From a virus (lineage: Duplodnaviria; Caudoviricetes): a stretch of 64,000 nucleotides of DNA. Both the position numbers and the translations under genes were made by a program. How positions within the stretch are numbered: the stretch's first letter is position 1; every line of letters starts with the position of its first letter. Location: positions 32,001-96,000 of IMG/VR virus record IMGVR_UViG_3300030330_004701; one strand, 5' to 3'. Under the pieces are notes generated by a model. It was given only the letters and a program-made list of their open reading frames with translations. It had not been told where the DNA came from and searched no databases. This document shows positions 1 through 64,000 of the stretch, piece by piece.

Positions 1-2
1 TC

Positions 3-833
3 TACGAAAACTCAGAAGATATTGCTGATGTTGAAGTTACCATCGAAAAATTAATTGATGGTGAAAAGCTTATTTACCTGTCTGCAGTAGGTAATGACGG
101 TAAGACAAATGTTGTTTCTGCCTCAGCTAAGCAATGTGATGTTTACTTAGCTATTTATGCAGATACCAACACCTCAACCAGTGGTCAAACACCGGAAAAG
201 GTTGTTAACTGTTCAGGTATGTATGTGAGCTCTATCTCTTATACTTATCCAGTTGATGGTAATGCAACTGAATCTGTCACTCTTGTCGGTAATGATAAGT
301 TCTGGTCAGACAACATAGCTGGAGTTATCGCTGATCCGAAAAGCAGCTACGGTAGTCCTGCAACAGGAACTGACGGAAGTGATGTTCCAGTTTCCGGTAT
401 CATCAGAAGAAATAATGTTGATGTCGCCGGTTCTACACTACCTGCAGAAGTGACAACACAAGGTCCTGCAGATAGTAGACACCTCCAAAATATCAGCATT
501 AGTGCTGACTTTGGTCGTGAAAACATTTTGGAACTTGGTCGCTTTGGACCTTATTACAAATACGCTACATTCCCATTTGAAGTTACTTCAGAATTTGAAG
601 TTATTGCTACAAGTGGTGACTTAGTTAGTGTATCTGGTAATGCAGAGAACTTAACAGACAGAACCATCGTCATCAAAGACCAAGCTGGTACTGTTATTGA
701 TTTAGGAACTAAGAATAAACTTACTTCCGTTTCTTATTCTGGTGGTGACACTGGTGGTGGAAACGCAACTGTTTCATTCTCTTACTCAACATTTAACGAT
801 ATTAAAGTTAATGGTGGAGGAGTTTACTACTAA
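3..833 (+). CDS. Putative major tail tube protein (5' truncated by window edge)
   Basis: Frame is open from position 3 (YENSEDIADVEVTIEK...). Beta-rich, small-residue protein with a tube-like RENILELGRFGPY motif. Lies upstream of chaperone-like genes and the TMP. Confidence 0.6.
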   Translation, partial: YENSEDIADVEVTIEKLIDGEKLIYLSAVGNDGKTNVVSASAKQCDVYLAIYADTNTSTSGQTPEKVVNCSGMYVSSISYTYPVDGNATESVTLVGNDKFWSDNIAGVIADPKSSYGSPATGTDGSDVPVSGIIRRNNVDVAGSTLPAEVTTQGPADSRHLQNISISADFGRENILELGRFGPYYKYATFPFEVTSEFEVIATSGDLVSVSGNAENLTDRTIVIKDQAGTVIDLGTKNKLTSVSYSGGDTGGGNATVSFSYSTFNDIKVNGGGVYY

Positions 834-917
834 TTTTTTGCGCGTTAGTCGATTTAGATATATAATATATTAGGACAGACGGCGAGCGCATTATAGTTTA
901 GGATTTTTTAGGACGGA

Positions 918-1970
918 ATGATGTCGAGTATCGAGATCGAAAAAACTTTATATAGAATTATACAAGGTCGTTTGCGCTACAAGGTGCATGACGACCTTGT
1001 TCTATATATACATGAACCAACACCTGAGTTAATATTTGAATCATATGAGGTATATGATGACGCTTATGATGAGGCTTATAGAAAAGGCGTTTTTGTAAAA
1101 CAGGAAATTATGCCTATACTTTTGGAAAACGACTACTGGTCGCCGCTTGATGATAAAGAAGCAGAACGACTGCAAAAAGAAATAGAAAACAAAAAGCTAG
1201 AGTGCTTCCAGAATTTTGTACATAAAAAACAATTGCTTAAATTAAAACGAGAGTTGGCGCGATTACAAAGTCTATGGGGTAAAGCTACATCTAAGAAGTT
1301 CAGTTTAGATAATATTACATGTTCAGGCACAGCATCATATACAAGATCAGTATTTATGATAGAAAAAACAACCAAATTCGCGGATGGTTCTCCATATGAC
1401 TGGAAAGAAGTATCGGTGTCAACAGCTGCTAGATTTTACAGAGAGAACTCAGTACCCGAAGAAACGCTGAGAGAAATAGCGCGCAGTGAACCTTGGAGGG
1501 GCATGTGGAACGGAGGCAAAGGCACACAGCTTTTCGGTGTTCCATTCTCTAAAATAACAGCGCTGCAATCTCGCCTCTGCTCTTACTCAAGAATGTATGA
1601 TAGCGTTTTTGAACATCCAGAATCCCCAAATGACAAAGTTATAGAAGATGACGACTGTCTAGATGGCTGGTTTATATTCCAGAAAAGAAAGAGGGAGAAG
1701 GAGAAGAAGCAAAGCGAAATAGATGGCATGATTACAAATGAGAAGATCCGCAACGCAGATGAGATCTATGTAGTTGCACAAAATAGAGAAGATGCCTCAG
1801 AAATATATAATATAAATGACCCTACTGCCAGAAACATTATCAGGGAAAGAGATCAGAAAATCACAGGGAAGGAGGGTATAAAGTTTACTGAACTTGATGA
1901 CGTTCAACGTCAATTACAAGTAGAAAAAAACAAGAAGTTTGCAGATACAATGCGTTCAAATAGAACCTAA
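918..1970 (+). CDS. Putative tail assembly chaperone-like protein A
   Basis: 350-aa charged helical protein between tube and TMP genes; N-half aligns by eye with 2342..3316. Confidence 0.45.
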   Translation: MMSSIEIEKTLYRIIQGRLRYKVHDDLVLYIHEPTPELIFESYEVYDDAYDEAYRKGVFVKQEIMPILLENDYWSPLDDKEAERLQKEIENKKLECFQNFVHKKQLLKLKRELARLQSLWGKATSKKFSLDNITCSGTASYTRSVFMIEKTTKFADGSPYDWKEVSVSTAARFYRENSVPEETLREIARSEPWRGMWNGGKGTQLFGVPFSKITALQSRLCSYSRMYDSVFEHPESPNDKVIEDDDCLDGWFIFQKRKREKEKKQSEIDGMITNEKIRNADEIYVVAQNREDASEIYNINDPTARNIIRERDQKITGKEGIKFTELDDVQRQLQVEKNKKFADTMRSNRT

Positions 1971-1986
1971 TTTTAAAGGAAAAAAG

Positions 1987-2352
1987 ATGGATGATTATAA
2001 TAGTTTGTTAAAAACATCTCTTGATCTTAAAAGAAAGAGAGATGAGAAATTTAAGGAGATATCGAAAGATCGTCTTTATCAAATAGCAAAGAAAAAGATT
2101 CAGACGACAATGATCGGAGCTTTAGATAGTATAGAAAAGAATTTTTCATTTTTATGGGAAAGTGACGGAGAGCCATCTCCAGAACAGACCCAGTTAAAAT
2201 CTATATTTGAAGAAGCTCGCGCGGAGATTCTAGATAGAGGAAATACACAAATCAGGAATCTTCAAGCGGAAATGACACATTACGATATTTCTTGGAAGAG
2301 ATACAAGTTAACTTTACCAGTGGTAGATAAAGGAGAAAAAGATGGTGAATAA
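1987..2352 (+). CDS. Hypothetical phage protein
   Basis: ATG at 1987 follows an AAGGA-like RBS; helical; overlaps next gene. Confidence 0.6.
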   Translation: MDDYNSLLKTSLDLKRKRDEKFKEISKDRLYQIAKKKIQTTMIGALDSIEKNFSFLWESDGEPSPEQTQLKSIFEEARAEILDRGNTQIRNLQAEMTHYDISWKRYKLTLPVVDKGEKDGE

Positions 2353-3316
2353 AGACGATGATTTTATCGAAGTTATTAGTGAGGACAAAGAGGGTAATGA
2401 AGTAAAGGTCTTTGTGAAAAAGCCCGGTACTAAAGAGTATAGAGAATCTCAAATTGAGTACAATAGAGCTTTTCGTGCTGCTTTAGAAAGCGGTGCAGTT
2501 CTTAAGAAAAGACTCAATGAGTATATGCGAGAACAAGGCATTTGGGATGATGAGAAAGAAACTCAAGAGCAGAAGCTTCTTAACTTAATGACTGATTCTG
2601 AAGCCGCTCTCAAAAAGGGTGGAATTCCTCTTGCTGAGGCAAAAGAACTGGCTCTTAAACTTAGAGCAACTAGGGCTGAGTTTAGAAGTCTTGTCGCTGA
2701 AAGAACAGTGCTTGATGGCAATACTGTAGAAGGCCAAGCTGATAACGCTAGGTTTAATGCTCTTTGTGTTGAGTGTATCTATAATAAAGATAAGAGAACT
2801 TTATCCTTTTCTAGTATTGAAGAGTATGACAAGCAGGGCGATCAGCCTTGGGCTGTGAAAGCTGCCGGAGAACTTGCCTCTGCTCTTTATCAGTTAGATC
2901 CGAACTATGATAATACATTAACAGAAAATAAGTTTTTGAAGGCTTACAATTTTGCTAATGAAAAGAATAGATTGATCAATGCTGATGGTCATCCAATTTT
3001 TATTGATAAGGAAGACAACAATAAAGAATACTTAATTAATGAAAATGGCAGATTTATTGCCTATCGTACAGACGAAGGCTATAAAAATCAAGATCCTGAA
3101 GATGCTTATCTCGTAAATAAAGAAGGTTTAGAGGTAGACGAAGATGGCGATCTTGTTGATGGATTCTCTCCATTCTTAGATGATTCTGGAAATCCTGTTC
3201 CGGTTCCTAAAAAAGCTGAAGATTCCACAGAAGAAGCTGAGGAAGAAGTAGCTGAAGAAGCGGAAAATGCACCAAAAAAGCGAGGTAGACCAAAAAAGAC
3301 TGAGGAAGTCTCGTAA
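2342..3316 (+). CDS. Putative tail assembly chaperone-like protein B
   Basis: 324 aa, acidic C-tail ending PKKRGRPKK; immediately upstream of the TMP. Confidence 0.45.
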   Translation: MVNKDDDFIEVISEDKEGNEVKVFVKKPGTKEYRESQIEYNRAFRAALESGAVLKKRLNEYMREQGIWDDEKETQEQKLLNLMTDSEAALKKGGIPLAEAKELALKLRATRAEFRSLVAERTVLDGNTVEGQADNARFNALCVECIYNKDKRTLSFSSIEEYDKQGDQPWAVKAAGELASALYQLDPNYDNTLTENKFLKAYNFANEKNRLINADGHPIFIDKEDNNKEYLINENGRFIAYRTDEGYKNQDPEDAYLVNKEGLEVDEDGDLVDGFSPFLDDSGNPVPVPKKAEDSTEEAEEEVAEEAENAPKKRGRPKKTEEVS

Positions 3317-3320
3317 TTTT

Positions 3321-3331
3321 GTGTATATAAT
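3321..3331 (+). promoter_or_regulatory. Putative late promoter GTGTATATAAT
   Basis: Intergenic TG-extended TATAAT; related motifs near 858-876 and 28874-28885. Confidence 0.4.
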
Positions 3332-3344
3332 TTTGGACAGTCTT

Positions 3345-3388
3345 AAAGGGGTAGTATTGATGCTTATGCATCGTGCTGCCCTTTTTTT
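3345..3388 (+). terminator. Intrinsic terminator/attenuator-like hairpin upstream of the TMP gene
   Basis: AAAGGGGTAGTATTGATGC-TTAT-GCATCGTGCTGCCCTTT stem (with G.U pairs) running into a 7-T tract. Confidence 0.6.
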
Positions 3389-3416
3389 ATTATGAACATC
3401 ACACGCGAGAGAAAAA

Positions 3417-6400
3417 ATGGCAAAATTCGTATTAACAGCACAAATGCAGTTGCAAGCGCCTACTAACTTAACGCAGGTACGCAACCAGATACAGCAACAG
3501 CTGAGCAATGTGACAATCAATCCACAGATTAATACGCAATCTTTAGCCAACGCCAATGCACAAATAGCAAATGTTGGCAAAGCTGCTAATAATGCCAGCA
3601 AGTCTTTAGGTAATGCCAGCAGATCTGCACAAAGTTTAGGATCGGCTCTCGGTGCTGCTGCCAGAAGATTTGCCTCGATTACCTTGGCAACAGGATTCTT
3701 CTTGGGTCTTGTTAGAGGTATATCTGATGCTGTCGGCAGGGCGGTCGAGTTTGAAAGAGAAATGCTCAAAATTAGTCAGGTTACTGGCAAGACCTCTGGA
3801 GAGCTCAGAGGCTTAACTAAAGAGGTTACTAGGCTTTCAATAGGCTTGGGCGTTAACTCTGCTGAACTATTGAATACAGCAAGGACTCTTAACCAAGCAG
3901 GTTTCTCTGCGCAGAAAACTAAAGCGGCTTTAGAGATATTGGCTAGAACTGATCTTGCTGCAACCTTTGAAAACCTACAGGCTACAACAGAAGGTGCAAT
4001 CGCTTTATTAAGACAGTTTAGAACTGAAGCAAGGGCTGCGGGTGGTGACATAAAATTCTTGGAGCAATCTTTAGATGCAATTAACGCTGTTTCTAAGAAC
4101 TTCGCTGTTGAAGCGGGAGACTTGATTGCAGTGATTCGTAGAACTGGGGGTGTGTTTGAAGCTGCGGGTGGTAAGTTAAATGAATTGATCGCCCTGTTTA
4201 CTTCTGTTCGTGGTACTACTCGTGAAACGGCGGAAACAATCGCTACTGGTTTTAGAACTATCTTTACTCGTATTCAGAGAACAGAAACTGTAGACCAGCT
4301 TAGAGAGCTAGGTATTGAGTTAAGAAATGCCAAAGGTGAGTTTGTTGGTCCGCTTGAAGCCATTAAGAGGTTGCAGATAGGGCTTGCGGGACTTTCTGCT
4401 ACAGACTTTAGATTTCAAGAAATCATCGAACAGCTTGGTGGTTTTAGACAGGTCGGTAAAGTTATCCCCCTCTTGAAGCAATATGAAACTACTGCTGAGG
4501 CGTTAGCTATTGCAAATAACGCTATGGGCTCAACTGCCGCTGATGCTGCAACAGCACAACAAGGTCTCGGAAATGCATTCCAAAAACTAAAGGAAAAGTT
4601 TGATTCGACGGTTCGTAATATTGCTGACAGTGATACATTCCAGACTTTAGCTAGAGGCGCCATAAAGTTAGCCGAATCTATTTTAAATGTAGTTGAGGCT
4701 TTAGAGCCTTTACTGCCGTTGCTCACATCTCTGGCGGCGTTTAAGCTTGGGCAGATAGCTATTCCGGCTTTTGGTAAGTTTGCCGGTATTGGAGGTAGAA
4801 ATCAAGGCGGTAAAATCTATGGGTTTAACAATGGAGGTTTTGTTCCGGGTACAGGAAATAGAGATACAGTTCCTGCAATGCTTACGCCCGGCGAATTTGT
4901 AATCAGAAAGTCTTCTGTTAAAAAAATTGGTGCTGCAAATTTAGCGGCAGTCAATGGGTACAATGACGGAGGTGAGGTTGATGTCTTTACTATAACTGGT
5001 ATGGAGGGCCGATTACCTGCTATAGGGTATACTCAGGCTACATCAGGAAATCGTGGAAAAACAATGCTAAGCGGACCTGTCAGGGATACTGTAAAAAATA
5101 AATATTCACACATGTTATCTAACACCAGTGAGGGAAAACGTGCTACAATGCCATCGGTGCTTAGACCTGAAGATAAAATAGTACTGAATACTCCGTTTAT
5201 TAATGCTCCAGCTAATAAAAGTTTGGCACAAGCTGGCGATACACAGTTCATAGAAAGACATTTAAAAACTGCGGTTCATGGGATGGCAACAGAGGTTGGA
5301 AATGCATTAGATATGGATGTTCCCCCACTTCTCGCATTTAATGAGTCAGCCGCAGCCAGTTCAGCCATGAAAGGTATAGATTTAAAAACAATCTCCGGGT
5401 ATATGTTTGAATCCATCGCTTCTACTTTATCTGGATCTCCCGTAGGCGGAAGCGGTGAATTTTTTGATATGCAACAGGCTAGAGCTTATACTGAAAAGCT
5501 TGAAAAACTATTTGCTGGTGAAGGCAGATTAGCAGGCATGCTCCAAATGGAACTCAAGAGGACACTTAACACTGAGAATCTCAGAGGCGCTGACGGTTCA
5601 CTTACAACAAAGTTGCTTAACAGTATGACAGGGGCAAACCCATTTGGTTTAAAAATGACTAGAACGGCTGGAACTCCAGATGATCCTATGAGCAGTTCTA
5701 GCCTCTTAGCTGGCATGAAATCAGCAAATGTAACACCCGGCGGAAGAACAAAGTTTTTTGGCGGTAGAATAGGAGCATATAACAAAGGTGGTTCGGTAGA
5801 CACTGTACCTGCAATGTTAACTCCCGGTGAATATGTGATAAATAAAAAAGCCGCCCAGTCTATAGGCTATGGCAATTTAAATAGAATGAACAAAAGCGGT
5901 GTGGCTCACTTCAACAGCGGAGGCGCAGTTCAACACTTTCAATTCGGAGGAGCGCCTACTAGCCCGAATCCTCTCGGCGCAGCTATGAGTGGCGGTGGTG
6001 GCGCTAACCCTATGGCTCAAGTCGATGCCGCAGCCAAAACACTCGCCAACGCCCTAACTTCTCTTGCTACTGCAGTTACTGGTTCGGTAGACGACATGAA
6101 CCTATTAGGGATGATAGATGATAATCTAGCAAAAGCCTCAACGCCTTTATTTAATGCTTTGCATAATGCCGCAGCTGGTATCGGCCCAATGGATGAAAAA
6201 ATAAATGGCATGCTTACTCCAGCAGCTACAACTCTAAGTTCAGAAATGGCAAGAGCAGGACAGGCGCTTTATGCTGGGCTTTCAGTTGTTGATGACCAAC
6301 TAAAGCAGCAGATGCAGGTTGCTGTTGAAGCTATAGTTGCTGCTTCTACAAATTTCGCTGGAGGCATCAGCACGTTAGATGATACATTGAGAACTCAGCT

Positions 6401-9400
6401 CCAATCAGCTCTCAATCCTTTAAAGCCTGTGATGACGGCACTTCAAGCAGAAATGAAGAAGGTTGGGACCGAGTTAATGAAGAAGATTGCCGTATTTGAT
6501 CAACTTAAAGATGATGTAGCAACACTGCAAGGAGAGATGCAAAAACTTGGTCAAGGATTTATTGAAAAATTAGACGACTTCAATCCAATAAAAGTTCAGG
6601 TTCCTGCAGTTGCAACTTCTCTGCAGTTCCTAAGCGAAAGTATAATTCTTTTTGTTCAAACAGTTGCTGGACTCCAAACCAATCTTGCCGGTGCAGTTGG
6701 CACAGCAGTGAACTCCTTTGCAGCAATGGGGTCAGGGGGAGCTAATCCATTCGCTGCCCTTAGTGGTCCTCTCGCAAAAACTAATAAGTTTGTACTCAAA
6801 ATCAATCAAGTCATGATGGGTGTTGGTGAACAGCTTTACCAGCTAGCATCAAATCTAGCAAATCTTAATAAAAGTGTAAGCAAGGGAAGTATAAGTATAA
6901 CTAATGTCGGTGGCGCTGCTTCAAACACTGGTCCGGTGATTGATGGTTTGGAGCAACAGATTATAAAACTGAAGGCTGAATTGGCCGAAGTTCAAAATCA
7001 AATGAATACGATGGGGAATCAGGCTGTAACCACTAAGGGTCCAGTTGGAAAAGGTGGCGGTGGCGGTGGCGGTGCAATGGCTGGCCTTGGCAATGCTGCA
7101 ATGATGGCTACATTCATGGCACCTATGCTATTAGAATTTACAAATCTAAGTGATGCAACAAAAGAGGCTGCAAGTAATGCGTTGATGCTAGCTGGCGTAT
7201 TAGGAATGCTCATAGTTCCTATGGGTAGATGGTTAGATAGTGTTGTGGCGGGTACTGCCGCTAACGTCAAAGAGACTATATCTTCTAATGTTAGTGCCGC
7301 ATCGGATATGGCTGAAGCGGGTGCTTCTGGAGTTAGTACTGGAGCAGACTTAGCAGAAGCTGGAGGCAGCGCTATTGCTACCGCAGCAGATACAGTTGAG
7401 GCTGGTTCATCTATAATGGCAGGCTTAGCAGCGATGGGCATGGCAATAGCTGCGGCGCCATTTACTATACTCGCAGTTGCTCTTACTGCGCTGATAGGTG
7501 TTGTTGCATATTTTCAAAGCTCATTAAAAAAGACAGCAGAAACAGCGGTTAAAGCATCAAACGAAATGTTGGATGCAGCTAGAGAAGGAGAAGGTAATGT
7601 TGATCGCGCTGAACTGGACAAGCAGGGTCGAATAGCTGTAAATGCTACCGCAAAAGGGGAGTCAGTAGGTTTTGGGAACCTTGCTAGTATTACGAGCGGT
7701 TTTAAAGGGTACTCCGGCGCATTTAAAAGATTGTCTGAGGGAACTTCTAAAGCGACTGATGCTCTTGTTCTTATTCCAGTTATAGGGCCATACATTGTTG
7801 GTTTGAGCGACGCAATGGATGAGCAAGCACAAGCAATGAGGTCAGGCCAAAAAGCTATGAAGCTTTTGAATGATGCTAGAGTAATAGAAGCTGAGTCCAC
7901 TGGTGCTCGCATCAGAGCAATGAAAAAAATAGAAGAGGCTGACCTTCAAGGGGCAGAAAGGAGAAAAGCTGTAACCAAAGCTAATGCTGATTTTACAAAG
8001 TCAACGAATGATTTAGCAGCTGCTAATGCTGCGCAGCTAGCTTATCTTGATAGTGATGTAGTTGCTAAGGGAATAATGAGTGCAGAGGAACTACAGGAAG
8101 CTCAGGATGACCTTAGTTCTAAAATAAAAGATAGGGCAAAGCAGCAACAAGAAATTACTGCAGAGGAGAGGGCTGCCTTGGATGAAATGATCAGCGAGAT
8201 GAGAGAGGGCGGTCAGTCATTCGCTGAAATATTTGGTAGTGAAGAATACAAAAAGCAATTACAAAAGATTGGTGACTCTGCGGCTGCAGCTGCTAAAATG
8301 GAGGCTCAGGCTAGTGGAGCTTCGAGGAAAGCCGGCCTAGAAGCAATAAACATGACCGAAGAGGAGTTCGATCAGCTACGAGGAGCAGAGAGGGAATTGG
8401 CTGTGGCGAGGATGCATGCGGCGCAACAGGCTTATGAAGCTAATGCGGCTGAGGAAGCCAGACAGAATGCTATGGAAGGAACAGATAAGAAACAGAGAGA
8501 ACTAGCTGAAGCGGAAATGAAAAGGATAGCAGAATTAGAAGCTCTTAGAGCCGCTGAAGTAGAGGTCATGAGGGCAGAGATTAAACGTAGAGAAGTATTG
8601 AATAGGTTGCAGTCAGCTCAAATATCATACATGAATACTGTTGATGGTATGATTGGGTCTATACAGGGGCTTTCTGGGGCGATACAAGATACTACAAATA
8701 ATTCTATCAAACTGGCGGAAACATTGCAGGATGGATTTACACCAGCAGCCTTTGCTGCCGCGTCCGATATTAGTCCAGTAATTGCAAATAATATTAAAGA
8801 AGGATTAGAAAAGAACAAAGAGCTCAGAGAAGGCTTCATGTCAATAACTCAAGCAAGCGGTGGCCAAAAACTTTCTATGAAGCAGAGAGAGGAAGCTCTT
8901 GCTGGTATAGGCATAGATCTTGACACTAGTGGCATATCTAAGGACATGCGGGACAAAGTAATGATCATGCTTGAAGACGGAATACAGCCAGACGAAATTG
9001 AAGAACTGGTTGGTATTTTTGGCGCGGAAGTCGGGACACAGATTGATTTATTAAAGCAAGTAAATGAGGCACAACAAAAACATATATCACTTATTCGAGA
9101 AGCGGGCAAGTTAGAGCTTGAAGCTAGAAAGAAAATTAGATCGGCAGTACTATTTGAAGTTGATGTAAGACAGAAGGGTGCTGATAGAATAAGAGAAGCG
9201 ACAGGTAAAGAAATAACAATAGCCGAAGCTCGGATGAATATGTTTGAAAAAGTCAATGCCATGACTATGGGTCAGGGCGGTCTAGGCGTTCAACAGTTAG
9301 GCAACAGGGCCTCAACTCTTTTAGACGAGAGAAATAAAATACAGGGCCGAAGAGACGCTAGAGGTAAAGAAGATGCCATAGATCAAAAAATGGCAAATGA

Positions 9401-11906
9401 TCAAAAGTTTCTTAATCAGCAGATAAACAATACAAAAGAGGCACTTAAACAATTAGCTGACCAAAGCGAGTTAGCCTCTGCTGTAATGAGTGAAATTCAA
9501 AAAGAGCAGAGCAAAAGAGCTGCGGTTCAAGAATCAATCAAGAGCTTTACCTTTGCTACTAATGAAGAGCGCATGAACATGACTCAGGAGTTTGCTGCGC
9601 TAACAAGAGTACTGCAAACCGGAAATCTTAATTCTATTCCAGACCAAATGCGTGGCGCTGTTGGTAAACTGTTAGATCAGTTCAAAGATATTGAATTTAT
9701 GCCCGGCATGACTGGTGGAGATATTTCTAAACGCTTGCAAGTACAACAGATGGATCAGCAGTTCCGAATGATGTCTGGCGGAAGACAAGGTGTGCCTCCT
9801 CAATTAGTCAAGGCTATATTTGAATCTACTACTCAAGAAGAGAAGTTAATAAATGATCTTAGAGCTATAAATGAAGAAGAACAAGCTGCTGCAGCGCAAT
9901 TAAGAAAACTTGAACAACAAGAAGCTCAGACTATGATTGAAGCTGCAACAAAGCAAATCCAAGTCAGTGAAGCACTGCTCAAGTGGCTTCAGGCGCGGAT
10001 AGAAAACGAGTCTAATGACATAGCAGAAGGCAACGCTAATGGTGGTTTAGTTTATCGTGCTGGTGGAGGCACTATATTCAAACCTAGAGGTACTGATACA
10101 GTCCCAGCTATGTTAACTCCGGGTGAGTTTGTAATTAGAAAAAGTGCCGTTGACAAGATTGGCGTTGGCGCTTTGACTGCTCTTAATAATGGCAATGCAA
10201 ATACTGTATATAAGGCTGACGGGGGATTGGTTGCTGATGGCAATAGTGTAGCGATGGGTATTGCTAGAAATATGGGAGTTGCTCATATAGCTAAAAATTT
10301 CAATGCAGATCCTGCACAAATTAGAAGGGTTTGGAAAGCTAGCGATCTTGGTGGCTTGATAGGATTGACCGGCGGAGAAAGATCTCCGTTTAGATATATT
10401 CAAGCTTACTTGAATACTCTCAGGCAATATGAGTTTTTATTCAAAAAATTAGATCCTACCGGCATTCAACTAAAGAATGACCCAGCCAGTATAAATGGTG
10501 CACAACAATTAGTGAAAGCATTGCGGGGCGTAACACAAAAGCATGGTTTTCCGGCAAATTTTCTGAATGATCCAGCTTCACAATCTTTCAGACTTGGCCA
10601 GCTAATGCTACACGAAGCAATAAGAAACCCTCAAGCTGCAGCTGAAGGCGTGATTGGACCACAGGGACAAGCAGCTATGCCAGCAGATCGACGAGATTTG
10701 ACTCCTGCGCAAGTAGCTGCCAACAAAAAAGCCTCAGTGCAGGAAAGAAAGAACCGAAGAAAAAATTCCACAACAGTTCCATATCCTATTTTCAAAAATG
10801 GTGTTTTGGTAGGCCATGATAACAATAAGCCTAGAATCAGCTATGCGAAATTTTTGCAACTCAAAGAGAAGAATAAAAAGTCTAGCGCAGCGATAGCTGC
10901 GGGACAAGAGGCGTTAGGTAATCTTGCAGCTTTTCAGGCCGAACAAGAAGAAATACAGGCTGATAAAATTCTTCAGCGTAAAGGTCTTTTTGCCATAACA
11001 AGTCAATATCAGAACAGAACTTTCGGCTTTGAAGCGAATTGGTCGCCAGAATCTCTTGCTCGCTGGGATTTGATGAAAAGCAGAAGAATAAGACTTCAAG
11101 GTGCGGGAACTCAGGCTTTAGGTTTTGTCCCAGAAGACAAACAACGTAAAGATTTCAACGCGCAGGGTACTTTTAAAGATATAGTTAGAGAGTTGGTACT
11201 ACCTCCAAATGCGGGTAATGATTATTTAACTAAAACTGAAGAAGCAATACTTGCTAAGGTTAGACCAACAGAGCTCGAAAACATAAACAAGCGTACACGC
11301 GCAGAAGCCTCCAAGAGAATGCTAATGTTTGAGAAGATAATGGGATTGTATAATCTTAGTTTCTTTGGGCAGCCTGTACCGGGTTATACTGGTGCTGTTG
11401 ATAATAATGGATTCTTGATTCCTGCTCAAGCCCAAGGATTTGCTAGAGGCGGTTCAGTTGACTCTGTTCCTGCTATGTTAACACCGGGCGAGTTTGTAAT
11501 GAGTCGATCTGCTGTTAAGAAACACGGCACTGGATTTATGAATGCAGTTAATAGGGGTAAAGTTCCCGGATTTGCTAAAGGTGGATCTGTTGGAGGAGTG
11601 CAATATAAACAGAATGGCGGTATATTATCTAGTATGGGCTCAGGTTTGATGGAAGGTATTTCAAATGCTTTATCATCATTTGACGGCATTGCAAACATGT
11701 TAAGTAATGTAGCTAGTATGTTTTCAGATATGTCAATATCGCACACAGTACAAGTTGATGGAACCTTAAATATTCCCGGATTTTCTCAGCAGGAAATTAA
11801 TCAAATTATTCAAGTTATTGGCAACTCGGTTGTCTCACAAACTGCAACTAAGATTGATACCGCTTTAGAGCAATTCAAAAACGAACTAAACCAGCGATCA
11901 GACTAA
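3417..11906 (+). CDS. Tail tape measure protein with internal repeats and cargo domains
   Basis: 2829 aa. TP901-type TMP N-terminal core (FEREMLKISQVTG...ETAETIATGFRTIFTRIQ), long Ala/Glu/Gln coiled coils, hydrophobic segments near 7080-7510, and four D(T/S)VPAMLTPGE motifs. Confidence 0.92.
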   Translation: MAKFVLTAQMQLQAPTNLTQVRNQIQQQLSNVTINPQINTQSLANANAQIANVGKAANNASKSLGNASRSAQSLGSALGAAARRFASITLATGFFLGLVRGISDAVGRAVEFEREMLKISQVTGKTSGELRGLTKEVTRLSIGLGVNSAELLNTARTLNQAGFSAQKTKAALEILARTDLAATFENLQATTEGAIALLRQFRTEARAAGGDIKFLEQSLDAINAVSKNFAVEAGDLIAVIRRTGGVFEAAGGKLNELIALFTSVRGTTRETAETIATGFRTIFTRIQRTETVDQLRELGIELRNAKGEFVGPLEAIKRLQIGLAGLSATDFRFQEIIEQLGGFRQVGKVIPLLKQYETTAEALAIANNAMGSTAADAATAQQGLGNAFQKLKEKFDSTVRNIADSDTFQTLARGAIKLAESILNVVEALEPLLPLLTSLAAFKLGQIAIPAFGKFAGIGGRNQGGKIYGFNNGGFVPGTGNRDTVPAMLTPGEFVIRKSSVKKIGAANLAAVNGYNDGGEVDVFTITGMEGRLPAIGYTQATSGNRGKTMLSGPVRDTVKNKYSHMLSNTSEGKRATMPSVLRPEDKIVLNTPFINAPANKSLAQAGDTQFIERHLKTAVHGMATEVGNALDMDVPPLLAFNESAAASSAMKGIDLKTISGYMFESIASTLSGSPVGGSGEFFDMQQARAYTEKLEKLFAGEGRLAGMLQMELKRTLNTENLRGADGSLTTKLLNSMTGANPFGLKMTRTAGTPDDPMSSSSLLAGMKSANVTPGGRTKFFGGRIGAYNKGGSVDTVPAMLTPGEYVINKKAAQSIGYGNLNRMNKSGVAHFNSGGAVQHFQFGGAPTSPNPLGAAMSGGGGANPMAQVDAAAKTLANALTSLATAVTGSVDDMNLLGMIDDNLAKASTPLFNALHNAAAGIGPMDEKINGMLTPAATTLSSEMARAGQALYAGLSVVDDQLKQQMQVAVEAIVAASTNFAGGISTLDDTLRTQLQSALNPLKPVMTALQAEMKKVGTELMKKIAVFDQLKDDVATLQGEMQKLGQGFIEKLDDFNPIKVQVPAVATSLQFLSESIILFVQTVAGLQTNLAGAVGTAVNSFAAMGSGGANPFAALSGPLAKTNKFVLKINQVMMGVGEQLYQLASNLANLNKSVSKGSISITNVGGAASNTGPVIDGLEQQIIKLKAELAEVQNQMNTMGNQAVTTKGPVGKGGGGGGGAMAGLGNAAMMATFMAPMLLEFTNLSDATKEAASNALMLAGVLGMLIVPMGRWLDSVVAGTAANVKETISSNVSAASDMAEAGASGVSTGADLAEAGGSAIATAADTVEAGSSIMAGLAAMGMAIAAAPFTILAVALTALIGVVAYFQSSLKKTAETAVKASNEMLDAAREGEGNVDRAELDKQGRIAVNATAKGESVGFGNLASITSGFKGYSGAFKRLSEGTSKATDALVLIPVIGPYIVGLSDAMDEQAQAMRSGQKAMKLLNDARVIEAESTGARIRAMKKIEEADLQGAERRKAVTKANADFTKSTNDLAAANAAQLAYLDSDVVAKGIMSAEELQEAQDDLSSKIKDRAKQQQEITAEERAALDEMISEMREGGQSFAEIFGSEEYKKQLQKIGDSAAAAAKMEAQASGASRKAGLEAINMTEEEFDQLRGAERELAVARMHAAQQAYEANAAEEARQNAMEGTDKKQRELAEAEMKRIAELEALRAAEVEVMRAEIKRREVLNRLQSAQISYMNTVDGMIGSIQGLSGAIQDTTNNSIKLAETLQDGFTPAAFAAASDISPVIANNIKEGLEKNKELREGFMSITQASGGQKLSMKQREEALAGIGIDLDTSGISKDMRDKVMIMLEDGIQPDEIEELVGIFGAEVGTQIDLLKQVNEAQQKHISLIREAGKLELEARKKIRSAVLFEVDVRQKGADRIREATGKEITIAEARMNMFEKVNAMTMGQGGLGVQQLGNRASTLLDERNKIQGRRDARGKEDAIDQKMANDQKFLNQQINNTKEALKQLADQSELASAVMSEIQKEQSKRAAVQESIKSFTFATNEERMNMTQEFAALTRVLQTGNLNSIPDQMRGAVGKLLDQFKDIEFMPGMTGGDISKRLQVQQMDQQFRMMSGGRQGVPPQLVKAIFESTTQEEKLINDLRAINEEEQAAAAQLRKLEQQEAQTMIEAATKQIQVSEALLKWLQARIENESNDIAEGNANGGLVYRAGGGTIFKPRGTDTVPAMLTPGEFVIRKSAVDKIGVGALTALNNGNANTVYKADGGLVADGNSVAMGIARNMGVAHIAKNFNADPAQIRRVWKASDLGGLIGLTGGERSPFRYIQAYLNTLRQYEFLFKKLDPTGIQLKNDPASINGAQQLVKALRGVTQKHGFPANFLNDPASQSFRLGQLMLHEAIRNPQAAAEGVIGPQGQAAMPADRRDLTPAQVAANKKASVQERKNRRKNSTTVPYPIFKNGVLVGHDNNKPRISYAKFLQLKEKNKKSSAAIAAGQEALGNLAAFQAEQEEIQADKILQRKGLFAITSQYQNRTFGFEANWSPESLARWDLMKSRRIRLQGAGTQALGFVPEDKQRKDFNAQGTFKDIVRELVLPPNAGNDYLTKTEEAILAKVRPTELENINKRTRAEASKRMLMFEKIMGLYNLSFFGQPVPGYTGAVDNNGFLIPAQAQGFARGGSVDSVPAMLTPGEFVMSRSAVKKHGTGFMNAVNRGKVPGFAKGGSVGGVQYKQNGGILSSMGSGLMEGISNALSSFDGIANMLSNVASMFSDMSISHTVQVDGTLNIPGFSQQEINQIIQVIGNSVVSQTATKIDTALEQFKNELNQRSD
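4863..11498 (+). repeat. Four dispersed D[T/S]VPAMLTPGE[F/Y]V protein repeats in the TMP, starting at 4863, 5799, 10095 and 11460
   Basis: Read directly in the translation. Each is preceded by [F/Y]xxGG and followed by KxA/SxxxxG...N...[F/Y]xxGG. Codons differ between copies. Confidence 0.95.
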
Positions 11907-11915
11907 GGTATAACA

Positions 11916-14900
11916 ATGGTAAGAAAAAACGGCAGTAAAAACCTATTTATAAAACAGGGCGACAATAGCAACCTTGACTTGTTCATGCAATCGCCTGAAT
12001 TTATAAAAGATTTTACTAACTGGGAGACTAAGAACTCTTCTCTTGAGGTTACTCGATCTAGAGCGTTTGAAAAAACTCCATTTGATAATAATGCTGAAGA
12101 GATGACACCTTATACAAATATTGAGATAGGGAACAATGTCGCGCTTTGTGCTGATGAAAATTATAGCACCAGTAGATTTGGCAATCCAATTTTTCCAAGT
12201 AATAGAAGCAATCCTAATCAAAAGGGGTATTACCTCAAAACTACTATAATGGGATTCCCTGATAATGACCATTATACAAATGACGTTAAACTTTCAAAGG
12301 TAGAGGAAAGTGCGATAGTTATAAAAATTGATACTATTGCCGGCGCATCAGAGCTTCATTTTGATACTTGTAGGACCCCGCAGAATAAAAGAAAACTAGC
12401 TTACTGTATACCTCGACTTTATGATTCTGCAGGCAGCGTTCTCTTTGATGGCGTATCTAATCCAGCCGTAGGCATTATCGGTAACCAAGCACTTAATAGA
12501 TTTCAAGATGTGTGGGCTCAAAACTTAGATATTGGAGAAGTGGCCAGAAGGTATACTGGTATTGGTGGTGATACTACGATAACCGTTCTACCTTATAGTC
12601 AACCTAGATACAATAAAAATGCAAAATTTAATTATTACAGTTGCGCTGAGGATCAAGTTTTGCATGGTATCGGCGGAATCAGCGCTCCTAACAACGAAGT
12701 TGCCTCTGCAGCTGAGGGTCTTATATATAAAGACGACGACGATGGTTTTGTATATTTTCTTGATCTCAACAGGCTTGGACCGGATATCAATATTGTTAAT
12801 AAAGACCTTGCGTATTTCGCTATTCCGGGGACCTCTTCCAATGAGTCCAGACCTCTTAGTCCAGAAGCAAGATCTCACATAGGAAAGGATGGTATTGAAG
12901 TAGCGGCCTTTGAGTTCCAGAGAGAAGGCAGTTATGAGATTAAGGGTCTTGGCTTAATAAAAGATCCTGAGTATAAGGTACAATTTTTTGAATGTGAGCC
13001 TAATTTTGTGCTATTTGATGTCACGAGAGCTGAGGGTTGTGGAAGAGTAGATATTTTCAAGAGAAGATCAGGCACACTAACTGTAAATGCTTCTACTAAC
13101 AAGGTTTCTTTTAGATCTAATTCTGGTGTCGTTTTATCTTCAACCCCTCAAGTTGGGGACGTAATTAAAATTGTCAGCGGCTTGAACGAGTCAACAGGTT
13201 CTTCAAATATCAATCCTGTAAATGGTGTTTTCTATCTTGGGGCAGACTTTAAACTTTATGCTAATGCCGACTTTAGTGAAGAGGTTAATCTTCGTGATAT
13301 CAGAGGAACTGCCAAATGGACGCTCATGGATTCTGCAAATTCTGAAGACCCAACTTCAAGATGGCAGTATCATAAAAGTATTATAGGGTCAAACACGCCT
13401 TCGCAACATGAAGTAACCACAGCTGCCTCTTTTGACTCAAGCCTAGATGTACAAACCGTGCAAAGTTTTAACCAAATTAAAAACAAAATGGGACTTGGCA
13501 CCGGCAATGACGAACTGACAATCCGTGATAAAAATTTTAACTTGGGTAAGGCTATTGCTATAAGAAAGTCTGATGACGCAATTGCTATATCTCAACCTGC
13601 GAACCACTTTAATAGCCTTTCTGAGGCTCAGCTGGGCCTGAATCTTTACGGCAACACGACAGCTGGGTTATATTATTTTCTTGACATGCCGCTATTTTTT
13701 ATAGAGAAAGACCACAAATTAAATAACCGCTCTTATGATCGAGGTTTCAAATCGGGGAACCAAAATACAATTCAGAGGCGGCGTGATACCGATACAAACG
13801 CTTACGGTTTTACTGGCAACGTTAGGGAGCCAAGCGCTGTGGAGGCTAAGTTGTATTTTGATGGTTATAATGAAAACACGCAAACTTTTAGTAACTTTGA
13901 CTTTAAACCCATCAGTATAACTAATCAATTTACGGACCTTTGCGAGGAAGATAAGAAAGTATCTGATACAGCTCCTGATGATCCTACCGGAGTTACATAC
14001 GGAGAAGATGGTGATTTTAGCACTCCGATGAGTGAGCCAGTTGTTTCTACAGATGGTGACAATGTAGATTTTTATAATTACGGTGATCCAAATGCTGGGA
14101 CTTCGGGTGGAGATATTTATGGTTCAGAAGGGTCAGAAATGTTTAGCGATCCTGATGGAGCATTTTCTGGTTTTGCCCCCCTCGTAGAAGCAGTTCCACC
14201 TAATAATGACCACACAACAAACGCGAGAAGTGTTTTCAAATTTGAACTTAATAACATGAATTATGGTTGTGTATTTTTTGGGTATGTAGATGACGATCTA
14301 GTTTCAATAGATGCATCTAGTGGCAACACTCTTATTGCGCCCCCCTCACCAGTAGGAGTCGGTGGTGCTCCAGCAAACGATTTTTTGAGTTCTCAAGAGG
14401 CTACGCCTATTGACCAATTGCACTGGAGAAAAGCTTGGGCTCTAGGTAAAAGGCAGCTTGATACTGTTACTTTTGGAAGCGATGACTCAAGTTATTATAC
14501 TGTAGATATTGACGGAGACAATATAGCTGAAACAAATGATGTCTCTAAGTCTCCGATATATTTTGAAATAACAGCTGGCAGAAATGGTAAGTATAATTAT
14601 AACGCTTATGATATGAGAAAATTTAGAAATGATACCGTTGACAGTAATTTGTGGTTTCAGCATCCAGAATGTATAGGGGGATATAGGGCTCCATATACAG
14701 CGTATTGGGGCAAATTCGACAAATGCACTGATGGTTTTGGTCAGGCTGTTGCGTTTGGTGACAATGGTGAGATATTTATTGCAGACTCAACATCACACTA
14801 TTCTGGGCCATGTTCAGTTTTGGGTGATATGCTCATGTATGAATACAGTTACTCTGAACCTAGAAGAGACACTCAACCTCAGTATCCATATTATAACGAC

Positions 14901-17900
14901 GGAGACGACCTTGCTGAAGGCGAGCGGATTTCAACTAGAAAACAACCAAATAAGCCTCTTCAGGACTTTGCAGATTCTCACAGTAGAAGTATGAAAGACG
15001 TGCTTGCTACAGAAGAATACAACTACAGATCTGTATATTCAGTTCACATAAAAATAATAAGAGATCAAGATGAGCTCTTGAGTGGAGATTTGAATAACAA
15101 ATACGCAACCGCTCAAACAGCTCTTTTTTGCAGTAGCCAAACATTACCATATTCAGCAGGAGACCTTACGAGAAAAAATTACTTGGTAAATACCTCCCTA
15201 AAAGCAATTAATGGTGGAGGGGCTGGCTACGCACTGAAGGGAACACGAGTACCTGACACTGAGCAATTAGAATATGTTTACCTGAGCCGTAGATACGGCC
15301 TTCCGCCTGACTTTCCGTTTTATAGACTTTCTCCTTATTCTCCTAATGTGATAGTACATTATGATAGTGGGAAACTTTATGTTAGTAATGTTTCTGGTTT
15401 TGTTGATGAAAATGAATCGACAGCGAGCCGGAGCGAGTTTAGGGTTGATGGTCTTGGTCAATTTAGAAATTATACGCATGGCATAAAAGTATTTGATTTT
15501 TCTGAAGGCAAAACAGATTACTGGCTAGCAGGGTGTGCAGTTTCTACAGAACTCTTCATTAATAATAGTGGGACGGACTTTACTGATAGTAATGAAAACG
15601 CTGTACTATATGATGCTGAAGCAGGTGCCGGTACTTCCGACAGTACCTTCAATACGGCACTCATACAAGACCCAAGGCTTATGATTTGGCCGGGAGCGGA
15701 TGTTGCCAACCTATCTGTGGGTCATCTATGCCACACAGCCTTGGCCGGCAGGGATTTTTCTGGCTTGACTGGCAAGACAGATGTTTTCTTTAGTACTTTG
15801 TTTAGTTCCAACATAAACATGAGGCTTTTCTCAGGAAAGTTCAAAGTTAGCCCATTTACTATGAGCTTTGCTAATGGTGAATTTTGGCCAGTCCCCGCAG
15901 CAGGGTTACCTTCTAGTATTTCTTACGCTAATGGCTTGAACACTTGGACATACATCATGATTGTAAAACCAAACCAGCCGATTGGTCCGTCAGACGTAGG
16001 TAATCTTGTTGTGCCGGTCAGTGATGATGAAGTAGAAGTAAGTGGTTTTAGTCGTCTCCGAAAAAATAAATACCTAATAGGCAAGCGCAAGGGACTTTTT
16101 TCATCAAATCCAGAAAAGAATTTCAGATATTGTAATGTTTCTTCTCCATACTATATTACAGATCCATGGTGCACAGAGGAAGAACAACAAGCTCAAACTC
16201 TACTTGACAAAGTAGTGCCGAACCAAGTTCCAGTTGGCCAAAACAGAGACTTTAGAGTCGATAGAGGGACTCTAGTATTTTTACAGGAAAATACTACAGA
16301 CGAATTTGGTCTTATTATACCTGAATCTAGACAGTTAGTAATATATGATGTATCAACTAATAATCCAAAATTGATACAAAAAACAACAGCAACTTTGCCT
16401 TCCGATATTGGTAGGGGGGTTAGAGCTAATATCTCGCTTGATGATTCTACCACCAGTACAGATGTTATAGCCGATTTTATTAGCGTCGATATTTGTAACG
16501 GTAAAATCTTCACTTCAATTATGAACAGTTTCAGAAACAACACTCTTACCTCTAGTGCTAATCTGGATTATGGACATTTCACAGACAACGGTTGGCCAGA
16601 GGCAGGTGGTTTCGGAAACCTCACCAATCCCGCATTTGCTATCTTCACAGATACAGGTAGAAGCCGACTTCCTAGATCAGAAACCTTGACTGAATTTTCA
16701 GAACCCGCTTTTCCATTTTTAACTTTTGCCGAAAATTTTTCAGATGTTAACCCTTATAACCTAAATAACATTTATGAATACATCCGTAATGAAGGAACTT
16801 TCATAAATTCTCAAATATTCGATATTAACAATTCACATAGAAACCCACTAGCATTTTACAGTATGAGGAACTTTTCCAAAGACGGGCAAGCAATGGTAGT
16901 GCCTATAGGTATTACTGTAACTGTAGATGTTGACACAAACTTTACTAGCCCCAATGAAAATGTTGTGTTGCCAAAAGTAGCTTTTTATGATTCAGATCCA
17001 AGATTAAACATACGGCAGATTGGGGAAGTAAGTGATGGCAAACTATTATTTGGCGAGGATACACAAATCCCATCAAGGCACAGCAGTCTTTATACACACG
17101 GAGCACAGAATGCAAGAAATATGAGTGTGCTGACTCCCACCTACAGGTTTACTGGTGGTAGATACAAAGGAACCATTGATATTGATTTCAATCAAGATAA
17201 TAGTATTAGTCTTTTTGAATATAAAGAATTATCTGCGGAAGACAATAGAACATTTAGATTCAATGATGGCAACGGAAATTGTTTTCTAAATGAGTTAGAT
17301 GCTTATGGCAGAAGAAAGCCAGCAAGTTATACATTTGAATTTGATGATGCTAACAAAGAAAGCTTTAATAGAGGGTTTTTAAGGGGCAACAATTGTATTG
17401 GTTTAGGGCTTTTATCTTGGGAGACGAATGGGGATGATGACGATGCTTACCGTAAAAAAAGCACTAGCCAGCAAAACAGATACTCGCCTTACACTAAATA
17501 TAAAGTAAATGATGAAGAACCACATTCATTCGTAAATACTGCAAAAATTTCAGTTGTCGTTAAATATAAGGAATACGACACAGGCTTGATAAGAAGATTT
17601 TCTTGTGCTGGTGATGTGCATATTTTTAATGACCCCAATGTGAATTATGATGGTTCACCTTTCCCTCTGCCTGTGGACCTGCTAGTCTCAGACATAACCC
17701 CGTATCTTCAGGGCGATCCTGAATCAAGTAGTAAATTAAGCAATCGTGTTCGTGTACCAAATGTACCGTATACAATAAGGACTTCAAAAAGCGATGCTCA
17801 GCCTTATTTGAATCAATCCTCGGCTGTGCTTGCTGGGACCGAAACACATAGTATACAAGTTGTCGCTCCACAGCTGGCATTTGATAACCCTAATCCAGAC

Positions 17901-20900
17901 TTTTTGTCTTTGGCGATTAGAAATATTCCTACAGAGAATAACAATGCAGACCTTTCTACTACGGGCCATATAAACTCAAGTGGAAATATGGATTTAAGGA
18001 TTTCTGGTATTGTAACAGAACAAGGCGCGATGACTATACATTTAGGTGAAGTTCTGAAAAATGCGGCTATGGATATAAACATGCCAAATGTTATTGGTTT
18101 TGAGTGTGACGGTGTAGCACTTTCACTCTTACCTCCTACCGGAACACAAGTAGAAAAAACAACGTCTTTGGTATTTCCCGGCGGAACTGGAGTAAGTGAC
18201 GGACTGTCATTATCAGTTAATCCAACATACACTAGCGGAGCTTTTGATTTCTATGTTCAGGGTGGTTTAGCGAGTGGGAATATGGACATCGCAATGTCTG
18301 GTGTTCATGGAATTATCAATACTATGCCATGCGTGGAAGGAGATCTGTTCTTACAGGGTATGACTGGCCCTAGCAGCGGAATCATGCCATTGCATATCAA
18401 TAGATTTTCACATAGTGGCGATATGACTTTAGTGATTGACTCGGCCAACTCTTCTGGCATTATGCCTTTGGCTATTGGGGCAGAGCCAATGAGCGCTTCC
18501 GGTGTATTATTTACTGAAGGATATGAAGACGTTAATCGAGCTACGACATTATATATTGGTAGACAGTTTGAAGAAAAGCAAGCAGACCTATCAATATCTG
18601 GTCCAATCCCATTTGAGGGAGACCCAATAACCTTGCACGCTTCCGGTGCTGCAGTTAATTCGGTTGATACTAACGACTTCAACTTTGATTACATGTGCCA
18701 TCTAACTAGAACAGAAGACAGGTTTGATTTTAGTCAAAATTCTGAGTTGGTCATACCTGAAACAAAATCTAACTCAATTTCTAGGAACACACACCTGCCC
18801 GGAAGCTCCGCTAGGTATGGATATTATTCACCTCTTAGCCCCGGAAAGAGACTGAATAACTTTACGCAATCTTCAGCAAAGATTTTTTATGATCAAGAAC
18901 TATCTAGAGAAGCTATTGCTTCAAATAGAGACCTCCTTGTAGTGGGCTCAAATCCTTCTGCTTTATCAAGCGAGACACAATCTCTACAAATTTTTGAGTA
19001 TATTGACGAAGACAGTCTGCAGCTTAAGTTTACATATGATCATTTCTTTAGAGACCTTGTGCGACTGTCTGGTATATCTGGAGGAGATGGACAAATATCT
19101 ATTCGCCACAAGTCCATTGATGTCTCTGACGATAATAGAATTGCTGTTTCTGTAAGGATTAGTAACAAAAGTGGACTACGAGACGCTGTTTGCGTGCTGC
19201 AGCCGGGAAAATTTGTGCTAAAAAGAATTGGTCAGCCTACATATGATTTGTGTGCTATAGAGCCATCATACAGCACTCCAGTGTCTATTGAAGAAGTCGA
19301 TGGCTGGGTAATGACTCAAGCAATAGTTGGTGATACAATTGATGACTCATCCGACTTAGTTAAGTGCAATAACTATATCGGAAATACTGTGCAATGGAAA
19401 GATAAAGATCTTTATTATGATAAGCAGAGTAAAAACTATGGTTCGGTTTATTATATACAGTATTCGGACAACTATGCAACAGAAAACTTAGCATTTTCTT
19501 TCGGCTCTACTGACGATGGGCAAGTATATTATTCAAACAGATACAATATACCTGAAGGAACAAAAGTAGGGTTTGGTTCTAGGTTTAAGATTCATGGTGA
19601 TTATGCTGTCGTGTCTGCACCCTTGCTTGACTCTTTTATTGCTAATAATGATCTTTCGGTTATGCATGCGCCTTCACCAGAAGGAGCAGTATATGTTTAT
19701 AGATTTGACTCTGGCTGGAATTTTGTAGATGCAATATATTCTGGAGGGTATACTTCTTCTGACATCTCTGGAATTTCTGATTGTACATATAACCATGCTC
19801 TGTTTGGATATAGTGTTGATGTGAATAAGGATAGTGGATTTGTCGCTGTATCTGAACCTGTAACAAACAAAATATACAAATATGTGATACATGCAAATGA
19901 CACTGTTTCATTAGTAAGAGATTATACCGATTCTACTTCTGCTGGTTTTGGAAACAAGATTAACATATGTGCAAACAGTATATTGACCAGTAATGCAGAA
20001 GCAATTAAAGAGCCAGTCTTCGGTCATGACTTCCAATTTACTCCAGAAGAATCTGTGGCTGAAACAAACCAGTACAATCCATTCACTTCTGTTACTAAGT
20101 CGGTGTCAAGCACCTTTACTTTTGTGCTAGACATCGAGCCAAAGGGAGCAAAAAGGCTTTTAGTTGGTAGATCCTTCAATGTTAATTTTGCTGCAGAGCC
20201 TACCATCAATATAGAAAAGCTTTCTATTCTAAATAGAGGCAATTATGGTAATCTATTCATACAGGGTCCGATTACCTCCAACTCTAATAAAGACATAATT
20301 TATTATAGACCTTTGGATGTAGAGACAAACACTATGGGTCTGCAGTTTGCTTCAATTGGTGTAAACTCTGGAATTCCTCTTCATGTTCACGTACCAGATC
20401 CAGCTAGTGGAGTTATACCGCTTCACTTGAGGCAAGCAGAAAGAGCCGACACCACCCTGTTTATTTCACATGTGTTTACTCCTGCTAGTGGTGTAACTAG
20501 TCTTTCAACACTTGGCCCTCTTACATCAGCTTCCAGTGGAGATTTGTTCTCTCACGGTGCAGCGGCAGAGAACAACAATATTGAGACATTTATACTTGGG
20601 GGTCGAACTGGAGATGGAGGAATGGCGCAAGCAGCATTCAATATGCGAGTAGCCCAAGCCGACCCAATCGCATCTTCTGGAGATTTTGATTTATCTTTGC
20701 ATGGCGTTGTAAACACTGCAAGCGGTCATTTCGCAGCGAACACAGCTTTTGTCGAGGGTGGTCTATACGCTCCAGCAGAGGGCATTATCGACTTCCTGCA
20801 TATCCAAACTGACCTCAAGGCTTCGGTGACTGGCGTTGCTGATTTAGCTATAGCTGTTGATCCTGCTGCCGGACCTTCCGATGGAACGTTTCCAGTTTCG

Positions 20901-21212
20901 GTTGGCGGGTCTGGAGTTTCTAGCTCAATTGGGGCATCCAAAGAAAATACAAATGTCAACTTGGTTATCGCTGCCACTGCTCCAAATTCAGGTGTAACAA
21001 CTTTGGTCATGCATAGAAAAGGCATTAGCGGAGGTGAAGAATTGGCTGCGGATGCTAACCTAATTGTGTATAATCTTACAGAGAGTGCCAATGTTGATCT
21101 TGCCGTCTCAGGAGCTAATATTGCTCTGGCAGATATGAACATAGCAATATCTGGAGTTGTAGGAGCACCCACAGGAATTACACCTACATATATTAGAGGT
21201 TATCAAGACTAA
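11916..21212 (+). CDS. Giant virion protein, putative tail fibre/adhesin with FG-GAP-like beta-propeller blades and Ser-Gly repeat shafts
   Basis: 3098 aa. GFGQAVAF, GFGSRFKIHGDYAVVSAP, EGAVYVY, LFGYSVDV and GFGNKINI blade motifs; two blocks of SGxxPL/DL repeats. Confidence 0.6.
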   Translation: MVRKNGSKNLFIKQGDNSNLDLFMQSPEFIKDFTNWETKNSSLEVTRSRAFEKTPFDNNAEEMTPYTNIEIGNNVALCADENYSTSRFGNPIFPSNRSNPNQKGYYLKTTIMGFPDNDHYTNDVKLSKVEESAIVIKIDTIAGASELHFDTCRTPQNKRKLAYCIPRLYDSAGSVLFDGVSNPAVGIIGNQALNRFQDVWAQNLDIGEVARRYTGIGGDTTITVLPYSQPRYNKNAKFNYYSCAEDQVLHGIGGISAPNNEVASAAEGLIYKDDDDGFVYFLDLNRLGPDINIVNKDLAYFAIPGTSSNESRPLSPEARSHIGKDGIEVAAFEFQREGSYEIKGLGLIKDPEYKVQFFECEPNFVLFDVTRAEGCGRVDIFKRRSGTLTVNASTNKVSFRSNSGVVLSSTPQVGDVIKIVSGLNESTGSSNINPVNGVFYLGADFKLYANADFSEEVNLRDIRGTAKWTLMDSANSEDPTSRWQYHKSIIGSNTPSQHEVTTAASFDSSLDVQTVQSFNQIKNKMGLGTGNDELTIRDKNFNLGKAIAIRKSDDAIAISQPANHFNSLSEAQLGLNLYGNTTAGLYYFLDMPLFFIEKDHKLNNRSYDRGFKSGNQNTIQRRRDTDTNAYGFTGNVREPSAVEAKLYFDGYNENTQTFSNFDFKPISITNQFTDLCEEDKKVSDTAPDDPTGVTYGEDGDFSTPMSEPVVSTDGDNVDFYNYGDPNAGTSGGDIYGSEGSEMFSDPDGAFSGFAPLVEAVPPNNDHTTNARSVFKFELNNMNYGCVFFGYVDDDLVSIDASSGNTLIAPPSPVGVGGAPANDFLSSQEATPIDQLHWRKAWALGKRQLDTVTFGSDDSSYYTVDIDGDNIAETNDVSKSPIYFEITAGRNGKYNYNAYDMRKFRNDTVDSNLWFQHPECIGGYRAPYTAYWGKFDKCTDGFGQAVAFGDNGEIFIADSTSHYSGPCSVLGDMLMYEYSYSEPRRDTQPQYPYYNDGDDLAEGERISTRKQPNKPLQDFADSHSRSMKDVLATEEYNYRSVYSVHIKIIRDQDELLSGDLNNKYATAQTALFCSSQTLPYSAGDLTRKNYLVNTSLKAINGGGAGYALKGTRVPDTEQLEYVYLSRRYGLPPDFPFYRLSPYSPNVIVHYDSGKLYVSNVSGFVDENESTASRSEFRVDGLGQFRNYTHGIKVFDFSEGKTDYWLAGCAVSTELFINNSGTDFTDSNENAVLYDAEAGAGTSDSTFNTALIQDPRLMIWPGADVANLSVGHLCHTALAGRDFSGLTGKTDVFFSTLFSSNINMRLFSGKFKVSPFTMSFANGEFWPVPAAGLPSSISYANGLNTWTYIMIVKPNQPIGPSDVGNLVVPVSDDEVEVSGFSRLRKNKYLIGKRKGLFSSNPEKNFRYCNVSSPYYITDPWCTEEEQQAQTLLDKVVPNQVPVGQNRDFRVDRGTLVFLQENTTDEFGLIIPESRQLVIYDVSTNNPKLIQKTTATLPSDIGRGVRANISLDDSTTSTDVIADFISVDICNGKIFTSIMNSFRNNTLTSSANLDYGHFTDNGWPEAGGFGNLTNPAFAIFTDTGRSRLPRSETLTEFSEPAFPFLTFAENFSDVNPYNLNNIYEYIRNEGTFINSQIFDINNSHRNPLAFYSMRNFSKDGQAMVVPIGITVTVDVDTNFTSPNENVVLPKVAFYDSDPRLNIRQIGEVSDGKLLFGEDTQIPSRHSSLYTHGAQNARNMSVLTPTYRFTGGRYKGTIDIDFNQDNSISLFEYKELSAEDNRTFRFNDGNGNCFLNELDAYGRRKPASYTFEFDDANKESFNRGFLRGNNCIGLGLLSWETNGDDDDAYRKKSTSQQNRYSPYTKYKVNDEEPHSFVNTAKISVVVKYKEYDTGLIRRFSCAGDVHIFNDPNVNYDGSPFPLPVDLLVSDITPYLQGDPESSSKLSNRVRVPNVPYTIRTSKSDAQPYLNQSSAVLAGTETHSIQVVAPQLAFDNPNPDFLSLAIRNIPTENNNADLSTTGHINSSGNMDLRISGIVTEQGAMTIHLGEVLKNAAMDINMPNVIGFECDGVALSLLPPTGTQVEKTTSLVFPGGTGVSDGLSLSVNPTYTSGAFDFYVQGGLASGNMDIAMSGVHGIINTMPCVEGDLFLQGMTGPSSGIMPLHINRFSHSGDMTLVIDSANSSGIMPLAIGAEPMSASGVLFTEGYEDVNRATTLYIGRQFEEKQADLSISGPIPFEGDPITLHASGAAVNSVDTNDFNFDYMCHLTRTEDRFDFSQNSELVIPETKSNSISRNTHLPGSSARYGYYSPLSPGKRLNNFTQSSAKIFYDQELSREAIASNRDLLVVGSNPSALSSETQSLQIFEYIDEDSLQLKFTYDHFFRDLVRLSGISGGDGQISIRHKSIDVSDDNRIAVSVRISNKSGLRDAVCVLQPGKFVLKRIGQPTYDLCAIEPSYSTPVSIEEVDGWVMTQAIVGDTIDDSSDLVKCNNYIGNTVQWKDKDLYYDKQSKNYGSVYYIQYSDNYATENLAFSFGSTDDGQVYYSNRYNIPEGTKVGFGSRFKIHGDYAVVSAPLLDSFIANNDLSVMHAPSPEGAVYVYRFDSGWNFVDAIYSGGYTSSDISGISDCTYNHALFGYSVDVNKDSGFVAVSEPVTNKIYKYVIHANDTVSLVRDYTDSTSAGFGNKINICANSILTSNAEAIKEPVFGHDFQFTPEESVAETNQYNPFTSVTKSVSSTFTFVLDIEPKGAKRLLVGRSFNVNFAAEPTINIEKLSILNRGNYGNLFIQGPITSNSNKDIIYYRPLDVETNTMGLQFASIGVNSGIPLHVHVPDPASGVIPLHLRQAERADTTLFISHVFTPASGVTSLSTLGPLTSASSGDLFSHGAAAENNNIETFILGGRTGDGGMAQAAFNMRVAQADPIASSGDFDLSLHGVVNTASGHFAANTAFVEGGLYAPAEGIIDFLHIQTDLKASVTGVADLAIAVDPAAGPSDGTFPVSVGGSGVSSSIGASKENTNVNLVIAATAPNSGVTTLVMHRKGISGGEELAADANLIVYNLTESANVDLAVSGANIALADMNIAISGVVGAPTGITPTYIRGYQD

Positions 21213-21223
21213 GGAGTTTATAA

Positions 21224-22699
21224 ATGGCAGTAACATTTAATCCCATTGGAGGATCGCAGATTACTATAGGAGGAACCAGCGCAACTGGTCCGTTTCCTAA
21301 GTATTCTATAAATACTGAGAGAGTCGAGACCGGCGACGGAACTTTAATTGACTTAATATATAATATTAGTGTCACTGGGCAGATCATCGCAGAAGGCGAC
21401 ATAACAACTCCCGGCGCTCGCCAAGATAATCTGATGAGCAAGATGATTTCCAGATTAGCCCTTATGGAAAATGAAGTTCCTGTTGGTAGGCTTGAAATAG
21501 TATCTTACGGAGGTCTATCTAATGACTTGACATTTAATGATGCTGTTCTTACTGGGATTGAATATGGAGACCAAGATGATTCTGGTTCCGTACAGTTCCA
21601 AGACTACACATTCACTTTTACTGCCCATAAAAGAGATAACCAGAAAATAGGTAATACCTATTCGCTTGCTAGTGCGGAAGAAACTTGGGAGGTAGCCGAA
21701 AATACCGAGAGAACTTTTGCTGGCAGTACGCTGTCGGGCACTCCTCTAAAGACTTTTACAATCACACATACAGTAAATGCTACAGGGTATATTAAGTCAA
21801 CTGACACTAATTATCAAAAATCTGCATGGTCAGAGGCAAAAGATTGGGTTTTAAGTAGACTTGTTGATAGCCCTGATGCGACTATTGGCCTTGATATGGC
21901 AGACAAGTCTAGATTCACTGACTTTATTCCCGTGTATATGGGAGCTAGTTCGGCTGATTTTATTGATCTTGGTACAGAGGAATATTATAACCACAATCGT
22001 GTGGCTAATTCCGACTTGGCTGGCGGATCTTACTCTGTAACTGAGACTTGGTTTGTTTCTAAAGAATCAGTCACACATGATGTGGAGATAAACTACGACC
22101 TAAATGAAGAACAGGTCGCCTCTGTTGTAGTAAATGGCACAATAGCAGGATTGAGCACTTCTAGTTTTGACAGCAAACAAGAAAACAAAGTAAGTCAAGC
22201 AGAAGCTGTTCTGGATACAGTTTTAGGTCAAGCCTACACTCTTGCTAGTGCTTTTTACGATACAGTTAAAGAGACGGGAGCTAATGGTTTAACTAATAAT
22301 GTATTATCAAAAAGTGTTGCAAAAAGTCCCGTAGCTGGTACTATTACTTATACGGTTAACTTTAGCGACAAAGAAAAAGATAATGATGACACTATTACTG
22401 AAACTTTGACAGTAACAGACGATAATGAAGATAGATCTGTTCAGACTGTTGCGATTATAGCAATTATAGGTAAAGCAGATGGGCCAATATTTCAAGACAT
22501 GGGAACCACGCCAGAAAGAAAAAGAAGTGTTTCTGTTGACTGGACAATGAAAAAAGATAAGAGAGATGAAAAGCCTAGTGCGGCAGCTCTAACGGCAGCT
22601 AATGCCTATAAGCCCACAGGAGCATATCAGCTCTCAAAAACTGAATCTTGGACAAAGGCAACTGGAGCTTATACCCTGAATATAGAATGGTCTTACTAA
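21224..22699 (+). CDS. Putative tail tip/distal tail structural protein
   Basis: AAGGAG RBS; Thr/Ser-rich beta protein with repeated Y(S/T)xTETW-like strands; in the tail module. Confidence 0.5.
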   Translation: MAVTFNPIGGSQITIGGTSATGPFPKYSINTERVETGDGTLIDLIYNISVTGQIIAEGDITTPGARQDNLMSKMISRLALMENEVPVGRLEIVSYGGLSNDLTFNDAVLTGIEYGDQDDSGSVQFQDYTFTFTAHKRDNQKIGNTYSLASAEETWEVAENTERTFAGSTLSGTPLKTFTITHTVNATGYIKSTDTNYQKSAWSEAKDWVLSRLVDSPDATIGLDMADKSRFTDFIPVYMGASSADFIDLGTEEYYNHNRVANSDLAGGSYSVTETWFVSKESVTHDVEINYDLNEEQVASVVVNGTIAGLSTSSFDSKQENKVSQAEAVLDTVLGQAYTLASAFYDTVKETGANGLTNNVLSKSVAKSPVAGTITYTVNFSDKEKDNDDTITETLTVTDDNEDRSVQTVAIIAIIGKADGPIFQDMGTTPERKRSVSVDWTMKKDKRDEKPSAAALTAANAYKPTGAYQLSKTESWTKATGAYTLNIEWSY

Positions 22700-22700
22700 T

Positions 22701-25700
22701 ATGACAGCAATACTCACAGAACCCTTAGAAATGTTCAACGCTTATGTCGTTGACTTTACATGTAGTGTTGGTTATGGAGCAGAGTCTAGTACTATGCAGA
22801 TGACTCTTGCTGAAGATCTAAATCATGTAGACTCTAATGGCAATCCCTCCCCTAAGACGATACAGCATAAAAAACCTAGACTTGATCAGGACGGCAAGCT
22901 TATTCCTGACGGAAACGGAAGTGTTGAGTTTGATATTGTAGACGGCTTTCCAGAAGTTGGGACATGTTGCCAGTTTAAATTTAAGGAATTTGAGTTTGTT
23001 GGTATACTGCAAAGATATAATTATAATCAAAGCTTGAGTGGAAATCTTTATGATGTTACTTTTGAATCGCCGTCAAAAGCTTTAGATGGTGTTCAGGTTA
23101 TTCTTGATAAGTTTGAAGGTACTGTATTTACTGAATCCACCAGATACTTTCCATCAGAAGGAGAAAACTTTACAAGCCAGATAAGAAATGTCTACAACCC
23201 ATTTGGCATTAAAGAGAACTATGCTTTTAATGGCATATTTGGCGGCTCAGGCAGGAATGAGTTTGGCTTTGATGCAAAAGAATTACTTGGTCTTATAGAG
23301 CGCATTTCCAGATCTGAGTTCACATTTACGAATCCGTCTGGAAATCCAGATCCTGATGCATACATAAATGATGATGATGATGAAGTTTTAGGTGGCCCAA
23401 TACACTTTGGTGAGTCACAATTTGTAGTTGATTTTGACATCCTTGCCTCGTTGCTGCCTGATTTCTTAAGAATCAAAGGCGACTTTATGAGCATAAACGC
23501 TATCGTGCAAGAATGTACAGACATGATTCTTCACGATTATGTAACATATATCAAACCGACAGTAACGCAAGTTCTCACGGGTTATGGTCCCGGAATTAAT
23601 CCTCAGCCAATATTTGCGCAAGAGGTGCAAAATGGTGTGACACTTCCAACTTTAGACAGCGATGATAATGTCACTGGCCCAGTTATATCATTTAAATATT
23701 TAGATAAGAAGCCGCAACCCCAACCAAATGTTGTAGAAACTTTGGTAAACCAGAAAAAGGGCACCACACTTATCTCTGCTACTAATGGTAAAGAACTTGC
23801 CGATGCAGTTACGCAGAAATTAATTATTGGGGGCGATGCAACAAGAGTATGGCACGCTGGTATGCAATATATGATACCTGTTTATGGTAAAGACCACAGT
23901 GGCGCATGGCTCACTGGCAATGGCTTTGACGATCAGGCAAGCGTTCCTGTTTGTCTAGATAATGGTGCTATATATACTAGCAAAGTTATAGAACTAAGAG
24001 CTGCATTATCTGGATTCAAAACTTGGTGTTGGTATCATGTTGTTGGTAAGGCATATGGATATACAAATATAAATAATCCAATATTTTCTCAGTTTGCCAG
24101 AATGAGCACTTCTATTTTTAGTTCCATGAGCAATAATGCCCTTAGCCCTTTTGGTATTGCCGCAGGGTTTGATGGCTCTGTTGCGCAAGCTACCGCACAA
24201 CAAGATGCTTTAGATGGCATACAAGGAAGATCTGATGGATCTCAGATATTTGATGCTGTTTTGAATACAGCCCAAAATTATTATGGAAAAACATACTTTG
24301 TTCTTTTACCAGTTGAGCCCGGTGGTCTAGATAACAACATTAGGTTTACTCAACAAAAATCGGAATCGGCTTGGAAAATGTCAGATTCTGGATGGGACCC
24401 TACATTCACAATCAAAGACATTGACGCTTATGATGATGAAGGTAGACTAAAAGCTTGCGCTGGTTATTTTCCAAGTTACTCTGCTGGTAGTAAAAAGTTT
24501 GATAGAGACTTTAGTGAAATAGAAAATCCTCTTCCATATGTTATGCCTGCAGCTAACTTAGTAGGAGCGACAGATATAACAGTAGACAAGAAAATATACT
24601 GGAGACAAAATCCATACTATCAGTCAAATAATAATCCTTATGATGATATTTCTGCAATGGTTCACGTAACTGTCCCAAGAGTTTTTGAGTATGTAATTGA
24701 CCAAAGCATGTCAACGGCAGTTTCTGGGCCTAGAGCTGGAGTAGATGGAGTATTCAATGCTATTGCTGGAGGAACAAGCAATCCTCAGCTTGCACAGTTG
24801 GCAGGGTCTAGTCAGTGGTCGAGCTATAGCCAAGGATTCTCAAACTATGCAACTTTAGAAAATGGCGTCCTTGCACTTAAATTTATGCCTAGAGCTGTTA
24901 GGCCTTTTGAAATATCTTTACCTCAATCGAGTACTCGATATACTTGGGGGCCTTGGTATCGCTATAGTGCCCATAGAGGAAAGGCAGAAGTAGAACAATC
25001 TGACCAGTTAAGACCTGAAGTCTTTGGTAGTGCAAGAGTCATGGATGATTCAGCGTTTGCTTTAGCCGGAGCCGCAGTTGCCGATATGTATCAGTCTGAA
25101 TCTGGGACTATAGAAGTTGCAGAATTTCCTCAGTATAACTTTGCAGAAAGATTCAATAGTAATGGACCTTACATTACTAAGATGTCTGTTAAGGTTGGAA
25201 CTTCAGGGATAACTACAAATTATGAGTTCTCGACTTGGACTAGGAAGTTTGGAAAAATAGCTAAGTACAATGTTGATAGAATTGCGGCTATTAATAAAAA
25301 CAGAATAGCTGCTATGAGATCAGCCAAACAAGAAGGGGAAGCACCAAAAAGAAAATCTCCACAGTCAGGAAGTTCTCAGGCTCAAAAACAACAGGCACAA
25401 AATCCCATCATGACTAACTTCATGTCTGGATTGAAAGTCCCTATGCAAATTGGTCAGGCACTTTTCACTGGACAAAGTGTTTGGGCGATGAGCAACAAAG
25501 ACGGCAGTGTTAGTGTTAATGATTTTTCTAGAAAGGTTAAGCTTGGTGGTCAAGTCTACAGTGCTTATGATGTGTCATTCGGTTGTACGCAAGAGCAATT
25601 ATTCTCTCCTGTTGGAGTACAACACCCAAACAATGTTAGACTCAAGCCTGATGTTAACTTACCTAACCCCAAAAGCGGCTTTTCTTATATTAGAAAGCCA

Positions 25701-26405
25701 ACCGCTCTTTCCGATACTGAAGATGGATTGTTTGATGCTGCTAATTCTAAACAGGTTTCTCCTACGTCTTTTGACTTAGATCCGTATTTTAGGTTTGAGA
25801 AGGTTGACTTTGGCGCTACTGTTACTAATGACTTCCAGTGGTTTGGGGGAAATCAAAACAACTTAGCATTTGAGAGAAGAAATAATGTTAGTAATACTGC
25901 TGATGAGTACAGAACCTACGGTGTAAAAGGGCCAATGTTAATGTCTGGATGGGGATATGACGTTAATGGAAATCCCGTTCCCGGCAAGCAAAATAAGCAG
26001 TTTGATCCTGCGATGCCATCTCAAGACAGATCGTCTTGGAAGTCTGGTCCAGTTGACTTAAAATGGGATGAGGAGCGTCAAGTTTGGGCTGGAGGATTGC
26101 AGTTCGTTGAGGGTGTTCTTACTAAATCAATAACTAGACCATTGACTCCGTTTAAGCCAACAACTTCTGGTAAAATGAAACTGCGTAGACGTTTCTTCAA
26201 TGGTAATGAATATAAATGGGAAACCTCAGACGAAGAAATAACCATAACAAATAGAGACCCCTCTCTTAAAGTTACTATTGAGGCCAATGGTAAAACCTCT
26301 GAAGGTTACGAAGTTTATTGCATGTGTGTCAGAATTAACTATGAGTGGCGCGTAGTTTATGTCAGTTGTGATGATTTTGCTACTGGGGAAGGAGAAGAAG
26401 AATAA
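22701..26405 (+). CDS. Putative tail tip/hub protein
   Basis: 1234 aa; YITKMSVKVGTSGITTNYEF hub-like motif; position after the TMP. Confidence 0.5.
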   Translation: MTAILTEPLEMFNAYVVDFTCSVGYGAESSTMQMTLAEDLNHVDSNGNPSPKTIQHKKPRLDQDGKLIPDGNGSVEFDIVDGFPEVGTCCQFKFKEFEFVGILQRYNYNQSLSGNLYDVTFESPSKALDGVQVILDKFEGTVFTESTRYFPSEGENFTSQIRNVYNPFGIKENYAFNGIFGGSGRNEFGFDAKELLGLIERISRSEFTFTNPSGNPDPDAYINDDDDEVLGGPIHFGESQFVVDFDILASLLPDFLRIKGDFMSINAIVQECTDMILHDYVTYIKPTVTQVLTGYGPGINPQPIFAQEVQNGVTLPTLDSDDNVTGPVISFKYLDKKPQPQPNVVETLVNQKKGTTLISATNGKELADAVTQKLIIGGDATRVWHAGMQYMIPVYGKDHSGAWLTGNGFDDQASVPVCLDNGAIYTSKVIELRAALSGFKTWCWYHVVGKAYGYTNINNPIFSQFARMSTSIFSSMSNNALSPFGIAAGFDGSVAQATAQQDALDGIQGRSDGSQIFDAVLNTAQNYYGKTYFVLLPVEPGGLDNNIRFTQQKSESAWKMSDSGWDPTFTIKDIDAYDDEGRLKACAGYFPSYSAGSKKFDRDFSEIENPLPYVMPAANLVGATDITVDKKIYWRQNPYYQSNNNPYDDISAMVHVTVPRVFEYVIDQSMSTAVSGPRAGVDGVFNAIAGGTSNPQLAQLAGSSQWSSYSQGFSNYATLENGVLALKFMPRAVRPFEISLPQSSTRYTWGPWYRYSAHRGKAEVEQSDQLRPEVFGSARVMDDSAFALAGAAVADMYQSESGTIEVAEFPQYNFAERFNSNGPYITKMSVKVGTSGITTNYEFSTWTRKFGKIAKYNVDRIAAINKNRIAAMRSAKQEGEAPKRKSPQSGSSQAQKQQAQNPIMTNFMSGLKVPMQIGQALFTGQSVWAMSNKDGSVSVNDFSRKVKLGGQVYSAYDVSFGCTQEQLFSPVGVQHPNNVRLKPDVNLPNPKSGFSYIRKPTALSDTEDGLFDAANSKQVSPTSFDLDPYFRFEKVDFGATVTNDFQWFGGNQNNLAFERRNNVSNTADEYRTYGVKGPMLMSGWGYDVNGNPVPGKQNKQFDPAMPSQDRSSWKSGPVDLKWDEERQVWAGGLQFVEGVLTKSITRPLTPFKPTTSGKMKLRRRFFNGNEYKWETSDEEITITNRDPSLKVTIEANGKTSEGYEVYCMCVRINYEWRVVYVSCDDFATGEGEEE

Positions 26406-28441
26406 TGGGAAGACCCGGATGCGCACAATGTTGTGGGCAAACTGACCCCGGCCAGATTTCTTTTAGGTGTGCATGTCTACACACTAAGAGCGGCTTCCCT
26501 CAAGGTTCTGGAAATTTAGATGACTATTGGAATATACCTTTAAGATTTGGGGACCAAGGGTCCATTGAAGAATTCCCAAATCCTTATTTCGCGAATAACT
26601 TCGGCGCATACGGTTTTGATCCAGAAATTCATCCAGCTAATGAAGATAAGTTTGAATATATACTAGTTATCCACAATTGGAACGGTCAGGAAAATGACCA
26701 ATTCAAAATGTGTTTTAATGGAGAAGACTTTGGCGTTGTAAATGCAGTCACAATTGATGACTATTGGACTCACGTATATGGCACTAGTGATGAAATTATA
26801 GACCATTTTTTGTACGGCAGCGATAAGGGTGGAGGATTAAATGTTGGGGGAGTGAATATGAATCTCACTCCACCTAGAGTTCCATTTGATGATGCACAAC
26901 CAAAAACGTTTTTTAATAGAACAATTTATAAAACAGTTGTTGACAAAGCCCCATTTTTAATGGATGCGAATGTTTATGGACAGTTATATTCAGGTGCTTT
27001 TGGTGTTCTAGACGAGGGATCTTTTGCCTTCAAATTTGAGAAAGTGTATGACGAAGGAAAAGATGTAGTTGTTAATGCAACCGTTTTGAGGTTTGATTTG
27101 CACACAAATCCGGGCCCTGAAAATTTTTCTATAAATGGAAATTTCAGATCTAAAGTTGACCCAGATGACGATAGAACTAAAGATGAATATGACTTTAAGA
27201 CATTCACTTTTGCGCCCGAACAGGAGTTTTATTTAGCCTGCCCTCTGGGTGGAGATATCATTCAGTTCTGTGATACTCAACACTGTAGACGGCTTGGCCA
27301 GCAAGACCCATGTTGTCCCGTTGTAGTAGAAGAGAGGAATTCAAGTGGCCAGCTAACCAACACTGTACCAAATGAAGATTGCGAAAGTATTCCCGAGCTT
27401 TCTCTTGGTTCTGCATGCACATGTAATGAGAGTAGTACGGGTGGCACATGCGTTCAGCAGCTCAAGTTTACCCTAGAGGGTGACGGGGTTGACGTTAATT
27501 TTGGCGGACCCCCTCTGAACCAAGATATTTTTTATACTTATCCGTCAGATGTGGCACAGAATCATCCTGACCCTATAATCAGAGACCTCTGGAATAGACT
27601 TCCAGATGATTTGCCGCTAATAAACACTATCTTCGGTCAAGGTGTCCGACGTGCTGGTGCCGCTAATGCCGGAGGTGGTGGCGGCATGGGAGGCATGGGA
27701 GGTTTTGGTGGCGGCGGCGGCCCCGGTATACCTAGTGTTTTTATTGCAGAATTTCCTCAGTATTATTTCAGAACCACCCCCCAAACAAGAGCAAATAACA
27801 CCTTCCCAGACTGTGAGATACTTACTGAGCAGGACTTTGCAGCTGGAGCGTCAATTTACGACAATCCATGCTCTTGCTGCGAGCCCGTAGATTGGACTCC
27901 AATACTCTTCGATATGAATGGTAAAACAAAAATGGTAAACCCTACACGAACATTTGATCCTCCTGTAGGAACGTGCACAATACCCAATAATCCCCTCGTC
28001 GGGAGCGATGGGACTGGGCTGGAATTGAGATATACTTTTCAGGGGATAGATTTTTTTGTAGAGGTTACTTTTTACAGTGGAACTGTTCCAGAGGGAAGTA
28101 TTGGTGGGCTCGGGACCGTGCCCTTAATTCAGGAAAACGACACTATATGTTTCGGAACGGTGCGAACTCTGACATCTTTCATAGAAAATCAGGCTTGCGG
28201 GATCTGTAGAATTGAACAATATCCCAAAAGGCAATTTTTCGGTTCAGCGTTTAGTAATCTTGCATGTAGCCCAGATCCCTTTCTAGGTTTTCAAGAGACA
28301 CCTTGCCCAAACTGCGGCGACATTTATGGTTTTGATGGTGTGCCTGAAGGCAATTTTGTTTATTTTGACAACAAGAATAAGCAATGCATAGAATATGTTT
28401 ATGATGCTCAAACTGGAACTTACACAGTACGTATTTTATAG
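26405..28441 (+). CDS. Cys-rich putative tail-tip/receptor-binding protein
   Basis: 678 aa with 27 Cys counted; starts MGRPGCAQCCG; poly-Gly linker; TAATG coupling to the upstream gene. Confidence 0.45.
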   Translation: MGRPGCAQCCGQTDPGQISFRCACLHTKSGFPQGSGNLDDYWNIPLRFGDQGSIEEFPNPYFANNFGAYGFDPEIHPANEDKFEYILVIHNWNGQENDQFKMCFNGEDFGVVNAVTIDDYWTHVYGTSDEIIDHFLYGSDKGGGLNVGGVNMNLTPPRVPFDDAQPKTFFNRTIYKTVVDKAPFLMDANVYGQLYSGAFGVLDEGSFAFKFEKVYDEGKDVVVNATVLRFDLHTNPGPENFSINGNFRSKVDPDDDRTKDEYDFKTFTFAPEQEFYLACPLGGDIIQFCDTQHCRRLGQQDPCCPVVVEERNSSGQLTNTVPNEDCESIPELSLGSACTCNESSTGGTCVQQLKFTLEGDGVDVNFGGPPLNQDIFYTYPSDVAQNHPDPIIRDLWNRLPDDLPLINTIFGQGVRRAGAANAGGGGGMGGMGGFGGGGGPGIPSVFIAEFPQYYFRTTPQTRANNTFPDCEILTEQDFAAGASIYDNPCSCCEPVDWTPILFDMNGKTKMVNPTRTFDPPVGTCTIPNNPLVGSDGTGLELRYTFQGIDFFVEVTFYSGTVPEGSIGGLGTVPLIQENDTICFGTVRTLTSFIENQACGICRIEQYPKRQFFGSAFSNLACSPDPFLGFQETPCPNCGDIYGFDGVPEGNFVYFDNKNKQCIEYVYDAQTGTYTVRIL

Positions 28442-28453
28442 AAGGACAACTCA

Positions 28454-28843
28454 ATGAAAAAATGTGAAGTTTGCGGGCTTGATTACCAATCTATTGCATG
28501 CCCTCGTTGTATGCTGGAAGAGTCTAAAAAACAGTATTTCAAAGAAAATCCTGAAAAGCAAGAAAAACCACAGTCAATGCCTAGCCTTTTGGCTCAAGCA
28601 AAAAACTTTGCTAAATCTGCAATAAGACATGTTTCAAATGGGATGCAAAATGCTCCTCAGCACGTGGTAGATTCTAGACTTGAGATATGCGGTTCTTGTC
28701 AACACTTGAATGAAGATAGATGTTCTAAATGTGGTTGTTTTGTGGCGATGAAGGCTTCTTGGGCTGCAGAGGAGTGCCCAATACAGAAATGGGGTCAATA
28801 TATAGCAACCAAAGGAAAATGTGGAGGATGCGGTAGAAAATAA
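28454..28843 (+). CDS. Small Cys-rich metal-binding protein (DUF6171-like)
   Basis: RLEICGSC...RCSKCGCFV..KASW...CPIQKW pattern; 12 Cys in 129 aa. Confidence 0.6.
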   Translation: MKKCEVCGLDYQSIACPRCMLEESKKQYFKENPEKQEKPQSMPSLLAQAKNFAKSAIRHVSNGMQNAPQHVVDSRLEICGSCQHLNEDRCSKCGCFVAMKASWAAEECPIQKWGQYIATKGKCGGCGRK

Positions 28844-28873
28844 CTTAAAATTATGTTTATAACTGGCATTTTT

Positions 28874-28888
28874 GTGTATTATAATACA
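28874..28888 (+). promoter_or_regulatory. Putative late promoter containing the perfect palindrome TGTATTATAATACA
   Basis: GTGTATTATAAT upstream of an AAGGAG RBS and the ATG at 28924; 14-bp palindrome at 28875-28888. Confidence 0.45.
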
Positions 28889-28923
28889 TAGGTGCTTTTA
28901 GATACAATAAAGGAGACTTTAAA

Positions 28924-29853
28924 ATGGCAGAAATTACTTTCGGGATTGGTTCCCAAAACAATATCGTCGGCTCAGGATTGGGCTTCTATGGAGCTTCGTT
29001 TGGCTCCTCAGTGCAAATTGGTGCTTTTCAAGATAAGACATTTGTGACAAACTCCGCAGGTACAGCACAAGGTCCTGCAGCTAATAATATCAAGTTTGAA
29101 GTTCCAGCTACAGGTAATACTCAAACAATTGGTTCTGGTATTCCTATTACTAAAATTAATTCCGGTAATAGAACCTTCCACATCAACTTTGACCATAGTA
29201 CCGATGTTAATGTCCAGAACTGCCAGTTGAGAATATATGATAGAACTAATATCAACTTCCCAGCTTCTGGTGTCGTGACAAAGGTTTGTGAGCTTGTTAA
29301 CTTTGCAGGTAAAACATCAGCCGCTTGGACATCTTCAAATGGTCCTGATAACACTGCTTTGCAGGGCAACTTCTATGGTTCTGGTGACATGTTCTGGTGG
29401 GGAGCTCCTTGGCCAGATGCAGGCCCAGTAAGAGCTGGACAGGACTTCTACGACAACTCTTCTGGTGTTAGATTCCACAACTTTACTCAGACAGAAGCTA
29501 CTGCGGGTAATGGTAATGGTGACTCAAGACTTGGAAGTGTTACTGGTGACACCGAAACTGTTGGTGGTACTGGTGTTGTAGTTCCATTGTTTAACTCACC
29601 CGGAAGTGGTGGGCACTTTGTAAATAGTATTAACACTGATGTTACAGCTGTTCAACCTAAATGGTTACAATATTATGACAATAGTAACAGACCTGATGAT
29701 TGTCCTAACTTAGGAACAAAAACCACTACTAATACATTTGGTGGTACTGGTCTTGCTAAGCGTCATACTTGGTATGTCGGTATTTCAGCTTCACCGCTAA
29801 GTATCGGATCTAAGACACAATATGGACTGTATGTATCTCTAGAGTACCTATAA
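28924..29853 (+). CDS. Putative virion structural protein
   Basis: 309 aa, Gly/Thr/Ser/Asn-rich; own promoter-like motif, strong RBS and downstream terminator. Confidence 0.5.
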   Translation: MAEITFGIGSQNNIVGSGLGFYGASFGSSVQIGAFQDKTFVTNSAGTAQGPAANNIKFEVPATGNTQTIGSGIPITKINSGNRTFHINFDHSTDVNVQNCQLRIYDRTNINFPASGVVTKVCELVNFAGKTSAAWTSSNGPDNTALQGNFYGSGDMFWWGAPWPDAGPVRAGQDFYDNSSGVRFHNFTQTEATAGNGNGDSRLGSVTGDTETVGGTGVVVPLFNSPGSGGHFVNSINTDVTAVQPKWLQYYDNSNRPDDCPNLGTKTTTNTFGGTGLAKRHTWYVGISASPLSIGSKTQYGLYVSLEYL

Positions 29854-29877
29854 AGCTTTGAGCCTTTTGGTCCATTG

Positions 29878-29910
29878 AAAAGCCCTGCTAGCGCGGGGCT
29901 TTTACTTTTT
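29878..29910. terminator. Bidirectional intrinsic terminator
   Basis: AAAAGCCCTGC-TAGC-GCGGGGCTTTT with A/T tracts on both sides, exactly between the convergent blocks. Confidence 0.8.
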
Positions 29911-30753
29911 GGTAAAGAGAAAATTGCAGAAGAACTTATGGCCGCCATTTTTGATTTCTTTTAACATCCAGTCGTAGTTCTCATGCTCATTAAAGGTTGT
30001 TGTTTCATGCACTGAGGTTACGTAGTTTTCTACGAATTCTGGTGTTTCAAGCTCGGGCGATTCATTTAGTATAGTCTGCAATCTTATTTGCCAGTAATTA
30101 TGATCCGACGCTGTATACTCAAACCCATTAGATTCTAAGAAGTGACGGATTTCCTCTATGGTGCAACCGCCTTTGTAGTATGTGTCTTCATGAGTCATAG
30201 TGGCTTCTAGTAATATTTTATTGACATCACTAATCCTTTCGCCAAGCCCTTCGAGGGCTATCAATTCACTTTCCTGAAGATCCATAATAAGAATGTCTAT
30301 TTTGTCTATAGCCTTCTGTTCCATAAATGTATCTAATCTAATTGCATCAACTTCAATTGCCGTGACAGGCTCATTAATTCCTGAATTCTCAAGTAGTGAA
30401 GATGCTCCTATATTTGAGTTTTCATTTATCGCATCAACTGAATAAAATTCAATTTTTTGGTCCTTATTATATACCGCTTTTTCTACTAATTCTATATCGC
30501 TATCACAGTATTTTAGATTCCTTTTACATAGATCTATAGCATAGGGATTACACTCAAAGGCATAGGACTTATTAACACCATAAAATCCAGCGAATACCAT
30601 TAGATCAACAACATCTCTTGAACCGCACTCTACCGCCAGTTCATATTTGTCACCAGCTAAGAAGTTTCCCATTTTGTTATTAACATAGTCGCACTTAAGA
30701 TCTATTTCTTTGCCTGTGCTACTCTCAGCTAATTTCTCTAAGTCTACGTACAT
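29902..30753 (-). CDS. FkbM-family SAM methyltransferase
   Basis: VECGSRD, YAFECNP, GASSLL, IRLDTF, IDILIMDLQESE motifs; likely start MYVDLEKL at 30753. Confidence 0.8.
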   Translation of the reverse strand: MYVDLEKLAESSTGKEIDLKCDYVNNKMGNFLAGDKYELAVECGSRDVVDLMVFAGFYGVNKSYAFECNPYAIDLCKRNLKYCDSDIELVEKAVYNKDQKIEFYSVDAINENSNIGASSLLENSGINEPVTAIEVDAIRLDTFMEQKAIDKIDILIMDLQESELIALEGLGERISDVNKILLEATMTHEDTYYKGGCTIEEIRHFLESNGFEYTASDHNYWQIRLQTILNESPELETPEFVENYVTSVHETTTFNEHENYDWMLKEIKNGGHKFFCNFLFTKK

Positions 30754-30771
30754 CTTCTCTTCCTTTAAAAA

Positions 30772-30809
30772 CAAAAATAAAACCTCACCCAAGTTTCCCT
30801 GAGTGAGGT
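30772..30809 (-). terminator. Intrinsic terminator
   Basis: Minus strand reads ACCTCACTCAGG-GAAA-CTTGGGTGAGGT followed by TTTATTTTT. Confidence 0.75.
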
Positions 30810-30829
30810 CGCCCTAACCGGAGCACTCT

Positions 30830-31159
30830 TTATTCAAGAGTCTTAGTCTTAGGATTCCATTTCTGCCAGCCACCGTCAGGCAACCAGTTTCCATCAGCAT
30901 CCTTGCGTTTGGGGAATAATCCGCCACCCTTCTTGTTTGCACCAAATGCTAATTTAGCACCACAGTCCACACAACGAAGTTCATAGTATTCGTTACCATC
31001 ATTCTCTCTTACAACAAATCTGAGGTTCTCAGAACCGCATTTGCCACAAGTTGTTTCACCAAATACTTCTTGAAAAGTAGCTAGTTGCTTCCAGATTTCA
31101 CGAACGCTATCTGCTTCAAATTCTACACTAAGTTTGCTTACCTTGAAATTCGCTTTCAT
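30830..31159 (-). CDS. Zn-ribbon hypothetical protein
   Basis: CGKCGS...CVDCGA; TGATG coupling with the upstream gene. Confidence 0.6.
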   Translation of the reverse strand: MKANFKVSKLSVEFEADSVREIWKQLATFQEVFGETTCGKCGSENLRFVVRENDGNEYYELRCVDCGAKLAFGANKKGGGLFPKRKDADGNWLPDGGWQKWNPKTKTLE

Positions 31160-31938
31160 CAGTTTCTCCAATTCTTGTCATAACCCATAATCGTCTCTGG
31201 TATTTCTGTTGTTTTAGTTTGGTATTTATTAAGGACTCCGAGCATCGCAGAGGCTTTCTTCTTTTCTACCTCATTGATTGACCCATATTCGCCCTCACCA
31301 GAATTAATAAACCCAATAACGTTGATGTCCAACTGCCTACATTTATTGTCGATAAAGTTGATTTGAGAAGCACTAATTTTAGAGTCCTCAGCCCACTCAC
31401 CGTCTGTAGGGTTGTCCTTCTGTACGCTTTGCTGAACGATAGCTACAATGTCTTTTCTTGCTAATTCCTCAGCAGCTAAACATCGGATACCTAAAGCTTT
31501 ACGCAAAGCTCGTCCTTCCGCACGAGTGCTTGCGGTAGCTACTGGATGAGCACAAAATAGGTCATCAGTATTACCATGCCACACATCGGCAACTTCCTTA
31601 AAGACTCGGAGTTGTCCAGAGTTCATCCAATTGATTGCAACCTGATAAACAACTGTAGCTCTTCCGGGTCCATTTCCATCGGTTGCGGGGAATACTTGAT
31701 CTGGGCCAGATTCAATAACCTCGCCCAAAAGCAGTCCTGCAACCCTTCTCAGTCCTGCACAAATGGGATTTCCATCAATAAGTTCATCTTTGCGAAAATG
31801 TCCCATTACGTATTCATTCCATTCCTGTGAACCATACTCAGGAATGTCTGGATCTTTTGGTACTGCAATTACGTCTTGTTCCGTGACGGCTTCAAAGTCA
31901 AACATTTCTTCTTCAATTTCAACTGTTTTTGTCATCAA
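31159..31938 (-). CDS. Putative Rad52/Sak-like single-strand annealing protein
   Basis: ATASTRAEGRALRKALGI helix resembles the Rad52/22 core; C-terminal SASQINFI...KKKASAML domain. Confidence 0.55.
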   Translation of the reverse strand: MMTKTVEIEEEMFDFEAVTEQDVIAVPKDPDIPEYGSQEWNEYVMGHFRKDELIDGNPICAGLRRVAGLLLGEVIESGPDQVFPATDGNGPGRATVVYQVAINWMNSGQLRVFKEVADVWHGNTDDLFCAHPVATASTRAEGRALRKALGIRCLAAEELARKDIVAIVQQSVQKDNPTDGEWAEDSKISASQINFIDNKCRQLDINVIGFINSGEGEYGSINEVEKKKASAMLGVLNKYQTKTTEIPETIMGYDKNWRN

Positions 31939-32705
31939 GAAATCTCCAGTTCTATAAGTCTCTTTGACTTCGGAGGAAATTTGGTAGCCACTTGCTTTAC
32001 TACTGGCTCAACCATTTCCCAAAGTCTATTCTCAACACCCCTAGTAAAGCTGGGGCACAAATACTTAACTCTAATAACACAGTATCCATTTTTAATCATG
32101 ATACCGTTCTTAATTGCATCATGCTTGACATATTCTCGCAGATGCTTTTCACCAAATACGGGCATAAAATGTTGTGGCCCGTCTATTTCTATAATAGTAT
32201 CAATATCAGGAAGATACAAGTCCATTTCATATTTTTCTCCACTTATCAAGCCTTTTTTATGTAGCTCAACAGTGTAGCCTATATTCTTTAGGTTTTGAAG
32301 CAAACTTCTTTCTGCCTTAGATCCATCTCTAATTGTTTCCCTCAGAGCCTCACTGCCCTTTCTTTGTATCTCTTTTCTTTCAGATTCACTCAAGCTATCC
32401 CAATGCTTCTTGGCTAGTGCGCTACGTCGATTTCTCTCTTGTTCAGACATTGCATCCCAATGCTTTTCTAGCGAGCTGCTGATCTTGTCTTTGGCTTCTT
32501 CGCTTCTTTTCTTACCTTTTGTCGGATGTACAGCACTACCATTTTCAAGCGCCTGTTTCTGTGCTTGACTTTTAGTGCGTATTTCAACTCCGTTCGATAA
32601 CAATATTCTTCTAATTTTATTAGGGTAAGTATTATATCTTTCGGCAATAGCTTTGGTGCTTAACTTTTCTTCTACGTAAAGCTCTATGATTTTACTGGCG
32701 TCCAT
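31935..32705 (-). CDS. Homing-endonuclease-like protein (HTH + NUMOD3 + Vsr/DUF559-type nuclease)
   Basis: LSTKAIAERY HTH; KGKKRSEEAKDKIS NUMOD3-like repeat; MDLYLP...IEIDGPQHF nuclease motif. Confidence 0.7.
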   Translation of the reverse strand: MDASKIIELYVEEKLSTKAIAERYNTYPNKIRRILLSNGVEIRTKSQAQKQALENGSAVHPTKGKKRSEEAKDKISSSLEKHWDAMSEQERNRRSALAKKHWDSLSESERKEIQRKGSEALRETIRDGSKAERSLLQNLKNIGYTVELHKKGLISGEKYEMDLYLPDIDTIIEIDGPQHFMPVFGEKHLREYVKHDAIKNGIMIKNGYCVIRVKYLCPSFTRGVENRLWEMVEPVVKQVATKFPPKSKRLIELEIS

Positions 32706-33157
32706 AGTATCTCCTCTAATTGCTGCATATTCCAATTATCTACAATACCAGAGACTTCTCTGTTTGCATATTTTTCAATCAAGTCTTTGTGATACTCGCT
32801 TCTTGCGATTAACTTGATTTTTTCATCTCTCATTATAGACACAACATCTGTAAATTGCATGGGCTTTCTAAGCCACTCTAAGTCCCAGATATAGAAAAAC
32901 TTATCAGAACTGTTTTCTGTTTTCAAGATTAAATTTGCTGTCTCTACACTAGTAGCAACTGTACACCCATAGTAGGTAGCGTAATGAGAAATGTTCATTG
33001 TTGCAAAATGTGGTTTCACTACTGGTGGAGATAGGCTGTTGTAAAAGCAGACAGGAGAATACTTAGTATGTTTAGCTAGGCTATTAAACTCTTTTATTAG
33101 ATAAAAGCTTAATTGTGTTGGGCCTAAATTATCAACAACTGCCGCAATTCTATTCAT
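32684..33157 (-). CDS. Hypothetical protein, possibly a stand-alone GT-B N-terminal half
   Basis: VATSVETA, KFFYIWDLEW and LIARSEY resemble GT-B N-lobe elements. Confidence 0.4.
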   Translation of the reverse strand: MNRIAAVVDNLGPTQLSFYLIKEFNSLAKHTKYSPVCFYNSLSPPVVKPHFATMNISHYATYYGCTVATSVETANLILKTENSSDKFFYIWDLEWLRKPMQFTDVVSIMRDEKIKLIARSEYHKDLIEKYANREVSGIVDNWNMQQLEEILWTPVKS

Positions 33158-33845
33158 CTTTTGCTGTGCTCCTAAACTTACCCTGACCGCATATGTAAGG
33201 GTATATATGGTATACTTTTAATTCTGTCTTGTAAAAGGCGTAGTTAAGCTGCCAGTCAATAGGAACACAAAATGTCTCCATGTAGGGCAGTATCTTACTT
33301 ACACTCCGCTTATTATAAATTATTGAGGAGGTTGTATTTGTGGCGGGGTGAGCAGCTAGTATATATCCTTTTTGCCTGTCACCATGTATTTCCAGAGGAG
33401 TTATAATCCCATGATCAAACGCACCACCTAATAATATAACATCCCAATCATTCGGCGCCCTACTAATTATATCATCTATTCGTGCAGATGGCTCACTAAA
33501 ATGGCAGTCATCTTCTAAAAATAATGCAAATTCTATGTCTTGTTTTAGAAAGTCTTTGAAGGCATGTAGATGTTTTAAATTAAGAGATATTGAAGGAAGT
33601 CTCATTTTCTCATAGGTGTATGGAGACAGTCCTGCAAAACCGTGAGGTTGCCTAGATATCTCGCAAACCTCTTTATGAAAATCTGGATCATCATTGTATC
33701 TAAGGAGATCTTCTTGTGTCAAATCCTCCCTATCAAATTCTGTGACCAATTGAAATTCATTGATTCCTGCAGACGATAACTGGTCGAGAATAAACCCTCT
33801 CCTTTCACAGAGAGGGCTATAGTGCATTATATAAGTTTTATACAT
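33150..33845 (-). CDS. Glycosyltransferase, GT25-like
   Basis: YIMHY...ERR, SLNLKH, ALFLEDD, WDVILLG and PIDWQL motifs. Confidence 0.75.
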   Translation of the reverse strand: MYKTYIMHYSPLCERRGFILDQLSSAGINEFQLVTEFDREDLTQEDLLRYNDDPDFHKEVCEISRQPHGFAGLSPYTYEKMRLPSISLNLKHLHAFKDFLKQDIEFALFLEDDCHFSEPSARIDDIISRAPNDWDVILLGGAFDHGIITPLEIHGDRQKGYILAAHPATNTTSSIIYNKRSVSKILPYMETFCVPIDWQLNYAFYKTELKVYHIYPYICGQGKFRSTAKDE

Positions 33846-33846
33846 T

Positions 33847-34821
33847 TTATTTACTGTAGAAATCCTGCCAGTGTCTGACCATTTCTTCCATCATAGACTT
33901 GAATGTATATTCAGGCTCCCAGCCAAATGTTTCTCTGGTTTTTGTTGGATCGCCTTTAAGATATTTCAACTCTTCAGGGCGCATGAATCTAGGATCTTGT
34001 TCTACATAGTCTTTATAATCCATGTCCAAATACTCAAACACTACCTCGCATAGCTGACGAACTGAGTGAGTCTCTCCTGTAGCCACAACAAAGTCATCAG
34101 GAGTATCATGATTAATGATATCAATCATTGCTCTTGTGTAGTCTTTGGAGTGTCCCCAGTCTCTGTAGGAGTCCATGTTACCCAAGAATAATTTGTCTGT
34201 CATTCCTAAAGAAATTTGAACTGCAGTTTTAACTACTTTGTTTGTTACAAAATTAGAACCTCTTCTTGGCGATTCATGGTTGAACAAGATGCCATTAGAC
34301 GCATGTAACCCATAAGCATGTCTATAATGCCTAACCAAAGAGTATCCCATGAGCTTCGAGCAACCGTAAGGGCTAACTGGAGTCATTGGTGTTGTTTCTC
34401 TTTGGAATCCATCTTCATCGACACTATTGCCAAACATCTCAGACGAACTAGCCTGATAGAACCTTGCGCTTGGACAATAATTTTTGTATACTTCTAGTAG
34501 ATTGAGAACACCCTCTGCGTTAGTTTTAATGGTGAAGGATGGCACATCAGAACTAACTCTAACGTGACTCATTGCTCCTAAGTTAAAGATGTGAGTGGGA
34601 TTGCATTCCCTGACAATCCTCTCCAGCGAACACCAATCCATCAAGTCGCCATATCGTGTATTAACATGGTCTATGATGTGGTCTATTCGAGACTCTTGGT
34701 TCTCTGCAACAGATTGTCTACGAATAATTCCATAGACTTTATAATCTTGCTTTAAAAGGTGCTCTGCAAGATAGCTTCCATCTTGGCCAGAAATACCAGT
34801 TATTAGTGCTACTTTTCTCAT
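33847..34821 (-). CDS. gmd: GDP-mannose 4,6-dehydratase
   Basis: ALITGISGQDGSYLAE, SHVRVS, FYQASSSEMFG, PVSPYGCSK, GILFNHESPRRG, RDWGH. Confidence 0.97.
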   Translation of the reverse strand: MRKVALITGISGQDGSYLAEHLLKQDYKVYGIIRRQSVAENQESRIDHIIDHVNTRYGDLMDWCSLERIVRECNPTHIFNLGAMSHVRVSSDVPSFTIKTNAEGVLNLLEVYKNYCPSARFYQASSSEMFGNSVDEDGFQRETTPMTPVSPYGCSKLMGYSLVRHYRHAYGLHASNGILFNHESPRRGSNFVTNKVVKTAVQISLGMTDKLFLGNMDSYRDWGHSKDYTRAMIDIINHDTPDDFVVATGETHSVRQLCEVVFEYLDMDYKDYVEQDPRFMRPEELKYLKGDPTKTRETFGWEPEYTFKSMMEEMVRHWQDFYSK

Positions 34822-35411
34822 TTAAAAATCTCCATGTTTCTCAGGTCAGGCCAGTCTTCAATAACCCATTGTCTGGGCGGTGTTTCTATTGCTTTGGGTA
34901 GTTTTTCTAATCCCAAAGTTGCAGTTTCTATGGTCATGTAATAATGATAACCTTCACAGCTTATGTTTTGTTCTCGCCAAGGGATGAGAGGCTCTCTGCC
35001 ATCATGAACCATCCTCTTCAATTGTTCTGCAGATTCTTGACTATCCGTAAGTATCATACCTCCTCGCCCCAAACTTAAATGCTTTTGGAACTGGAAGCTT
35101 AGACACATAAAGCTACCAGATATATAACTATCTTTTTTCCACAATACAGCAGCATCGTACACCTTTTGACCGGACTCTCCAACGCCTACTTGGTAGTAGT
35201 CCTGCCAGTTTTCTTCTCTCCAAACTAATGGTAGTGATAACTTCCTAGCTAGGAATGGTATCGACGGGTAAGTCCTGTGCGGAGATTCAACGCTTTTGGC
35301 GTTTACATGCCTCAAACATAGTTCTACGCCATGAGTGCAGCAATCTACGGCAACGCCATAAGGGGCGCCAAAGAATTCAGCCACTTTCTTCTCAAGTAAT
35401 TCTACAGCCAT
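34818..35411 (-). CDS. Short DegT/DnrJ-family PLP-dependent sugar aminotransferase
   Basis: EKKVAEFFG..YGVAVDCCTHG, DAA, SFQFQKHLSLGRGGM (PLP Lys) and GYHYYM; only 197 aa. Confidence 0.8.
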   Translation of the reverse strand: MAVELLEKKVAEFFGAPYGVAVDCCTHGVELCLRHVNAKSVESPHRTYPSIPFLARKLSLPLVWREENWQDYYQVGVGESGQKVYDAAVLWKKDSYISGSFMCLSFQFQKHLSLGRGGMILTDSQESAEQLKRMVHDGREPLIPWREQNISCEGYHYYMTIETATLGLEKLPKAIETPPRQWVIEDWPDLRNMEIFK

Positions 35412-35413
35412 TC

Positions 35414-35968
35414 TTATTTTATTCCTTCTACATTCAAGCTGATCAATGTTCCATTGTCTTTGTCCATATGAGGTATATATGCCTGTGAATGGTCATCAAA
35501 TTCACTATGTTCAGTATCTCTCCAATCATAACGAGTGACATTTTGGATTCCTACAGATTCAAGAATGTTAGACAGTTCGTCAAAATCATATGTGGTTTTG
35601 TGGTAAATAGTCTGATCACCCATCTCCATCTTTCCATAGAGAGGTCCCAGAAAACTACTTAGCCCCACTTTCTTTATTGTGTTTTTATTCATTACATACA
35701 TGATAGCCATAGACTCAAAGTCTGGCACGGCTATTCTTAGCACTGCGCCTTTTTTTAGAACTCTAGTCCATTCACTTAAAATATCAACCACTTCTTCTCT
35801 GTCGAAATATTCTAAGACATGAGAAGCATATATCAAATCAACAGATTCATCTTCGTAAGGAAGTTTAGTTATATCATCGTACTGCAGATGTTCGTAGTCT
35901 CCACCATCAATATGTACCCAATCATCACCAAAGTTTCTCCACCCGCATCCTAAATGAAGCTTAATCAT
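35414..35968 (-). CDS. Class I SAM methyltransferase (Methyltransf_11-like)
   Basis: KLHLGCG, VDLIYASHVLEY, RVLKKGAVLRIAVPD. Confidence 0.85.
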   Translation of the reverse strand: MIKLHLGCGWRNFGDDWVHIDGGDYEHLQYDDITKLPYEDESVDLIYASHVLEYFDREEVVDILSEWTRVLKKGAVLRIAVPDFESMAIMYVMNKNTIKKVGLSSFLGPLYGKMEMGDQTIYHKTTYDFDELSNILESVGIQNVTRYDWRDTEHSEFDDHSQAYIPHMDKDNGTLISLNVEGIK

Positions 35969-36368
35969 GGAACACCACCTTGTCAGCATCTTTGCCAAAG
36001 TATGGGCCAGTTTTGAACTCATAGACTACAGTTCCATCTTCTAGACATTCATACTTATGACCACCCCAAAAACTAATAGTACAACCTCCAGCAGAAATTA
36101 CCGCTGGCTCATCCATTGGATTTTTGTTTTCATCATAATATGTAATCTTTATCTTGCCCTTCAGGACAACCCAAGCTTCCTGCGTAGTATCAGTAGTTCT
36201 CTCGCATGGGATGTGGACATGTGGATCAAACTGTTTACCATTATCCATGTTTATAACGGCACACTGTAGGTATTCTCCAGCATCCGTTGCATCAAATCTA
36301 CCTTCTTGATATTCATCAGCATTAAAGTAGCAGTGGTAAAGCTTGTCATCTTTGTATATTTTATGCAT
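35961..36368 (-). CDS. WbuC-like cupin
   Basis: PHVH...TQEAWVVLKG...GGH...YEFKTGPY cupin metal motif. Confidence 0.75.
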   Translation of the reverse strand: MHKIYKDDKLYHCYFNADEYQEGRFDATDAGEYLQCAVINMDNGKQFDPHVHIPCERTTDTTQEAWVVLKGKIKITYYDENKNPMDEPAVISAGGCTISFWGGHKYECLEDGTVVYEFKTGPYFGKDADKVVFHD

Positions 36369-36936
36369 TTAATAGTTCCTTATATAGTCTGATATCTTCT
36401 TGGTATAGATCTGCAACTATACTTGCAGTTTCATCTGTGTAGCAATCTCGAAAATGTTTATGGTTGCTTTTGTTAATAACGGGAACCTCTTCGAGTGTCT
36501 CGTCATATATAATGGAGTGTAGCTTTTTTGTCTCTTCTTCTAGATTCTCAAAGAGTCCTATATGGTCGAAGTATTCTCTCTTACCAATCCTGCGCATCAT
36601 TGGCATTACATGTTGTTGTTCTAGGTAGTGGTCTGGATTTTTATATGCTAATCTCAGCCATTCTTCAAAACTATTGTGCGTCATATCATATTTCAAAGCG
36701 TCTTCTGCATCTCCAGCGTGACACCCTCCAGCTTTGAGGTAATAAAAACAGCTAACAAGCCTATCAAAGGGGTTTCTAATAATAGTAAACGAATAGCCCT
36801 CTGGCTTAGACTCTACAAAGCCGTGACCAGATGTCAAACCAATATTACTATATAGGTGCTCCCACATTTTTCCACCAGTCTTAGGTATGTGTAGGAAAAA
36901 ATATTTATTATCGTTATGAATAAACTCTCCAGCCAT
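36361..36936 (-). CDS. Sulfotransferase (Sulfotransfer_2-like)
   Basis: FLHIPKTGG (5'-PSB) and IIRNPFDRLVS (3'-PB) PAPS-binding motifs. Confidence 0.85.
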   Translation of the reverse strand: MAGEFIHNDNKYFFLHIPKTGGKMWEHLYSNIGLTSGHGFVESKPEGYSFTIIRNPFDRLVSCFYYLKAGGCHAGDAEDALKYDMTHNSFEEWLRLAYKNPDHYLEQQHVMPMMRRIGKREYFDHIGLFENLEEETKKLHSIIYDETLEEVPVINKSNHKHFRDCYTDETASIVADLYQEDIRLYKELLNA

Positions 36937-37463
36937 TATGGTATCCTTATGACAAATTGACTTCCATTAATCTCCACTCCTAGTCCAGTAGCTTCTGTGA
37001 ACTCTTTGACGGCTCTCTTGGGACCTCCATTGGAGTATGGGTCGTGTTCATCATTATCGCCATAATCGTCACCGCAAAGAAAGCCGCCAGACTTCATTGA
37101 CTTATAGTAGTGCCATAAATCTTCGAGTACATTTTCATAACTGTGATTTCCATCAATATAAACCCAGTCAAAGTAATCCTCTGGAAAATCAACATCTACG
37201 GAAAAGCTCCTATGGATTTCTGTATTCTGAAAGTGATCAAACATACTAATTACATCATCGTAGATTTTATCCATTTGCTCTTGTCCACAACAATAAATTC
37301 TAAGATCTTCAGGATTGTCTACGGGAAAGTCTTGATGTAACCAAGGGTCTATGAGGTGCAGTTTGGATGGCTGACGTTGTAGTATATAGTGAGAAAACTC
37401 TCCCTTCCATACTCCTACTTCAGCACAAACATCACCGGGTTTTATTAAATGTAAATTTCTCAT
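36936..37463 (-). CDS. Class I SAM methyltransferase (Methyltransf_24-like)
   Basis: AEVGVWKGEFS, IDPW, FDWVYIDGNHSYE, GGFLCGDDY. Confidence 0.88.
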   Translation of the reverse strand: MRNLHLIKPGDVCAEVGVWKGEFSHYILQRQPSKLHLIDPWLHQDFPVDNPEDLRIYCCGQEQMDKIYDDVISMFDHFQNTEIHRSFSVDVDFPEDYFDWVYIDGNHSYENVLEDLWHYYKSMKSGGFLCGDDYGDNDEHDPYSNGGPKRAVKEFTEATGLGVEINGSQFVIRIP

Positions 37464-38356
37464 GCAAGTATCTTTCCTGTAAAAAAGTCTAATAATGATT
37501 CTGGTGTTGCGTGGTAGGGTACTTGCCCATCTGTAAAGACGGGCTGCTCCAAATAACTCAAGAGCTTTGATTCGTCAGATAACACTTCATGTATATAATT
37601 AACAGCCTCTTCATCAGACGAAAAATCGCTTATGTTAATAAATGCTTTTTTGTTGAAGTCTTCGCCTACGTTCTCTGGCCCCCAATATATTGGTAGGCAT
37701 CCTGCATAAAATGAGTGCAAGATTTTCTCACATACGTAACCCTGTCTATCATCGTTTTCAAAACATAAGTTTGACTTGAACTTAGAAATAAATTCTATCT
37801 TCTCTAGGTAGTCACTGTTGCCCGGCTTTTCAACCATTTCTGTTGTATTTCTTAGGAAGTCTCCACCATGAGTCACATCCATTTTTGAGGATATGTAAGG
37901 GTAAAAGTCTGCTCTCCTGCCAAGCGTTCCAGACGCTACTGAGCAACACAGTCTATCTCTATAAGATATCTGCCTATTAGATAGCTCGTCTATTGATATA
38001 TAGTATGTTGGCCCTCGATTAAGGTCATGCGCAGGAGCCCCATTCCAGTTTATCTGTGTAGACCAAAACGGAATCCTATAGTTTCTATCATCATCAAGAT
38101 TGCAACTGTTGAAAGAATAGTCACATTTACTATAGTCAGGTTCTCCTATTCTATTCATAGACTCTATAAACCAAGCTATAGTTATAGCCGTATCGTGTTT
38201 GGAATAAGTTTGCCCTTGATTTATAATAATATCTGGATTGTCATTTACAATCTCGACATTATACTTTTTACGCAAGGCAACGGTTATAATATTGTCGTTT
38301 ACGGGGAAGCCACCCCAAAAGTTATCAAATCGTATTCTTAGATTACTTGCAACCAC
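37460..38356 (-). CDS. GT10 alpha-1,3/4-fucosyltransferase-like protein
   Basis: KIEFISKFKSNLCFENDDRQGYVCEKILHSFYAGCLPIYWG matches the GT10 FENS..DY(V/I)TEK...PIYWG signature. Confidence 0.85.
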   Translation of the reverse strand: MVASNLRIRFDNFWGGFPVNDNIITVALRKKYNVEIVNDNPDIIINQGQTYSKHDTAITIAWFIESMNRIGEPDYSKCDYSFNSCNLDDDRNYRIPFWSTQINWNGAPAHDLNRGPTYYISIDELSNRQISYRDRLCCSVASGTLGRRADFYPYISSKMDVTHGGDFLRNTTEMVEKPGNSDYLEKIEFISKFKSNLCFENDDRQGYVCEKILHSFYAGCLPIYWGPENVGEDFNKKAFINISDFSSDEEAVNYIHEVLSDESKLLSYLEQPVFTDGQVPYHATPESLLDFFTGKILA

Positions 38357-39131
38357 AATCCTGTGTGTCCTTTATTAGATTTTCCCAATAGTCAAAAGAA
38401 AGCTTTTCCAAATTATACATAATACTAGTTGCGTCGTCTAGAAAATGCACAAGTTTTTGGTGGGTTACTTCTTCCCATTTGTCTACAAATAATATCGGCA
38501 GATCTGAAAGACATTTGTGTGTTAAGTGACTTTGTACAATTGGTATACAGCCCATATATAGCGCCTCCCATATCCTATGCGTATCTACACCATTACCTCG
38601 TGGGCAAAGACAGAAAGCGTACTTGGATAAGTTGGAAACATATTTATCAAACTGTGATCCATTAATTGACTGGAAAAAGTCTGCGTCAACCGCCTTTTTT
38701 TCGATAAGATTAACTAGGTCAGTTCTTGACTCATGCGTTACTGGATTAAATTGACCGAAAGCGCGGATCAATCTCTGTTCTTGTGCAGGGCAATTAAGTA
38801 TGATGTCTCTTTTGGTTGGATGCCACTGCGTATTTTCTAGTCCTATTGGTATAGGGAAAGTTCTACTAGATGCGGTGCATAGATTTTGAGCATACCAACA
38901 AATTAAGTTGGGAGGTAGAAATCTTTTGTTTAAATTTATTTCTGCATCCCCATTATGAGTTACCAGCCTGAATTTTTTATCGTTATTTTTTTCTATAAAA
39001 ACAAGCGCGCGCAAATAGTCATCTGACGCAGCATACATTGTAATCTCTTGTTTGTCCGGCATATCCTCTCCGAACTCAAAATCACAGATAGATCTAAACA
39101 TATCCCCATCAACAAACCTTACACTGCTCAT
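38343..39131 (-). CDS. Exostosin/GT47-like glycosyltransferase
   Basis: FCLCPRGNGVDTHRIWEALYMGCIPIV. Confidence 0.8.
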   Translation of the reverse strand: MSSVRFVDGDMFRSICDFEFGEDMPDKQEITMYAASDDYLRALVFIEKNNDKKFRLVTHNGDAEINLNKRFLPPNLICWYAQNLCTASSRTFPIPIGLENTQWHPTKRDIILNCPAQEQRLIRAFGQFNPVTHESRTDLVNLIEKKAVDADFFQSINGSQFDKYVSNLSKYAFCLCPRGNGVDTHRIWEALYMGCIPIVQSHLTHKCLSDLPILFVDKWEEVTHQKLVHFLDDATSIMYNLEKLSFDYWENLIKDTQDCGCK

Positions 39132-39946
39132 TGTAATTTCTTCCTCATATAGTATGCAAGCCCTTCCGGTGAGCAGAAATATTTGTACCAAGATTTTCCA
39201 GCTTCAGAATAATACTCCATTTCTTCTGGGTTCTGCAAAATCATATCTATAACATCTGGAAGATTAGTCCAGTTATTATCTACAGTAATTGTAGGCGCTA
39301 CATTATACATGGGTATTACAGGCATCTGTTGTGATACTATAACACATCCTGCCATAGCAGCCTCAAAAAACCGAAAACTCTCGAAGCTAGCTGATCCATT
39401 CGGAACTAAAGCTATTTTTGTATTGCTCATTACACTAGCGTAATCTTGTATAGGGCCTCCATTATTCCAGCCGTTATACCAAAGGACTTTACTTGCATGG
39501 CTTTTGCCTTGAAGATTATCCACAGCATTTTTGAAGGCAACCCTTGTGTAAGGATCAAACTGCCCCATCCAACACCAATCATACGTTCTTTCGTGAACAT
39601 TCACAGGTTCAGGATTAAACCCTTCTAAGGAGCATAAAGGAAGTGGGGTTACTTTGCTTTCAAACTGATGTAAAATTGAAGTAGGATTCTTCATATCGGC
39701 CATCGGTACATACTGCTTGAATATATGCGCGTAAGAATTGTCGTTGACTTCTACTGGAACGTTGTGGCTCTCATCAGATGTAGAAATGAGAACTTTAGGA
39801 TACTTTGTATCTGAAGGTTTCTCACCATCCCATGTTTGGATTATAAACGAGTAGTCTTGTTCTAGTGTGTTACACAGGATTTCTGCTGCCTGCTGATAAA
39901 CATAAGTATCAGGTTTGTCTTGCGCTAAGTTAATGATTTCTGACAT
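39128..39946 (-). CDS. Exostosin/GT47-like glycosyltransferase
   Basis: KIALVPNGSASFESFRFFEAAMAGCVIV. Confidence 0.7.
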   Translation of the reverse strand: MSEIINLAQDKPDTYVYQQAAEILCNTLEQDYSFIIQTWDGEKPSDTKYPKVLISTSDESHNVPVEVNDNSYAHIFKQYVPMADMKNPTSILHQFESKVTPLPLCSLEGFNPEPVNVHERTYDWCWMGQFDPYTRVAFKNAVDNLQGKSHASKVLWYNGWNNGGPIQDYASVMSNTKIALVPNGSASFESFRFFEAAMAGCVIVSQQMPVIPMYNVAPTITVDNNWTNLPDVIDMILQNPEEMEYYSEAGKSWYKYFCSPEGLAYYMRKKLQ

Positions 39947-40818
39947 TATACAAATCTTTCTAAGTTTTTACTATGTACATGAAGATTGAATATTGGAAAG
40001 CGCTCGCCGTCCACTCTTATTACATAAGGGCGGTCAGTGAATTCTGCATTAATCTCTTCTGCAATCATCGCAGAACCAATTATATGTTTTTGATCAATAA
40101 ACCCTGAGCCATGACCATTATTTGTGCCTCCTAAATACTGACCATATGAACCCGGATCAAATATATAATTATGGTCTTCATGAAAGTTAGGGATTGTTGG
40201 TAGCGGGCAAAACATATTATTTACATGTGCTACGTGTAGCAATGACATTTCGCTAACATGGTCAAAACCGAAGTTCTGGATTAACCATTGCTCTCCCTTT
40301 TCTAGCAACTGATTAAAAAAGAGGCACATGTGCCTTGTGTGTTGTGGTGTAGGAATATGAGCAAAAGCGAAAGTCACCTGATCTACAGACATCGGAGTTA
40401 GGCTGAGTAGAGGGTGTGTAGGCACCTCTCTGAGGTCGCCATAAACTAGAACATCATTCTCAAAATGAAACGCATCATAAATACGCTCTCTATTAAGATA
40501 CTCATCCAAATAGTAAAGGCGTTCGCAGGTTCTATGCCAGAAGAGTTCTGGACTTGGGTACGAGGTGTTAGGAGTTCCGTGTCTACGGAAGTTACAGACC
40601 TTATTGAATTCTTTAAGTACGTCGCCATCAGACAGCTCGTCTTGAGGAATCCAGTTAACACCAAATTCTTCAAATATAGGTTGGTCATCTTTGCAGATAA
40701 AATCAAACTCGACATCTGGATTGGTCTGCTTTGCCTTTTGGATTGAAAATCTGACGTAATCTGGCAAAGCCCCACCATCAGATATAAAAGTATTTACTAT
40801 TTTCATATTTAAGTCCAA
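39946..40818 (-). CDS. Putative GT-A glycosyltransferase
   Basis: LPDYV, FWHRTCERLYYL, HFENDVLVY, IFDPGSYGQYLGG and NLHVHSK; DxD-like END; within the island. Confidence 0.5.
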   Translation of the reverse strand: MDLNMKIVNTFISDGGALPDYVRFSIQKAKQTNPDVEFDFICKDDQPIFEEFGVNWIPQDELSDGDVLKEFNKVCNFRRHGTPNTSYPSPELFWHRTCERLYYLDEYLNRERIYDAFHFENDVLVYGDLREVPTHPLLSLTPMSVDQVTFAFAHIPTPQHTRHMCLFFNQLLEKGEQWLIQNFGFDHVSEMSLLHVAHVNNMFCPLPTIPNFHEDHNYIFDPGSYGQYLGGTNNGHGSGFIDQKHIIGSAMIAEEINAEFTDRPYVIRVDGERFPIFNLHVHSKNLERFV

Positions 40819-41528
40819 GTGTGAATTGTGAATAGGTCTACATTAGTAGCACCTTTATACATATTTATGTATGCTCTTATTTCGTCGTGCGACCACTGTT
40901 TATACTGTCCGTGAGTCCTCGTTTTTGTGTGCGTATGATTGTACATTCGGGGATGCGTTTTTGTTACATAATTTCCATACGTTTCAAACTCAGAGAATAA
41001 ATATTCTTCATTCACCAAAATTTCATTGAGGTCATTTACAAACGTCTTCAGGTCTGGTAGCATTTCTCGGCACACATTTTTATCAAACAGCATAAAGTCA
41101 TTTATGTAGGTATGATCAACCTGTCTGCCAAATCCAAAGTATATTTCCATTAGACTGAAATATGGTATATGATGTTGATCTCTATCGCTTATAAAAAAGT
41201 TTGGCTTACCTCCGGCAAAAACATCAATGGGGCGATTGAAAATTAGATCAGAATCTATGCACATGTAAAGATCGTTTCTAGTCACATCCTGAAAAGTCTT
41301 TATAAGTTGCTGGTAGATCCAGTTAGGCCTAGTGAATTCGACTTCACTTATGTCTAGGTCAATAACCTCTGAATCTGTCAAGCATATAAAATTATCCGAA
41401 ATTGCATGGTCAGGTGTAACCAAGAATATATCGTGAGGCATTGGGTTTAGCCACTTCATAGACTCAAGACAATACTCAATTTTAGTGTAGTCTTTTGGGT
41501 GCGATAATATAATAGCGTCGTATCTCAT
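40809..41528 (-). CDS. Putative GT-A glycosyltransferase (DUF6492-like)
   Basis: HPKD, WIYQQLIK, CIDSD (DxD), FSEFETYGNY. Confidence 0.6.
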   Translation of the reverse strand: MRYDAIILSHPKDYTKIEYCLESMKWLNPMPHDIFLVTPDHAISDNFICLTDSEVIDLDISEVEFTRPNWIYQQLIKTFQDVTRNDLYMCIDSDLIFNRPIDVFAGGKPNFFISDRDQHHIPYFSLMEIYFGFGRQVDHTYINDFMLFDKNVCREMLPDLKTFVNDLNEILVNEEYLFSEFETYGNYVTKTHPRMYNHTHTKTRTHGQYKQWSHDEIRAYINMYKGATNVDLFTIHTWT

Positions 41529-42425
41529 TTATATTCCTTGTAATATATCAAGCTCTTGATGTGGACAGACAATCTCCTCAAAGTCGATTCCCTCAAGAGA
41601 AAGGCGTTTACCTTCCTCATATTCGTCTTTTAAGTCTAGAGCTACATAGCTGTAGCTATCTCCATTTCTATTCTTTATTTGATTTTGAACTCTGTTATTT
41701 GGCGAATTAACAACACAACTATATTCAGGGCAAGCCATTAAAGCTGGAAGATCAAAGAAATACATTTGCAGTTTGGCTTCAAACTCATTCGGCGTTTGTC
41801 TCCATGAATACTTTGCTCTAGGTACTCCGCGATTAGAGTAGTGTGCCTCCAATACACAAAGTTCATCACAGAATTTCAATAGTTTATTTTTTTCAAATAT
41901 GTGCGCATCAACAGAAAGTGGATACGCCCAATAACCTCCTACAGGGATGGAAGTCCTGTTCCAAATTAGCAGATTTCCTAAAGATCCTACCTCCTTCGGC
42001 AAAGCATCTTGCCTTAAAACACCATCACCATAGTCTCTCATGACAGTGTTTTTACCTAACCTCAAAGATATACATGACACTTGGTTTTCAAACGCTAGCT
42101 TAATATCTTCTTGTGTTAGAGATAGCTCTCTGTAAACAATGTTGTCATCGGTAAAAAAACAAACGTGTTCGTCTAACGAAGTATCGACGAGCTTTTTTAT
42201 ATCAGTGAATATACTTGCAGATTGTTTAACAAAGTTGACATCTTGATGCTCTTTAATTAGAGTCTGATATGAATTTTCGTGTTCTTTAGATGTGGTATAT
42301 AAAACATCAATGCGATGAATTGGGTATTCGTACTGTGTGCATGGTATGTGAGATTTTATGCTATTTAGAGTTAGGTCTAACTGAAGCGCTCTGTCTTTAC
42401 TAAATACGATTGAGGTAAACATCAA
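41529..42425 (-). CDS. Putative GT2-like glycosyltransferase
   Basis: IVFSKDRALQLDLTLNS, FFTDD, SLRLG, YPLSVDAH, PNEFE. Confidence 0.6.
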   Translation of the reverse strand: MMFTSIVFSKDRALQLDLTLNSIKSHIPCTQYEYPIHRIDVLYTTSKEHENSYQTLIKEHQDVNFVKQSASIFTDIKKLVDTSLDEHVCFFTDDNIVYRELSLTQEDIKLAFENQVSCISLRLGKNTVMRDYGDGVLRQDALPKEVGSLGNLLIWNRTSIPVGGYWAYPLSVDAHIFEKNKLLKFCDELCVLEAHYSNRGVPRAKYSWRQTPNEFEAKLQMYFFDLPALMACPEYSCVVNSPNNRVQNQIKNRNGDSYSYVALDLKDEYEEGKRLSLEGIDFEEIVCPHQELDILQGI

Positions 42426-43356
42426 ACTGCTCCTTGTTACCCATAAACCAATCTACTGTCTGTTCAAGGCCTTCTAGTAGATCTATTTGTGGTTCATATC
42501 CTAGCCTCTGCTGTGCCCGACTAATATCTAGTTGTCTTCTGGGTTGCCCGTCTGGATAGGCAGAATTGAAATATATAGCGCCGTTGTATCCCATAACTTC
42601 TGCGATTGTGTGAGCCAAATACTTGATCTGTATCTCACCGCCAGTGCCTATATTAATTGGTTCTGGAGACACATCGTTTTCCAAGCCCAAACTGATAGCA
42701 TTGGCACAATCATAAACGTGTAAGAATTCTCTACTTGCTTCACCAGTTCCCCAAACTTCTACTGATTCCAAATCAAACTTGATGGCCTTGTAGAACTTTA
42801 GTATCAGTGCGGGAATTACATGGCTTATAGCAGGGTCAAAATTATCATGAGGCCCATACATGTTAACAGGGATGAGATTAACACCGTTAAAGTTGTACTG
42901 CTCATGATACGATTGCACAAGCTGCATAAGTGCCTTCTTCGCAATTCCATATGGTGCATTTGTTTCTTCTGGGTATCCATTCCAAAGATCTTCCTCTTTA
43001 AAGGGTACGGGAGTAAACTTAGGGTAAGCACAAACAGTTCCAACCATGACAAACTTCTCGACCCTGTTAAGCCTAGACGCTTCAATAGTATTGGAACCCA
43101 TCACTAAATTATTATACATAAATAAACCGGGATTATCTTTATTGGCACCAATGCCCCCAACAGTTGCAGCAAGGTGAAGTACTACTTCGGGCTTTTCTTT
43201 TTTGAAAAAGTCAAGTGTTTCTTCGCAACAGGTCAGATCAACCGAGCTGCCTATGGGCAATAAGTTAGTATACCCTTTTGCTTCCAGCGTATCAACAACA
43301 GCCTTGCCCAAGAAGCCAGTTCCGCCAGTGATAAGAATTTTTTTATCTTTATGCAT
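42400..43356 (-). CDS. fcl: GDP-L-fucose synthase
   Basis: ITGGTGFLG, HLAATVGGIGAN, GTVCAYPK, PYGIAKK, PVNMYGPHDNF, SHVIPALI, WGTGEASREF, DGQPRR. Confidence 0.95.
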   Translation of the reverse strand: MHKDKKILITGGTGFLGKAVVDTLEAKGYTNLLPIGSSVDLTCCEETLDFFKKEKPEVVLHLAATVGGIGANKDNPGLFMYNNLVMGSNTIEASRLNRVEKFVMVGTVCAYPKFTPVPFKEEDLWNGYPEETNAPYGIAKKALMQLVQSYHEQYNFNGVNLIPVNMYGPHDNFDPAISHVIPALILKFYKAIKFDLESVEVWGTGEASREFLHVYDCANAISLGLENDVSPEPINIGTGGEIQIKYLAHTIAEVMGYNGAIYFNSAYPDGQPRRQLDISRAQQRLGYEPQIDLLEGLEQTVDWFMGNKEQFDVYLNRI

Positions 43357-44392
43357 TTATCTCTCTCCTAGTTCTATCCCAGCCTTCAACTATGTTTGCA
43401 GCTTCTTGCTCGTACCCAAGATAGTTTAATATTTGTGATATCCTATGAAAGTTAGTATGATTTTCTAGCAAGAACTTTTGTCCTTGAGATGCTAGCTGCC
43501 GACGCTCATTTTCGTTGGCCAAATAGTAGTCAATCTTTTCCCTAAAATCTTGAGGGCCTTCTGCGAAGATCACGCCATTGCCTTCAAATATTTTTGCGAT
43601 AGATGTTATATTATCGGATATGCAAAAGCCTCCTGCACACAAAATCTTGAAACACCTTTCATTTATATCAAACCCATAATGATGCGCATGTGGCTCGCTT
43701 AGGTTAGGGCATATCTTTGCGGACGCAAAAAGGTCTTTTAACTTGTGGTCTTGTAAAAAACCGCAATACTGATTAATATGCCAAGGCTGATTACCAAAAA
43801 CTTTGATATTATATCTATCTACTGGATGACAAAGAGGTGTAAGAAATTGGTCTATGATGATACCTTTATGTGGCCAGTAACCTCCAACGAAGCCGATATC
43901 GCAAGCTAGGGAATCGTCATACTGGCCGCCAAAATATTCTTGTACATCGCCGCACATTATTACTGATTTTGCGTCTATACCAATCTTGCTGTAATTGGAG
44001 TGTGTCTGATCTACTGCTTCTTGATCGTAATGGATATGTACAAAATCTGGTTTTCCAGTTTCTTCTTTTAATTTTTTAAGAAGCTCAATTTCTTGTTCAG
44101 TGGCATGAAGGACATTTAATGTCGGGTCTTTTTGGAAGTCTCCCCAATCTCCCGCACGAAGTCCTATCTTTAGGTGTGGCCTCTCGTATATACATTTGAC
44201 TAGATCTGATGTCAAATTGTAAGACTGTCCTAAAAATACATCTGGTTCAAACAGGTCGAAGGCATCAAAAGCGGACATACTCTTGCAATCCCAAAGCTGG
44301 GCCTGTATGCCTACCGCATTAAAAGCTCGCAACCAAGATAGCCTCTGGAAATAATGAGCGTGTACACCATCGCTAGATATTAAAATTTTCAT
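43349..44392 (-). CDS. CgeB-like GT-B glycosyltransferase
   Basis: DIGFVGG, AKICPNL, INERCFKILCAGGFCISD, IDYYL...ER...HT...R. Confidence 0.75.
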   Translation of the reverse strand: MKILISSDGVHAHYFQRLSWLRAFNAVGIQAQLWDCKSMSAFDAFDLFEPDVFLGQSYNLTSDLVKCIYERPHLKIGLRAGDWGDFQKDPTLNVLHATEQEIELLKKLKEETGKPDFVHIHYDQEAVDQTHSNYSKIGIDAKSVIMCGDVQEYFGGQYDDSLACDIGFVGGYWPHKGIIIDQFLTPLCHPVDRYNIKVFGNQPWHINQYCGFLQDHKLKDLFASAKICPNLSEPHAHHYGFDINERCFKILCAGGFCISDNITSIAKIFEGNGVIFAEGPQDFREKIDYYLANENERRQLASQGQKFLLENHTNFHRISQILNYLGYEQEAANIVEGWDRTRREINA

Positions 44393-45080
44393 TCTTCAAG
44401 TCTTTCATACAGTCTATTTCTAATATTGATATTTTGTCTGGTTCAACAACCCTGATGTTTCCACCCTTATTTATTATAAGATTGAGCACTTCAAAAGTCA
44501 ACATGTTTTTTATATCTTCTGAATGTTTTATAAAAGCCGACCTAAGTAGCTTTAACTCCCTGCCACATAAGTAAATTATCTGGCACCATTTAAGATCTAA
44601 GCCATGAGAAAATATCGTAGCTTTATTTTTTACTTTGGTTACTCCTACTTCCCTATCTTGCATTGCTTGGTTTGAAGCAAGAACAAAAGACTTTCCATAA
44701 TCTAAATTCTGTAGCAACTCTTGACCAAAATAAAGATCTCCATGAAAAAACAGAATACTGTCAGCATCTGAATTATTCAAGATCAATCGCATTGTTTCTG
44801 CAGAGCCAGTAAATTCATATAGTTGATTTTCGATATACCTAGCGTTAAAACCTGTTTTCTTTATAATTTTGTTTGCACCTACGCCAACACCTACAATTAT
44901 CTCAGGCTCCGAGAAAACATTTCTAATAACTGATATCTGATGCTCAAGCAGCGTTTTATTGCCGACCTTGAGTAGAGAACGGGGCTCATTAGATTTTATT
45001 CTATTTCCAATTCCAGCAGAGAGTATACCTACTGTTGTAGTGATAGAATCTCTTTTAATTTTTTGAATGAATCTGTTCAT
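44373..45080 (-). CDS. Nucleotidyltransferase (LicC/NTP_transferase-like)
   Basis: ILSAGIGNRIKSNEPRSLL, HGDL, EIDCMKDL. Confidence 0.75.
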   Translation of the reverse strand: MNRFIQKIKRDSITTTVGILSAGIGNRIKSNEPRSLLKVGNKTLLEHQISVIRNVFSEPEIIVGVGVGANKIIKKTGFNARYIENQLYEFTGSAETMRLILNNSDADSILFFHGDLYFGQELLQNLDYGKSFVLASNQAMQDREVGVTKVKNKATIFSHGLDLKWCQIIYLCGRELKLLRSAFIKHSEDIKNMLTFEVLNLIINKGGNIRVVEPDKISILEIDCMKDLKNENFNI

Positions 45081-45891
45081 TACGCTTTCTTATTTTATCT
45101 GCGTTTTGTTGGAATATTTCTGGGGTCATCTTCATGGATTGGTTCAGGCCCGTCTCTCTTACATAAGATAGCGGTTCGGCAATGTGTGAAATCATACATA
45201 CATTTGAAAGCCTAAGCCATAAATCATAGTCTTCTATGCATCCTATAAAGCCCTGACTTCCGGGACCATGTAGGTTGCTATCATATATCTCTTTGTTGTC
45301 TAATAATATTTTTGATAGACATCTCTTTTTGATTAATCCAGCACTGTGTACTATGCACTGTCTTTCTAGCTCAAATTTGGAATATGGGTATTTGTATTCA
45401 TATTTTTGGTAGTCATTGTATCCATATGTTTTATGTATAATATAGTCTGAATATGTAACGCCTATTTCATCATGCTCAATCAGCTTTTGTACCTGTTTAG
45501 AAACTTTACTTGGATGATACAAATCATCCGCATCAAGAATGGCAAAGACATCTGCCCATTCCCAAGCTTCCCAAATTGCTACGTTCCTAGCGGTGCTAGC
45601 GCCCGAATTTTCAATATGGTAGCACCATAGGTTCATGTCACTACACTGAAATAATTTCATTTGACCTGTGTAATATGGCTCATTCACCTCATGAGAGTCT
45701 GTTATGGAGGATATGCTCTCTGAAGCGTAGCTTAGTAGTTTATCATAAGACCCATCCGAAGAACCATCGTCAATTACGTAAACACGCATTTGACCTTCGT
45801 AGTCCTGCTTAAGGGCACTATCTATAGCATCTAGAACAAACTCACCATAATTGTAATTGGTTATTACAACAGCTACATTAGGCAGATTCAT
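45055..45891 (-). CDS. GT2 glycosyltransferase
   Basis: VITNYNYG, IDDGSSDG, GASTARN, ILDADD, EDYDLWLRL. Confidence 0.92.
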   Translation of the reverse strand: MNLPNVAVVITNYNYGEFVLDAIDSALKQDYEGQMRVYVIDDGSSDGSYDKLLSYASESISSITDSHEVNEPYYTGQMKLFQCSDMNLWCYHIENSGASTARNVAIWEAWEWADVFAILDADDLYHPSKVSKQVQKLIEHDEIGVTYSDYIIHKTYGYNDYQKYEYKYPYSKFELERQCIVHSAGLIKKRCLSKILLDNKEIYDSNLHGPGSQGFIGCIEDYDLWLRLSNVCMISHIAEPLSYVRETGLNQSMKMTPEIFQQNADKIRKRNEQIHSKN

Positions 45892-46690
45892 CTATGAATT
45901 CCTTCCAAGTTATAATAGTGTCTGGATCTGATGTGTTCATGCCCTCGACTTTTTCGACAAAGCTAAGGGTCATATCTTCTCCCGTGTCTTTGTGTTGCAG
46001 CTTTCTGCTACCGTCTAAAAACTTATATATGGCTGTCTGAAATATCATACCATTCAAATCATCATACGGCTTAACCAATACAAGTCTCTTCATATCTACA
46101 TTTATTCTGTCATGAATCTTCTGTAAAAGATCGAGCCTAACATTCTCTCCGCTGGTCGTGACATAAGCCCAACCATTCTTAGCGTGCCTGAAGGCTTCAT
46201 CCAGCAGGAAGTCATTTTTGCTATCGACTAATGTCTGCACAATGTGAAACTCTGTTTCTTCAAAGTCAAAGTTCTTTCTGAGTATTTCGTGCAGTTGCTC
46301 GTTGTATTCAACTCTAGAATTAATTAGTGCTATATATCGAGCTTGACCAAAGCTCTGTTCTTTAATATCTTTTAGTGTTACCTTGAGACGATCAATCATC
46401 CCTTCTTCGCTGTCTAGAAAAATAAAGAAGCCAAGTCTTGGGCAGACCTCTCTCATAACAGTATTCACCATGTCCTGCTTTTCTTCATCAGATAAGATAA
46501 TCCTCCACTCTTCAGGCCTGTAGGTGTTACAAAATCTATTGAATGTATAATGGTGTTTTTCGCCGTCCATCAATAAATCATTTTTCGGATTAAGTTTTTC
46601 TGCTCTATTTAACTTACAGCCAGTTTGTGTGTCTTTTGTATATTCCGCAAACAGGCAGCCTTTACAGCTAGTTTGAACTTGCATTTGCAA
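45878..46690 (-). CDS. Hypothetical protein with an N-terminal Cys cluster
   Basis: SCKGCLF...GC...FC; overlaps both neighbouring genes. Confidence 0.55.
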   Translation of the reverse strand: MQMQVQTSCKGCLFAEYTKDTQTGCKLNRAEKLNPKNDLLMDGEKHHYTFNRFCNTYRPEEWRIILSDEEKQDMVNTVMREVCPRLGFFIFLDSEEGMIDRLKVTLKDIKEQSFGQARYIALINSRVEYNEQLHEILRKNFDFEETEFHIVQTLVDSKNDFLLDEAFRHAKNGWAYVTTSGENVRLDLLQKIHDRINVDMKRLVLVKPYDDLNGMIFQTAIYKFLDGSRKLQHKDTGEDMTLSFVEKVEGMNTSDPDTIITWKEFIDESA

Positions 46691-47111
46691 CCCTCCTTGA
46701 TGTTATAATAGCTTGCATAGTTTCATTATCTAATGTTTTTTGTGTGATTTGCAAGTTACTACCTTTTACTATATCAGCAATAGTTTCGATATTTAAGACG
46801 CAACCAACAGTTGGGCAGTCTTCAAATAGAATTGAATTTATATCTGACAGAGCCATGCCTGTTTTATTATAAGTATAGGACAGGATGTCAATGTCTTTTT
46901 GGTAGATAACTAATTTTGAATTAAGTCTCATTTTAGAGACTATCTTATTTAAAATATATTCTAGAGACTCAAAATTAAAAGCAGACAAGAAGCTGTCCAC
47001 AATTATTTCTGTCGCCTCATTATCATCCACAACAGAGTCTATGGTGGAGAAGTCGCTTACCCATACGTGACTTTTGCTTTCTGGGTCGGTGTGTGAAAGT
47101 ATAATTTTCAT
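46668..47111 (-). CDS. Degenerate methyltransferase-fold protein
   Basis: Central part aligns by eye with 35414..35968 but lacks the GxG SAM motif. Confidence 0.4.
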   Translation of the reverse strand: MKIILSHTDPESKSHVWVSDFSTIDSVVDDNEATEIIVDSFLSAFNFESLEYILNKIVSKMRLNSKLVIYQKDIDILSYTYNKTGMALSDINSILFEDCPTVGCVLNIETIADIVKGSNLQITQKTLDNETMQAIITSRRVANASSN

Positions 47112-48130
47112 TATTTTTTGTAATCCCTTATAACTTTGAAAAACAAGTCGTTCCAGTTTTTAGTAAATCTGTCAAGACTGTAATTATCTTTAATTGTATT
47201 CCTTGCATTTTCTCCAAGCCTTCTGGCTTCTTGAGGGTTGTCAAGAAGAAATTGACAAGATGCGCGTAGCTCATCTGCGGTATCCGCAAGTAACCCATTC
47301 TCACCATGCTGGATTATTTCTGGAATCATACAATTATTAGTGCTGACGATTGCGCAACCACAAGCCATTGCTTCCATTAGAACGGTTGGTACGGGCGAGT
47401 GTATGGAGGTATTCAAAAACACTGATGCGCTCTTATATGCATCTCTTAGATCTTCAATACTATCTGCAGGCTCAGAGAATCCGGGGCTACTGCCAAGAAC
47501 CTTTACTGGCAACATACCTTCATCTGTTCTGATTATTTCATTCCAAAGATTCCAGCCACAGCACCAGTCTCTATTTGGCCACTCGTTGACAACAGAAAGT
47601 AGCACGTTTTCTCTCTGCAGTTCTTCGCCAGTTTGCCAGAAGTCATAATCCATACCATGCTCAACAAAGCTGGTGTTTTCTCCCTGCTTCTTTCCCCAAG
47701 CATCCATATTGTACTCAGAAATGAAACTGTCATGATCAACAGAAATAGAATTGAAAGCTTGGACCTGCTGTTCGACATCAAATCTAATATCCGGCAATAC
47801 ATGAGTATGCCTGATAATTGGTATATTGTACATAGCTTGTAAGTTCTTGGAAAACTGCAGTCTCTCACAACTCGTATGAGAAAGTATAAGATCAAATTGC
47901 AAGTGCCAAGGTATTATCTTTATTTCTTGATAATTATCTGGTATCTCTCCATAGTCTTTATTCCATAGCTTGCCTTGTGCTACAGAATAAAAATTGTGTC
48001 CAGTTTTGCACAAATTTTGCTCATACCTTTCATGCGTACAGAAAGTTAATATGTTTAACTTGTCTGTATCTTTTAAGGTTGCGCGACGAACCATAGATTT
48101 TATAGATACTTGGTTTGCTTGACTACTCAT
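47111..48130 (-). CDS. GT4 glycosyltransferase
   Basis: VFLNTS...PTVLMEAMACGCAIVS...EIIQHGENGLL. Confidence 0.9.
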   Translation of the reverse strand: MSSQANQVSIKSMVRRATLKDTDKLNILTFCTHERYEQNLCKTGHNFYSVAQGKLWNKDYGEIPDNYQEIKIIPWHLQFDLILSHTSCERLQFSKNLQAMYNIPIIRHTHVLPDIRFDVEQQVQAFNSISVDHDSFISEYNMDAWGKKQGENTSFVEHGMDYDFWQTGEELQRENVLLSVVNEWPNRDWCCGWNLWNEIIRTDEGMLPVKVLGSSPGFSEPADSIEDLRDAYKSASVFLNTSIHSPVPTVLMEAMACGCAIVSTNNCMIPEIIQHGENGLLADTADELRASCQFLLDNPQEARRLGENARNTIKDNYSLDRFTKNWNDLFFKVIRDYKK

Positions 48131-49229
48131 AAAGTAACTCCTTCAACCGCCTTCCAACTCTCATGTTACTATAATTCTCTGCCTTAAGCTGGGCATCTGC
48201 ACAAATTAAATCATATTTTTCTTTATCGTTCTTATATGTTTCGTAAGCGACTCTCATGGCTGAGGCCAAATGTTCTATACTGGGTTCCATCCATTTTGTG
48301 TGAGATGTATACATATAGTCTAAAGAATCGGTGGCGTTATAGCAGGACTTTGCTTCAGACTCTACTTTCCATCCATGACAAAAGTCATCCATTCCTGTAT
48401 TGCCAGTGTAAATAACGGGCATGCCAATTGCCATAGATTCAAGGGCCGGTATGCACCAAGCTTCGCCAAAGCTAGGCATTACAAAACATTGACACTTTGA
48501 CATTAAAGACAGTAGGTGTCTATCTTCTAAGTGACCCGAAATAGCTATCTCTTTTTTGTACTTTGTTCTTATTTTCAGTTTTGACTTAACCGAATCAGAA
48601 AGCTGCTTAAATGCATTCAAAGTATCGTCACTGGATAAGCCTGACTTGCTTATTTTTAACATTAAGTTTACGGGTTCTGACGGATGAAATTCTGAATGAA
48701 AAGCCCTTAGTAAGCCTTCAATGTTTTTTCTATTTATCATTTCCCCCACAAAACAAAAGTTGAAACATCCATCGAATTCTGCAGCGCTGGCACAGTCTTC
48801 TATGTTCTTGTATTTTGCCAGATCTAGAGAGTGAGGCGCAACTTTTATGGGCACCTTTACCCCGCTTTTATGGCAAGCTTCAACCATTTGATTATTCGGA
48901 ACCCAAACTTCGTCCATCATATTTATGTGTTTCTGCCACATTGTTTCTGTAAAAGTAACAGTCTCAGTCACAAAGAAGCCAATGTTTTTTAGGTTGGAAT
49001 TATAACTATATAAAGGTGGTAACGTATGGTAGATACACGCATCGCAGTTAGCGTCACTTTTGCTTTCTAGTTCTGTAACTGTAGGATGTATATCCGCATG
49101 AGAATTATTAAAAGTTATAGCCCTTGGTACTACATCTACTCCAGCAGAGTGCAAAGCCAAAATATTATTTAGCGAAGCATAGCCCCAACCAGTTCTATCT
49201 TTATAGTTACCGATATAAAGTGTTTTCAT
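48123..49229 (-). CDS. GT4 glycosyltransferase
   Basis: TGWG, DEVWVP, RKNI, FVMPSFGEAWCIPALESMAIGMPVI. Confidence 0.9.
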   Translation of the reverse strand: MKTLYIGNYKDRTGWGYASLNNILALHSAGVDVVPRAITFNNSHADIHPTVTELESKSDANCDACIYHTLPPLYSYNSNLKNIGFFVTETVTFTETMWQKHINMMDEVWVPNNQMVEACHKSGVKVPIKVAPHSLDLAKYKNIEDCASAAEFDGCFNFCFVGEMINRKNIEGLLRAFHSEFHPSEPVNLMLKISKSGLSSDDTLNAFKQLSDSVKSKLKIRTKYKKEIAISGHLEDRHLLSLMSKCQCFVMPSFGEAWCIPALESMAIGMPVIYTGNTGMDDFCHGWKVESEAKSCYNATDSLDYMYTSHTKWMEPSIEHLASAMRVAYETYKNDKEKYDLICADAQLKAENYSNMRVGRRLKELLYE

Positions 49230-50880
49230 TTTTTAGCCTTTGTGTTCTGATTTTTTCCCATTCATTATGGGTGTGTCTCATTTTTGCCATGTATTCATAT
49301 GCTTGTTCAACATTGAAAGAAGCCCAAGACCTGATATCATTATTAGTATGTGATTCATTAAAATACCAGTCTACATTCGTATTTACGACAGTACATTTAT
49401 ACATCAAGTCCTTGAGCGTTCTTTTCCATTGGTAGTTCCCTATCCACTCAGGCTTCCTCAAAACTGAATCAAACAGGAAGTTGACCTGATCTTTCACAGT
49501 TAATCCATCCGGCATTTTAGGAGCAGGATCAAACAACCTTGGCGGAGAGTACCATGTCTCCGATGGGTCTTTTACGGGAGTTGAAGCATAGTAGTTCGCC
49601 CAAATCTCAGCAGTCTTGTCCCAATTGTATCTCTGTAAAGTTTTTTGTCTCATGCCAAAACCTAGCTGTTTGAGCTTTTCTTTGCGCATACCATATAGCT
49701 CAACAAATTTCAGTAGAGTAAAGTCGTTGTTGGGAATTGCTCTCTTGCATCCAGTTTCGCATTCTGTTTGGAGCGTCAAAAGAGGAATCTTAATTGCCCC
49801 AATATTGTCTCCAACAGAGTCCATTGCTGAGTATGAAACTGTCATAATAGGAACTCCAGACTGACTAGCTTCTAGCTGGGGCATTCCAAAACCTTCACTA
49901 TTTGCATACTGGACATAAACATCGAAAAGGTTATATACTTGTGCCAAATCCTCTTCTTCAATTTTGTTATTCACTCCAACAAGTTCGCTTTTAAACGAAT
50001 TGCATTGTCGGCAATGATTAAACGTGTCCTTGAAAAAGCACGGTTCAATATGCCCACAGTTTTTACATTTATAAGTAAACAACACTCTGTTTGTCAGGTC
50101 ATACTCTTGTAAAAGCTCTGGAATATCCCATCCAACATCTGGATAATATGTGTGACAGTACAAGAAGGCGTTTGAGGCTTTGGTAGTATCTAGAAACTCT
50201 CTAAAAGTTTTGAATAGATCTGGGTACAACTTACGTCTCTGGTTGCGCATTACTGTACCAAATATGAAAGAGTCTGCTGTCAGACCCAGAGATTCTTTAT
50301 GTGCTTCTTTATCTGGTACAGGAGAAAAATTTTGACTTGCGCAAGGAGATGCCACATCAATAAAGTTCAAATCTCTGCATTGATTTAGTAAAACATCTCT
50401 GCCGAATTCGGAATATGCAAACACTGCATCCGCAGTAGCGAAGGTGTCCAACCATTGTTTGTTTTGTGGGAATGCATCTACTGTAGGCATGATAGTCCAG
50501 CTGTAGAAGTCTCTATAGGTAGATCTTTGCTGAAATTCAAACATCCACCAATCCCTAATGTCCATCACGAAATCAGGCTTGAAGTCAAGCAAGACATGAT
50601 TAAAAGTATACTCGCCAAATTCATAAGTGGGAGATGATTTATACTCATTCCACTCAGGCGTGTTTCTTTCTGGTTGATTGCCGTAAATCTTCCAACCTTT
50701 AGCATTTTTCTTAACGGACTCATCACTAGCATAGCAAGCTAACTCTGCAACCTCAAACCGAGGGTCTGCGTGTAATCTAGTTAGTAGCTCTTTTGTGTAA
50801 ACAGAATATCCTGTTGGTAGGTAATGAGCTTCTGTACAAAAAAGTATTCTTTTAGGTCTCATATCTTTGTATCTTTCCAA
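49207..50880 (-). CDS. GT4 glycosyltransferase with an inserted Zn ribbon
   Basis: TGYS, MRNQRRK, YNLFDVYVQYANSEGFGMPQLEASQSGVP; CKNC...CRQC insertion. Confidence 0.88.
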   Translation of the reverse strand: MERYKDMRPKRILFCTEAHYLPTGYSVYTKELLTRLHADPRFEVAELACYASDESVKKNAKGWKIYGNQPERNTPEWNEYKSSPTYEFGEYTFNHVLLDFKPDFVMDIRDWWMFEFQQRSTYRDFYSWTIMPTVDAFPQNKQWLDTFATADAVFAYSEFGRDVLLNQCRDLNFIDVASPCASQNFSPVPDKEAHKESLGLTADSFIFGTVMRNQRRKLYPDLFKTFREFLDTTKASNAFLYCHTYYPDVGWDIPELLQEYDLTNRVLFTYKCKNCGHIEPCFFKDTFNHCRQCNSFKSELVGVNNKIEEEDLAQVYNLFDVYVQYANSEGFGMPQLEASQSGVPIMTVSYSAMDSVGDNIGAIKIPLLTLQTECETGCKRAIPNNDFTLLKFVELYGMRKEKLKQLGFGMRQKTLQRYNWDKTAEIWANYYASTPVKDPSETWYSPPRLFDPAPKMPDGLTVKDQVNFLFDSVLRKPEWIGNYQWKRTLKDLMYKCTVVNTNVDWYFNESHTNNDIRSWASFNVEQAYEYMAKMRHTHNEWEKIRTQRLKNENTLYR

Positions 50881-51334
50881 CTCCAGAATAAAACAAATTA
50901 TAATATTCTTTTTTAGTCAGTGTTAGCATGTCGCATATCTCTTTTCTACTGAATCCTTGTGATTTCATATCTAGGATGAAAGACTCAGCGGGCAAAAGCC
51001 TGCTTGCGCAAGACGCTAGTACATTCTTGAAATCATTAACATAGGATTTGTCATCATAGCTAACAGTCACTGTAGAATTAGTAACATTGTTATTTTGCCA
51101 CCTTAATTCTTTTCTTAGGAATCTGTTGAGGTTATTCTTAACACAGGAAAAAATATAGGGTCGCAGAGGCCCAATGTTGGAGTCAAAGCTGCTGACAGCC
51201 TTAAAATACCCAACAAAAGCTACTTGCAATAAGTCTTCAAATTCAAAGGAATTGGCACAACCTCCAAACTGAACGACCAAAGAGATTATAATGTCAAAAT
51301 TCTCTTCGATACTAACAGGATCACTCTGTGTCAT
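50852..51334 (-). CDS. Sigma-70 family sigma factor (regions 2 and 4)
   Basis: EDLLQVAFVGYFKAVSSFD...YIFSCVKNNL (region 2); GFSRKEICDML HTH; likely start MTQSDP at 51334. Confidence 0.75.
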   Translation of the reverse strand: MTQSDPVSIEENFDIIISLVVQFGGCANSFEFEDLLQVAFVGYFKAVSSFDSNIGPLRPYIFSCVKNNLNRFLRKELRWQNNNVTNSTVTVSYDDKSYVNDFKNVLASCASRLLPAESFILDMKSQGFSRKEICDMLTLTKKEYYNLFYSGVGKIQRYET

Positions 51335-51659
51335 CTGTGTCTCTGTCTTTAAAGACTCTAAAATTTTGAACTCTGAAAGCAACCTTTTGTCTTGGTTGAC
51401 CGTTTGAATCATTCCATTTTTCCTGTCTAGCCACAGCATTAACAGCGATCATGTCGCCTTTGCTACATAGTTTATGTATAGTAAGAGCTCCACTATCCCA
51501 AGCAGAAAAGTCAAAAAAATCAACGCGCTTTACCTTGTTTCCGTTCTTATCTTTCCTGTGCTCCTCGATAGCGAGCGAAAAAGTTGCCAGCTTCGTGCTA
51601 CCAACATCTTTTATTACTGGGTCTGCAGTCAGCCTACCCACAAATGTACAATTATTCAT
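51321..51659 (-). CDS. ssb: Single-stranded DNA-binding protein
   Basis: MNNCTFVGRLTADP, FSLAI, DFFDFSAW, KGD; short acidic tail. Confidence 0.9.
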   Translation of the reverse strand: MNNCTFVGRLTADPVIKDVGSTKLATFSLAIEEHRKDKNGNKVKRVDFFDFSAWDSGALTIHKLCSKGDMIAVNAVARQEKWNDSNGQPRQKVAFRVQNFRVFKDRDTDDTE

Positions 51660-51695
51660 AAATATACTCCAAATACAATATATTTTAACTATAAG

Positions 51696-53258
51696 TTAAG
51701 CTTGAGACACTTTGTTTATAATTAAACTTGTATCTTTTTTCTTAGAAACCTGACCCATAACTATAACAGTATTACCTTCATATAGCAACTGCTTGTTTTC
51801 CTCATATGCATCTGGAAAGACTATTGCCGAATCCAAACAGGCAGTCGAATCTTCAACAGATAGAAATGCCATAATTTGACCGGGATTTTTGCCGTTCTTT
51901 GTTTTGTATTCACGTAAGGAATTTATATGAACTGCAACATTAACACTTCCAGTCTTGCCTTGAGCTATCTCTTTGCAGGTAGTATTAACCAAAGAACTTT
52001 GGACTGCATCAGTCTTTGAATAACTTAACGAAGTGCCCAAGTACTTAATCTCTAGATCTGCAATCTGCTCTGGATGATCTACAAGTTCAAACGGAGGTGA
52101 TTCTGCTACATTTCTAAGATCAAAAACCTTCACGAGCCTGCGAGAGGTAATCTTAAGATTATTTATCATATTATCTAAAGACTGCACAAAGTTATGACTT
52201 GAGTCGTAGTTTTCTTGAAGCCAAGTTCTTTCTCTAGCAGATAAGTCTTTGTAGCTTTTATATTCATAGAGCATCTGGTTTCTGTGCATGCGGTTCTTAG
52301 TTCCATTAAAAGCACCAACATTTATCAGAGACTCCATTGATGTCTTGTTGATTCTTGCTCCTAAGTTGAACAGTACGTCAGACCAAGTAAATTCAGTAAA
52401 TGGCTTTTCGAGACTTTCTTCAAGCTCAGGTATTGCTTCCAGTAATTTTACAGTTTCAGAACTACCAACACCTTTTACATTATTAACACCGAAGTATATC
52501 TTATTGTCAGATATAGTAAAGTTGTTGAAGAACTTACCTAGTCTTGGTGGCATCACTTCAATATCATAAAGTTTGGCGTCTGATACTAATTCTCTAACCT
52601 CTGTATGTGGATCAGGTTTTCTGTCTGCATGTCCGAGGTAAGCCTCAAAAAACTCAATCTTGCGATGAACCTTGCAATACGCACTCCTATAGGCGTTAAC
52701 AGCGTAAGAGACAGCATGAGATTTATTGAAAGCATATCTGTTAGACTTTTCAATCCAACCAAAGATTTCTTCGGCAGTCTCTTTCTCTAGACCTCCAACA
52801 GAAATAGCACCGTCAATAAAAGATCCTTTGATCTGATTCATAAGGTCAGCTTTTTTCTTTCCGATAGCTTTACGAAGACTGTCCGCCTCTTTGAGGTCAA
52901 AGCCCGCCAGTTGCTGAGCAATCTTCATGGACTGCTCCTGATAAACAAGAACTCCGTAAGTTTCTTTTAGAATCGGCTCAAGACTCTCATGTAGATACTT
53001 AACCTCATCAATGCCAGCTTTACGGTCAACATAATGCTGAGTCATTGACTTGCCTTCAGTGAAAGCCTTTAAACATCCGGGCCTAATTAGAGAGATAAGC
53101 GCAGCTAGTTCTTCTATGCTTCTAGGCTGAACTCTTTTCGCCCAAGATCTACCTAGCTGTGACTCTAGCTGAAAGACACCCTTTGTCTGCCCTTCGCAAA
53201 TTAAATCCCAAACACCAGAGTCATTATAGTTGTCAATATTAAACGTAGAATTCTCCAT
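51696..53258 (-). CDS. dnaE: DNA polymerase III alpha, C-terminal part (fingers, HhH, OB)
   Basis: GVFQLES, LIRPG, ETYGVLVYQEQ, ADSLRKAIGKKK, YAFNKSHAVSY, MAFLSVED OB fold. Confidence 0.93.
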   Translation of the reverse strand: MENSTFNIDNYNDSGVWDLICEGQTKGVFQLESQLGRSWAKRVQPRSIEELAALISLIRPGCLKAFTEGKSMTQHYVDRKAGIDEVKYLHESLEPILKETYGVLVYQEQSMKIAQQLAGFDLKEADSLRKAIGKKKADLMNQIKGSFIDGAISVGGLEKETAEEIFGWIEKSNRYAFNKSHAVSYAVNAYRSAYCKVHRKIEFFEAYLGHADRKPDPHTEVRELVSDAKLYDIEVMPPRLGKFFNNFTISDNKIYFGVNNVKGVGSSETVKLLEAIPELEESLEKPFTEFTWSDVLFNLGARINKTSMESLINVGAFNGTKNRMHRNQMLYEYKSYKDLSARERTWLQENYDSSHNFVQSLDNMINNLKITSRRLVKVFDLRNVAESPPFELVDHPEQIADLEIKYLGTSLSYSKTDAVQSSLVNTTCKEIAQGKTGSVNVAVHINSLREYKTKNGKNPGQIMAFLSVEDSTACLDSAIVFPDAYEENKQLLYEGNTVIVMGQVSKKKDTSLIINKVSQA

Positions 53259-53928
53259 TCGCAAACGCCTTTTCAAATTTAGTCTTCTGTGAAATGTTCC
53301 GCTGGAACTTCAAAAATTTAATCAATATATTAGCTGTGTCCTTCACATCCTGCAAGGCATCGTGAGCGTTTTGTTTGCTCTCTTCTGGAAAGCCCATATA
53401 CTCACGCAAGAAGTCCATACTAAGGCTCTTAAAGTCTTTGTTGTTCTCAGTCCAAGAGAAAACGATGTCCATCAAGTCTAACTTAAAGATAGGATTGAAT
53501 ACAGTCTGACGACCTCTAGCATCGGTTGTGCCGTGCATATCACACATACGCTGAACAATCGGAAGGTCAAACCCAATGATGTTGTAGCCAGCTGCGATAG
53601 GGGCAGTGTAAGAGCTTTTCTTAAAGTTAAATTGCATACAGAAATCTTCAAACTTCTTCCATACAGTCTTTGGTAGCGGAGCTTTTGCCAATGCTTCTCT
53701 GGTCTTACCTGTAATCTTCAATGCCTCTTCCTCTAAAGGATCAAAGCCAGCCTCAATTGCCTTCTTATCGTCAAGAATAGGGCGAATCTCACTATTGAAA
53801 ATGCCATTAGGTTGGATGGTTAGTTTTCTCCCATGCAAAGCAATAGCCGCAATTTGTGTCGGCTGTGTCTTGTGAGGATTCCTAGATCCTGTTTCAAAGT
53901 CAAATACAATTATGTCTCTATAATTCAT
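53239..53928 (-). CDS. DEDDh 3'-5' exonuclease (DnaQ/epsilon-like)
   Basis: ExoI FDFETG, ExoII GYNIIGFD, ExoIII AHDALQD. Confidence 0.9.
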   Translation of the reverse strand: MNYRDIIVFDFETGSRNPHKTQPTQIAAIALHGRKLTIQPNGIFNSEIRPILDDKKAIEAGFDPLEEEALKITGKTREALAKAPLPKTVWKKFEDFCMQFNFKKSSYTAPIAAGYNIIGFDLPIVQRMCDMHGTTDARGRQTVFNPIFKLDLMDIVFSWTENNKDFKSLSMDFLREYMGFPEESKQNAHDALQDVKDTANILIKFLKFQRNISQKTKFEKAFANGEFYV

Positions 53929-54152
53929 CTAACAACACCTTTCAGTTCAACAAACTTATCAACTGCATCATCAATACTATAAAATAATTTACTGTACAAC
54001 TTCTTCTTATTGTCCGAGTGTACTTGGTAAACTCCATTAGCTTTTCCACGATATTGAGGCAGAAAGTGTCTCAAGTCGCAAAGACTAACATTTCTATACT
54101 CAATAGCGCAACCAGAAAAAACAACAGATTTGTAATCTTCTTTAGTGCTCAT
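53925..54152 (-). CDS. Small hypothetical protein
   Basis: 75 aa; overlaps both neighbours and fills the gap. Confidence 0.6.
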   Translation of the reverse strand: MSTKEDYKSVVFSGCAIEYRNVSLCDLRHFLPQYRGKANGVYQVHSDNKKKLYSKLFYSIDDAVDKFVELKGVVR

Positions 54153-55722
54153 CTTTAATCTCCATAATTTTACTTAGTAGGTCAATGCCTAGAATATCAA
54201 ATTTAACGTGACCTTGATCCTCAAGGTCTCCCATTTCAAAACCAGCAACAAGATTCTTGTTTCTGTCTTGAACCATCGGGCAAACCTCTCTCAGTTTATT
54301 AGCAGAAATAATAACTCCTGCTGCGTGCTTGCCCTGTGATTTAATTGTACCTTCAATGTCAATAGCTTGCTCAAAGATTTCCGCTAAAGGCCCGATTAAA
54401 TCTCCTTCTTGATTTACCTTACACCACTTGACTAAGTCGCTAGGTTGGTAGAGTAGTGTCCATCTAATGAGAGACTTTTCTCCACTTTCTTCAATCAGGT
54501 CAGACACATCTGCTTCATTAGGAATATTCTTTGTTATATCATTCATCTCAGCAAAGGACACAGCGTTTGTGATGCGCATGATTTCTTTCAGCGCAGCTCG
54601 CCCTTGCAGTTTATTAAATGTCAACATCTGGGAGACATTATCTTCGCCGTATTTTGACTTAATATATGCGATAACGTCATCTCGCTTTTCCGCTGGAACA
54701 TCAACATCAATATCAGGCAAAGATACGTGATCTTCAGTATTACGTCCTGCATTGTAGAATCTTTCAAAGATCAAGTCATACTCAATAGGATCAATCTCTG
54801 TGATACCGATTAAATATGAGATCAAACATCCGGCAGCAGACCCTCGTCCGGGTCCCGGCAACCAGCCTTGTTCTCTAACATAGTTTACAATATCTTGAAC
54901 AATCAAGAAATAACCAGACAGATCTGCTTCAAAAATAACATCCATCTCGTTCTTGATTCTATCGAGATATTCCTGCTTTACACCCTCATCGTCAACCTTG
55001 CCCGTCTCGGCAAGCAAGGTTCGCCAGCCATCTCTACATAACTGTTTCAGGTATTCATCTTCATCGTACCCTTCTGGGCAATCGAATTTAGGTAGCATTG
55101 GTTTACCAAGAACATTATATTCTTCGCATTGCGCTGCAATGTCAGCAACTTTATCTATCAAATCACTACCATAGGCTGATTGGGCTTCATTTGGCGACAA
55201 CATATAATACTTGTCAGAGTCAAAGAATCCTTTGAGTTTTTTGAACCCGTCCTGTTTTAGCCTCTCTTTTGACTTAGCCATTGTAGTCTTCATTCCAGAA
55301 CACAGGAGTATCCTATGTAGCTCCGCATCTTTTGTTTCAGCATAGTAACTAGGCTGTTGCTTTAGCTTATCAATGCAAATCAAATTTTCACTGTGAGATT
55401 TTAATAGCTTGTAAACAACATCATCGCTATACGAGTTTTTCTTAGAAACTAAGTCAATCAGGTCAAACCATCCAGCTTTGTTTTTAGCCAAGAGAGTAGT
55501 TGGCTTATGACTTTCAAATTCAAATGTACAGCCAATGATAGGCTTAATGTCATTCTTCTTGCAAGTTTTGTAAAAGGCTACAGCACCAGAGATAGTATTT
55601 ATATCAGTGATAGCGCAAGACTTGTAACCAAACTCTTTGCATTTAGCCACGAGCTGTTCTGGTTTAGAATAGCCTCTCTGCAAACTAAAGTGCGTCTTAT
55701 TGTTCAGTGGAATCCAATTCAT
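54142..55722 (-). CDS. dnaE: DNA polymerase III alpha, N-terminal part (degenerate PHP, palm, thumb)
   Basis: YFLIVQD, GPGRGSAAG, LIFERF, PDIDVD, HAAGVII, KFDILG. Confidence 0.93.
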   Translation of the reverse strand: MNWIPLNNKTHFSLQRGYSKPEQLVAKCKEFGYKSCAITDINTISGAVAFYKTCKKNDIKPIIGCTFEFESHKPTTLLAKNKAGWFDLIDLVSKKNSYSDDVVYKLLKSHSENLICIDKLKQQPSYYAETKDAELHRILLCSGMKTTMAKSKERLKQDGFKKLKGFFDSDKYYMLSPNEAQSAYGSDLIDKVADIAAQCEEYNVLGKPMLPKFDCPEGYDEDEYLKQLCRDGWRTLLAETGKVDDEGVKQEYLDRIKNEMDVIFEADLSGYFLIVQDIVNYVREQGWLPGPGRGSAAGCLISYLIGITEIDPIEYDLIFERFYNAGRNTEDHVSLPDIDVDVPAEKRDDVIAYIKSKYGEDNVSQMLTFNKLQGRAALKEIMRITNAVSFAEMNDITKNIPNEADVSDLIEESGEKSLIRWTLLYQPSDLVKWCKVNQEGDLIGPLAEIFEQAIDIEGTIKSQGKHAAGVIISANKLREVCPMVQDRNKNLVAGFEMGDLEDQGHVKFDILGIDLLSKIMEIKDEH

Positions 55723-56212
55723 TACAGTCCTCAAATTTATTCAATTCTGAAATAGCAACATTGTGACAATCTGCTCGAACTATGAAGCCATTAGATGGAT
55801 CTTTCTGGCCTTTTGTAAGTTTGCGAGCTTTCTTAAAATAATCATCGTGAGTCAACCAACCTAAGACCCACGCTCTTCCCCATCTTCTATTTTTATTTTC
55901 AATTCTAACAAAAACATATCTATCGCATTTTTGTTTTGTATTAAAGTTGGCGACTGAGCAATCATAGAAAGGTTTAGGTGGAGAAGTGCACCTTTTTGTT
56001 TTTACGTCATACTTAGTTCCGTCCTTTGCAACTAAGTCGTAATCATAAGTGTTATTAATTGTACCACCTATAACAACATTTGCAACCTCTTCTCCTAAAA
56101 ACCCAGCAATATTTCCATCGCCCTTCATGATGGAGTTTTTGATAACTCCCATCTCTCTGGACTTTGCCCATGCTCGTTTCTTCATATCTTCTGTAATTTT
56201 TACTTCAATCAT
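55697..56212 (-). CDS. Putative PD-(D/E)xK-fold nuclease
   Basis: GFLGE...YDYD...YDVKTK motif. Confidence 0.55.
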   Translation of the reverse strand: MIEVKITEDMKKRAWAKSREMGVIKNSIMKGDGNIAGFLGEEVANVVIGGTINNTYDYDLVAKDGTKYDVKTKRCTSPPKPFYDCSVANFNTKQKCDRYVFVRIENKNRRWGRAWVLGWLTHDDYFKKARKLTKGQKDPSNGFIVRADCHNVAISELNKFEDCNELDSTEQ

Positions 56213-57225
56213 TATCCGGGAGCCTCATAATATCCAACATCGAAACCTTCTCTTGTGCAATTTTGTATTGTATCTAGCATACCAAATTGGTCTAGGTGAT
56301 TACTGACATGACGACACATACTTTCATCAGTTCCGGGCCAATCTTTCTTACAGAAGTCACAGAGTTTTTGACACTTCCAGTGAGATTGATTTCTTGACAA
56401 CATTCTTGGTCTAGTTGTCTTTTTGATTTCTTGAAATCTGTCTTTTAGCATACCAAGAAACTTTTGTCTATCAGACTCTTCAAAGCAAATACTGAACGGA
56501 CCTCCATCCCTAATAAAGTATATCGACATAATTGCGTCATCATATTCAGGGAAAAGCTTAGAAATAGCATAATGATAAAGCATTAACTGTGGGTCTTTGC
56601 AGAGCTTCTCGTATGTTTTTTCTTCTCCTGTAGCCCAGTTCAATCTACGCCCAGTCTTCCAGTCAATTACTTCGATAACACCATCTGACACTTCTGTCAC
56701 TAAGTCAATAGTGCCTTTAATCGCAAGCCTACCTTCGACCTTGCTTCCATCAGGCATATCGTATTCATACTTCGCCCAGTCTTCTTCAATAGGAATATCA
56801 AACTGTGGTTCTGCTGCAACGATATTTCTCTTGCGTGGATCAAAGTTGCCATCGTCATAACTTAGTGCTTCCCAAGTAAGCTTGTCGCAAAACTTGTAGT
56901 CGGCATTGGTATAGTGATGAGTGCAGGGCACAGTATAATGGTCGTAGCTGCGCTTAAGGATTTCGTTTACAAATTTCTTTGTTCCGAGTCTACGTTTAGT
57001 AAACTCGACCTCTCCGATAGCGTCATCCTCAAGCAACAGCTCGTCACCGTCTTGTAATAACTTCTTACAGCCAGCTAGAACTTCCATCACTTTATGGACT
57101 ACAGTGCCAAGCTGGGCCTTCTTGCCAGATACAGTACTATGCCCTAATACGTAGGTCATGAAGTATTGCATTTGACAATATTCAAAATTGTTATAGCTAG
57201 AACTTCTTATATATGTAACTAACAT
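56212..57225 (-). CDS. Cas4/RecB-like PD-(D/E)xK exonuclease
   Basis: SSS...C, GTVVH, KGTIDLV, IDWKTG, QLMLY, and C-terminal CQKLCDF...C cluster ligands. Confidence 0.85.
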   Translation of the reverse strand: MLVTYIRSSSYNNFEYCQMQYFMTYVLGHSTVSGKKAQLGTVVHKVMEVLAGCKKLLQDGDELLLEDDAIGEVEFTKRRLGTKKFVNEILKRSYDHYTVPCTHHYTNADYKFCDKLTWEALSYDDGNFDPRKRNIVAAEPQFDIPIEEDWAKYEYDMPDGSKVEGRLAIKGTIDLVTEVSDGVIEVIDWKTGRRLNWATGEEKTYEKLCKDPQLMLYHYAISKLFPEYDDAIMSIYFIRDGGPFSICFEESDRQKFLGMLKDRFQEIKKTTRPRMLSRNQSHWKCQKLCDFCKKDWPGTDESMCRHVSNHLDQFGMLDTIQNCTREGFDVGYYEAPG

Positions 57226-57226
57226 A

Positions 57227-58057
57227 TTACTCCTTGATTTTCATGATTCCGCCAACAAGTTGACGTTCATCATTTTCGGACTTTGGTTCTGTCGATTCGA
57301 TTACGCTACCGAGCCATCCCCATCCTTCTAGTAAAGAGATAATTTCTACGTTTGTCTCATTTAGACTTAAATTTTTGTTATCTATGGTCGCATCATAGTT
57401 GTCTATCAAATCACTTTCTGCCTCGCTGCTATGACCATCGTTGTCAACGCCTCTTGTTAGATGAATGACCTTGCCTCCAGCATTTTGTATAGCATCCACT
57501 TCATTTTGAAATCTGCAATCAGAAATAACTGCAATCAAAGGTTCTTCGGTGCGAATAGTTTTGATTGTATGATCCGTCCAGATGTCGGGATGTATTTTTC
57601 TGCAAATATCTGTTCCAAAGTGTTGCATGAACTCTCTAGCAGACATCTTACCAGTTTTATCTCCTTCATATCCGGGCATGTCTTCCCAGTTAATGAATGT
57701 CTCAGAGTTCTTCTGTTCATCAGTACCATAACACTGTGATCGGTTAAGACCAAATAGACCAGTACAAATTTCCTTCAATGCTCCAGCAAATGAATAATGC
57801 TTAATATAAGGCCACATACTTTCTGCCGCCCATAGTCCAAAATCCAGATCTGTTCTTGTGACATCTAGAACCGCAGCTGATGTCTCATTTTCGCCTTCAG
57901 CATTTGTGAATGTGGCATTGACCAAAAGTCTTCCCTTCTCATCAATTTCAAAACGGTCAATCAAATTGTGACACCTCATTTGATAGCCGTGTAAAAAAGA
58001 ACACGCAGAATTTTTACCGGATTGTTTTCTGCCAGCGAAAGCCAGAATTCTAGTCAT
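57227..58057 (-). CDS. Deoxynucleoside monophosphate kinase
   Basis: AGRKQSGKN P-loop, FAGALKE, REFMQHFGTDICR, ISDCRFQNE, HSSE. Confidence 0.85.
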   Translation of the reverse strand: MTRILAFAGRKQSGKNSACSFLHGYQMRCHNLIDRFEIDEKGRLLVNATFTNAEGENETSAAVLDVTRTDLDFGLWAAESMWPYIKHYSFAGALKEICTGLFGLNRSQCYGTDEQKNSETFINWEDMPGYEGDKTGKMSAREFMQHFGTDICRKIHPDIWTDHTIKTIRTEEPLIAVISDCRFQNEVDAIQNAGGKVIHLTRGVDNDGHSSEAESDLIDNYDATIDNKNLSLNETNVEIISLLEGWGWLGSVIESTEPKSENDERQLVGGIMKIKE

Positions 58058-59113
58058 TTATAATACTCCCTGTAACTTATTAATTATTTGATCTTGTATT
58101 TGTTCGACCGTCATATCCCCAACATCTTTTTGGTCAATTTCTGGTCTGTAATAATTGAATCTTCTACCGCAGCGTTTTAATATTTGATTAGCCGCCTTCT
58201 GTCCCGCCTCATCATAGTCTGTAAGTATGACAACATTCCTAGCGCCACTTCTTTCTATTAGTATCAATTGGTCTTCGCTAAGACTTGCGCCAAAAATTCC
58301 AACGGTATTTGTGACGCCGGCTTCGTGCATACGCCAAACATCGCCTTGTCCTTCTACTAGAACAATAGTGCCTTTTTTCATTATATCATCCTTAGCGACA
58401 TTATACCCGTACAAATAAGAACTTTTTTTGAAACCTTTGCTGTGTAGCCATTTTGGTTGCATATTCTGGTAGATTGCTCTACCGATACAGGCGACGTAAT
58501 TATTGTTCTCATCGTAGATAGGTACGACTACTCGGCCTGACATTGGTTTACCTTTGCCGATACACATACCTATGTCGAATTTCTCAAGAGTTTCCGCTTT
58601 ATATCCACGGTTGATGTAATATTGTGAAGGTATATCAAGTTTACTTACGACAGAACCTCTATCAATAACTTGCTCGTGCCTTACTGGTTCTCTCTGAAAA
58701 GTCTCTAATATTTTAACAACACTGTAATTTTCTACAGGTTGCTCGAATTCAATACTCTCTGGGTCTAAGCCTAAAAACTTACTGCAGAAATAAAATGTCT
58801 CTAATACTCCAACCTCTTTAGACTTTCTATTTGTAAGAAGACCGCGAACAAAACCAAAGGTATTCTTGCCATAGTCTTCGTGGCAGTTCGCTGTCCAGCA
58901 GTTCCAGTTGCCTTTTGAACTGACCCCATCGGTAAATATGGAACAACCTTCTGGATTGTCACCTCCGTGAATAGGACAAGCAAAGGCTAGTCTATTTGGG
59001 TATTCAATATAATCAATTTCAAAATATTTCAGCAAATCTTCAACTCTAGTTGCGAGCTGATTAGACACCGCTAATATCTGCTGATTCGTTAGTCGTTTGT
59101 TCAAAACCATCAT
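58058..59113 (-). CDS. dnaG: DNA primase (CHC2 zinc finger + TOPRIM)
   Basis: CPIH...CWTANC, GRVVVPI, LVEGQGDV, TDYDEAG; exact start uncertain. Confidence 0.88.
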   Translation of the reverse strand: MMVLNKRLTNQQILAVSNQLATRVEDLLKYFEIDYIEYPNRLAFACPIHGGDNPEGCSIFTDGVSSKGNWNCWTANCHEDYGKNTFGFVRGLLTNRKSKEVGVLETFYFCSKFLGLDPESIEFEQPVENYSVVKILETFQREPVRHEQVIDRGSVVSKLDIPSQYYINRGYKAETLEKFDIGMCIGKGKPMSGRVVVPIYDENNNYVACIGRAIYQNMQPKWLHSKGFKKSSYLYGYNVAKDDIMKKGTIVLVEGQGDVWRMHEAGVTNTVGIFGASLSEDQLILIERSGARNVVILTDYDEAGQKAANQILKRCGRRFNYYRPEIDQKDVGDMTVEQIQDQIINKLQGVL

Positions 59114-60530
59114 CCTTAATCTTGCTTGATTTATGGGCCTCGTTTCTTGTTTTGCCCTCAACAAGCTTACCAAATTTACCAAACATGTTCATATTGATAT
59201 AGTCACCATCATCAAGTCCGGCTCCGTGACGAGCAACAATTGGAACAAGTTTTCTGTTACCATGTTCCTCTCCGTCATCAGCCATCTCTTCGTCTGACTT
59301 CATCTTAAAAATAGTAAAGCTGGTACACAACCAAATCAATCTGTCAGAACCACTGACAACATCTGTTGATTCCTTTGTAATACCATCTCTGTTTAGCTGC
59401 ACAAAACTCAAACAAGGGACATCATGTTTTACGCAGAAGTTATGTAGCTGCGTAATTTGAAACCCTAATACTTGGAACTCCTGCATGGAGTTAGAAATAC
59501 TGTCCGAGTTCATCAATTTCAAATAGTCATAAATTATAATACAATCATTTGTTCTGCCATTTTCATCAAAGCCAACTTCTTGGTGAATCCATTTGCGCAT
59601 AATTGCAAGAATGTTTTCAAATGGCTGACCAGCAATACTAACGTAGTGATATGGGATATTCTGTAGTTCTTCGGCTGCCTTTTCTACTTTCTCAATATCT
59701 AAATCATTGTTAGCGAATTTGCCACTAGCTAACTTGTTAATCTCCACGCCGCTGAGGTTTGCCAGCATACGATTGAGGTGGTCTTCTTTTGACATTTCAG
59801 TATCTAACATCAACACTGGGATATTTAAGTTTCTAGATACGTGCATGGCTACAGCGTCACCAAACATGGACTTACCGACTTTAGGACGGGCAGCAACCAG
59901 ATCTACACATTTCCTGCGTATACCTCCACCAATAGCCTCATCAAAGCGGGGAAATCCGGTGCTTATGCCCAGCATTTCATTTTGGTTTTCTTTCAAAAAC
60001 TCAACGTATTCGCCTACATCTTCACCAATAATTTTTGGTTTATTATCTGAGCCTTGATATATCTTTGAAGTGGCATCAAGAATAGGAGTTTCGATCAAAG
60101 AGATGATCTCTGCAATATCTTCGTCACCATTGATCTTGTCTACTTCTAAAGAACATTTAGCCAAAGTCTTCTTTACGTCACGAGCTATCTTGAGTTTAGC
60201 TAACTTAGCCCCATTGACAGGAATGTTATCTTCCAGAATGGGAGTATCAAACAAGTATCTTAAATAACCAGCTTCCTCTTTAATGATGTCGTAATGATTA
60301 AGCTGATTTGCGGCGGAAAGCAATGACGAAAGCTCCGCCTTTTGAGTAGACTCAAGAGACTTTTTTATACAGTCAAAGATAACCTGATTTGTTTGATCTA
60401 CAAAATACTCGGTACTGATATACTCAACCTCAAGCATTGCATCAATTCCGTATTGACACAAACCAGCGAGAACAGCAGATTCAGCTGCGGCATCTTCTAG
60501 CTTATTTTCATTTTGTTTAATTCGTACCAT
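59061..60530 (-). CDS. dnaB: Replicative DNA helicase
   Basis: AESAVLAGL, GISTGF, AARPKVGKS, TEMS, YDYLKLM, VQLNR; likely start MVRIKQ at 60530. Confidence 0.92.
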   Translation of the reverse strand: MVRIKQNENKLEDAAAESAVLAGLCQYGIDAMLEVEYISTEYFVDQTNQVIFDCIKKSLESTQKAELSSLLSAANQLNHYDIIKEEAGYLRYLFDTPILEDNIPVNGAKLAKLKIARDVKKTLAKCSLEVDKINGDEDIAEIISLIETPILDATSKIYQGSDNKPKIIGEDVGEYVEFLKENQNEMLGISTGFPRFDEAIGGGIRRKCVDLVAARPKVGKSMFGDAVAMHVSRNLNIPVLMLDTEMSKEDHLNRMLANLSGVEINKLASGKFANNDLDIEKVEKAAEELQNIPYHYVSIAGQPFENILAIMRKWIHQEVGFDENGRTNDCIIIYDYLKLMNSDSISNSMQEFQVLGFQITQLHNFCVKHDVPCLSFVQLNRDGITKESTDVVSGSDRLIWLCTSFTIFKMKSDEEMADDGEEHGNRKLVPIVARHGAGLDDGDYINMNMFGKFGKLVEGKTRNEAHKSSKIKDDGFEQTTNESADISGV

Positions 60531-60664
60531 AATAATCCCACATTGGCCATTGCATAAGAAAACCACATAAGCGCATGTGGATAATCTTTTTGTTTTACAC
60601 AAGAAACACACACAACTAAGTACATTATCGAAGCTGTTGTGATCGCAAGCATACCTAAATTCAT
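60497..60664 (-). CDS. 55-aa two-TM membrane protein (not in the ORF track)
   Basis: Translates as MNLGMLAITTASIMYLVVCVSCVKQKDYPHALMWFSYAMANVGLLWYELNKMKIS; starts immediately after the preceding stop. Confidence 0.65.
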   Translation of the reverse strand: MNLGMLAITTASIMYLVVCVSCVKQKDYPHALMWFSYAMANVGLLWYELNKMKIS

Positions 60665-60763
60665 TTACATTCCTCTAAAAATATAGAACCCCATACAAAT
60701 AGTAGCACTCAAAAATACGCCGAGTAGGAAGTCTTTCCATTCTAAAGTAATTGCTTTCTTCAT
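60665..60763 (-). CDS. 32-aa single-TM peptide (not in the ORF track)
   Basis: MKKAITLEWKDFLLGVFLSATICMGFYIFRGM; TAATG-coupled to the upstream gene. Confidence 0.55.
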   Translation of the reverse strand: MKKAITLEWKDFLLGVFLSATICMGFYIFRGM

Positions 60764-61116
60764 TATCCAAAAAATCCTTTGATCTTAGTTAAGATATCCC
60801 CACCTCCAAAACCACCTTTGAAGATTACTAGGTATGCTACTATAGCACCAACTATGATAAAAAACAACCACTTTCTCTTAGAAGCGACCGCATAAAACTT
60901 TTCTTTTATTGCTGCAATCTTCTCTAATCGGTAGTTTCGTCTTTCTTCAACCTTCTCTTTGCGTTCTTCTTTGCGTTCTTCCTTAGCCTCTCTTCTAGCT
61001 TCACCTCTAGTCCTAGCCGATTCTTCCGAAACTTCGGACTCTTCGCTATCGCCTACTTCGGTAGCCTTGTTAGGGAAAATTTTATCTTTAATACTTTGCA
61101 ATATATTTTTGAACAT
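60763..61116 (-). CDS. Membrane-anchored charged coiled-coil protein
   Basis: KEERKEERKEKVEERR repeat, then a WLFFIIVGAIVAYLVIF TM segment. Confidence 0.6.
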   Translation of the reverse strand: MFKNILQSIKDKIFPNKATEVGDSEESEVSEESARTRGEARREAKEERKEERKEKVEERRNYRLEKIAAIKEKFYAVASKRKWLFFIIVGAIVAYLVIFKGGFGGGDILTKIKGFFG

Positions 61117-61739
61117 TATAGCTCCTTAAGAAAATCTAAGTTTAGTTCCAAGTCTGTTTTGGCGAACCATCGGTGCCAAATATCACCCTCTCCTCCATCC
61201 CCATTAGAGGTGTAGAATTTTTTATATCCTAGCGATTCCATATAATCATAGCTCTTATAATTTGGAACAAATCCATGATGCTCAGCGCAAATTACCTTAA
61301 TATCCATTTTAGAAAAATCTATGCCAGATATTGCTTCATGCTCAAAGCCCTCTAAGTCAAGTGATAGAAAATCAACTGCTGTTATGGACTGATCGTCAAA
61401 AATTTGCTGCAGAGTTTTTGCTGGAGCTATGAATGATTCCGTCGAATCAGAAGCGCCTGAACAAGTCGCAGTCATGCCTCCGCCATGAAGTGTTATCGTT
61501 GGTTTATCATACTGGTCAGATACAATAGCGGCATGCACAAATTTAGTTGCCGGTCTATTAAGCAAAAAACCAGCTTCATATCTAATTTGAGCATCTATTG
61601 CTATGCCAGACCATCCAGCCCTTTCTAAATCAAAGGTGTTATTCTGTTCATTATAGTCATTGCAACCAGCGTCCACAAAAAAACCGCTACTACCAAATAT
61701 TGAGAGGGCTATCTTATCTACATTATCTTGAGCCGCCAT
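61116..61739 (-). CDS. FkbM-family methyltransferase
   Basis: GFFVDAGCND, NNT..LE..GWSGIAID, VDFLSLDLEGFE. Confidence 0.82.
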   Translation of the reverse strand: MAAQDNVDKIALSIFGSSGFFVDAGCNDYNEQNNTFDLERAGWSGIAIDAQIRYEAGFLLNRPATKFVHAAIVSDQYDKPTITLHGGGMTATCSGASDSTESFIAPAKTLQQIFDDQSITAVDFLSLDLEGFEHEAISGIDFSKMDIKVICAEHHGFVPNYKSYDYMESLGYKKFYTSNGDGGEGDIWHRWFAKTDLELNLDFLKEL

Positions 61740-62161
61740 TATTCTCCACTGCTCCCGAAGCCACCCTCTCCACGATCAGTATCATCGAGATCATCAACTT
61801 CTAAAAATTCAACATCTTCAACTTTTTGTATGATTAATTGTGCTATTCTATCACCCGGATGAACATGCACTATTTGGTCAGAAGTATTCAGTAGGCAAAC
61901 TTTTATCTCGCCCCTGTAGCCAGAATCAATTACACCAGCAAGAACATCAATACCCTTCTTAACTGACAAGCCAGACCTTGGCCAAATTAGACCACAATAG
62001 CCATCGGGAATAGCAATTGATATGTCGGTAGAAATTAATCTTCTTTTATGTGGATAAACTGGCTGTGATGTGTGGGAAGCGTATAAATCCCAGCCAGCAT
62101 CAGAACTGTGCGCCTTAGTAGGAACGCTTGCAGATTCGTTTAATAATTTAACTTTTATCAT
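61739..62161 (-). CDS. dut: Trimeric dUTPase
   Basis: AGWDL, PRSGL, GVIDSGYRGEI, GDRIAQL, RGEGGFGSSG. Confidence 0.97.
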   Translation of the reverse strand: MIKVKLLNESASVPTKAHSSDAGWDLYASHTSQPVYPHKRRLISTDISIAIPDGYCGLIWPRSGLSVKKGIDVLAGVIDSGYRGEIKVCLLNTSDQIVHVHPGDRIAQLIIQKVEDVEFLEVDDLDDTDRGEGGFGSSGE

Positions 62162-62604
62162 TATCTTCTCCTCCCAGCTAGACAGCTATCACATACAAAC
62201 CACTCTCTTCTATGTGACTCGTGTACATTGAAAATCTCATTACACTCTTGGCACTTCTGCGGAACTAACTTGCTAGGACTTCTTCTCTCTGTGGGCACGA
62301 AATCTGGAGTTTCTATGTCAGTATGTTCTGTGCCATCGTCAACAAACTTATTTTCTCTAAGTTTAACACTATTGACAGGTGTTCTACTACTCGACTTAGG
62401 ATTTCTTTCCATAGCGAACTCATCGGCAGTGACTCTCTGAGGTGTGTTTTCTTCCTTCTTTACTACCTGTTTCGGTTCAGGTTGAGCAGGTGTTTCGGTT
62501 TCAATATCCACCTCTAATAGAGAGTTTGCCATATTTATTAAATCCTCATCATTAAGAGCAATACCTTTTCTTAGTAGCTCTTTTGCTGTATCAATTATCG
62601 ACAT
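62161..62604 (-). CDS. Hypothetical protein with a C-terminal Zn ribbon
   Basis: CQEC...CDSC. Confidence 0.6.
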   Translation of the reverse strand: MSIIDTAKELLRKGIALNDEDLINMANSLLEVDIETETPAQPEPKQVVKKEENTPQRVTADEFAMERNPKSSSRTPVNSVKLRENKFVDDGTEHTDIETPDFVPTERRSPSKLVPQKCQECNEIFNVHESHRREWFVCDSCLAGRRR

Positions 62605-63101
62605 TAGTAACCTCTTCTTTTGCCTAAGTCTTGTAATAATCCAGCCATCCTCTTTGTATTATCGACTTTACCAGAAAGTCTGTTGAGTCTAGCTTGCGAC
62701 ATAATTTTTAATCTATTTAATTCTGTGGCCATTGGGTTTTCTTTTACTGCGGAATAATATTTTTCCTGCCATTTGGAGTATTGGCCTCCGTAGTTTTGCA
62801 GCTTATCTCCGACCATGAACCAGATGCTGTCATCGCAAAACTCAACGACCGTCTTCTCTTTATTATAAACACCTTGAAGATATTCTGCATGAGCAAAAAG
62901 AACAAAAGAATAAGACAGCGCCTTCTCTTGACTCAGAGATCTAATCTCATCAGAGCTTAGCGCCATGATTGGCTCCACTTCTTCATTTTCTTTTGCAAGG
63001 TCTGCGTTTCTATCTTCAATCCAGTCATCCACTTTTGAGAGGAATTCTGTAACTTTTTGTTCGTTAGTCAAATTTTGCCCTCCATTGTTCTTCAGACTCA
63101 T
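62604..63101 (-). CDS. Hypothetical helical protein
   Basis: ORF in a coupled operon; no recognised motif; exact start uncertain. Confidence 0.55.
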   Translation of the reverse strand: MSLKNNGGQNLTNEQKVTEFLSKVDDWIEDRNADLAKENEEVEPIMALSSDEIRSLSQEKALSYSFVLFAHAEYLQGVYNKEKTVVEFCDDSIWFMVGDKLQNYGGQYSKWQEKYYSAVKENPMATELNRLKIMSQARLNRLSGKVDNTKRMAGLLQDLGKRRGY

Positions 63102-63477
63102 TATAATTTAGTTCAATTAAAGTCATATGGTTTAGTTCGCACCAAGCTCTTTTATCTTTATCTCTTGCTTGAGCTTTGAAAAACGCCATCTTGTCTTTGT
63201 GAAAAAATGAATTGAACTTAAAGTGCTGTTCGCCATGCACTTCTACAATCAGCTCTCTGTTTGGCACATATAGATCAGCATAGAGCAGAGTCTTCCTAGA
63301 GCCTGTTCTAGTTCCCGGTAGTGTCACTTCCTCTAGTATTCTATCATAAGGGTACACTTCTTTCAAGATGGATCTTGCTTTTTTATGTAAAGAAGATCTG
63401 TTTTTTTCATCTACCGAGGCTTGACTTCTAGAGGGGTTCCACTTCCAAGTTTTACCATCGAGACCTTCTACATACAT
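63064..63477 (-). CDS. Vsr/DUF559-like endonuclease
   Basis: LYADLYVP...IVEVHGEQHF...RDKDKRAWC. Confidence 0.65.
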   Translation of the reverse strand: MYVEGLDGKTWKWNPSRSQASVDEKNRSSLHKKARSILKEVYPYDRILEEVTLPGTRTGSRKTLLYADLYVPNRELIVEVHGEQHFKFNSFFHKDKMAFFKAQARDKDKRAWCELNHMTLIELNYNESEEQWRAKFD

Positions 63478-63998
63478 TATAGCATACCCTTAATTTCTTT
63501 TTCTAAGATGTCAAAGACTTCTTCATTCGCCAGTAAGAAGTTATACAACCTTTCTTGACCTTGGAACTTTACTGCTTTTAGGACTGCCTCAGTATCTTCT
63601 ATATTTGTTTCTGGCTTTATCTTCTTGACTACATCAGTAAAACCAACCATGAACTCACATGTGAACCAAGCGCCAGCCTTACCTATTAGACCTAAGTCCA
63701 GTCCAAGCATGATAAGCTCTTGAATTTTGTCTACACCGTGTCCATATTTAATCCAGCTTTGACACTCTGTTCCGGGAGATCCCATAGATGAACAAACTAC
63801 TTTCCAATTAACAGCCTGTCCAACCTGACGGTCGCTTTGCACCCAAGGGCTGATAGATTTTACTTCCATTCTAGTGTCTGCCTGATATTGAATTTTTCTA
63901 CCGCAGTCTGGCATTCTAGACGCACCATAGCCAGAAGTATTAGCGATGAAGTGTGTGATAATAATCAGTGTCGCCCTTTGATTGGGAACAATCTGTCC
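63477..63998 (-). CDS. recA: RecA/UvsX-like recombinase, C-terminal part (5' end outside the window)
   Basis: Open to the window edge; GRKIQYQADTRM, YGHGVDKIQEL..LGLIGKAGAWF and FQGQE match the RecA C-terminal region. Confidence 0.8.
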   Translation of the reverse strand, partial: GQIVPNQRATLIIITHFIANTSGYGASRMPDCGRKIQYQADTRMEVKSISPWVQSDRQVGQAVNWKVVCSSMGSPGTECQSWIKYGHGVDKIQELIMLGLDLGLIGKAGAWFTCEFMVGFTDVVKKIKPETNIEDTEAVLKAVKFQGQERLYNFLLANEEVFDILEKEIKGML

Positions 63999-64000
63999 CA

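Follow-up and report, generated by a model that had tools for sequence, protein, structure and literature searches.

We show here that the giant tape measure protein (TMP) of an uncultured phage contains a conserved domain, at amino acids ~610-750, that is absent from the known protein families searched, holds a fixed place in related TMPs and keeps a small set of charged residues almost unchanged among distant homologues. By sequence comparison the domain is a new, previously unnamed family, and its carriers are a clade of giant TMPs of uncultured aquatic phages. The best-fitting hypothesis for the invariant residues, as yet unproven and with a probability that we put at roughly 35%, is a divergent PD-(D/E)xK-type site acting on DNA.

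TMPs have long been viewed as rulers and channel formers carrying at most cell-wall hydrolases. The RNA polymerase fusion of phage P23-45 indicates that they can carry cytoplasm-acting enzymes, and a nuclease-type domain fixed head-proximally in many giant TMPs would, if true, extend this idea to DNA cutting or DNA-end handling. The domain would also define a new protein family for the annotation of marine and aquatic phage genomes.

Layout of the tape measure protein

The window, by which we mean the whole 64,000-nucleotide stretch of DNA that was analysed, is part of a 144,965-bp IMG/VR virus record (~94% complete) of an uncultured phage. The TMP gene and the recognisable parts of its product are the following.

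3417..11906, plus strand: TMP gene (P0001), 2,829 aa, a single open frame with matches to PF10145 and tape-measure PHROGs
3822..4442, plus strand: PhageMin_Tail (PF10145) core of the N-terminal TMP region, aa 136-342 (Pfam)
4803..4976, plus strand: flanking motif module 1, GG...DTVPAMLTPGEFVIRK..., core aa 485-495 (motif scan, PHROG search)
4977..5243, plus strand: basic, poorly conserved linker, aa 521-609 (alignments of homologues)
5244..5666, plus strand: conserved domain without a family name, aa ~610-750 (homologues, alignments, HMM)
5739..5921, plus strand: flanking motif module 2, core VPAMLTPGEYV, aa 797-807 (motif scan)
6600..7817, plus strand: central region with four hydrophobic, membrane-span-like segments (Kyte-Doolittle window scan)
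10101..10133, plus strand: motif copy 3, aa 2229-2239 (motif scan)
11466..11498, plus strand: motif copy 4, aa 2684-2694 (motif scan)

The protein has the properties of a tape measure of the PhageMin_Tail type, namely a Pfam match to PF10145 (E 3.7e-21), matches to several tape-measure PHROGs, hydrophobic segments (aa 1062-1080, 1251-1273, 1333-1370 and 1446-1467) and a motif like that of lambda gpH; its full-length homologues measure 1,900-3,900 aa. The motif, VPAMLTPGE[FY]V, occurs in four copies (aa 485, 797, 2229 and 2684) that form two pairs, each enclosing an insert. The second insert, between copies 3 and 4 (10150-11460, aa ~2245-2680), gave no Pfam or PHROG match. Nor did any of the nine tail-block open reading frames that neighbour the TMP gene (219-3316 and 11916-29853), among them one of 3,098 aa (11916-21212) and one of 1,234 aa (22701-26405).

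A sequence-only reading of the window had pointed to a non-coiled-coil segment of ~260 aa between the first two DTVPAMLTPGE motifs, with a nuclease-like set of residues in SGYMFE (E665, 5409-5411), FFD (D684, 5466-5468) and MELKRT (E712 and K714, 5550-5558). All four residues were found at these nucleotides and between these motifs. The limits of the segment needed adjustment: its location holds, its start at 4975 lies one base out of frame (residue 520 begins at 4974), and only aa ~610-750 constitute the conserved domain, aa 520-609 belonging to the poorly conserved basic linker. Within that linker, the first ~50 residues of the slot (aa 522-569, 4980-5123), upstream of the domain, resemble a repeated unit of an otherwise unrelated 2,163-aa protein (P0013), in which 7-8 tandem units with a period of ~119 aa match this stretch.

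Conservation and inheritance of the domain

We gathered 48 homologous copies of the domain, with a median identity of 27% to that of the window. Across them, the four residues singled out by the sequence-only reading passed the conservation check that it had proposed, being the most conserved polar positions, and they belong to four short motifs.

5397..5411, plus strand: G661-x-x-F664-E665, invariant Gly and Glu in a predicted helix (G 48/48, F 44/48, E 48/48)
5463..5471, plus strand: F683-D684-M685, invariant Asp flanked by hydrophobics (D 48/48; position 683 F/W/L/I in 48/48)
5550..5561, plus strand: E712-L-K714-R715, a (D/E)xK(R) motif (acidic 46/48, K 47/48, R/K 40/48)
5598..5612, plus strand: S728-x-x-x-K732, a helix start with a near-invariant Lys (S 37/48, K 46/48)

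A 30-row alignment of homologues shows no variation at G661, E665, D684, F699, K714 or K732, and only E or D at position 712. The PD-(D/E)xK residue order of Glu, Asp and (D/E)xK is thus kept among the homologues, with its placement on helix and strands being predicted. The stretch from Asp to (D/E)xK varies from ~20 to 28 residues across relatives while the motifs themselves are fixed. Judged by this pattern, E665, D684, the acidic position 712 and K714 are under functional constraint, whatever the function may be.

Within a single sequence the motif is not beyond chance, because shuffling the 266-aa segment yields a loose E..D..[DE]xK pattern in 46% of cases and the strict GxxhE..hDh..[DE]xK signature in 0.6%; the conservation of the motif residues, unlike the single-sequence motif, is beyond chance in the alignments. 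The frequency of the loose pattern, together with the fact that no independent method recognises a nuclease, would suit the view that the resemblance is fortuitous and that the domain serves a non-catalytic function such as ligand or membrane binding. We consider this highly improbable in view of the invariance of exactly these residues across sequences ~27% identical. Moreover, the core of the window's domain offers 18 acidic residues and 8 lysines, so that a lucky pick of the conserved ones is improbable, and the blind choice of precisely these residues is, as far as the alignments can tell, a real predictive success for the nuclease template.

The relatives recovered are all of one kind. 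Eight giant TMPs were found at 42-100% identity, and 19 cluster representatives were matched among 1.84 billion proteins, all of which align over aa ~620-750 except P0013, which matches the linker only. An IMG/VR scan with the N-terminal TMP region gathered 61 related TMP loci, and a curated core HMM places the domain in 41 of them, with no match in lambda gpH, the nuclease control sets or the SLT control set. Searches of 50,697 GenBank phages (tblastn with aa 520-785 and with aa 1-519) found nothing, no confirmed relative emerged when JGI metagenome contigs and GTDB genomes were scanned for domain patterns, and word-indexed profile searches added only two further proteins. When the flanking motif was included, an iterated HMM drifted at round 4 and we dropped it. 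We also considered that slots missed by the first HMM might house another nuclease family; Pfam searches of 20 such slots returned nothing, and most of the missed slots hold divergent copies of the same domain.

The N-terminal ~460 aa of the TMP are homologous across all full-length carriers, and every such carrier shows this region and motif 1, then the domain, then directly motif 2; in P0014 and L234 the domain lies further in, at ~1180-1310. A few relatives have a second, degenerate copy (aa 818-960 in P0018, aa 577-712 in P0014), and that of P0018 has lost both the acidic residue and the Lys of (D/E)xK. Among the homologues recovered, the domain occurs only in giant TMPs of uncultured phages and was not seen outside this TMP clade. 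Because it keeps the same slot in relatives and is not found elsewhere, the domain looks, from these comparisons, like a vertically inherited, built-in module and not like something shuffled or acquired. The sequence-only reading, which took the segment for a nuclease cargo, is therefore upheld in part: the conservation of its residues lends support to the nuclease interpretation, and the word "cargo" is misleading.

Separately, a mini-module of the form FGKELQxxIKSGQL...LSIISKSxRV was seen in or after the same slot of several related TMPs (for example L226, L231, L237, L244, L259, L265, P0011 and P0026) and is absent from that of the window.

Family, fold and candidate active site

The domain found no match, even at E <= 10, in Pfam, PHROGs, NCBIfam, PADLOC or PDB sequences, and a Mrr_cat model gave none at the same threshold in the phage's own 145-kb genome. 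Profiles were compared locally with hhalign against family alignments built from genome hits (Mrr_cat, UPF0102/YraN, NERD, VRR_NUC, PDDEXK_1 and SLT). For the domain, P was 0.011-0.033 with Mrr_cat and 0.32-0.72 with YraN, NERD, VRR_NUC and PDDEXK_1, whereas controls within the true family reached 4e-5 (Mrr-YraN), 2e-6 (YraN-NERD), 9e-4 (Mrr-NERD) and 1.6e-3 (YraN-VRR). The Mrr_cat signal is at noise level, since the unrelated pair SLT-Mrr attains P 0.007 by chance. In the most diverse profile the alignment to Mrr_cat pairs FE with FE, FDF with GiD and DAK with QcK, each of them in register, at a non-significant P of 0.011 and a probability of 3.9%. The method brought only 4 of 10 true PD-(D/E)xK pairs below P 0.002, missing NERD-VRR, Mrr-VRR and all four PDDEXK_1 pairs, so this profile comparison is of limited power and lends no support to nuclease membership. 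Taken together, Pfam, NCBIfam, PADLOC, PDB and hhalign detected no sequence or profile kinship to a curated PD-(D/E)xK family. In the literature searched, likewise, we came across no account of a PD-(D/E)xK domain within a TMP.

AlphaFold2 returned helices only, with a pLDDT of 46 from a 10-row alignment and, from the 30-row alignment, a pLDDT of 55, a pTM of 0.39 and no strands; the (D/E)xK stretch lies at pLDDT 34-44. At this quality the models are too poor either to accept or to reject a restriction-endonuclease fold, with its alpha-beta-beta-beta-alpha-beta core and clustered catalytic residues. Foldseek with the low-confidence model gave a best E of 4.3 against the PDB and no nuclease, the ESM Atlas offered as look-alikes only TMP (PhageMin_Tail) or unnamed clusters, all below threshold with scores < 0.9, and Chou-Fasman-type propensities computed along the alignment were not informative.

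One rival explanation is structural, namely that the domain is a mostly helical structural or assembly module of the ruler without enzymatic activity, whose invariant charges would serve as salt bridges or as contacts in the TMP oligomer, with the tube lumen, with assembly chaperones or with the processor of the lambda-like motifs. The helices of both AlphaFold2 models, the PhageMin_Tail/TMP clusters among the language-model neighbours and the negative outcome of every nuclease profile test agree with it, as does the fixed slot inside TMPs and nowhere else, which is what one would expect of a built-in part; TMPs are moreover known to lie extended in the tube lumen (PMC13033339; PMC10770324). 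Low model confidence leaves the helices with little weight, however, and the invariance falls on Glu, Asp, Asp/Glu, Lys and Lys, not on heptad hydrophobics. Furthermore, the domain is made of short elements and Gly/Pro-rich loops with indels, unlike ruler helices, and its degenerate copy in P0018 has decayed in the manner of inactivated enzyme duplicates. We therefore regard a purely structural role as a serious though somewhat unlikely explanation. Should it be correct, the domain would still be a conserved, unnamed building block of TMPs with unusual invariant charged residues.

The sequence context suggests a different picture from that of a ruler helix. Short hydrophobic elements alternate with indel-prone loops rich in Gly, Pro and Ser, the Asp is flanked by hydrophobics (F/W-D-F/Y), and (D/E)xK is preceded by hydrophobics and followed by a Ser/Thr-rich loop. 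These surroundings match strands and loops better than they match a coiled coil. Such loop-separated short elements, combined with invariant Glu, Asp, Asp/Glu, Lys and Lys, argue for a compact functional site. Among the catalytic signatures considered, PD-(D/E)xK is the only one that fits the residue order, those of HNH, GIY-YIG, PIN, Toprim, nucleotidyltransferase, HEPN, PLD and ADP-ribosyltransferase enzymes having been set aside because they do not fit the conserved residues.

An enzyme of another kind with a Glu/Asp pair, for instance a new hydrolase of the cell wall or of surface glycans working in the periplasm during penetration, has also been weighed. The invariant Glu in a predicted helix, with the invariant Asp ~19 residues further on in what is probably a hairpin, is reminiscent of lysozyme-like sites such as those of the hen and chitosanase-type folds, and the acidic character of the window's domain is not that of a DNA-binding protein. 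TMPs with peptidoglycan hydrolase domains are, in addition, well documented (cited in PMC12617516). Against this stand the lack of any Pfam match to hydrolase families, the hhalign comparison with SLT (P 0.39-0.75), which revealed no SLT or muramidase profile similarity, and the invariant (D/E)xK and second Lys, which would be left without a role in a lysozyme-type site. The position is also at odds with it, the domain being head-proximal whereas known TMP hydrolases lie toward the tip-proximal C-terminus, which leaves first (T5 pb2C, PMC12617516). An enzyme of another kind thus appears distinctly improbable.

Several observations speak against the nuclease reading itself. It has neither fold nor profile support; in one divergent branch DAK comes after Pro-Thr (IPTDAK), an atypical sequence for strand three of this fold; where a hairpin would normally join the Asp strand to the (D/E)xK strand, a helix is predicted; and the copies show no consistent DNA-binding charge, since their pI spans 4.5 to 10 and that of the window's copy is an acidic 5.2.

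Under the PD-(D/E)xK reading, aa ~610-750 would fold into a compact domain in which G-x-x-F-E, F-D, (D/E)-x-K and the downstream Lys most likely make up a metal-binding active site of the acid/base type, with a very divergent PD-(D/E)xK (restriction-endonuclease-like) site as the best-fitting known template. The first helix would then hold Glu665 and a short strand Asp684; the following strand would carry Glu712-x-Lys714, and a variable helix or loop would separate these two strands. TMPs contact the leading DNA end (PMC13033339; PMC12617516), and the domain, placed in the head-proximal quarter of the protein, would adjoin the resting place of that end in siphophage tails. It would then exit the tail together with the TMP, before the DNA, and subsequently act on DNA, either by cutting that of the host or of competitors or by holding or processing the phage DNA end. 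A DNA-directed role is biologically plausible because of this head-proximal position near the leading DNA end and because the TMP of P23-45 carries an RNA polymerase; by the same analogy, delivery of the domain into the cell is plausible. In the most far-reaching version, which we think unlikely, the whole clade of giant TMPs would carry an active, very divergent PD-(D/E)xK nuclease beside the leading DNA end, the tail would inject it ahead of the genome, and it would be set free at joints formed by the lambda-like flanking motifs.

Comparison with known systems

With PD-(D/E)xK nucleases, and Mrr_cat (PF04471) in particular, the domain shares a helix Glu (G-x-x-F-E as against x-x-F-E), a hydrophobic-flanked Asp and (D/E/Q)-x-K-(R), in the same order and at roughly similar spacing. 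It differs from them in having no significant profile similarity, Pfam match or predicted beta sheet, in the 20-28 residues between Asp and (D/E)xK, which include an inserted helix or loop, and in being embedded in a ruler and never stand-alone.

TMPs that carry peptidoglycan hydrolases, of the mycobacteriophage and T5 types, likewise have an enzyme-like module within the ruler that is expected to exit the tail with it; here, by contrast, similarity to SLT or other hydrolases is missing, and the module lies head-proximally and bears a different catalytic signature.

The classical processed TMPs lambda gpH and T5 pb2 share with the window's protein the central hydrophobic segments. Lambda gpH (L298) also has, at aa 732-781, a single copy of the flanking GG...PAxLTPGEFV-type motif (E 1.8e-8), compared with four here, and it lacks any match to the domain and is not known to be enzymatically active. 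Its Gly-rich region is where the ~14 kDa gpHC fragment is cut off, at a site that has not been pinned down exactly (PMC12617516). Since the lambda motif lies in this cleavage region, cutting of the window's TMP at its four motifs is, by analogy, conceivable.

A parallel in design is gp96 of Thermus phage P23-45, a TMP fused in its N-terminal part to a virion RNA polymerase that was found motif-first (PMC10770324). Both are giant TMPs with an N-terminal module recognisable only by a short conserved catalytic signature, and the gp96 module, too, is proposed to act on DNA as the TMP exits the tail (PMC10770324). They differ in that the RNA polymerase of gp96, a two-barrel enzyme, has been shown to be active and solved by crystallography (PMC10770324) and lies at the extreme N-terminus, whereas the domain described here is of ~140 aa, bears a putative nuclease-like signature and follows the PhageMin_Tail region.

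Follow-up and report, generated by a model that had tools for sequence, protein, structure and literature searches.

Tailed phages with glycosyltransferases (GTs) of their own have been encountered before. Freeman et al. (2023, as cited in PMC12619734) reportedly described mycobacteriophage GTs that act in the cytoplasm to O-glycosylate subunits of the capsid and tail tube, with shielding as the proposed role. One to a few such GTs are said to adjoin the structural genes, and the acceptors to have C-terminal extensions. Among viruses of eukaryotes, chloroviruses and Megavirinae glycosylate their virions with soluble enzymes of their own, GMD, GMER and methyltransferases among them (PMC9614988; PMC10117803). 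The Megavirinae clusters comprise 6 to 33 genes of clade-specific content, and in both groups the glycans have been chemically determined on capsid or fibrils. Among marine phages, the lytic cyanomyovirus P-SSM2 has 24 'LPS' genes (PMC1079782), and 13 of the 22 cell-wall genes of S-SCSM2R encode GTs (PMC12801897); in the available text of both papers no export genes are reported and the acceptor is unproven, as it is for the island described here. These clusters of T4-like myoviruses are sporadic, being present in P-SSM2 and not in P-SSM4, and are split over the genome.

The glycan island considered here belongs to an abundant, uncultured ocean phage and lies in a window of 64,000 nucleotides (the whole stretch of DNA that was analysed). 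Like the mycobacteriophage systems, it provides a tailed phage with its own GTs, but it combines at least 10 of them with donor synthesis and tailoring enzymes, and the capsid protein lacks such a C-terminal extension. With chloroviruses (PBCV-1, NY-2A) and Megavirinae it shares GMD and GMER/Fcl, several mostly soluble GTs, glycan methyltransferases and gene clustering; unlike those giant viruses, it belongs to a tailed bacteriophage, whose glycan is predicted from genes, and has a sulfotransferase, a single coupled operon and a sharp core/cassette boundary. Sugar-nucleotide genes, GT4, GT2, GT25, tailoring enzymes and a hypervariable exchanged centre are also typical of bacterial O-antigen and capsule loci, but the island resides in a phage and contains no priming transferase, flippase, polymerase, ligase or ABC exporter. 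It also resembles the lytic marine cyanomyoviruses P-SSM2, S-SCSM1 and S-SCSM2R, for which the available text gives at least 13 GTs and some 22-24 sugar genes; in contrast to their clusters, however, its core is fixed in all relatives seen, as is one gmd within the packaging operon. Since gene counts of this size are already published for cyanomyoviruses, the claim of an earlier note that the island is far larger than characterised phage systems holds only for experimentally characterised ones.

Layout and gene content

The island (positions 32684-50880, minus strand) consists of 23 translationally coupled ORFs in a tailed-phage genome of 145 kb (94% complete, 184 ORFs), where terminase, portal, capsid and tape-measure genes establish the phage context. 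It takes up about an eighth of the genome. The coupled run of mostly overlapping genes that the earlier note had described stands, although it had counted 22 genes: between the longest ORFs, 19 of 22 junctions overlap, one abuts and two have gaps of 1-2 nt, while the starts behind overlaps of -64 and -62 nt may be over-extended. Upstream, the run extends into a sigma-70-region-2 gene; downstream, it includes three more genes (d1-d3) before a terminator-like hairpin (30810-30781). In other words, a phage sigma-factor gene heads a single translationally coupled operon that takes in the whole island. The replication-gene operon ends with the island. Contigs from two metatranscriptome runs cover 29 and 21 of 30 island bins; they were assembled from RNA libraries of a sample in which the phage DNA is present as well, DNA carry-over is possible, and no timing is readable from them. 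The features are as follows.

50852-51439, minus: sigma-70 region-2 protein (Pfam PF04542 3.3e-10), first gene of the coupled run, 29-nt overlap with the g01 start
49207-50880, minus: g01, core; GT4 (GT-B), 557 aa, Cys4 insertion and C-terminal helical extension (PF00534 1.2e-6)
48123-49229, minus: g02, core; GT4 (PF00534 1.9e-12)
47111-48130, minus: g03, core; GT4 (PF00534 2e-19)
46668-47111, minus: g04, core; conserved 147-aa protein (43 orthologues)
45878-46690, minus: g05, core; N-terminal Cys4 beta-module and GT-A-fold glycosyltransferase (by fold)
45055-45891, minus: g06, core; GT2 (PF00535 5.7e-17)
44373-45080, minus: g07, core; MobA/GlmU-N-like sugar-phosphate nucleotidyltransferase (PF12804 1.4e-8)
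43349-44392, minus: g08, core; CgeB-like GT, Glyco_trans_1_2 (PF13524 3e-24)
42400-43356, minus: g09, core; GDP-L-fucose synthase-like SDR, Fcl/GMER (PF01370 1.5e-56)
41529-42425, minus: g10, last core gene; phage-clade-specific protein, invariant DD after a beta-strand
40809-41528, minus: g11, beginning of the variable region; DUF6492 protein (PF20102 2.6e-8)
39946-40818, minus: g12; variable-region protein (ORF)
39128-39946, minus: g13; CgeB-like GT (PF13524 4.4e-6)
38343-39191, minus: g14; GT47/RXYLT1-C-like GT (PF03016 2.1e-8; PF24785 3.9e-8)
37460-38356, minus: g15; GT10 alpha-1,3-fucosyltransferase-like (PF00852 3.6e-13; FucT_N 3.4e-9)
36936-37463, minus: g16; SAM methyltransferase, Methyltransf_24, weak sugar O-methyltransferase similarity (PF13578 1.7e-11)
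36361-36936, minus: g17; carbohydrate-type sulfotransferase, Sulfotransfer_2 (PF03567 1.4e-13)
35961-36368, minus: g18; WbuC-family cupin (TIGR04366 5.5e-11, 42.5 bits vs cut-off 42)
35414-36022, minus: g19; class I SAM methyltransferase (PF08241 3.1e-10)
34818-35411, minus: g20; short DegT-like domain, 197 aa, SF..K lysine motif retained (PF01041 9.2e-14)
33847-34821, minus: g21; GDP-mannose 4,6-dehydratase (Gmd), variable-region copy (PF16363 2.7e-110)
33150-33845, minus: g22; weak GT25-like (PF01755 7.7e-4, below cut-off, 19.8 vs 24 bits)
32684-33157, minus: g23; conserved 157-aa protein, closes the variable region in 11/11 genomes
31935-32735, minus: d1; conserved, co-transcribed NUMOD3 and Vsr/DUF559-like nuclease-type protein (weak Pfam matches)
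31159-31938, minus: d2; very conserved protein (mean column identity 63% across 11 genomes)
30830-31171, minus: d3; zinc-ribbon protein, last gene ahead of the terminator (weak Zn-ribbon matches)
30781-30810, minus: terminator-like hairpin, 13-bp stem and T-run, end of the coupled run (from sequence)
29902-30792, minus: d4; FkbM methyltransferase, in a small unit of its own flanked by two terminators (PF05050 4.1e-15)

Eight GTs are at or above Pfam cut-offs, two more are assigned from their fold or a weak profile match, and a further three at most are candidates; at least 10 soluble GTs are encoded, among them three GT4 (g01-g03) and two CgeB-like Glyco_trans_1_2 genes (g08 and g13). The remaining content includes Gmd, an Fcl-like reductase, a nucleotidyltransferase, a sulfotransferase, two methyltransferases, a WbuC cupin and a short DegT-like protein. 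For the three GT4, GT2, CgeB-like, GT10, gmd, fcl, cupin, nucleotidyltransferase, sulfotransferase and methyltransferase genes the profiles agree with the earlier note, with g09 matching NCBIfam GDPFucSynFcl over its full length (1.2e-90) but below cut-off (304 vs 500 bits). For g07, NCBIfam gives GlmU-type N-domains at 2e-10 and weaker, every one far under cut-offs. Other assignments changed. Pfam supports only one of two proposed GT47-like genes (g14, 34.3 bits vs cut-off 33.4), and the proposed GT25 gene, g22, retains just a weak likeness, with the GT25 profile reaching 4.7e-9 in three variable-region proteins from relatives. The proposed aminotransferase, g20, has the DegT profile but is a mini-domain whose match covers profile positions 163-237 only; in two relatives its counterpart is the last 195 residues of an FkbM and DegT-like fusion of 452-454 aa, and its pN is 0.19 vs pS 0.78. 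As for the further GT-A-like genes, g05 had no Pfam match, but its AF2 model (pLDDT 87.7) yields Foldseek PDB matches to PcManGT, TarS and SpsA (E 4e-6 to 1e-5) that confirm the GT-A fold. Judging by its sequence, g10 is a probable GT-A-like protein: it matched nothing in Pfam, NCBIfam or PDB, its 426 homologues are all unnamed marine metagenome proteins (PF00535 in 1 of 120 listed), and its hhalign match to g05 is weak (probability 5.8%). Of two others, g11 is a DUF6492 protein found in 4 of 11 compared genomes (G000 counted), and g12 matches no Pfam or NCBIfam family. No match was obtained for g04 in Pfam, NCBIfam or PDB profiles.

The AF2 model of g01 (pLDDT 85.5) has chlorovirus NY-2A B736L (3oy2; E 2.8e-18, TMt 0.80) as the closest PDB fold, a further likeness to chloroviruses, but at ~15% sequence identity and only marginally above matches to many bacterial GT4 enzymes. 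According to the available part of PMC9614988, the acceptor of B736L is unknown in the chlorovirus itself too. There are 62 orthologues of g01 (identity 41-87%), and tblastn against 50,697 phage records gave only three weak matches (21-23% identity, Synechococcus siphoviruses).

Conserved core and exchanged cassettes

The island occupies the same position in 11 of 11 long relatives, which come from different metagenomes and have the same flanking phage genes. The comparison proposed in the earlier note, conserved core versus variable middle, turned out positive in all eleven: a conserved 10-gene core is followed by a hypervariable middle and a conserved end. Furthermore, wherever a related locus extends 2.8 kb or more downstream of the polymerase gene, g01 is present (50 of 50); among the 38 loci that extend 9.6 kb or more, 35 have all eight tested core genes. 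In the variable middle, 134 proteins form 96 families, 76 of them confined to a single genome; a Pfam scan of 116 proteins gave 72 families there, of which the top 25, those listed, all belong to glycan enzymes. The relative G003 is 62-95% identical to g13-g22, compared with 39-44% for core genes g04, g05 and g10. In close relatives dS is saturated in the island core vs 0.11-0.55 in the flanks, so that the core is more diverged, and where dS is unsaturated, dN/dS of 0.02-0.14 indicates purifying selection on island genes. Given this purifying selection and the synteny in many independent assemblies, chance can be dismissed. The ten core genes are passed on vertically and form a hallmark of a very large clade of uncultured marine phages, and the genes beyond the core are a cassette region swapped between lineages.

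Bacterial polysaccharide loci have similar gene content, which might suggest an erroneous join of bacterial DNA with a phage contig. The probability of such a chimera is negligible, as all 11 long contigs hold the locus between the same phage genes, island G+C (0.37-0.40) matches that of the remaining window, independent DNA runs contain contigs joining island and flanks (e.g. a 40,975-nt contig over 31501-40401), and the nearest cellular Gmd is only ~52% identical. We rejected it on the basis of synteny.

Possible acceptors of the glycan

None of g01-g23 has a transmembrane segment (maximum 19-residue Kyte-Doolittle mean 1.36 vs threshold 1.6). The genome, island included, yielded neither a flippase nor a priming transferase, none of the 184 ORFs encodes a polytopic membrane protein except the tape measure (four hydrophobic segments, the maximum), and none of 5 related records contains PF01943 (Wzx) or PF02397 (Bac_transf). 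The absences that the earlier note had seen in the island hold, and a phage-borne, soluble pathway, self-contained for GDP-fucose, is supported. It is tempting to speculate, at somewhat less than an even chance, that the island is a phage-autonomous cytoplasmic glycan assembly line that uses no lipid carrier and probably coats the phage's own particles. GDP-mannose 4,6-dehydratase is encoded twice, by g21 and by gmd2 in the head/packaging operon (44% identity). In all 39 relatives whose sequence reaches far enough upstream, the latter has a TerS-like HTH protein on one side and ERCC4, ClpP and TerL genes on the other, a position that we count as a link between the glycan pathway and virion assembly. 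Against a virion coat, the island is on the replication-gene strand and not within the structural operon, and neither the major capsid protein nor other structural proteins show a C-terminal tail rich in Ser/Thr like that of glycosylated mycobacteriophage proteins.

Alternatively, host polyprenyl phosphate might serve as the primer from which the soluble phage enzymes elongate a glycan, with host machinery exporting it. In ABC-transporter-dependent O-polysaccharide pathways every elongating enzyme is cytoplasmic, and the GT4 and methyltransferase sets of the island resemble theirs; O-antigen and capsule loci share the layout of conserved flanks and variable centre. The host could provide lipid carrier, priming transferase and exporter, which counts against a carrier-free pathway. 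Remodelling of the host envelope was also proposed for cyanomyovirus clusters in the available text of PMC1079782 and PMC12801897. Nonetheless, we regard this reading as rather unlikely; in it, an ABC transporter or Wzx plus ligase would export the glycan, and the altered surface of the infected cell would block, for example, adsorption by progeny or competitors. Priming transferase, flippase, polymerase and polytopic proteins are missing from island and genome. No integrase or tyrosine or serine recombinase was found in the genome, so the phage is probably strictly lytic, which argues against lysogenic surface conversion. Moreover, the core is inherited like a replication gene in all relatives seen, whereas cyanophage clusters are sporadic, the head/packaging operon has a gmd as a fixed member, and a transient surface change would be costly at 12-20% of a lytic genome.

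Another intracellular acceptor, whether non-virion phage or host proteins, a small molecule or a free cytoplasmic methylated polysaccharide, possibly serving to block host defence or sequester metabolites, seems improbable. In its favour, all enzymes are soluble, the island has no tie to a specific structural gene, and the GT4 structural neighbours of g01 include small-molecule-acting enzymes and a methylmannose-polysaccharide mannosyltransferase. However, hypervariable exchanged outer cassettes fit outside selection better than an internal metabolite, and we know of no precedent for an internal-acceptor glycan system of such size.

Glycosylation of modified phage bases to evade restriction is very improbable. 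In its favour, classic phage GTs are DNA glucosyltransferases, and the island closes the replication-gene operon and is co-transcribed with d1, the Vsr/DUF559-like nuclease-type gene. The latter has an invariant block E..D...E.DG.QH, its top PDB-profile match, AbaSI (E 0.18), is not significant, and it probably has no glycan role; a PDB search with d2 gave no match, and d4 occurs in only 3 of 11 genomes (G000 counted). Two core GTs carry Cys4 modules, with invariant cysteines C272/C275/C290/C293 in g01 and C9, C12, C25 and C54 in g05. Diverse DNA glycans are reported by Pyle et al. 2024, as cited in the available part of PMC12619734. On the other hand, neither a ThyA-type hydroxymethylase nor a C5 DNA methylase was found in the 94%-complete genome, which argues against DNA glycosylation; a Tet/JBP search gave no match, but its control was silent as well, so that it carries no weight here. 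No DNA modification is known to us that combines ten or more GTs with sulfation, methylation and fucosylation.

Taken together, the observation in the earlier note is confirmed and its interpretation partly supported. The virion coat is our best guess, held tentatively and with not quite balanced chances. In the infected cell, the core enzymes would assemble a conserved inner oligosaccharide straight onto a putative macromolecular acceptor, with one or more virion proteins as the likeliest candidates, and the cassette enzymes would attach a lineage-specific outer part, which in the present genome may be fucosylated, O-methylated and sulfated. If this is true, related phages would, owing to this lineage-specific outer part, carry different surface 'serotypes'.

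Organization and enzyme content of the island

The IMG/VR virus record (144,965 bp, estimated to be 94% complete), of which the window covers bases 32001-96000, is a genuine tailed phage, with the terminase, portal, major head protein and a 2829-aa tape measure encoded on the plus strand and the replication genes, among them a split DnaE and an exonuclease, on the minus strand. The island lies between the structural and the replication genes and is tightly packed: taking the longest ORFs, 19 of its 22 junctions are overlaps, one is abutting and two have a gap of 1-2 nt. The coupled run begins one gene before the island, with a sigma-70-region-2 protein overlapping g01, and extends past g23 through the conserved genes d1-d3. 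The island shows no enrichment of promoter-like sites (52 observed versus 61.3 expected) and we claim no internal promoter; its G+C content (0.37-0.40) is similar to that of the remainder of the window. The features referred to by position are as follows.

Positioned features (window coordinates unless marked as genome)
32684-50880, minus strand: the island, 23 ORFs (g01-g23)
49207-50880, minus strand: g01, first core glycosyltransferase gene
45878-46690, minus strand: g05, core gene with a predicted GT-A fold
31159-32735, minus strand: d1 and d2, conserved genes downstream of g23
30810-30781, minus strand: strong terminator-like hairpin closing the coupled run
29902-30792: d4, a separate FkbM methyltransferase gene
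29878-29903 and 30781-30810: two facing terminator-like hairpins on either side of d4
genome 17502-21203 (L003:302-4003): start of the late (head/packaging) operon
genome 18798-19844: gmd2, a second gmd gene, outside the window

Each of the 11 genomes compared has conserved copies of d1, with its NUMOD3 and Vsr/DUF559-like nuclease-type block, and of d2, whose mean column identity is 63%. Both genes are co-transcribed with the island, and d3, the last gene of the operon, is a zinc ribbon. The isolated gene d4 sits at the point where the operons of the tail and the island converge and is found in 3 of the 11 genomes, this one included. In the tail region, a 3098-aa ORF (window 11916-21212) directly follows the tape measure; neither it nor the three ORFs after it (491, 1234 and 678 aa) has a Pfam or PHROG match, and PHROGs gave no family for 9 of 10 structural and flanking proteins. 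ARAGORN located a tmRNA gene with the tag VEENFALAA (L005:11249-11589, genome about 125449-125789) and, elsewhere in the phage genome, tRNA-Arg(tct) and tRNA-Glu(ttc).

Eight glycosyltransferases of the island score at or above curated Pfam cut-offs: g01, g02 and g03 (GT4), g06 (GT2), g08 and g13 (CgeB-like Glyco_trans_1_2), g14 (GT47/RXYLT1-C) and g15 (GT10 with a FucT N-domain); g05 is added by its fold. Nucleotide-sugar synthesis is represented by the Gmd g21 (2.7e-110), by g07, a MobA/GlmU-N-like nucleotidyltransferase, and by g09, an Fcl-like SDR whose full-length match (1.2e-90) falls under the NCBIfam equivalog cut-off, so that its product would be fucose or another 6-deoxyhexose. All three steps of the GDP-L-fucose pathway are encoded (Gmd g21/gmd2, the Fcl-like g09 and the fucosyltransferase g15). 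Further genes code for a Sulfotransfer_2 enzyme (g17), methyltransferases (g16 and g19), a WbuC-family cupin (g18) and a DUF6492 protein (g11). The core protein g10 is clade-specific and has an invariant DD, with PF00535 found in 1 of the 120 homologues listed, while g04, g12 and g23 have no functional assignment. PDB-sequence profile searches with g04, g05, g10, d1, d2 and g23 returned no significant match, and hhalign of g10 with g05 (probability 5.8%) and of g23 with g01 (0.1%) gave no usable signal.

The gene list of the earlier note stands in substance, with 23 genes rather than 22 and with Pfam supporting one GT47-like gene instead of the two proposed. Its GT25 gene (g22) does have a profile match, which is below threshold. 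The 'aminotransferase' g20 is doubtful, being a 197-aa DegT-like mini-domain that retains the SF..K lysine motif. Two relatives encode it within a 452-454-aa fusion protein in which an FkbM methyltransferase domain precedes it, and the stand-alone form is still constrained (pN 0.19 versus pS 0.78).

Two core enzymes deserve separate mention. For g01 (557 aa, model pLDDT 85.5), the top structural match is B736L of chlorovirus NY-2A (E 2.8e-18, TMt 0.80), with many bacterial GT4 enzymes close behind, and a viral fold library yielded generic GT4 proteins from uncultured phages and giant viruses. Its best PDB matches by sequence profile, both weak leads, are Gtf1 (3.9e-5), a GT4-type enzyme glycosylating serine-rich adhesins, and again B736L (7.5e-5). 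For g05 there is no Pfam match; the ESM Atlas gave own-clade viral clusters and a GT2 lead (0.92, 134 shared features), later supported by the AlphaFold model (pLDDT 87.7), in which a GT-A fold follows an N-terminal Cys4 module. Each of the two proteins has an invariant four-cysteine module, which in g01 is inserted into the C-terminal Rossmann domain and in g05 forms the N-terminal beta-module. These modules and the zinc ribbon d3 may serve for docking to a macromolecular acceptor.

Conserved core and exchangeable cassettes

With the upstream polymerase fragment as a query, we found 79 contigs of related viruses (45-98% identity), and a terminase query retrieved at least 599 related stretches. 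Gene g01 is at the same place in all 50 contigs having at least 2.8 kb downstream of the polymerase, which disposes of an assembly chimera with bacterial DNA, one of the refutations that the earlier note had set for itself. By tblastn, all eight core genes tested are present in 35 of the 38 contigs with at least 9.6 kb, the remaining three being without g09 only. This differs from the 'LPS/cell-wall' clusters of cyanomyoviruses, which are sporadic in close relatives.

The interval from the polymerase to the last tail gene was then rebuilt in ten long relatives, giving 11 genomes with this one. Its length ranges from 16 to 31 kb and its layout is the same in 11/11: g01-g09/g10 in constant order, a stretch with 3-22 variable genes, and g23-d1-d2-d3. 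The conserved core and variable middle that the earlier note proposed to look for across relatives are therefore both present. Clustering at 40% identity or more sorts the 134 proteins of the variable stretches into 96 families, 76 of which are confined to a single genome, and pairwise Jaccard indices are mostly 0. A Pfam census of the variable regions covered 116 of 122 proteins from the ten relatives, leaving out six that span locus joins. Of the 72 families it matched, the 25 most frequent consist entirely of glycan enzymes, including FkbM and other methyltransferases, RXYLT1-C/GT47, SDR dehydratases/epimerases, DegT, cupins, sulfotransferases, GT2, GT10, GT25, HAD and DUF6492.

As judged from sequence comparison, cassettes move between lineages. 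One relative (G003, polymerase 79% identical) has g13-g22 in common with this phage at 62-95% identity, whereas the core genes g04, g05 and g10 are just 39-44% identical; another, at no greater distance (G004), has no cassette genes in common. In the close pair formed by this genome and its relative G001, dS is saturated in most core genes; in the flanks (polymerase, d1-d3 and tail genes) it is 0.11-0.55. Wherever it could be measured for this pair, dN/dS is 0.02-0.14. A further relative, G005 (153.7-kb record), begins with a segment (L093:1-806) that repeats the g23-d1 segment located near its end (L094); IMG/VR classes the record as linear without end repeats, and a circularly permuted or misjoined assembly is possible.

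Possible acceptors of the glycan

The earlier note had read the island as a soluble phage pathway building a methylated, sulfated and fucosylated glycan on phage proteins. Its observation that export and priming genes are missing and that the glycosyltransferases have no transmembrane segments is borne out. Across g01-g23, the highest 19-residue hydropathy mean is 1.36 (threshold 1.6), and none of the coding-strand island ORFs in 11 related genomes has two or more hydrophobic segments. Over the whole genome (184 ORFs), four such segments occur in the tape measure alone and three in one 157-aa ORF. Profile searches, run with a positive control, found neither Wzx-type PF01943 nor the priming transferase PF02397 in any of 5 related records, and since the genome has no polytopic ORF, priming enzymes of the WecA type are covered too. 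Unlike bacterial polysaccharide loci dependent on Wzx/Wzy or ABC systems, the island is thus without a priming transferase, flippase/ABC permease, polymerase or ligase. The enzymes may remodel the host envelope by way of a host carrier and a host exporter. Surface conversion of a lysogen is unlikely, as no tyrosine or serine recombinase was found.

Virion proteins are the best candidate acceptor, by analogy with chloroviruses and Megavirinae. These viruses bear clade-specific virion glycans made by soluble virus-encoded glycosyltransferases, GMD, GMER and methyltransferases (PMC9614988; PMC10117803). The phage has in common with them its own nucleotide-sugar synthesis (two Gmd and the Fcl-like SDR), several glycosyltransferases soluble by the hydropathy measure, and a cluster content specific to the clade, as seen in the 76 of 96 single-genome families.

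The location of gmd2 also bears on this point. It codes for a Gmd (4.6e-120) that is 44% identical to g21, and the late operon starts at a second sigma-like gene (sigma-70-region-2), followed in order by an HTH/coiled-coil protein, gmd2, a small ORF, an ERCC4 nuclease, a ClpP-like protease, terminase and portal. The ORF upstream of gmd2 resembles an HTH plus coiled-coil, TerS-like protein and no sugar enzyme; in the ESM Atlas it matched own-clade viral clusters only. The gene precedes the terminase in every one of the 39 relatives for which 3.5 kb or more of upstream sequence is available. Production of GDP-4-keto-6-deoxymannose, which the core Fcl-like enzyme would use, is therefore a fixed trait of the clade and tied to the morphogenesis genes. 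This placement is the strongest, if indirect, link of the glycan pathway to virion assembly. As for the island itself, it adjoins the tail operon's end in convergent orientation, but its glycosyltransferases are on the replication-side strand.

Virion glycosylation by phage glycosyltransferases is reportedly established in mycobacteriophages, where O-glycosylation is said to involve a Ser/Thr-rich C-terminal extension on the capsid or tail-tube subunit. No structural ORF of this phage has such a tail, and the major capsid protein (S+T fraction 0.10) has an ordinary C-terminus, which counts against virion proteins as the acceptor. A further alternative, glycosylation of the phage DNA, is unlikely: neither a ThyA-family hydroxymethylase (PF00303) nor a C5 methylase (PF00145) was found in searches whose positive controls worked. 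A Tet/JBP (PF12851) profile search, whose positive control was silent, carries no weight here.

Host, transcription and relation to known systems

When the g21 Gmd was compared with one genome per species, its best matches were a Phycisphaerae MAG (52%) and a Planctomycetota MAG (50%), and the Planctomycetota-Verrucomicrobiota group accounts for 30 of the 80 matches listed, as counted from titles. These relatives are a weak hint of a planctomycete-type host, and identities of only 50-52% to the best cellular relatives show that the gene was not captured recently. Two metatranscriptome runs from a sample also holding the phage DNA have contigs over 29/30 and 21/30 bins of window 31501-51500, and 36 of the 42 RNA contigs placed there from the first run are at least 99% identical. 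These data are consistent with transcription of the island in the sea, the evidence being assembled contigs for which DNA carry-over is possible and timing is unreadable. In such contig-based runs depth cannot rank genes, and the bin without an RNA contig in run X17 (39505-40171) is not evidence of silence. The depth figure in X17 is 51 for the contig over d1/d2 and 3-15 for island contigs.

Among 50,697 phage records there is no cultured relative of this phage: megablast with the island gave no DNA match, tblastn with the terminase reached at most 25-27% identity (Bacillus and Microcystis phages), and tblastn with g01 produced three weak Synechococcus siphovirus matches. The open-access texts searched contain no account of this clade or of a sulfated, fucosylated phage glycan island. 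Publications on large sugar-gene clusters in lytic marine phages go back to 2005, with 24 sugar genes in P-SSM2 (PMC1079782). S-SCSM2R has 13 glycosyltransferases, called perhaps the most in any marine phage (PMC12801897), and neither cluster has an assigned function. Relative to the open-access literature searched, four features appear to be new: the arrangement as one coupled operon in which ten fixed core genes are combined with exchangeable cassettes, the fixation of the island throughout an uncultured clade of very large size, the placement of a gmd within a packaging operon, and the predicted combination of fucose, methyl and sulfate chemistry.

It is tempting to go further and picture an abundant clade of marine phages whose virions wear a self-made, hypervariable glycan coat, a phage counterpart of O-antigen serotypes, with an outer part that would here be sulfated, methylated and fucose-containing, or 'fucoidan-like'. 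Planctomycetes are specialised in binding sulfated algal polysaccharides. If they are indeed the probable host group, that affinity could let the host capture apparatus grab the coat, which would then serve as bait beyond shielding. We regard this picture as a long shot.

The clear split into core and cassettes makes for a testable design, and the predicted soluble enzymes for fucosyl, methyl and sulfate transfer could become tools for synthesising glycans. Should the target be the host envelope or DNA, the island would represent an unusually large investment for such a purpose and would be equally new. Were the glycan to sit on the virion, the autonomous production of complex glycans without lipid carriers would extend from giant viruses to tailed phages, and an abundant ocean phage clade would have exchangeable surface 'serotypes'. 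This would be relevant to adsorption, grazing and host recognition, and to the ways in which marine virions escape or exploit them.
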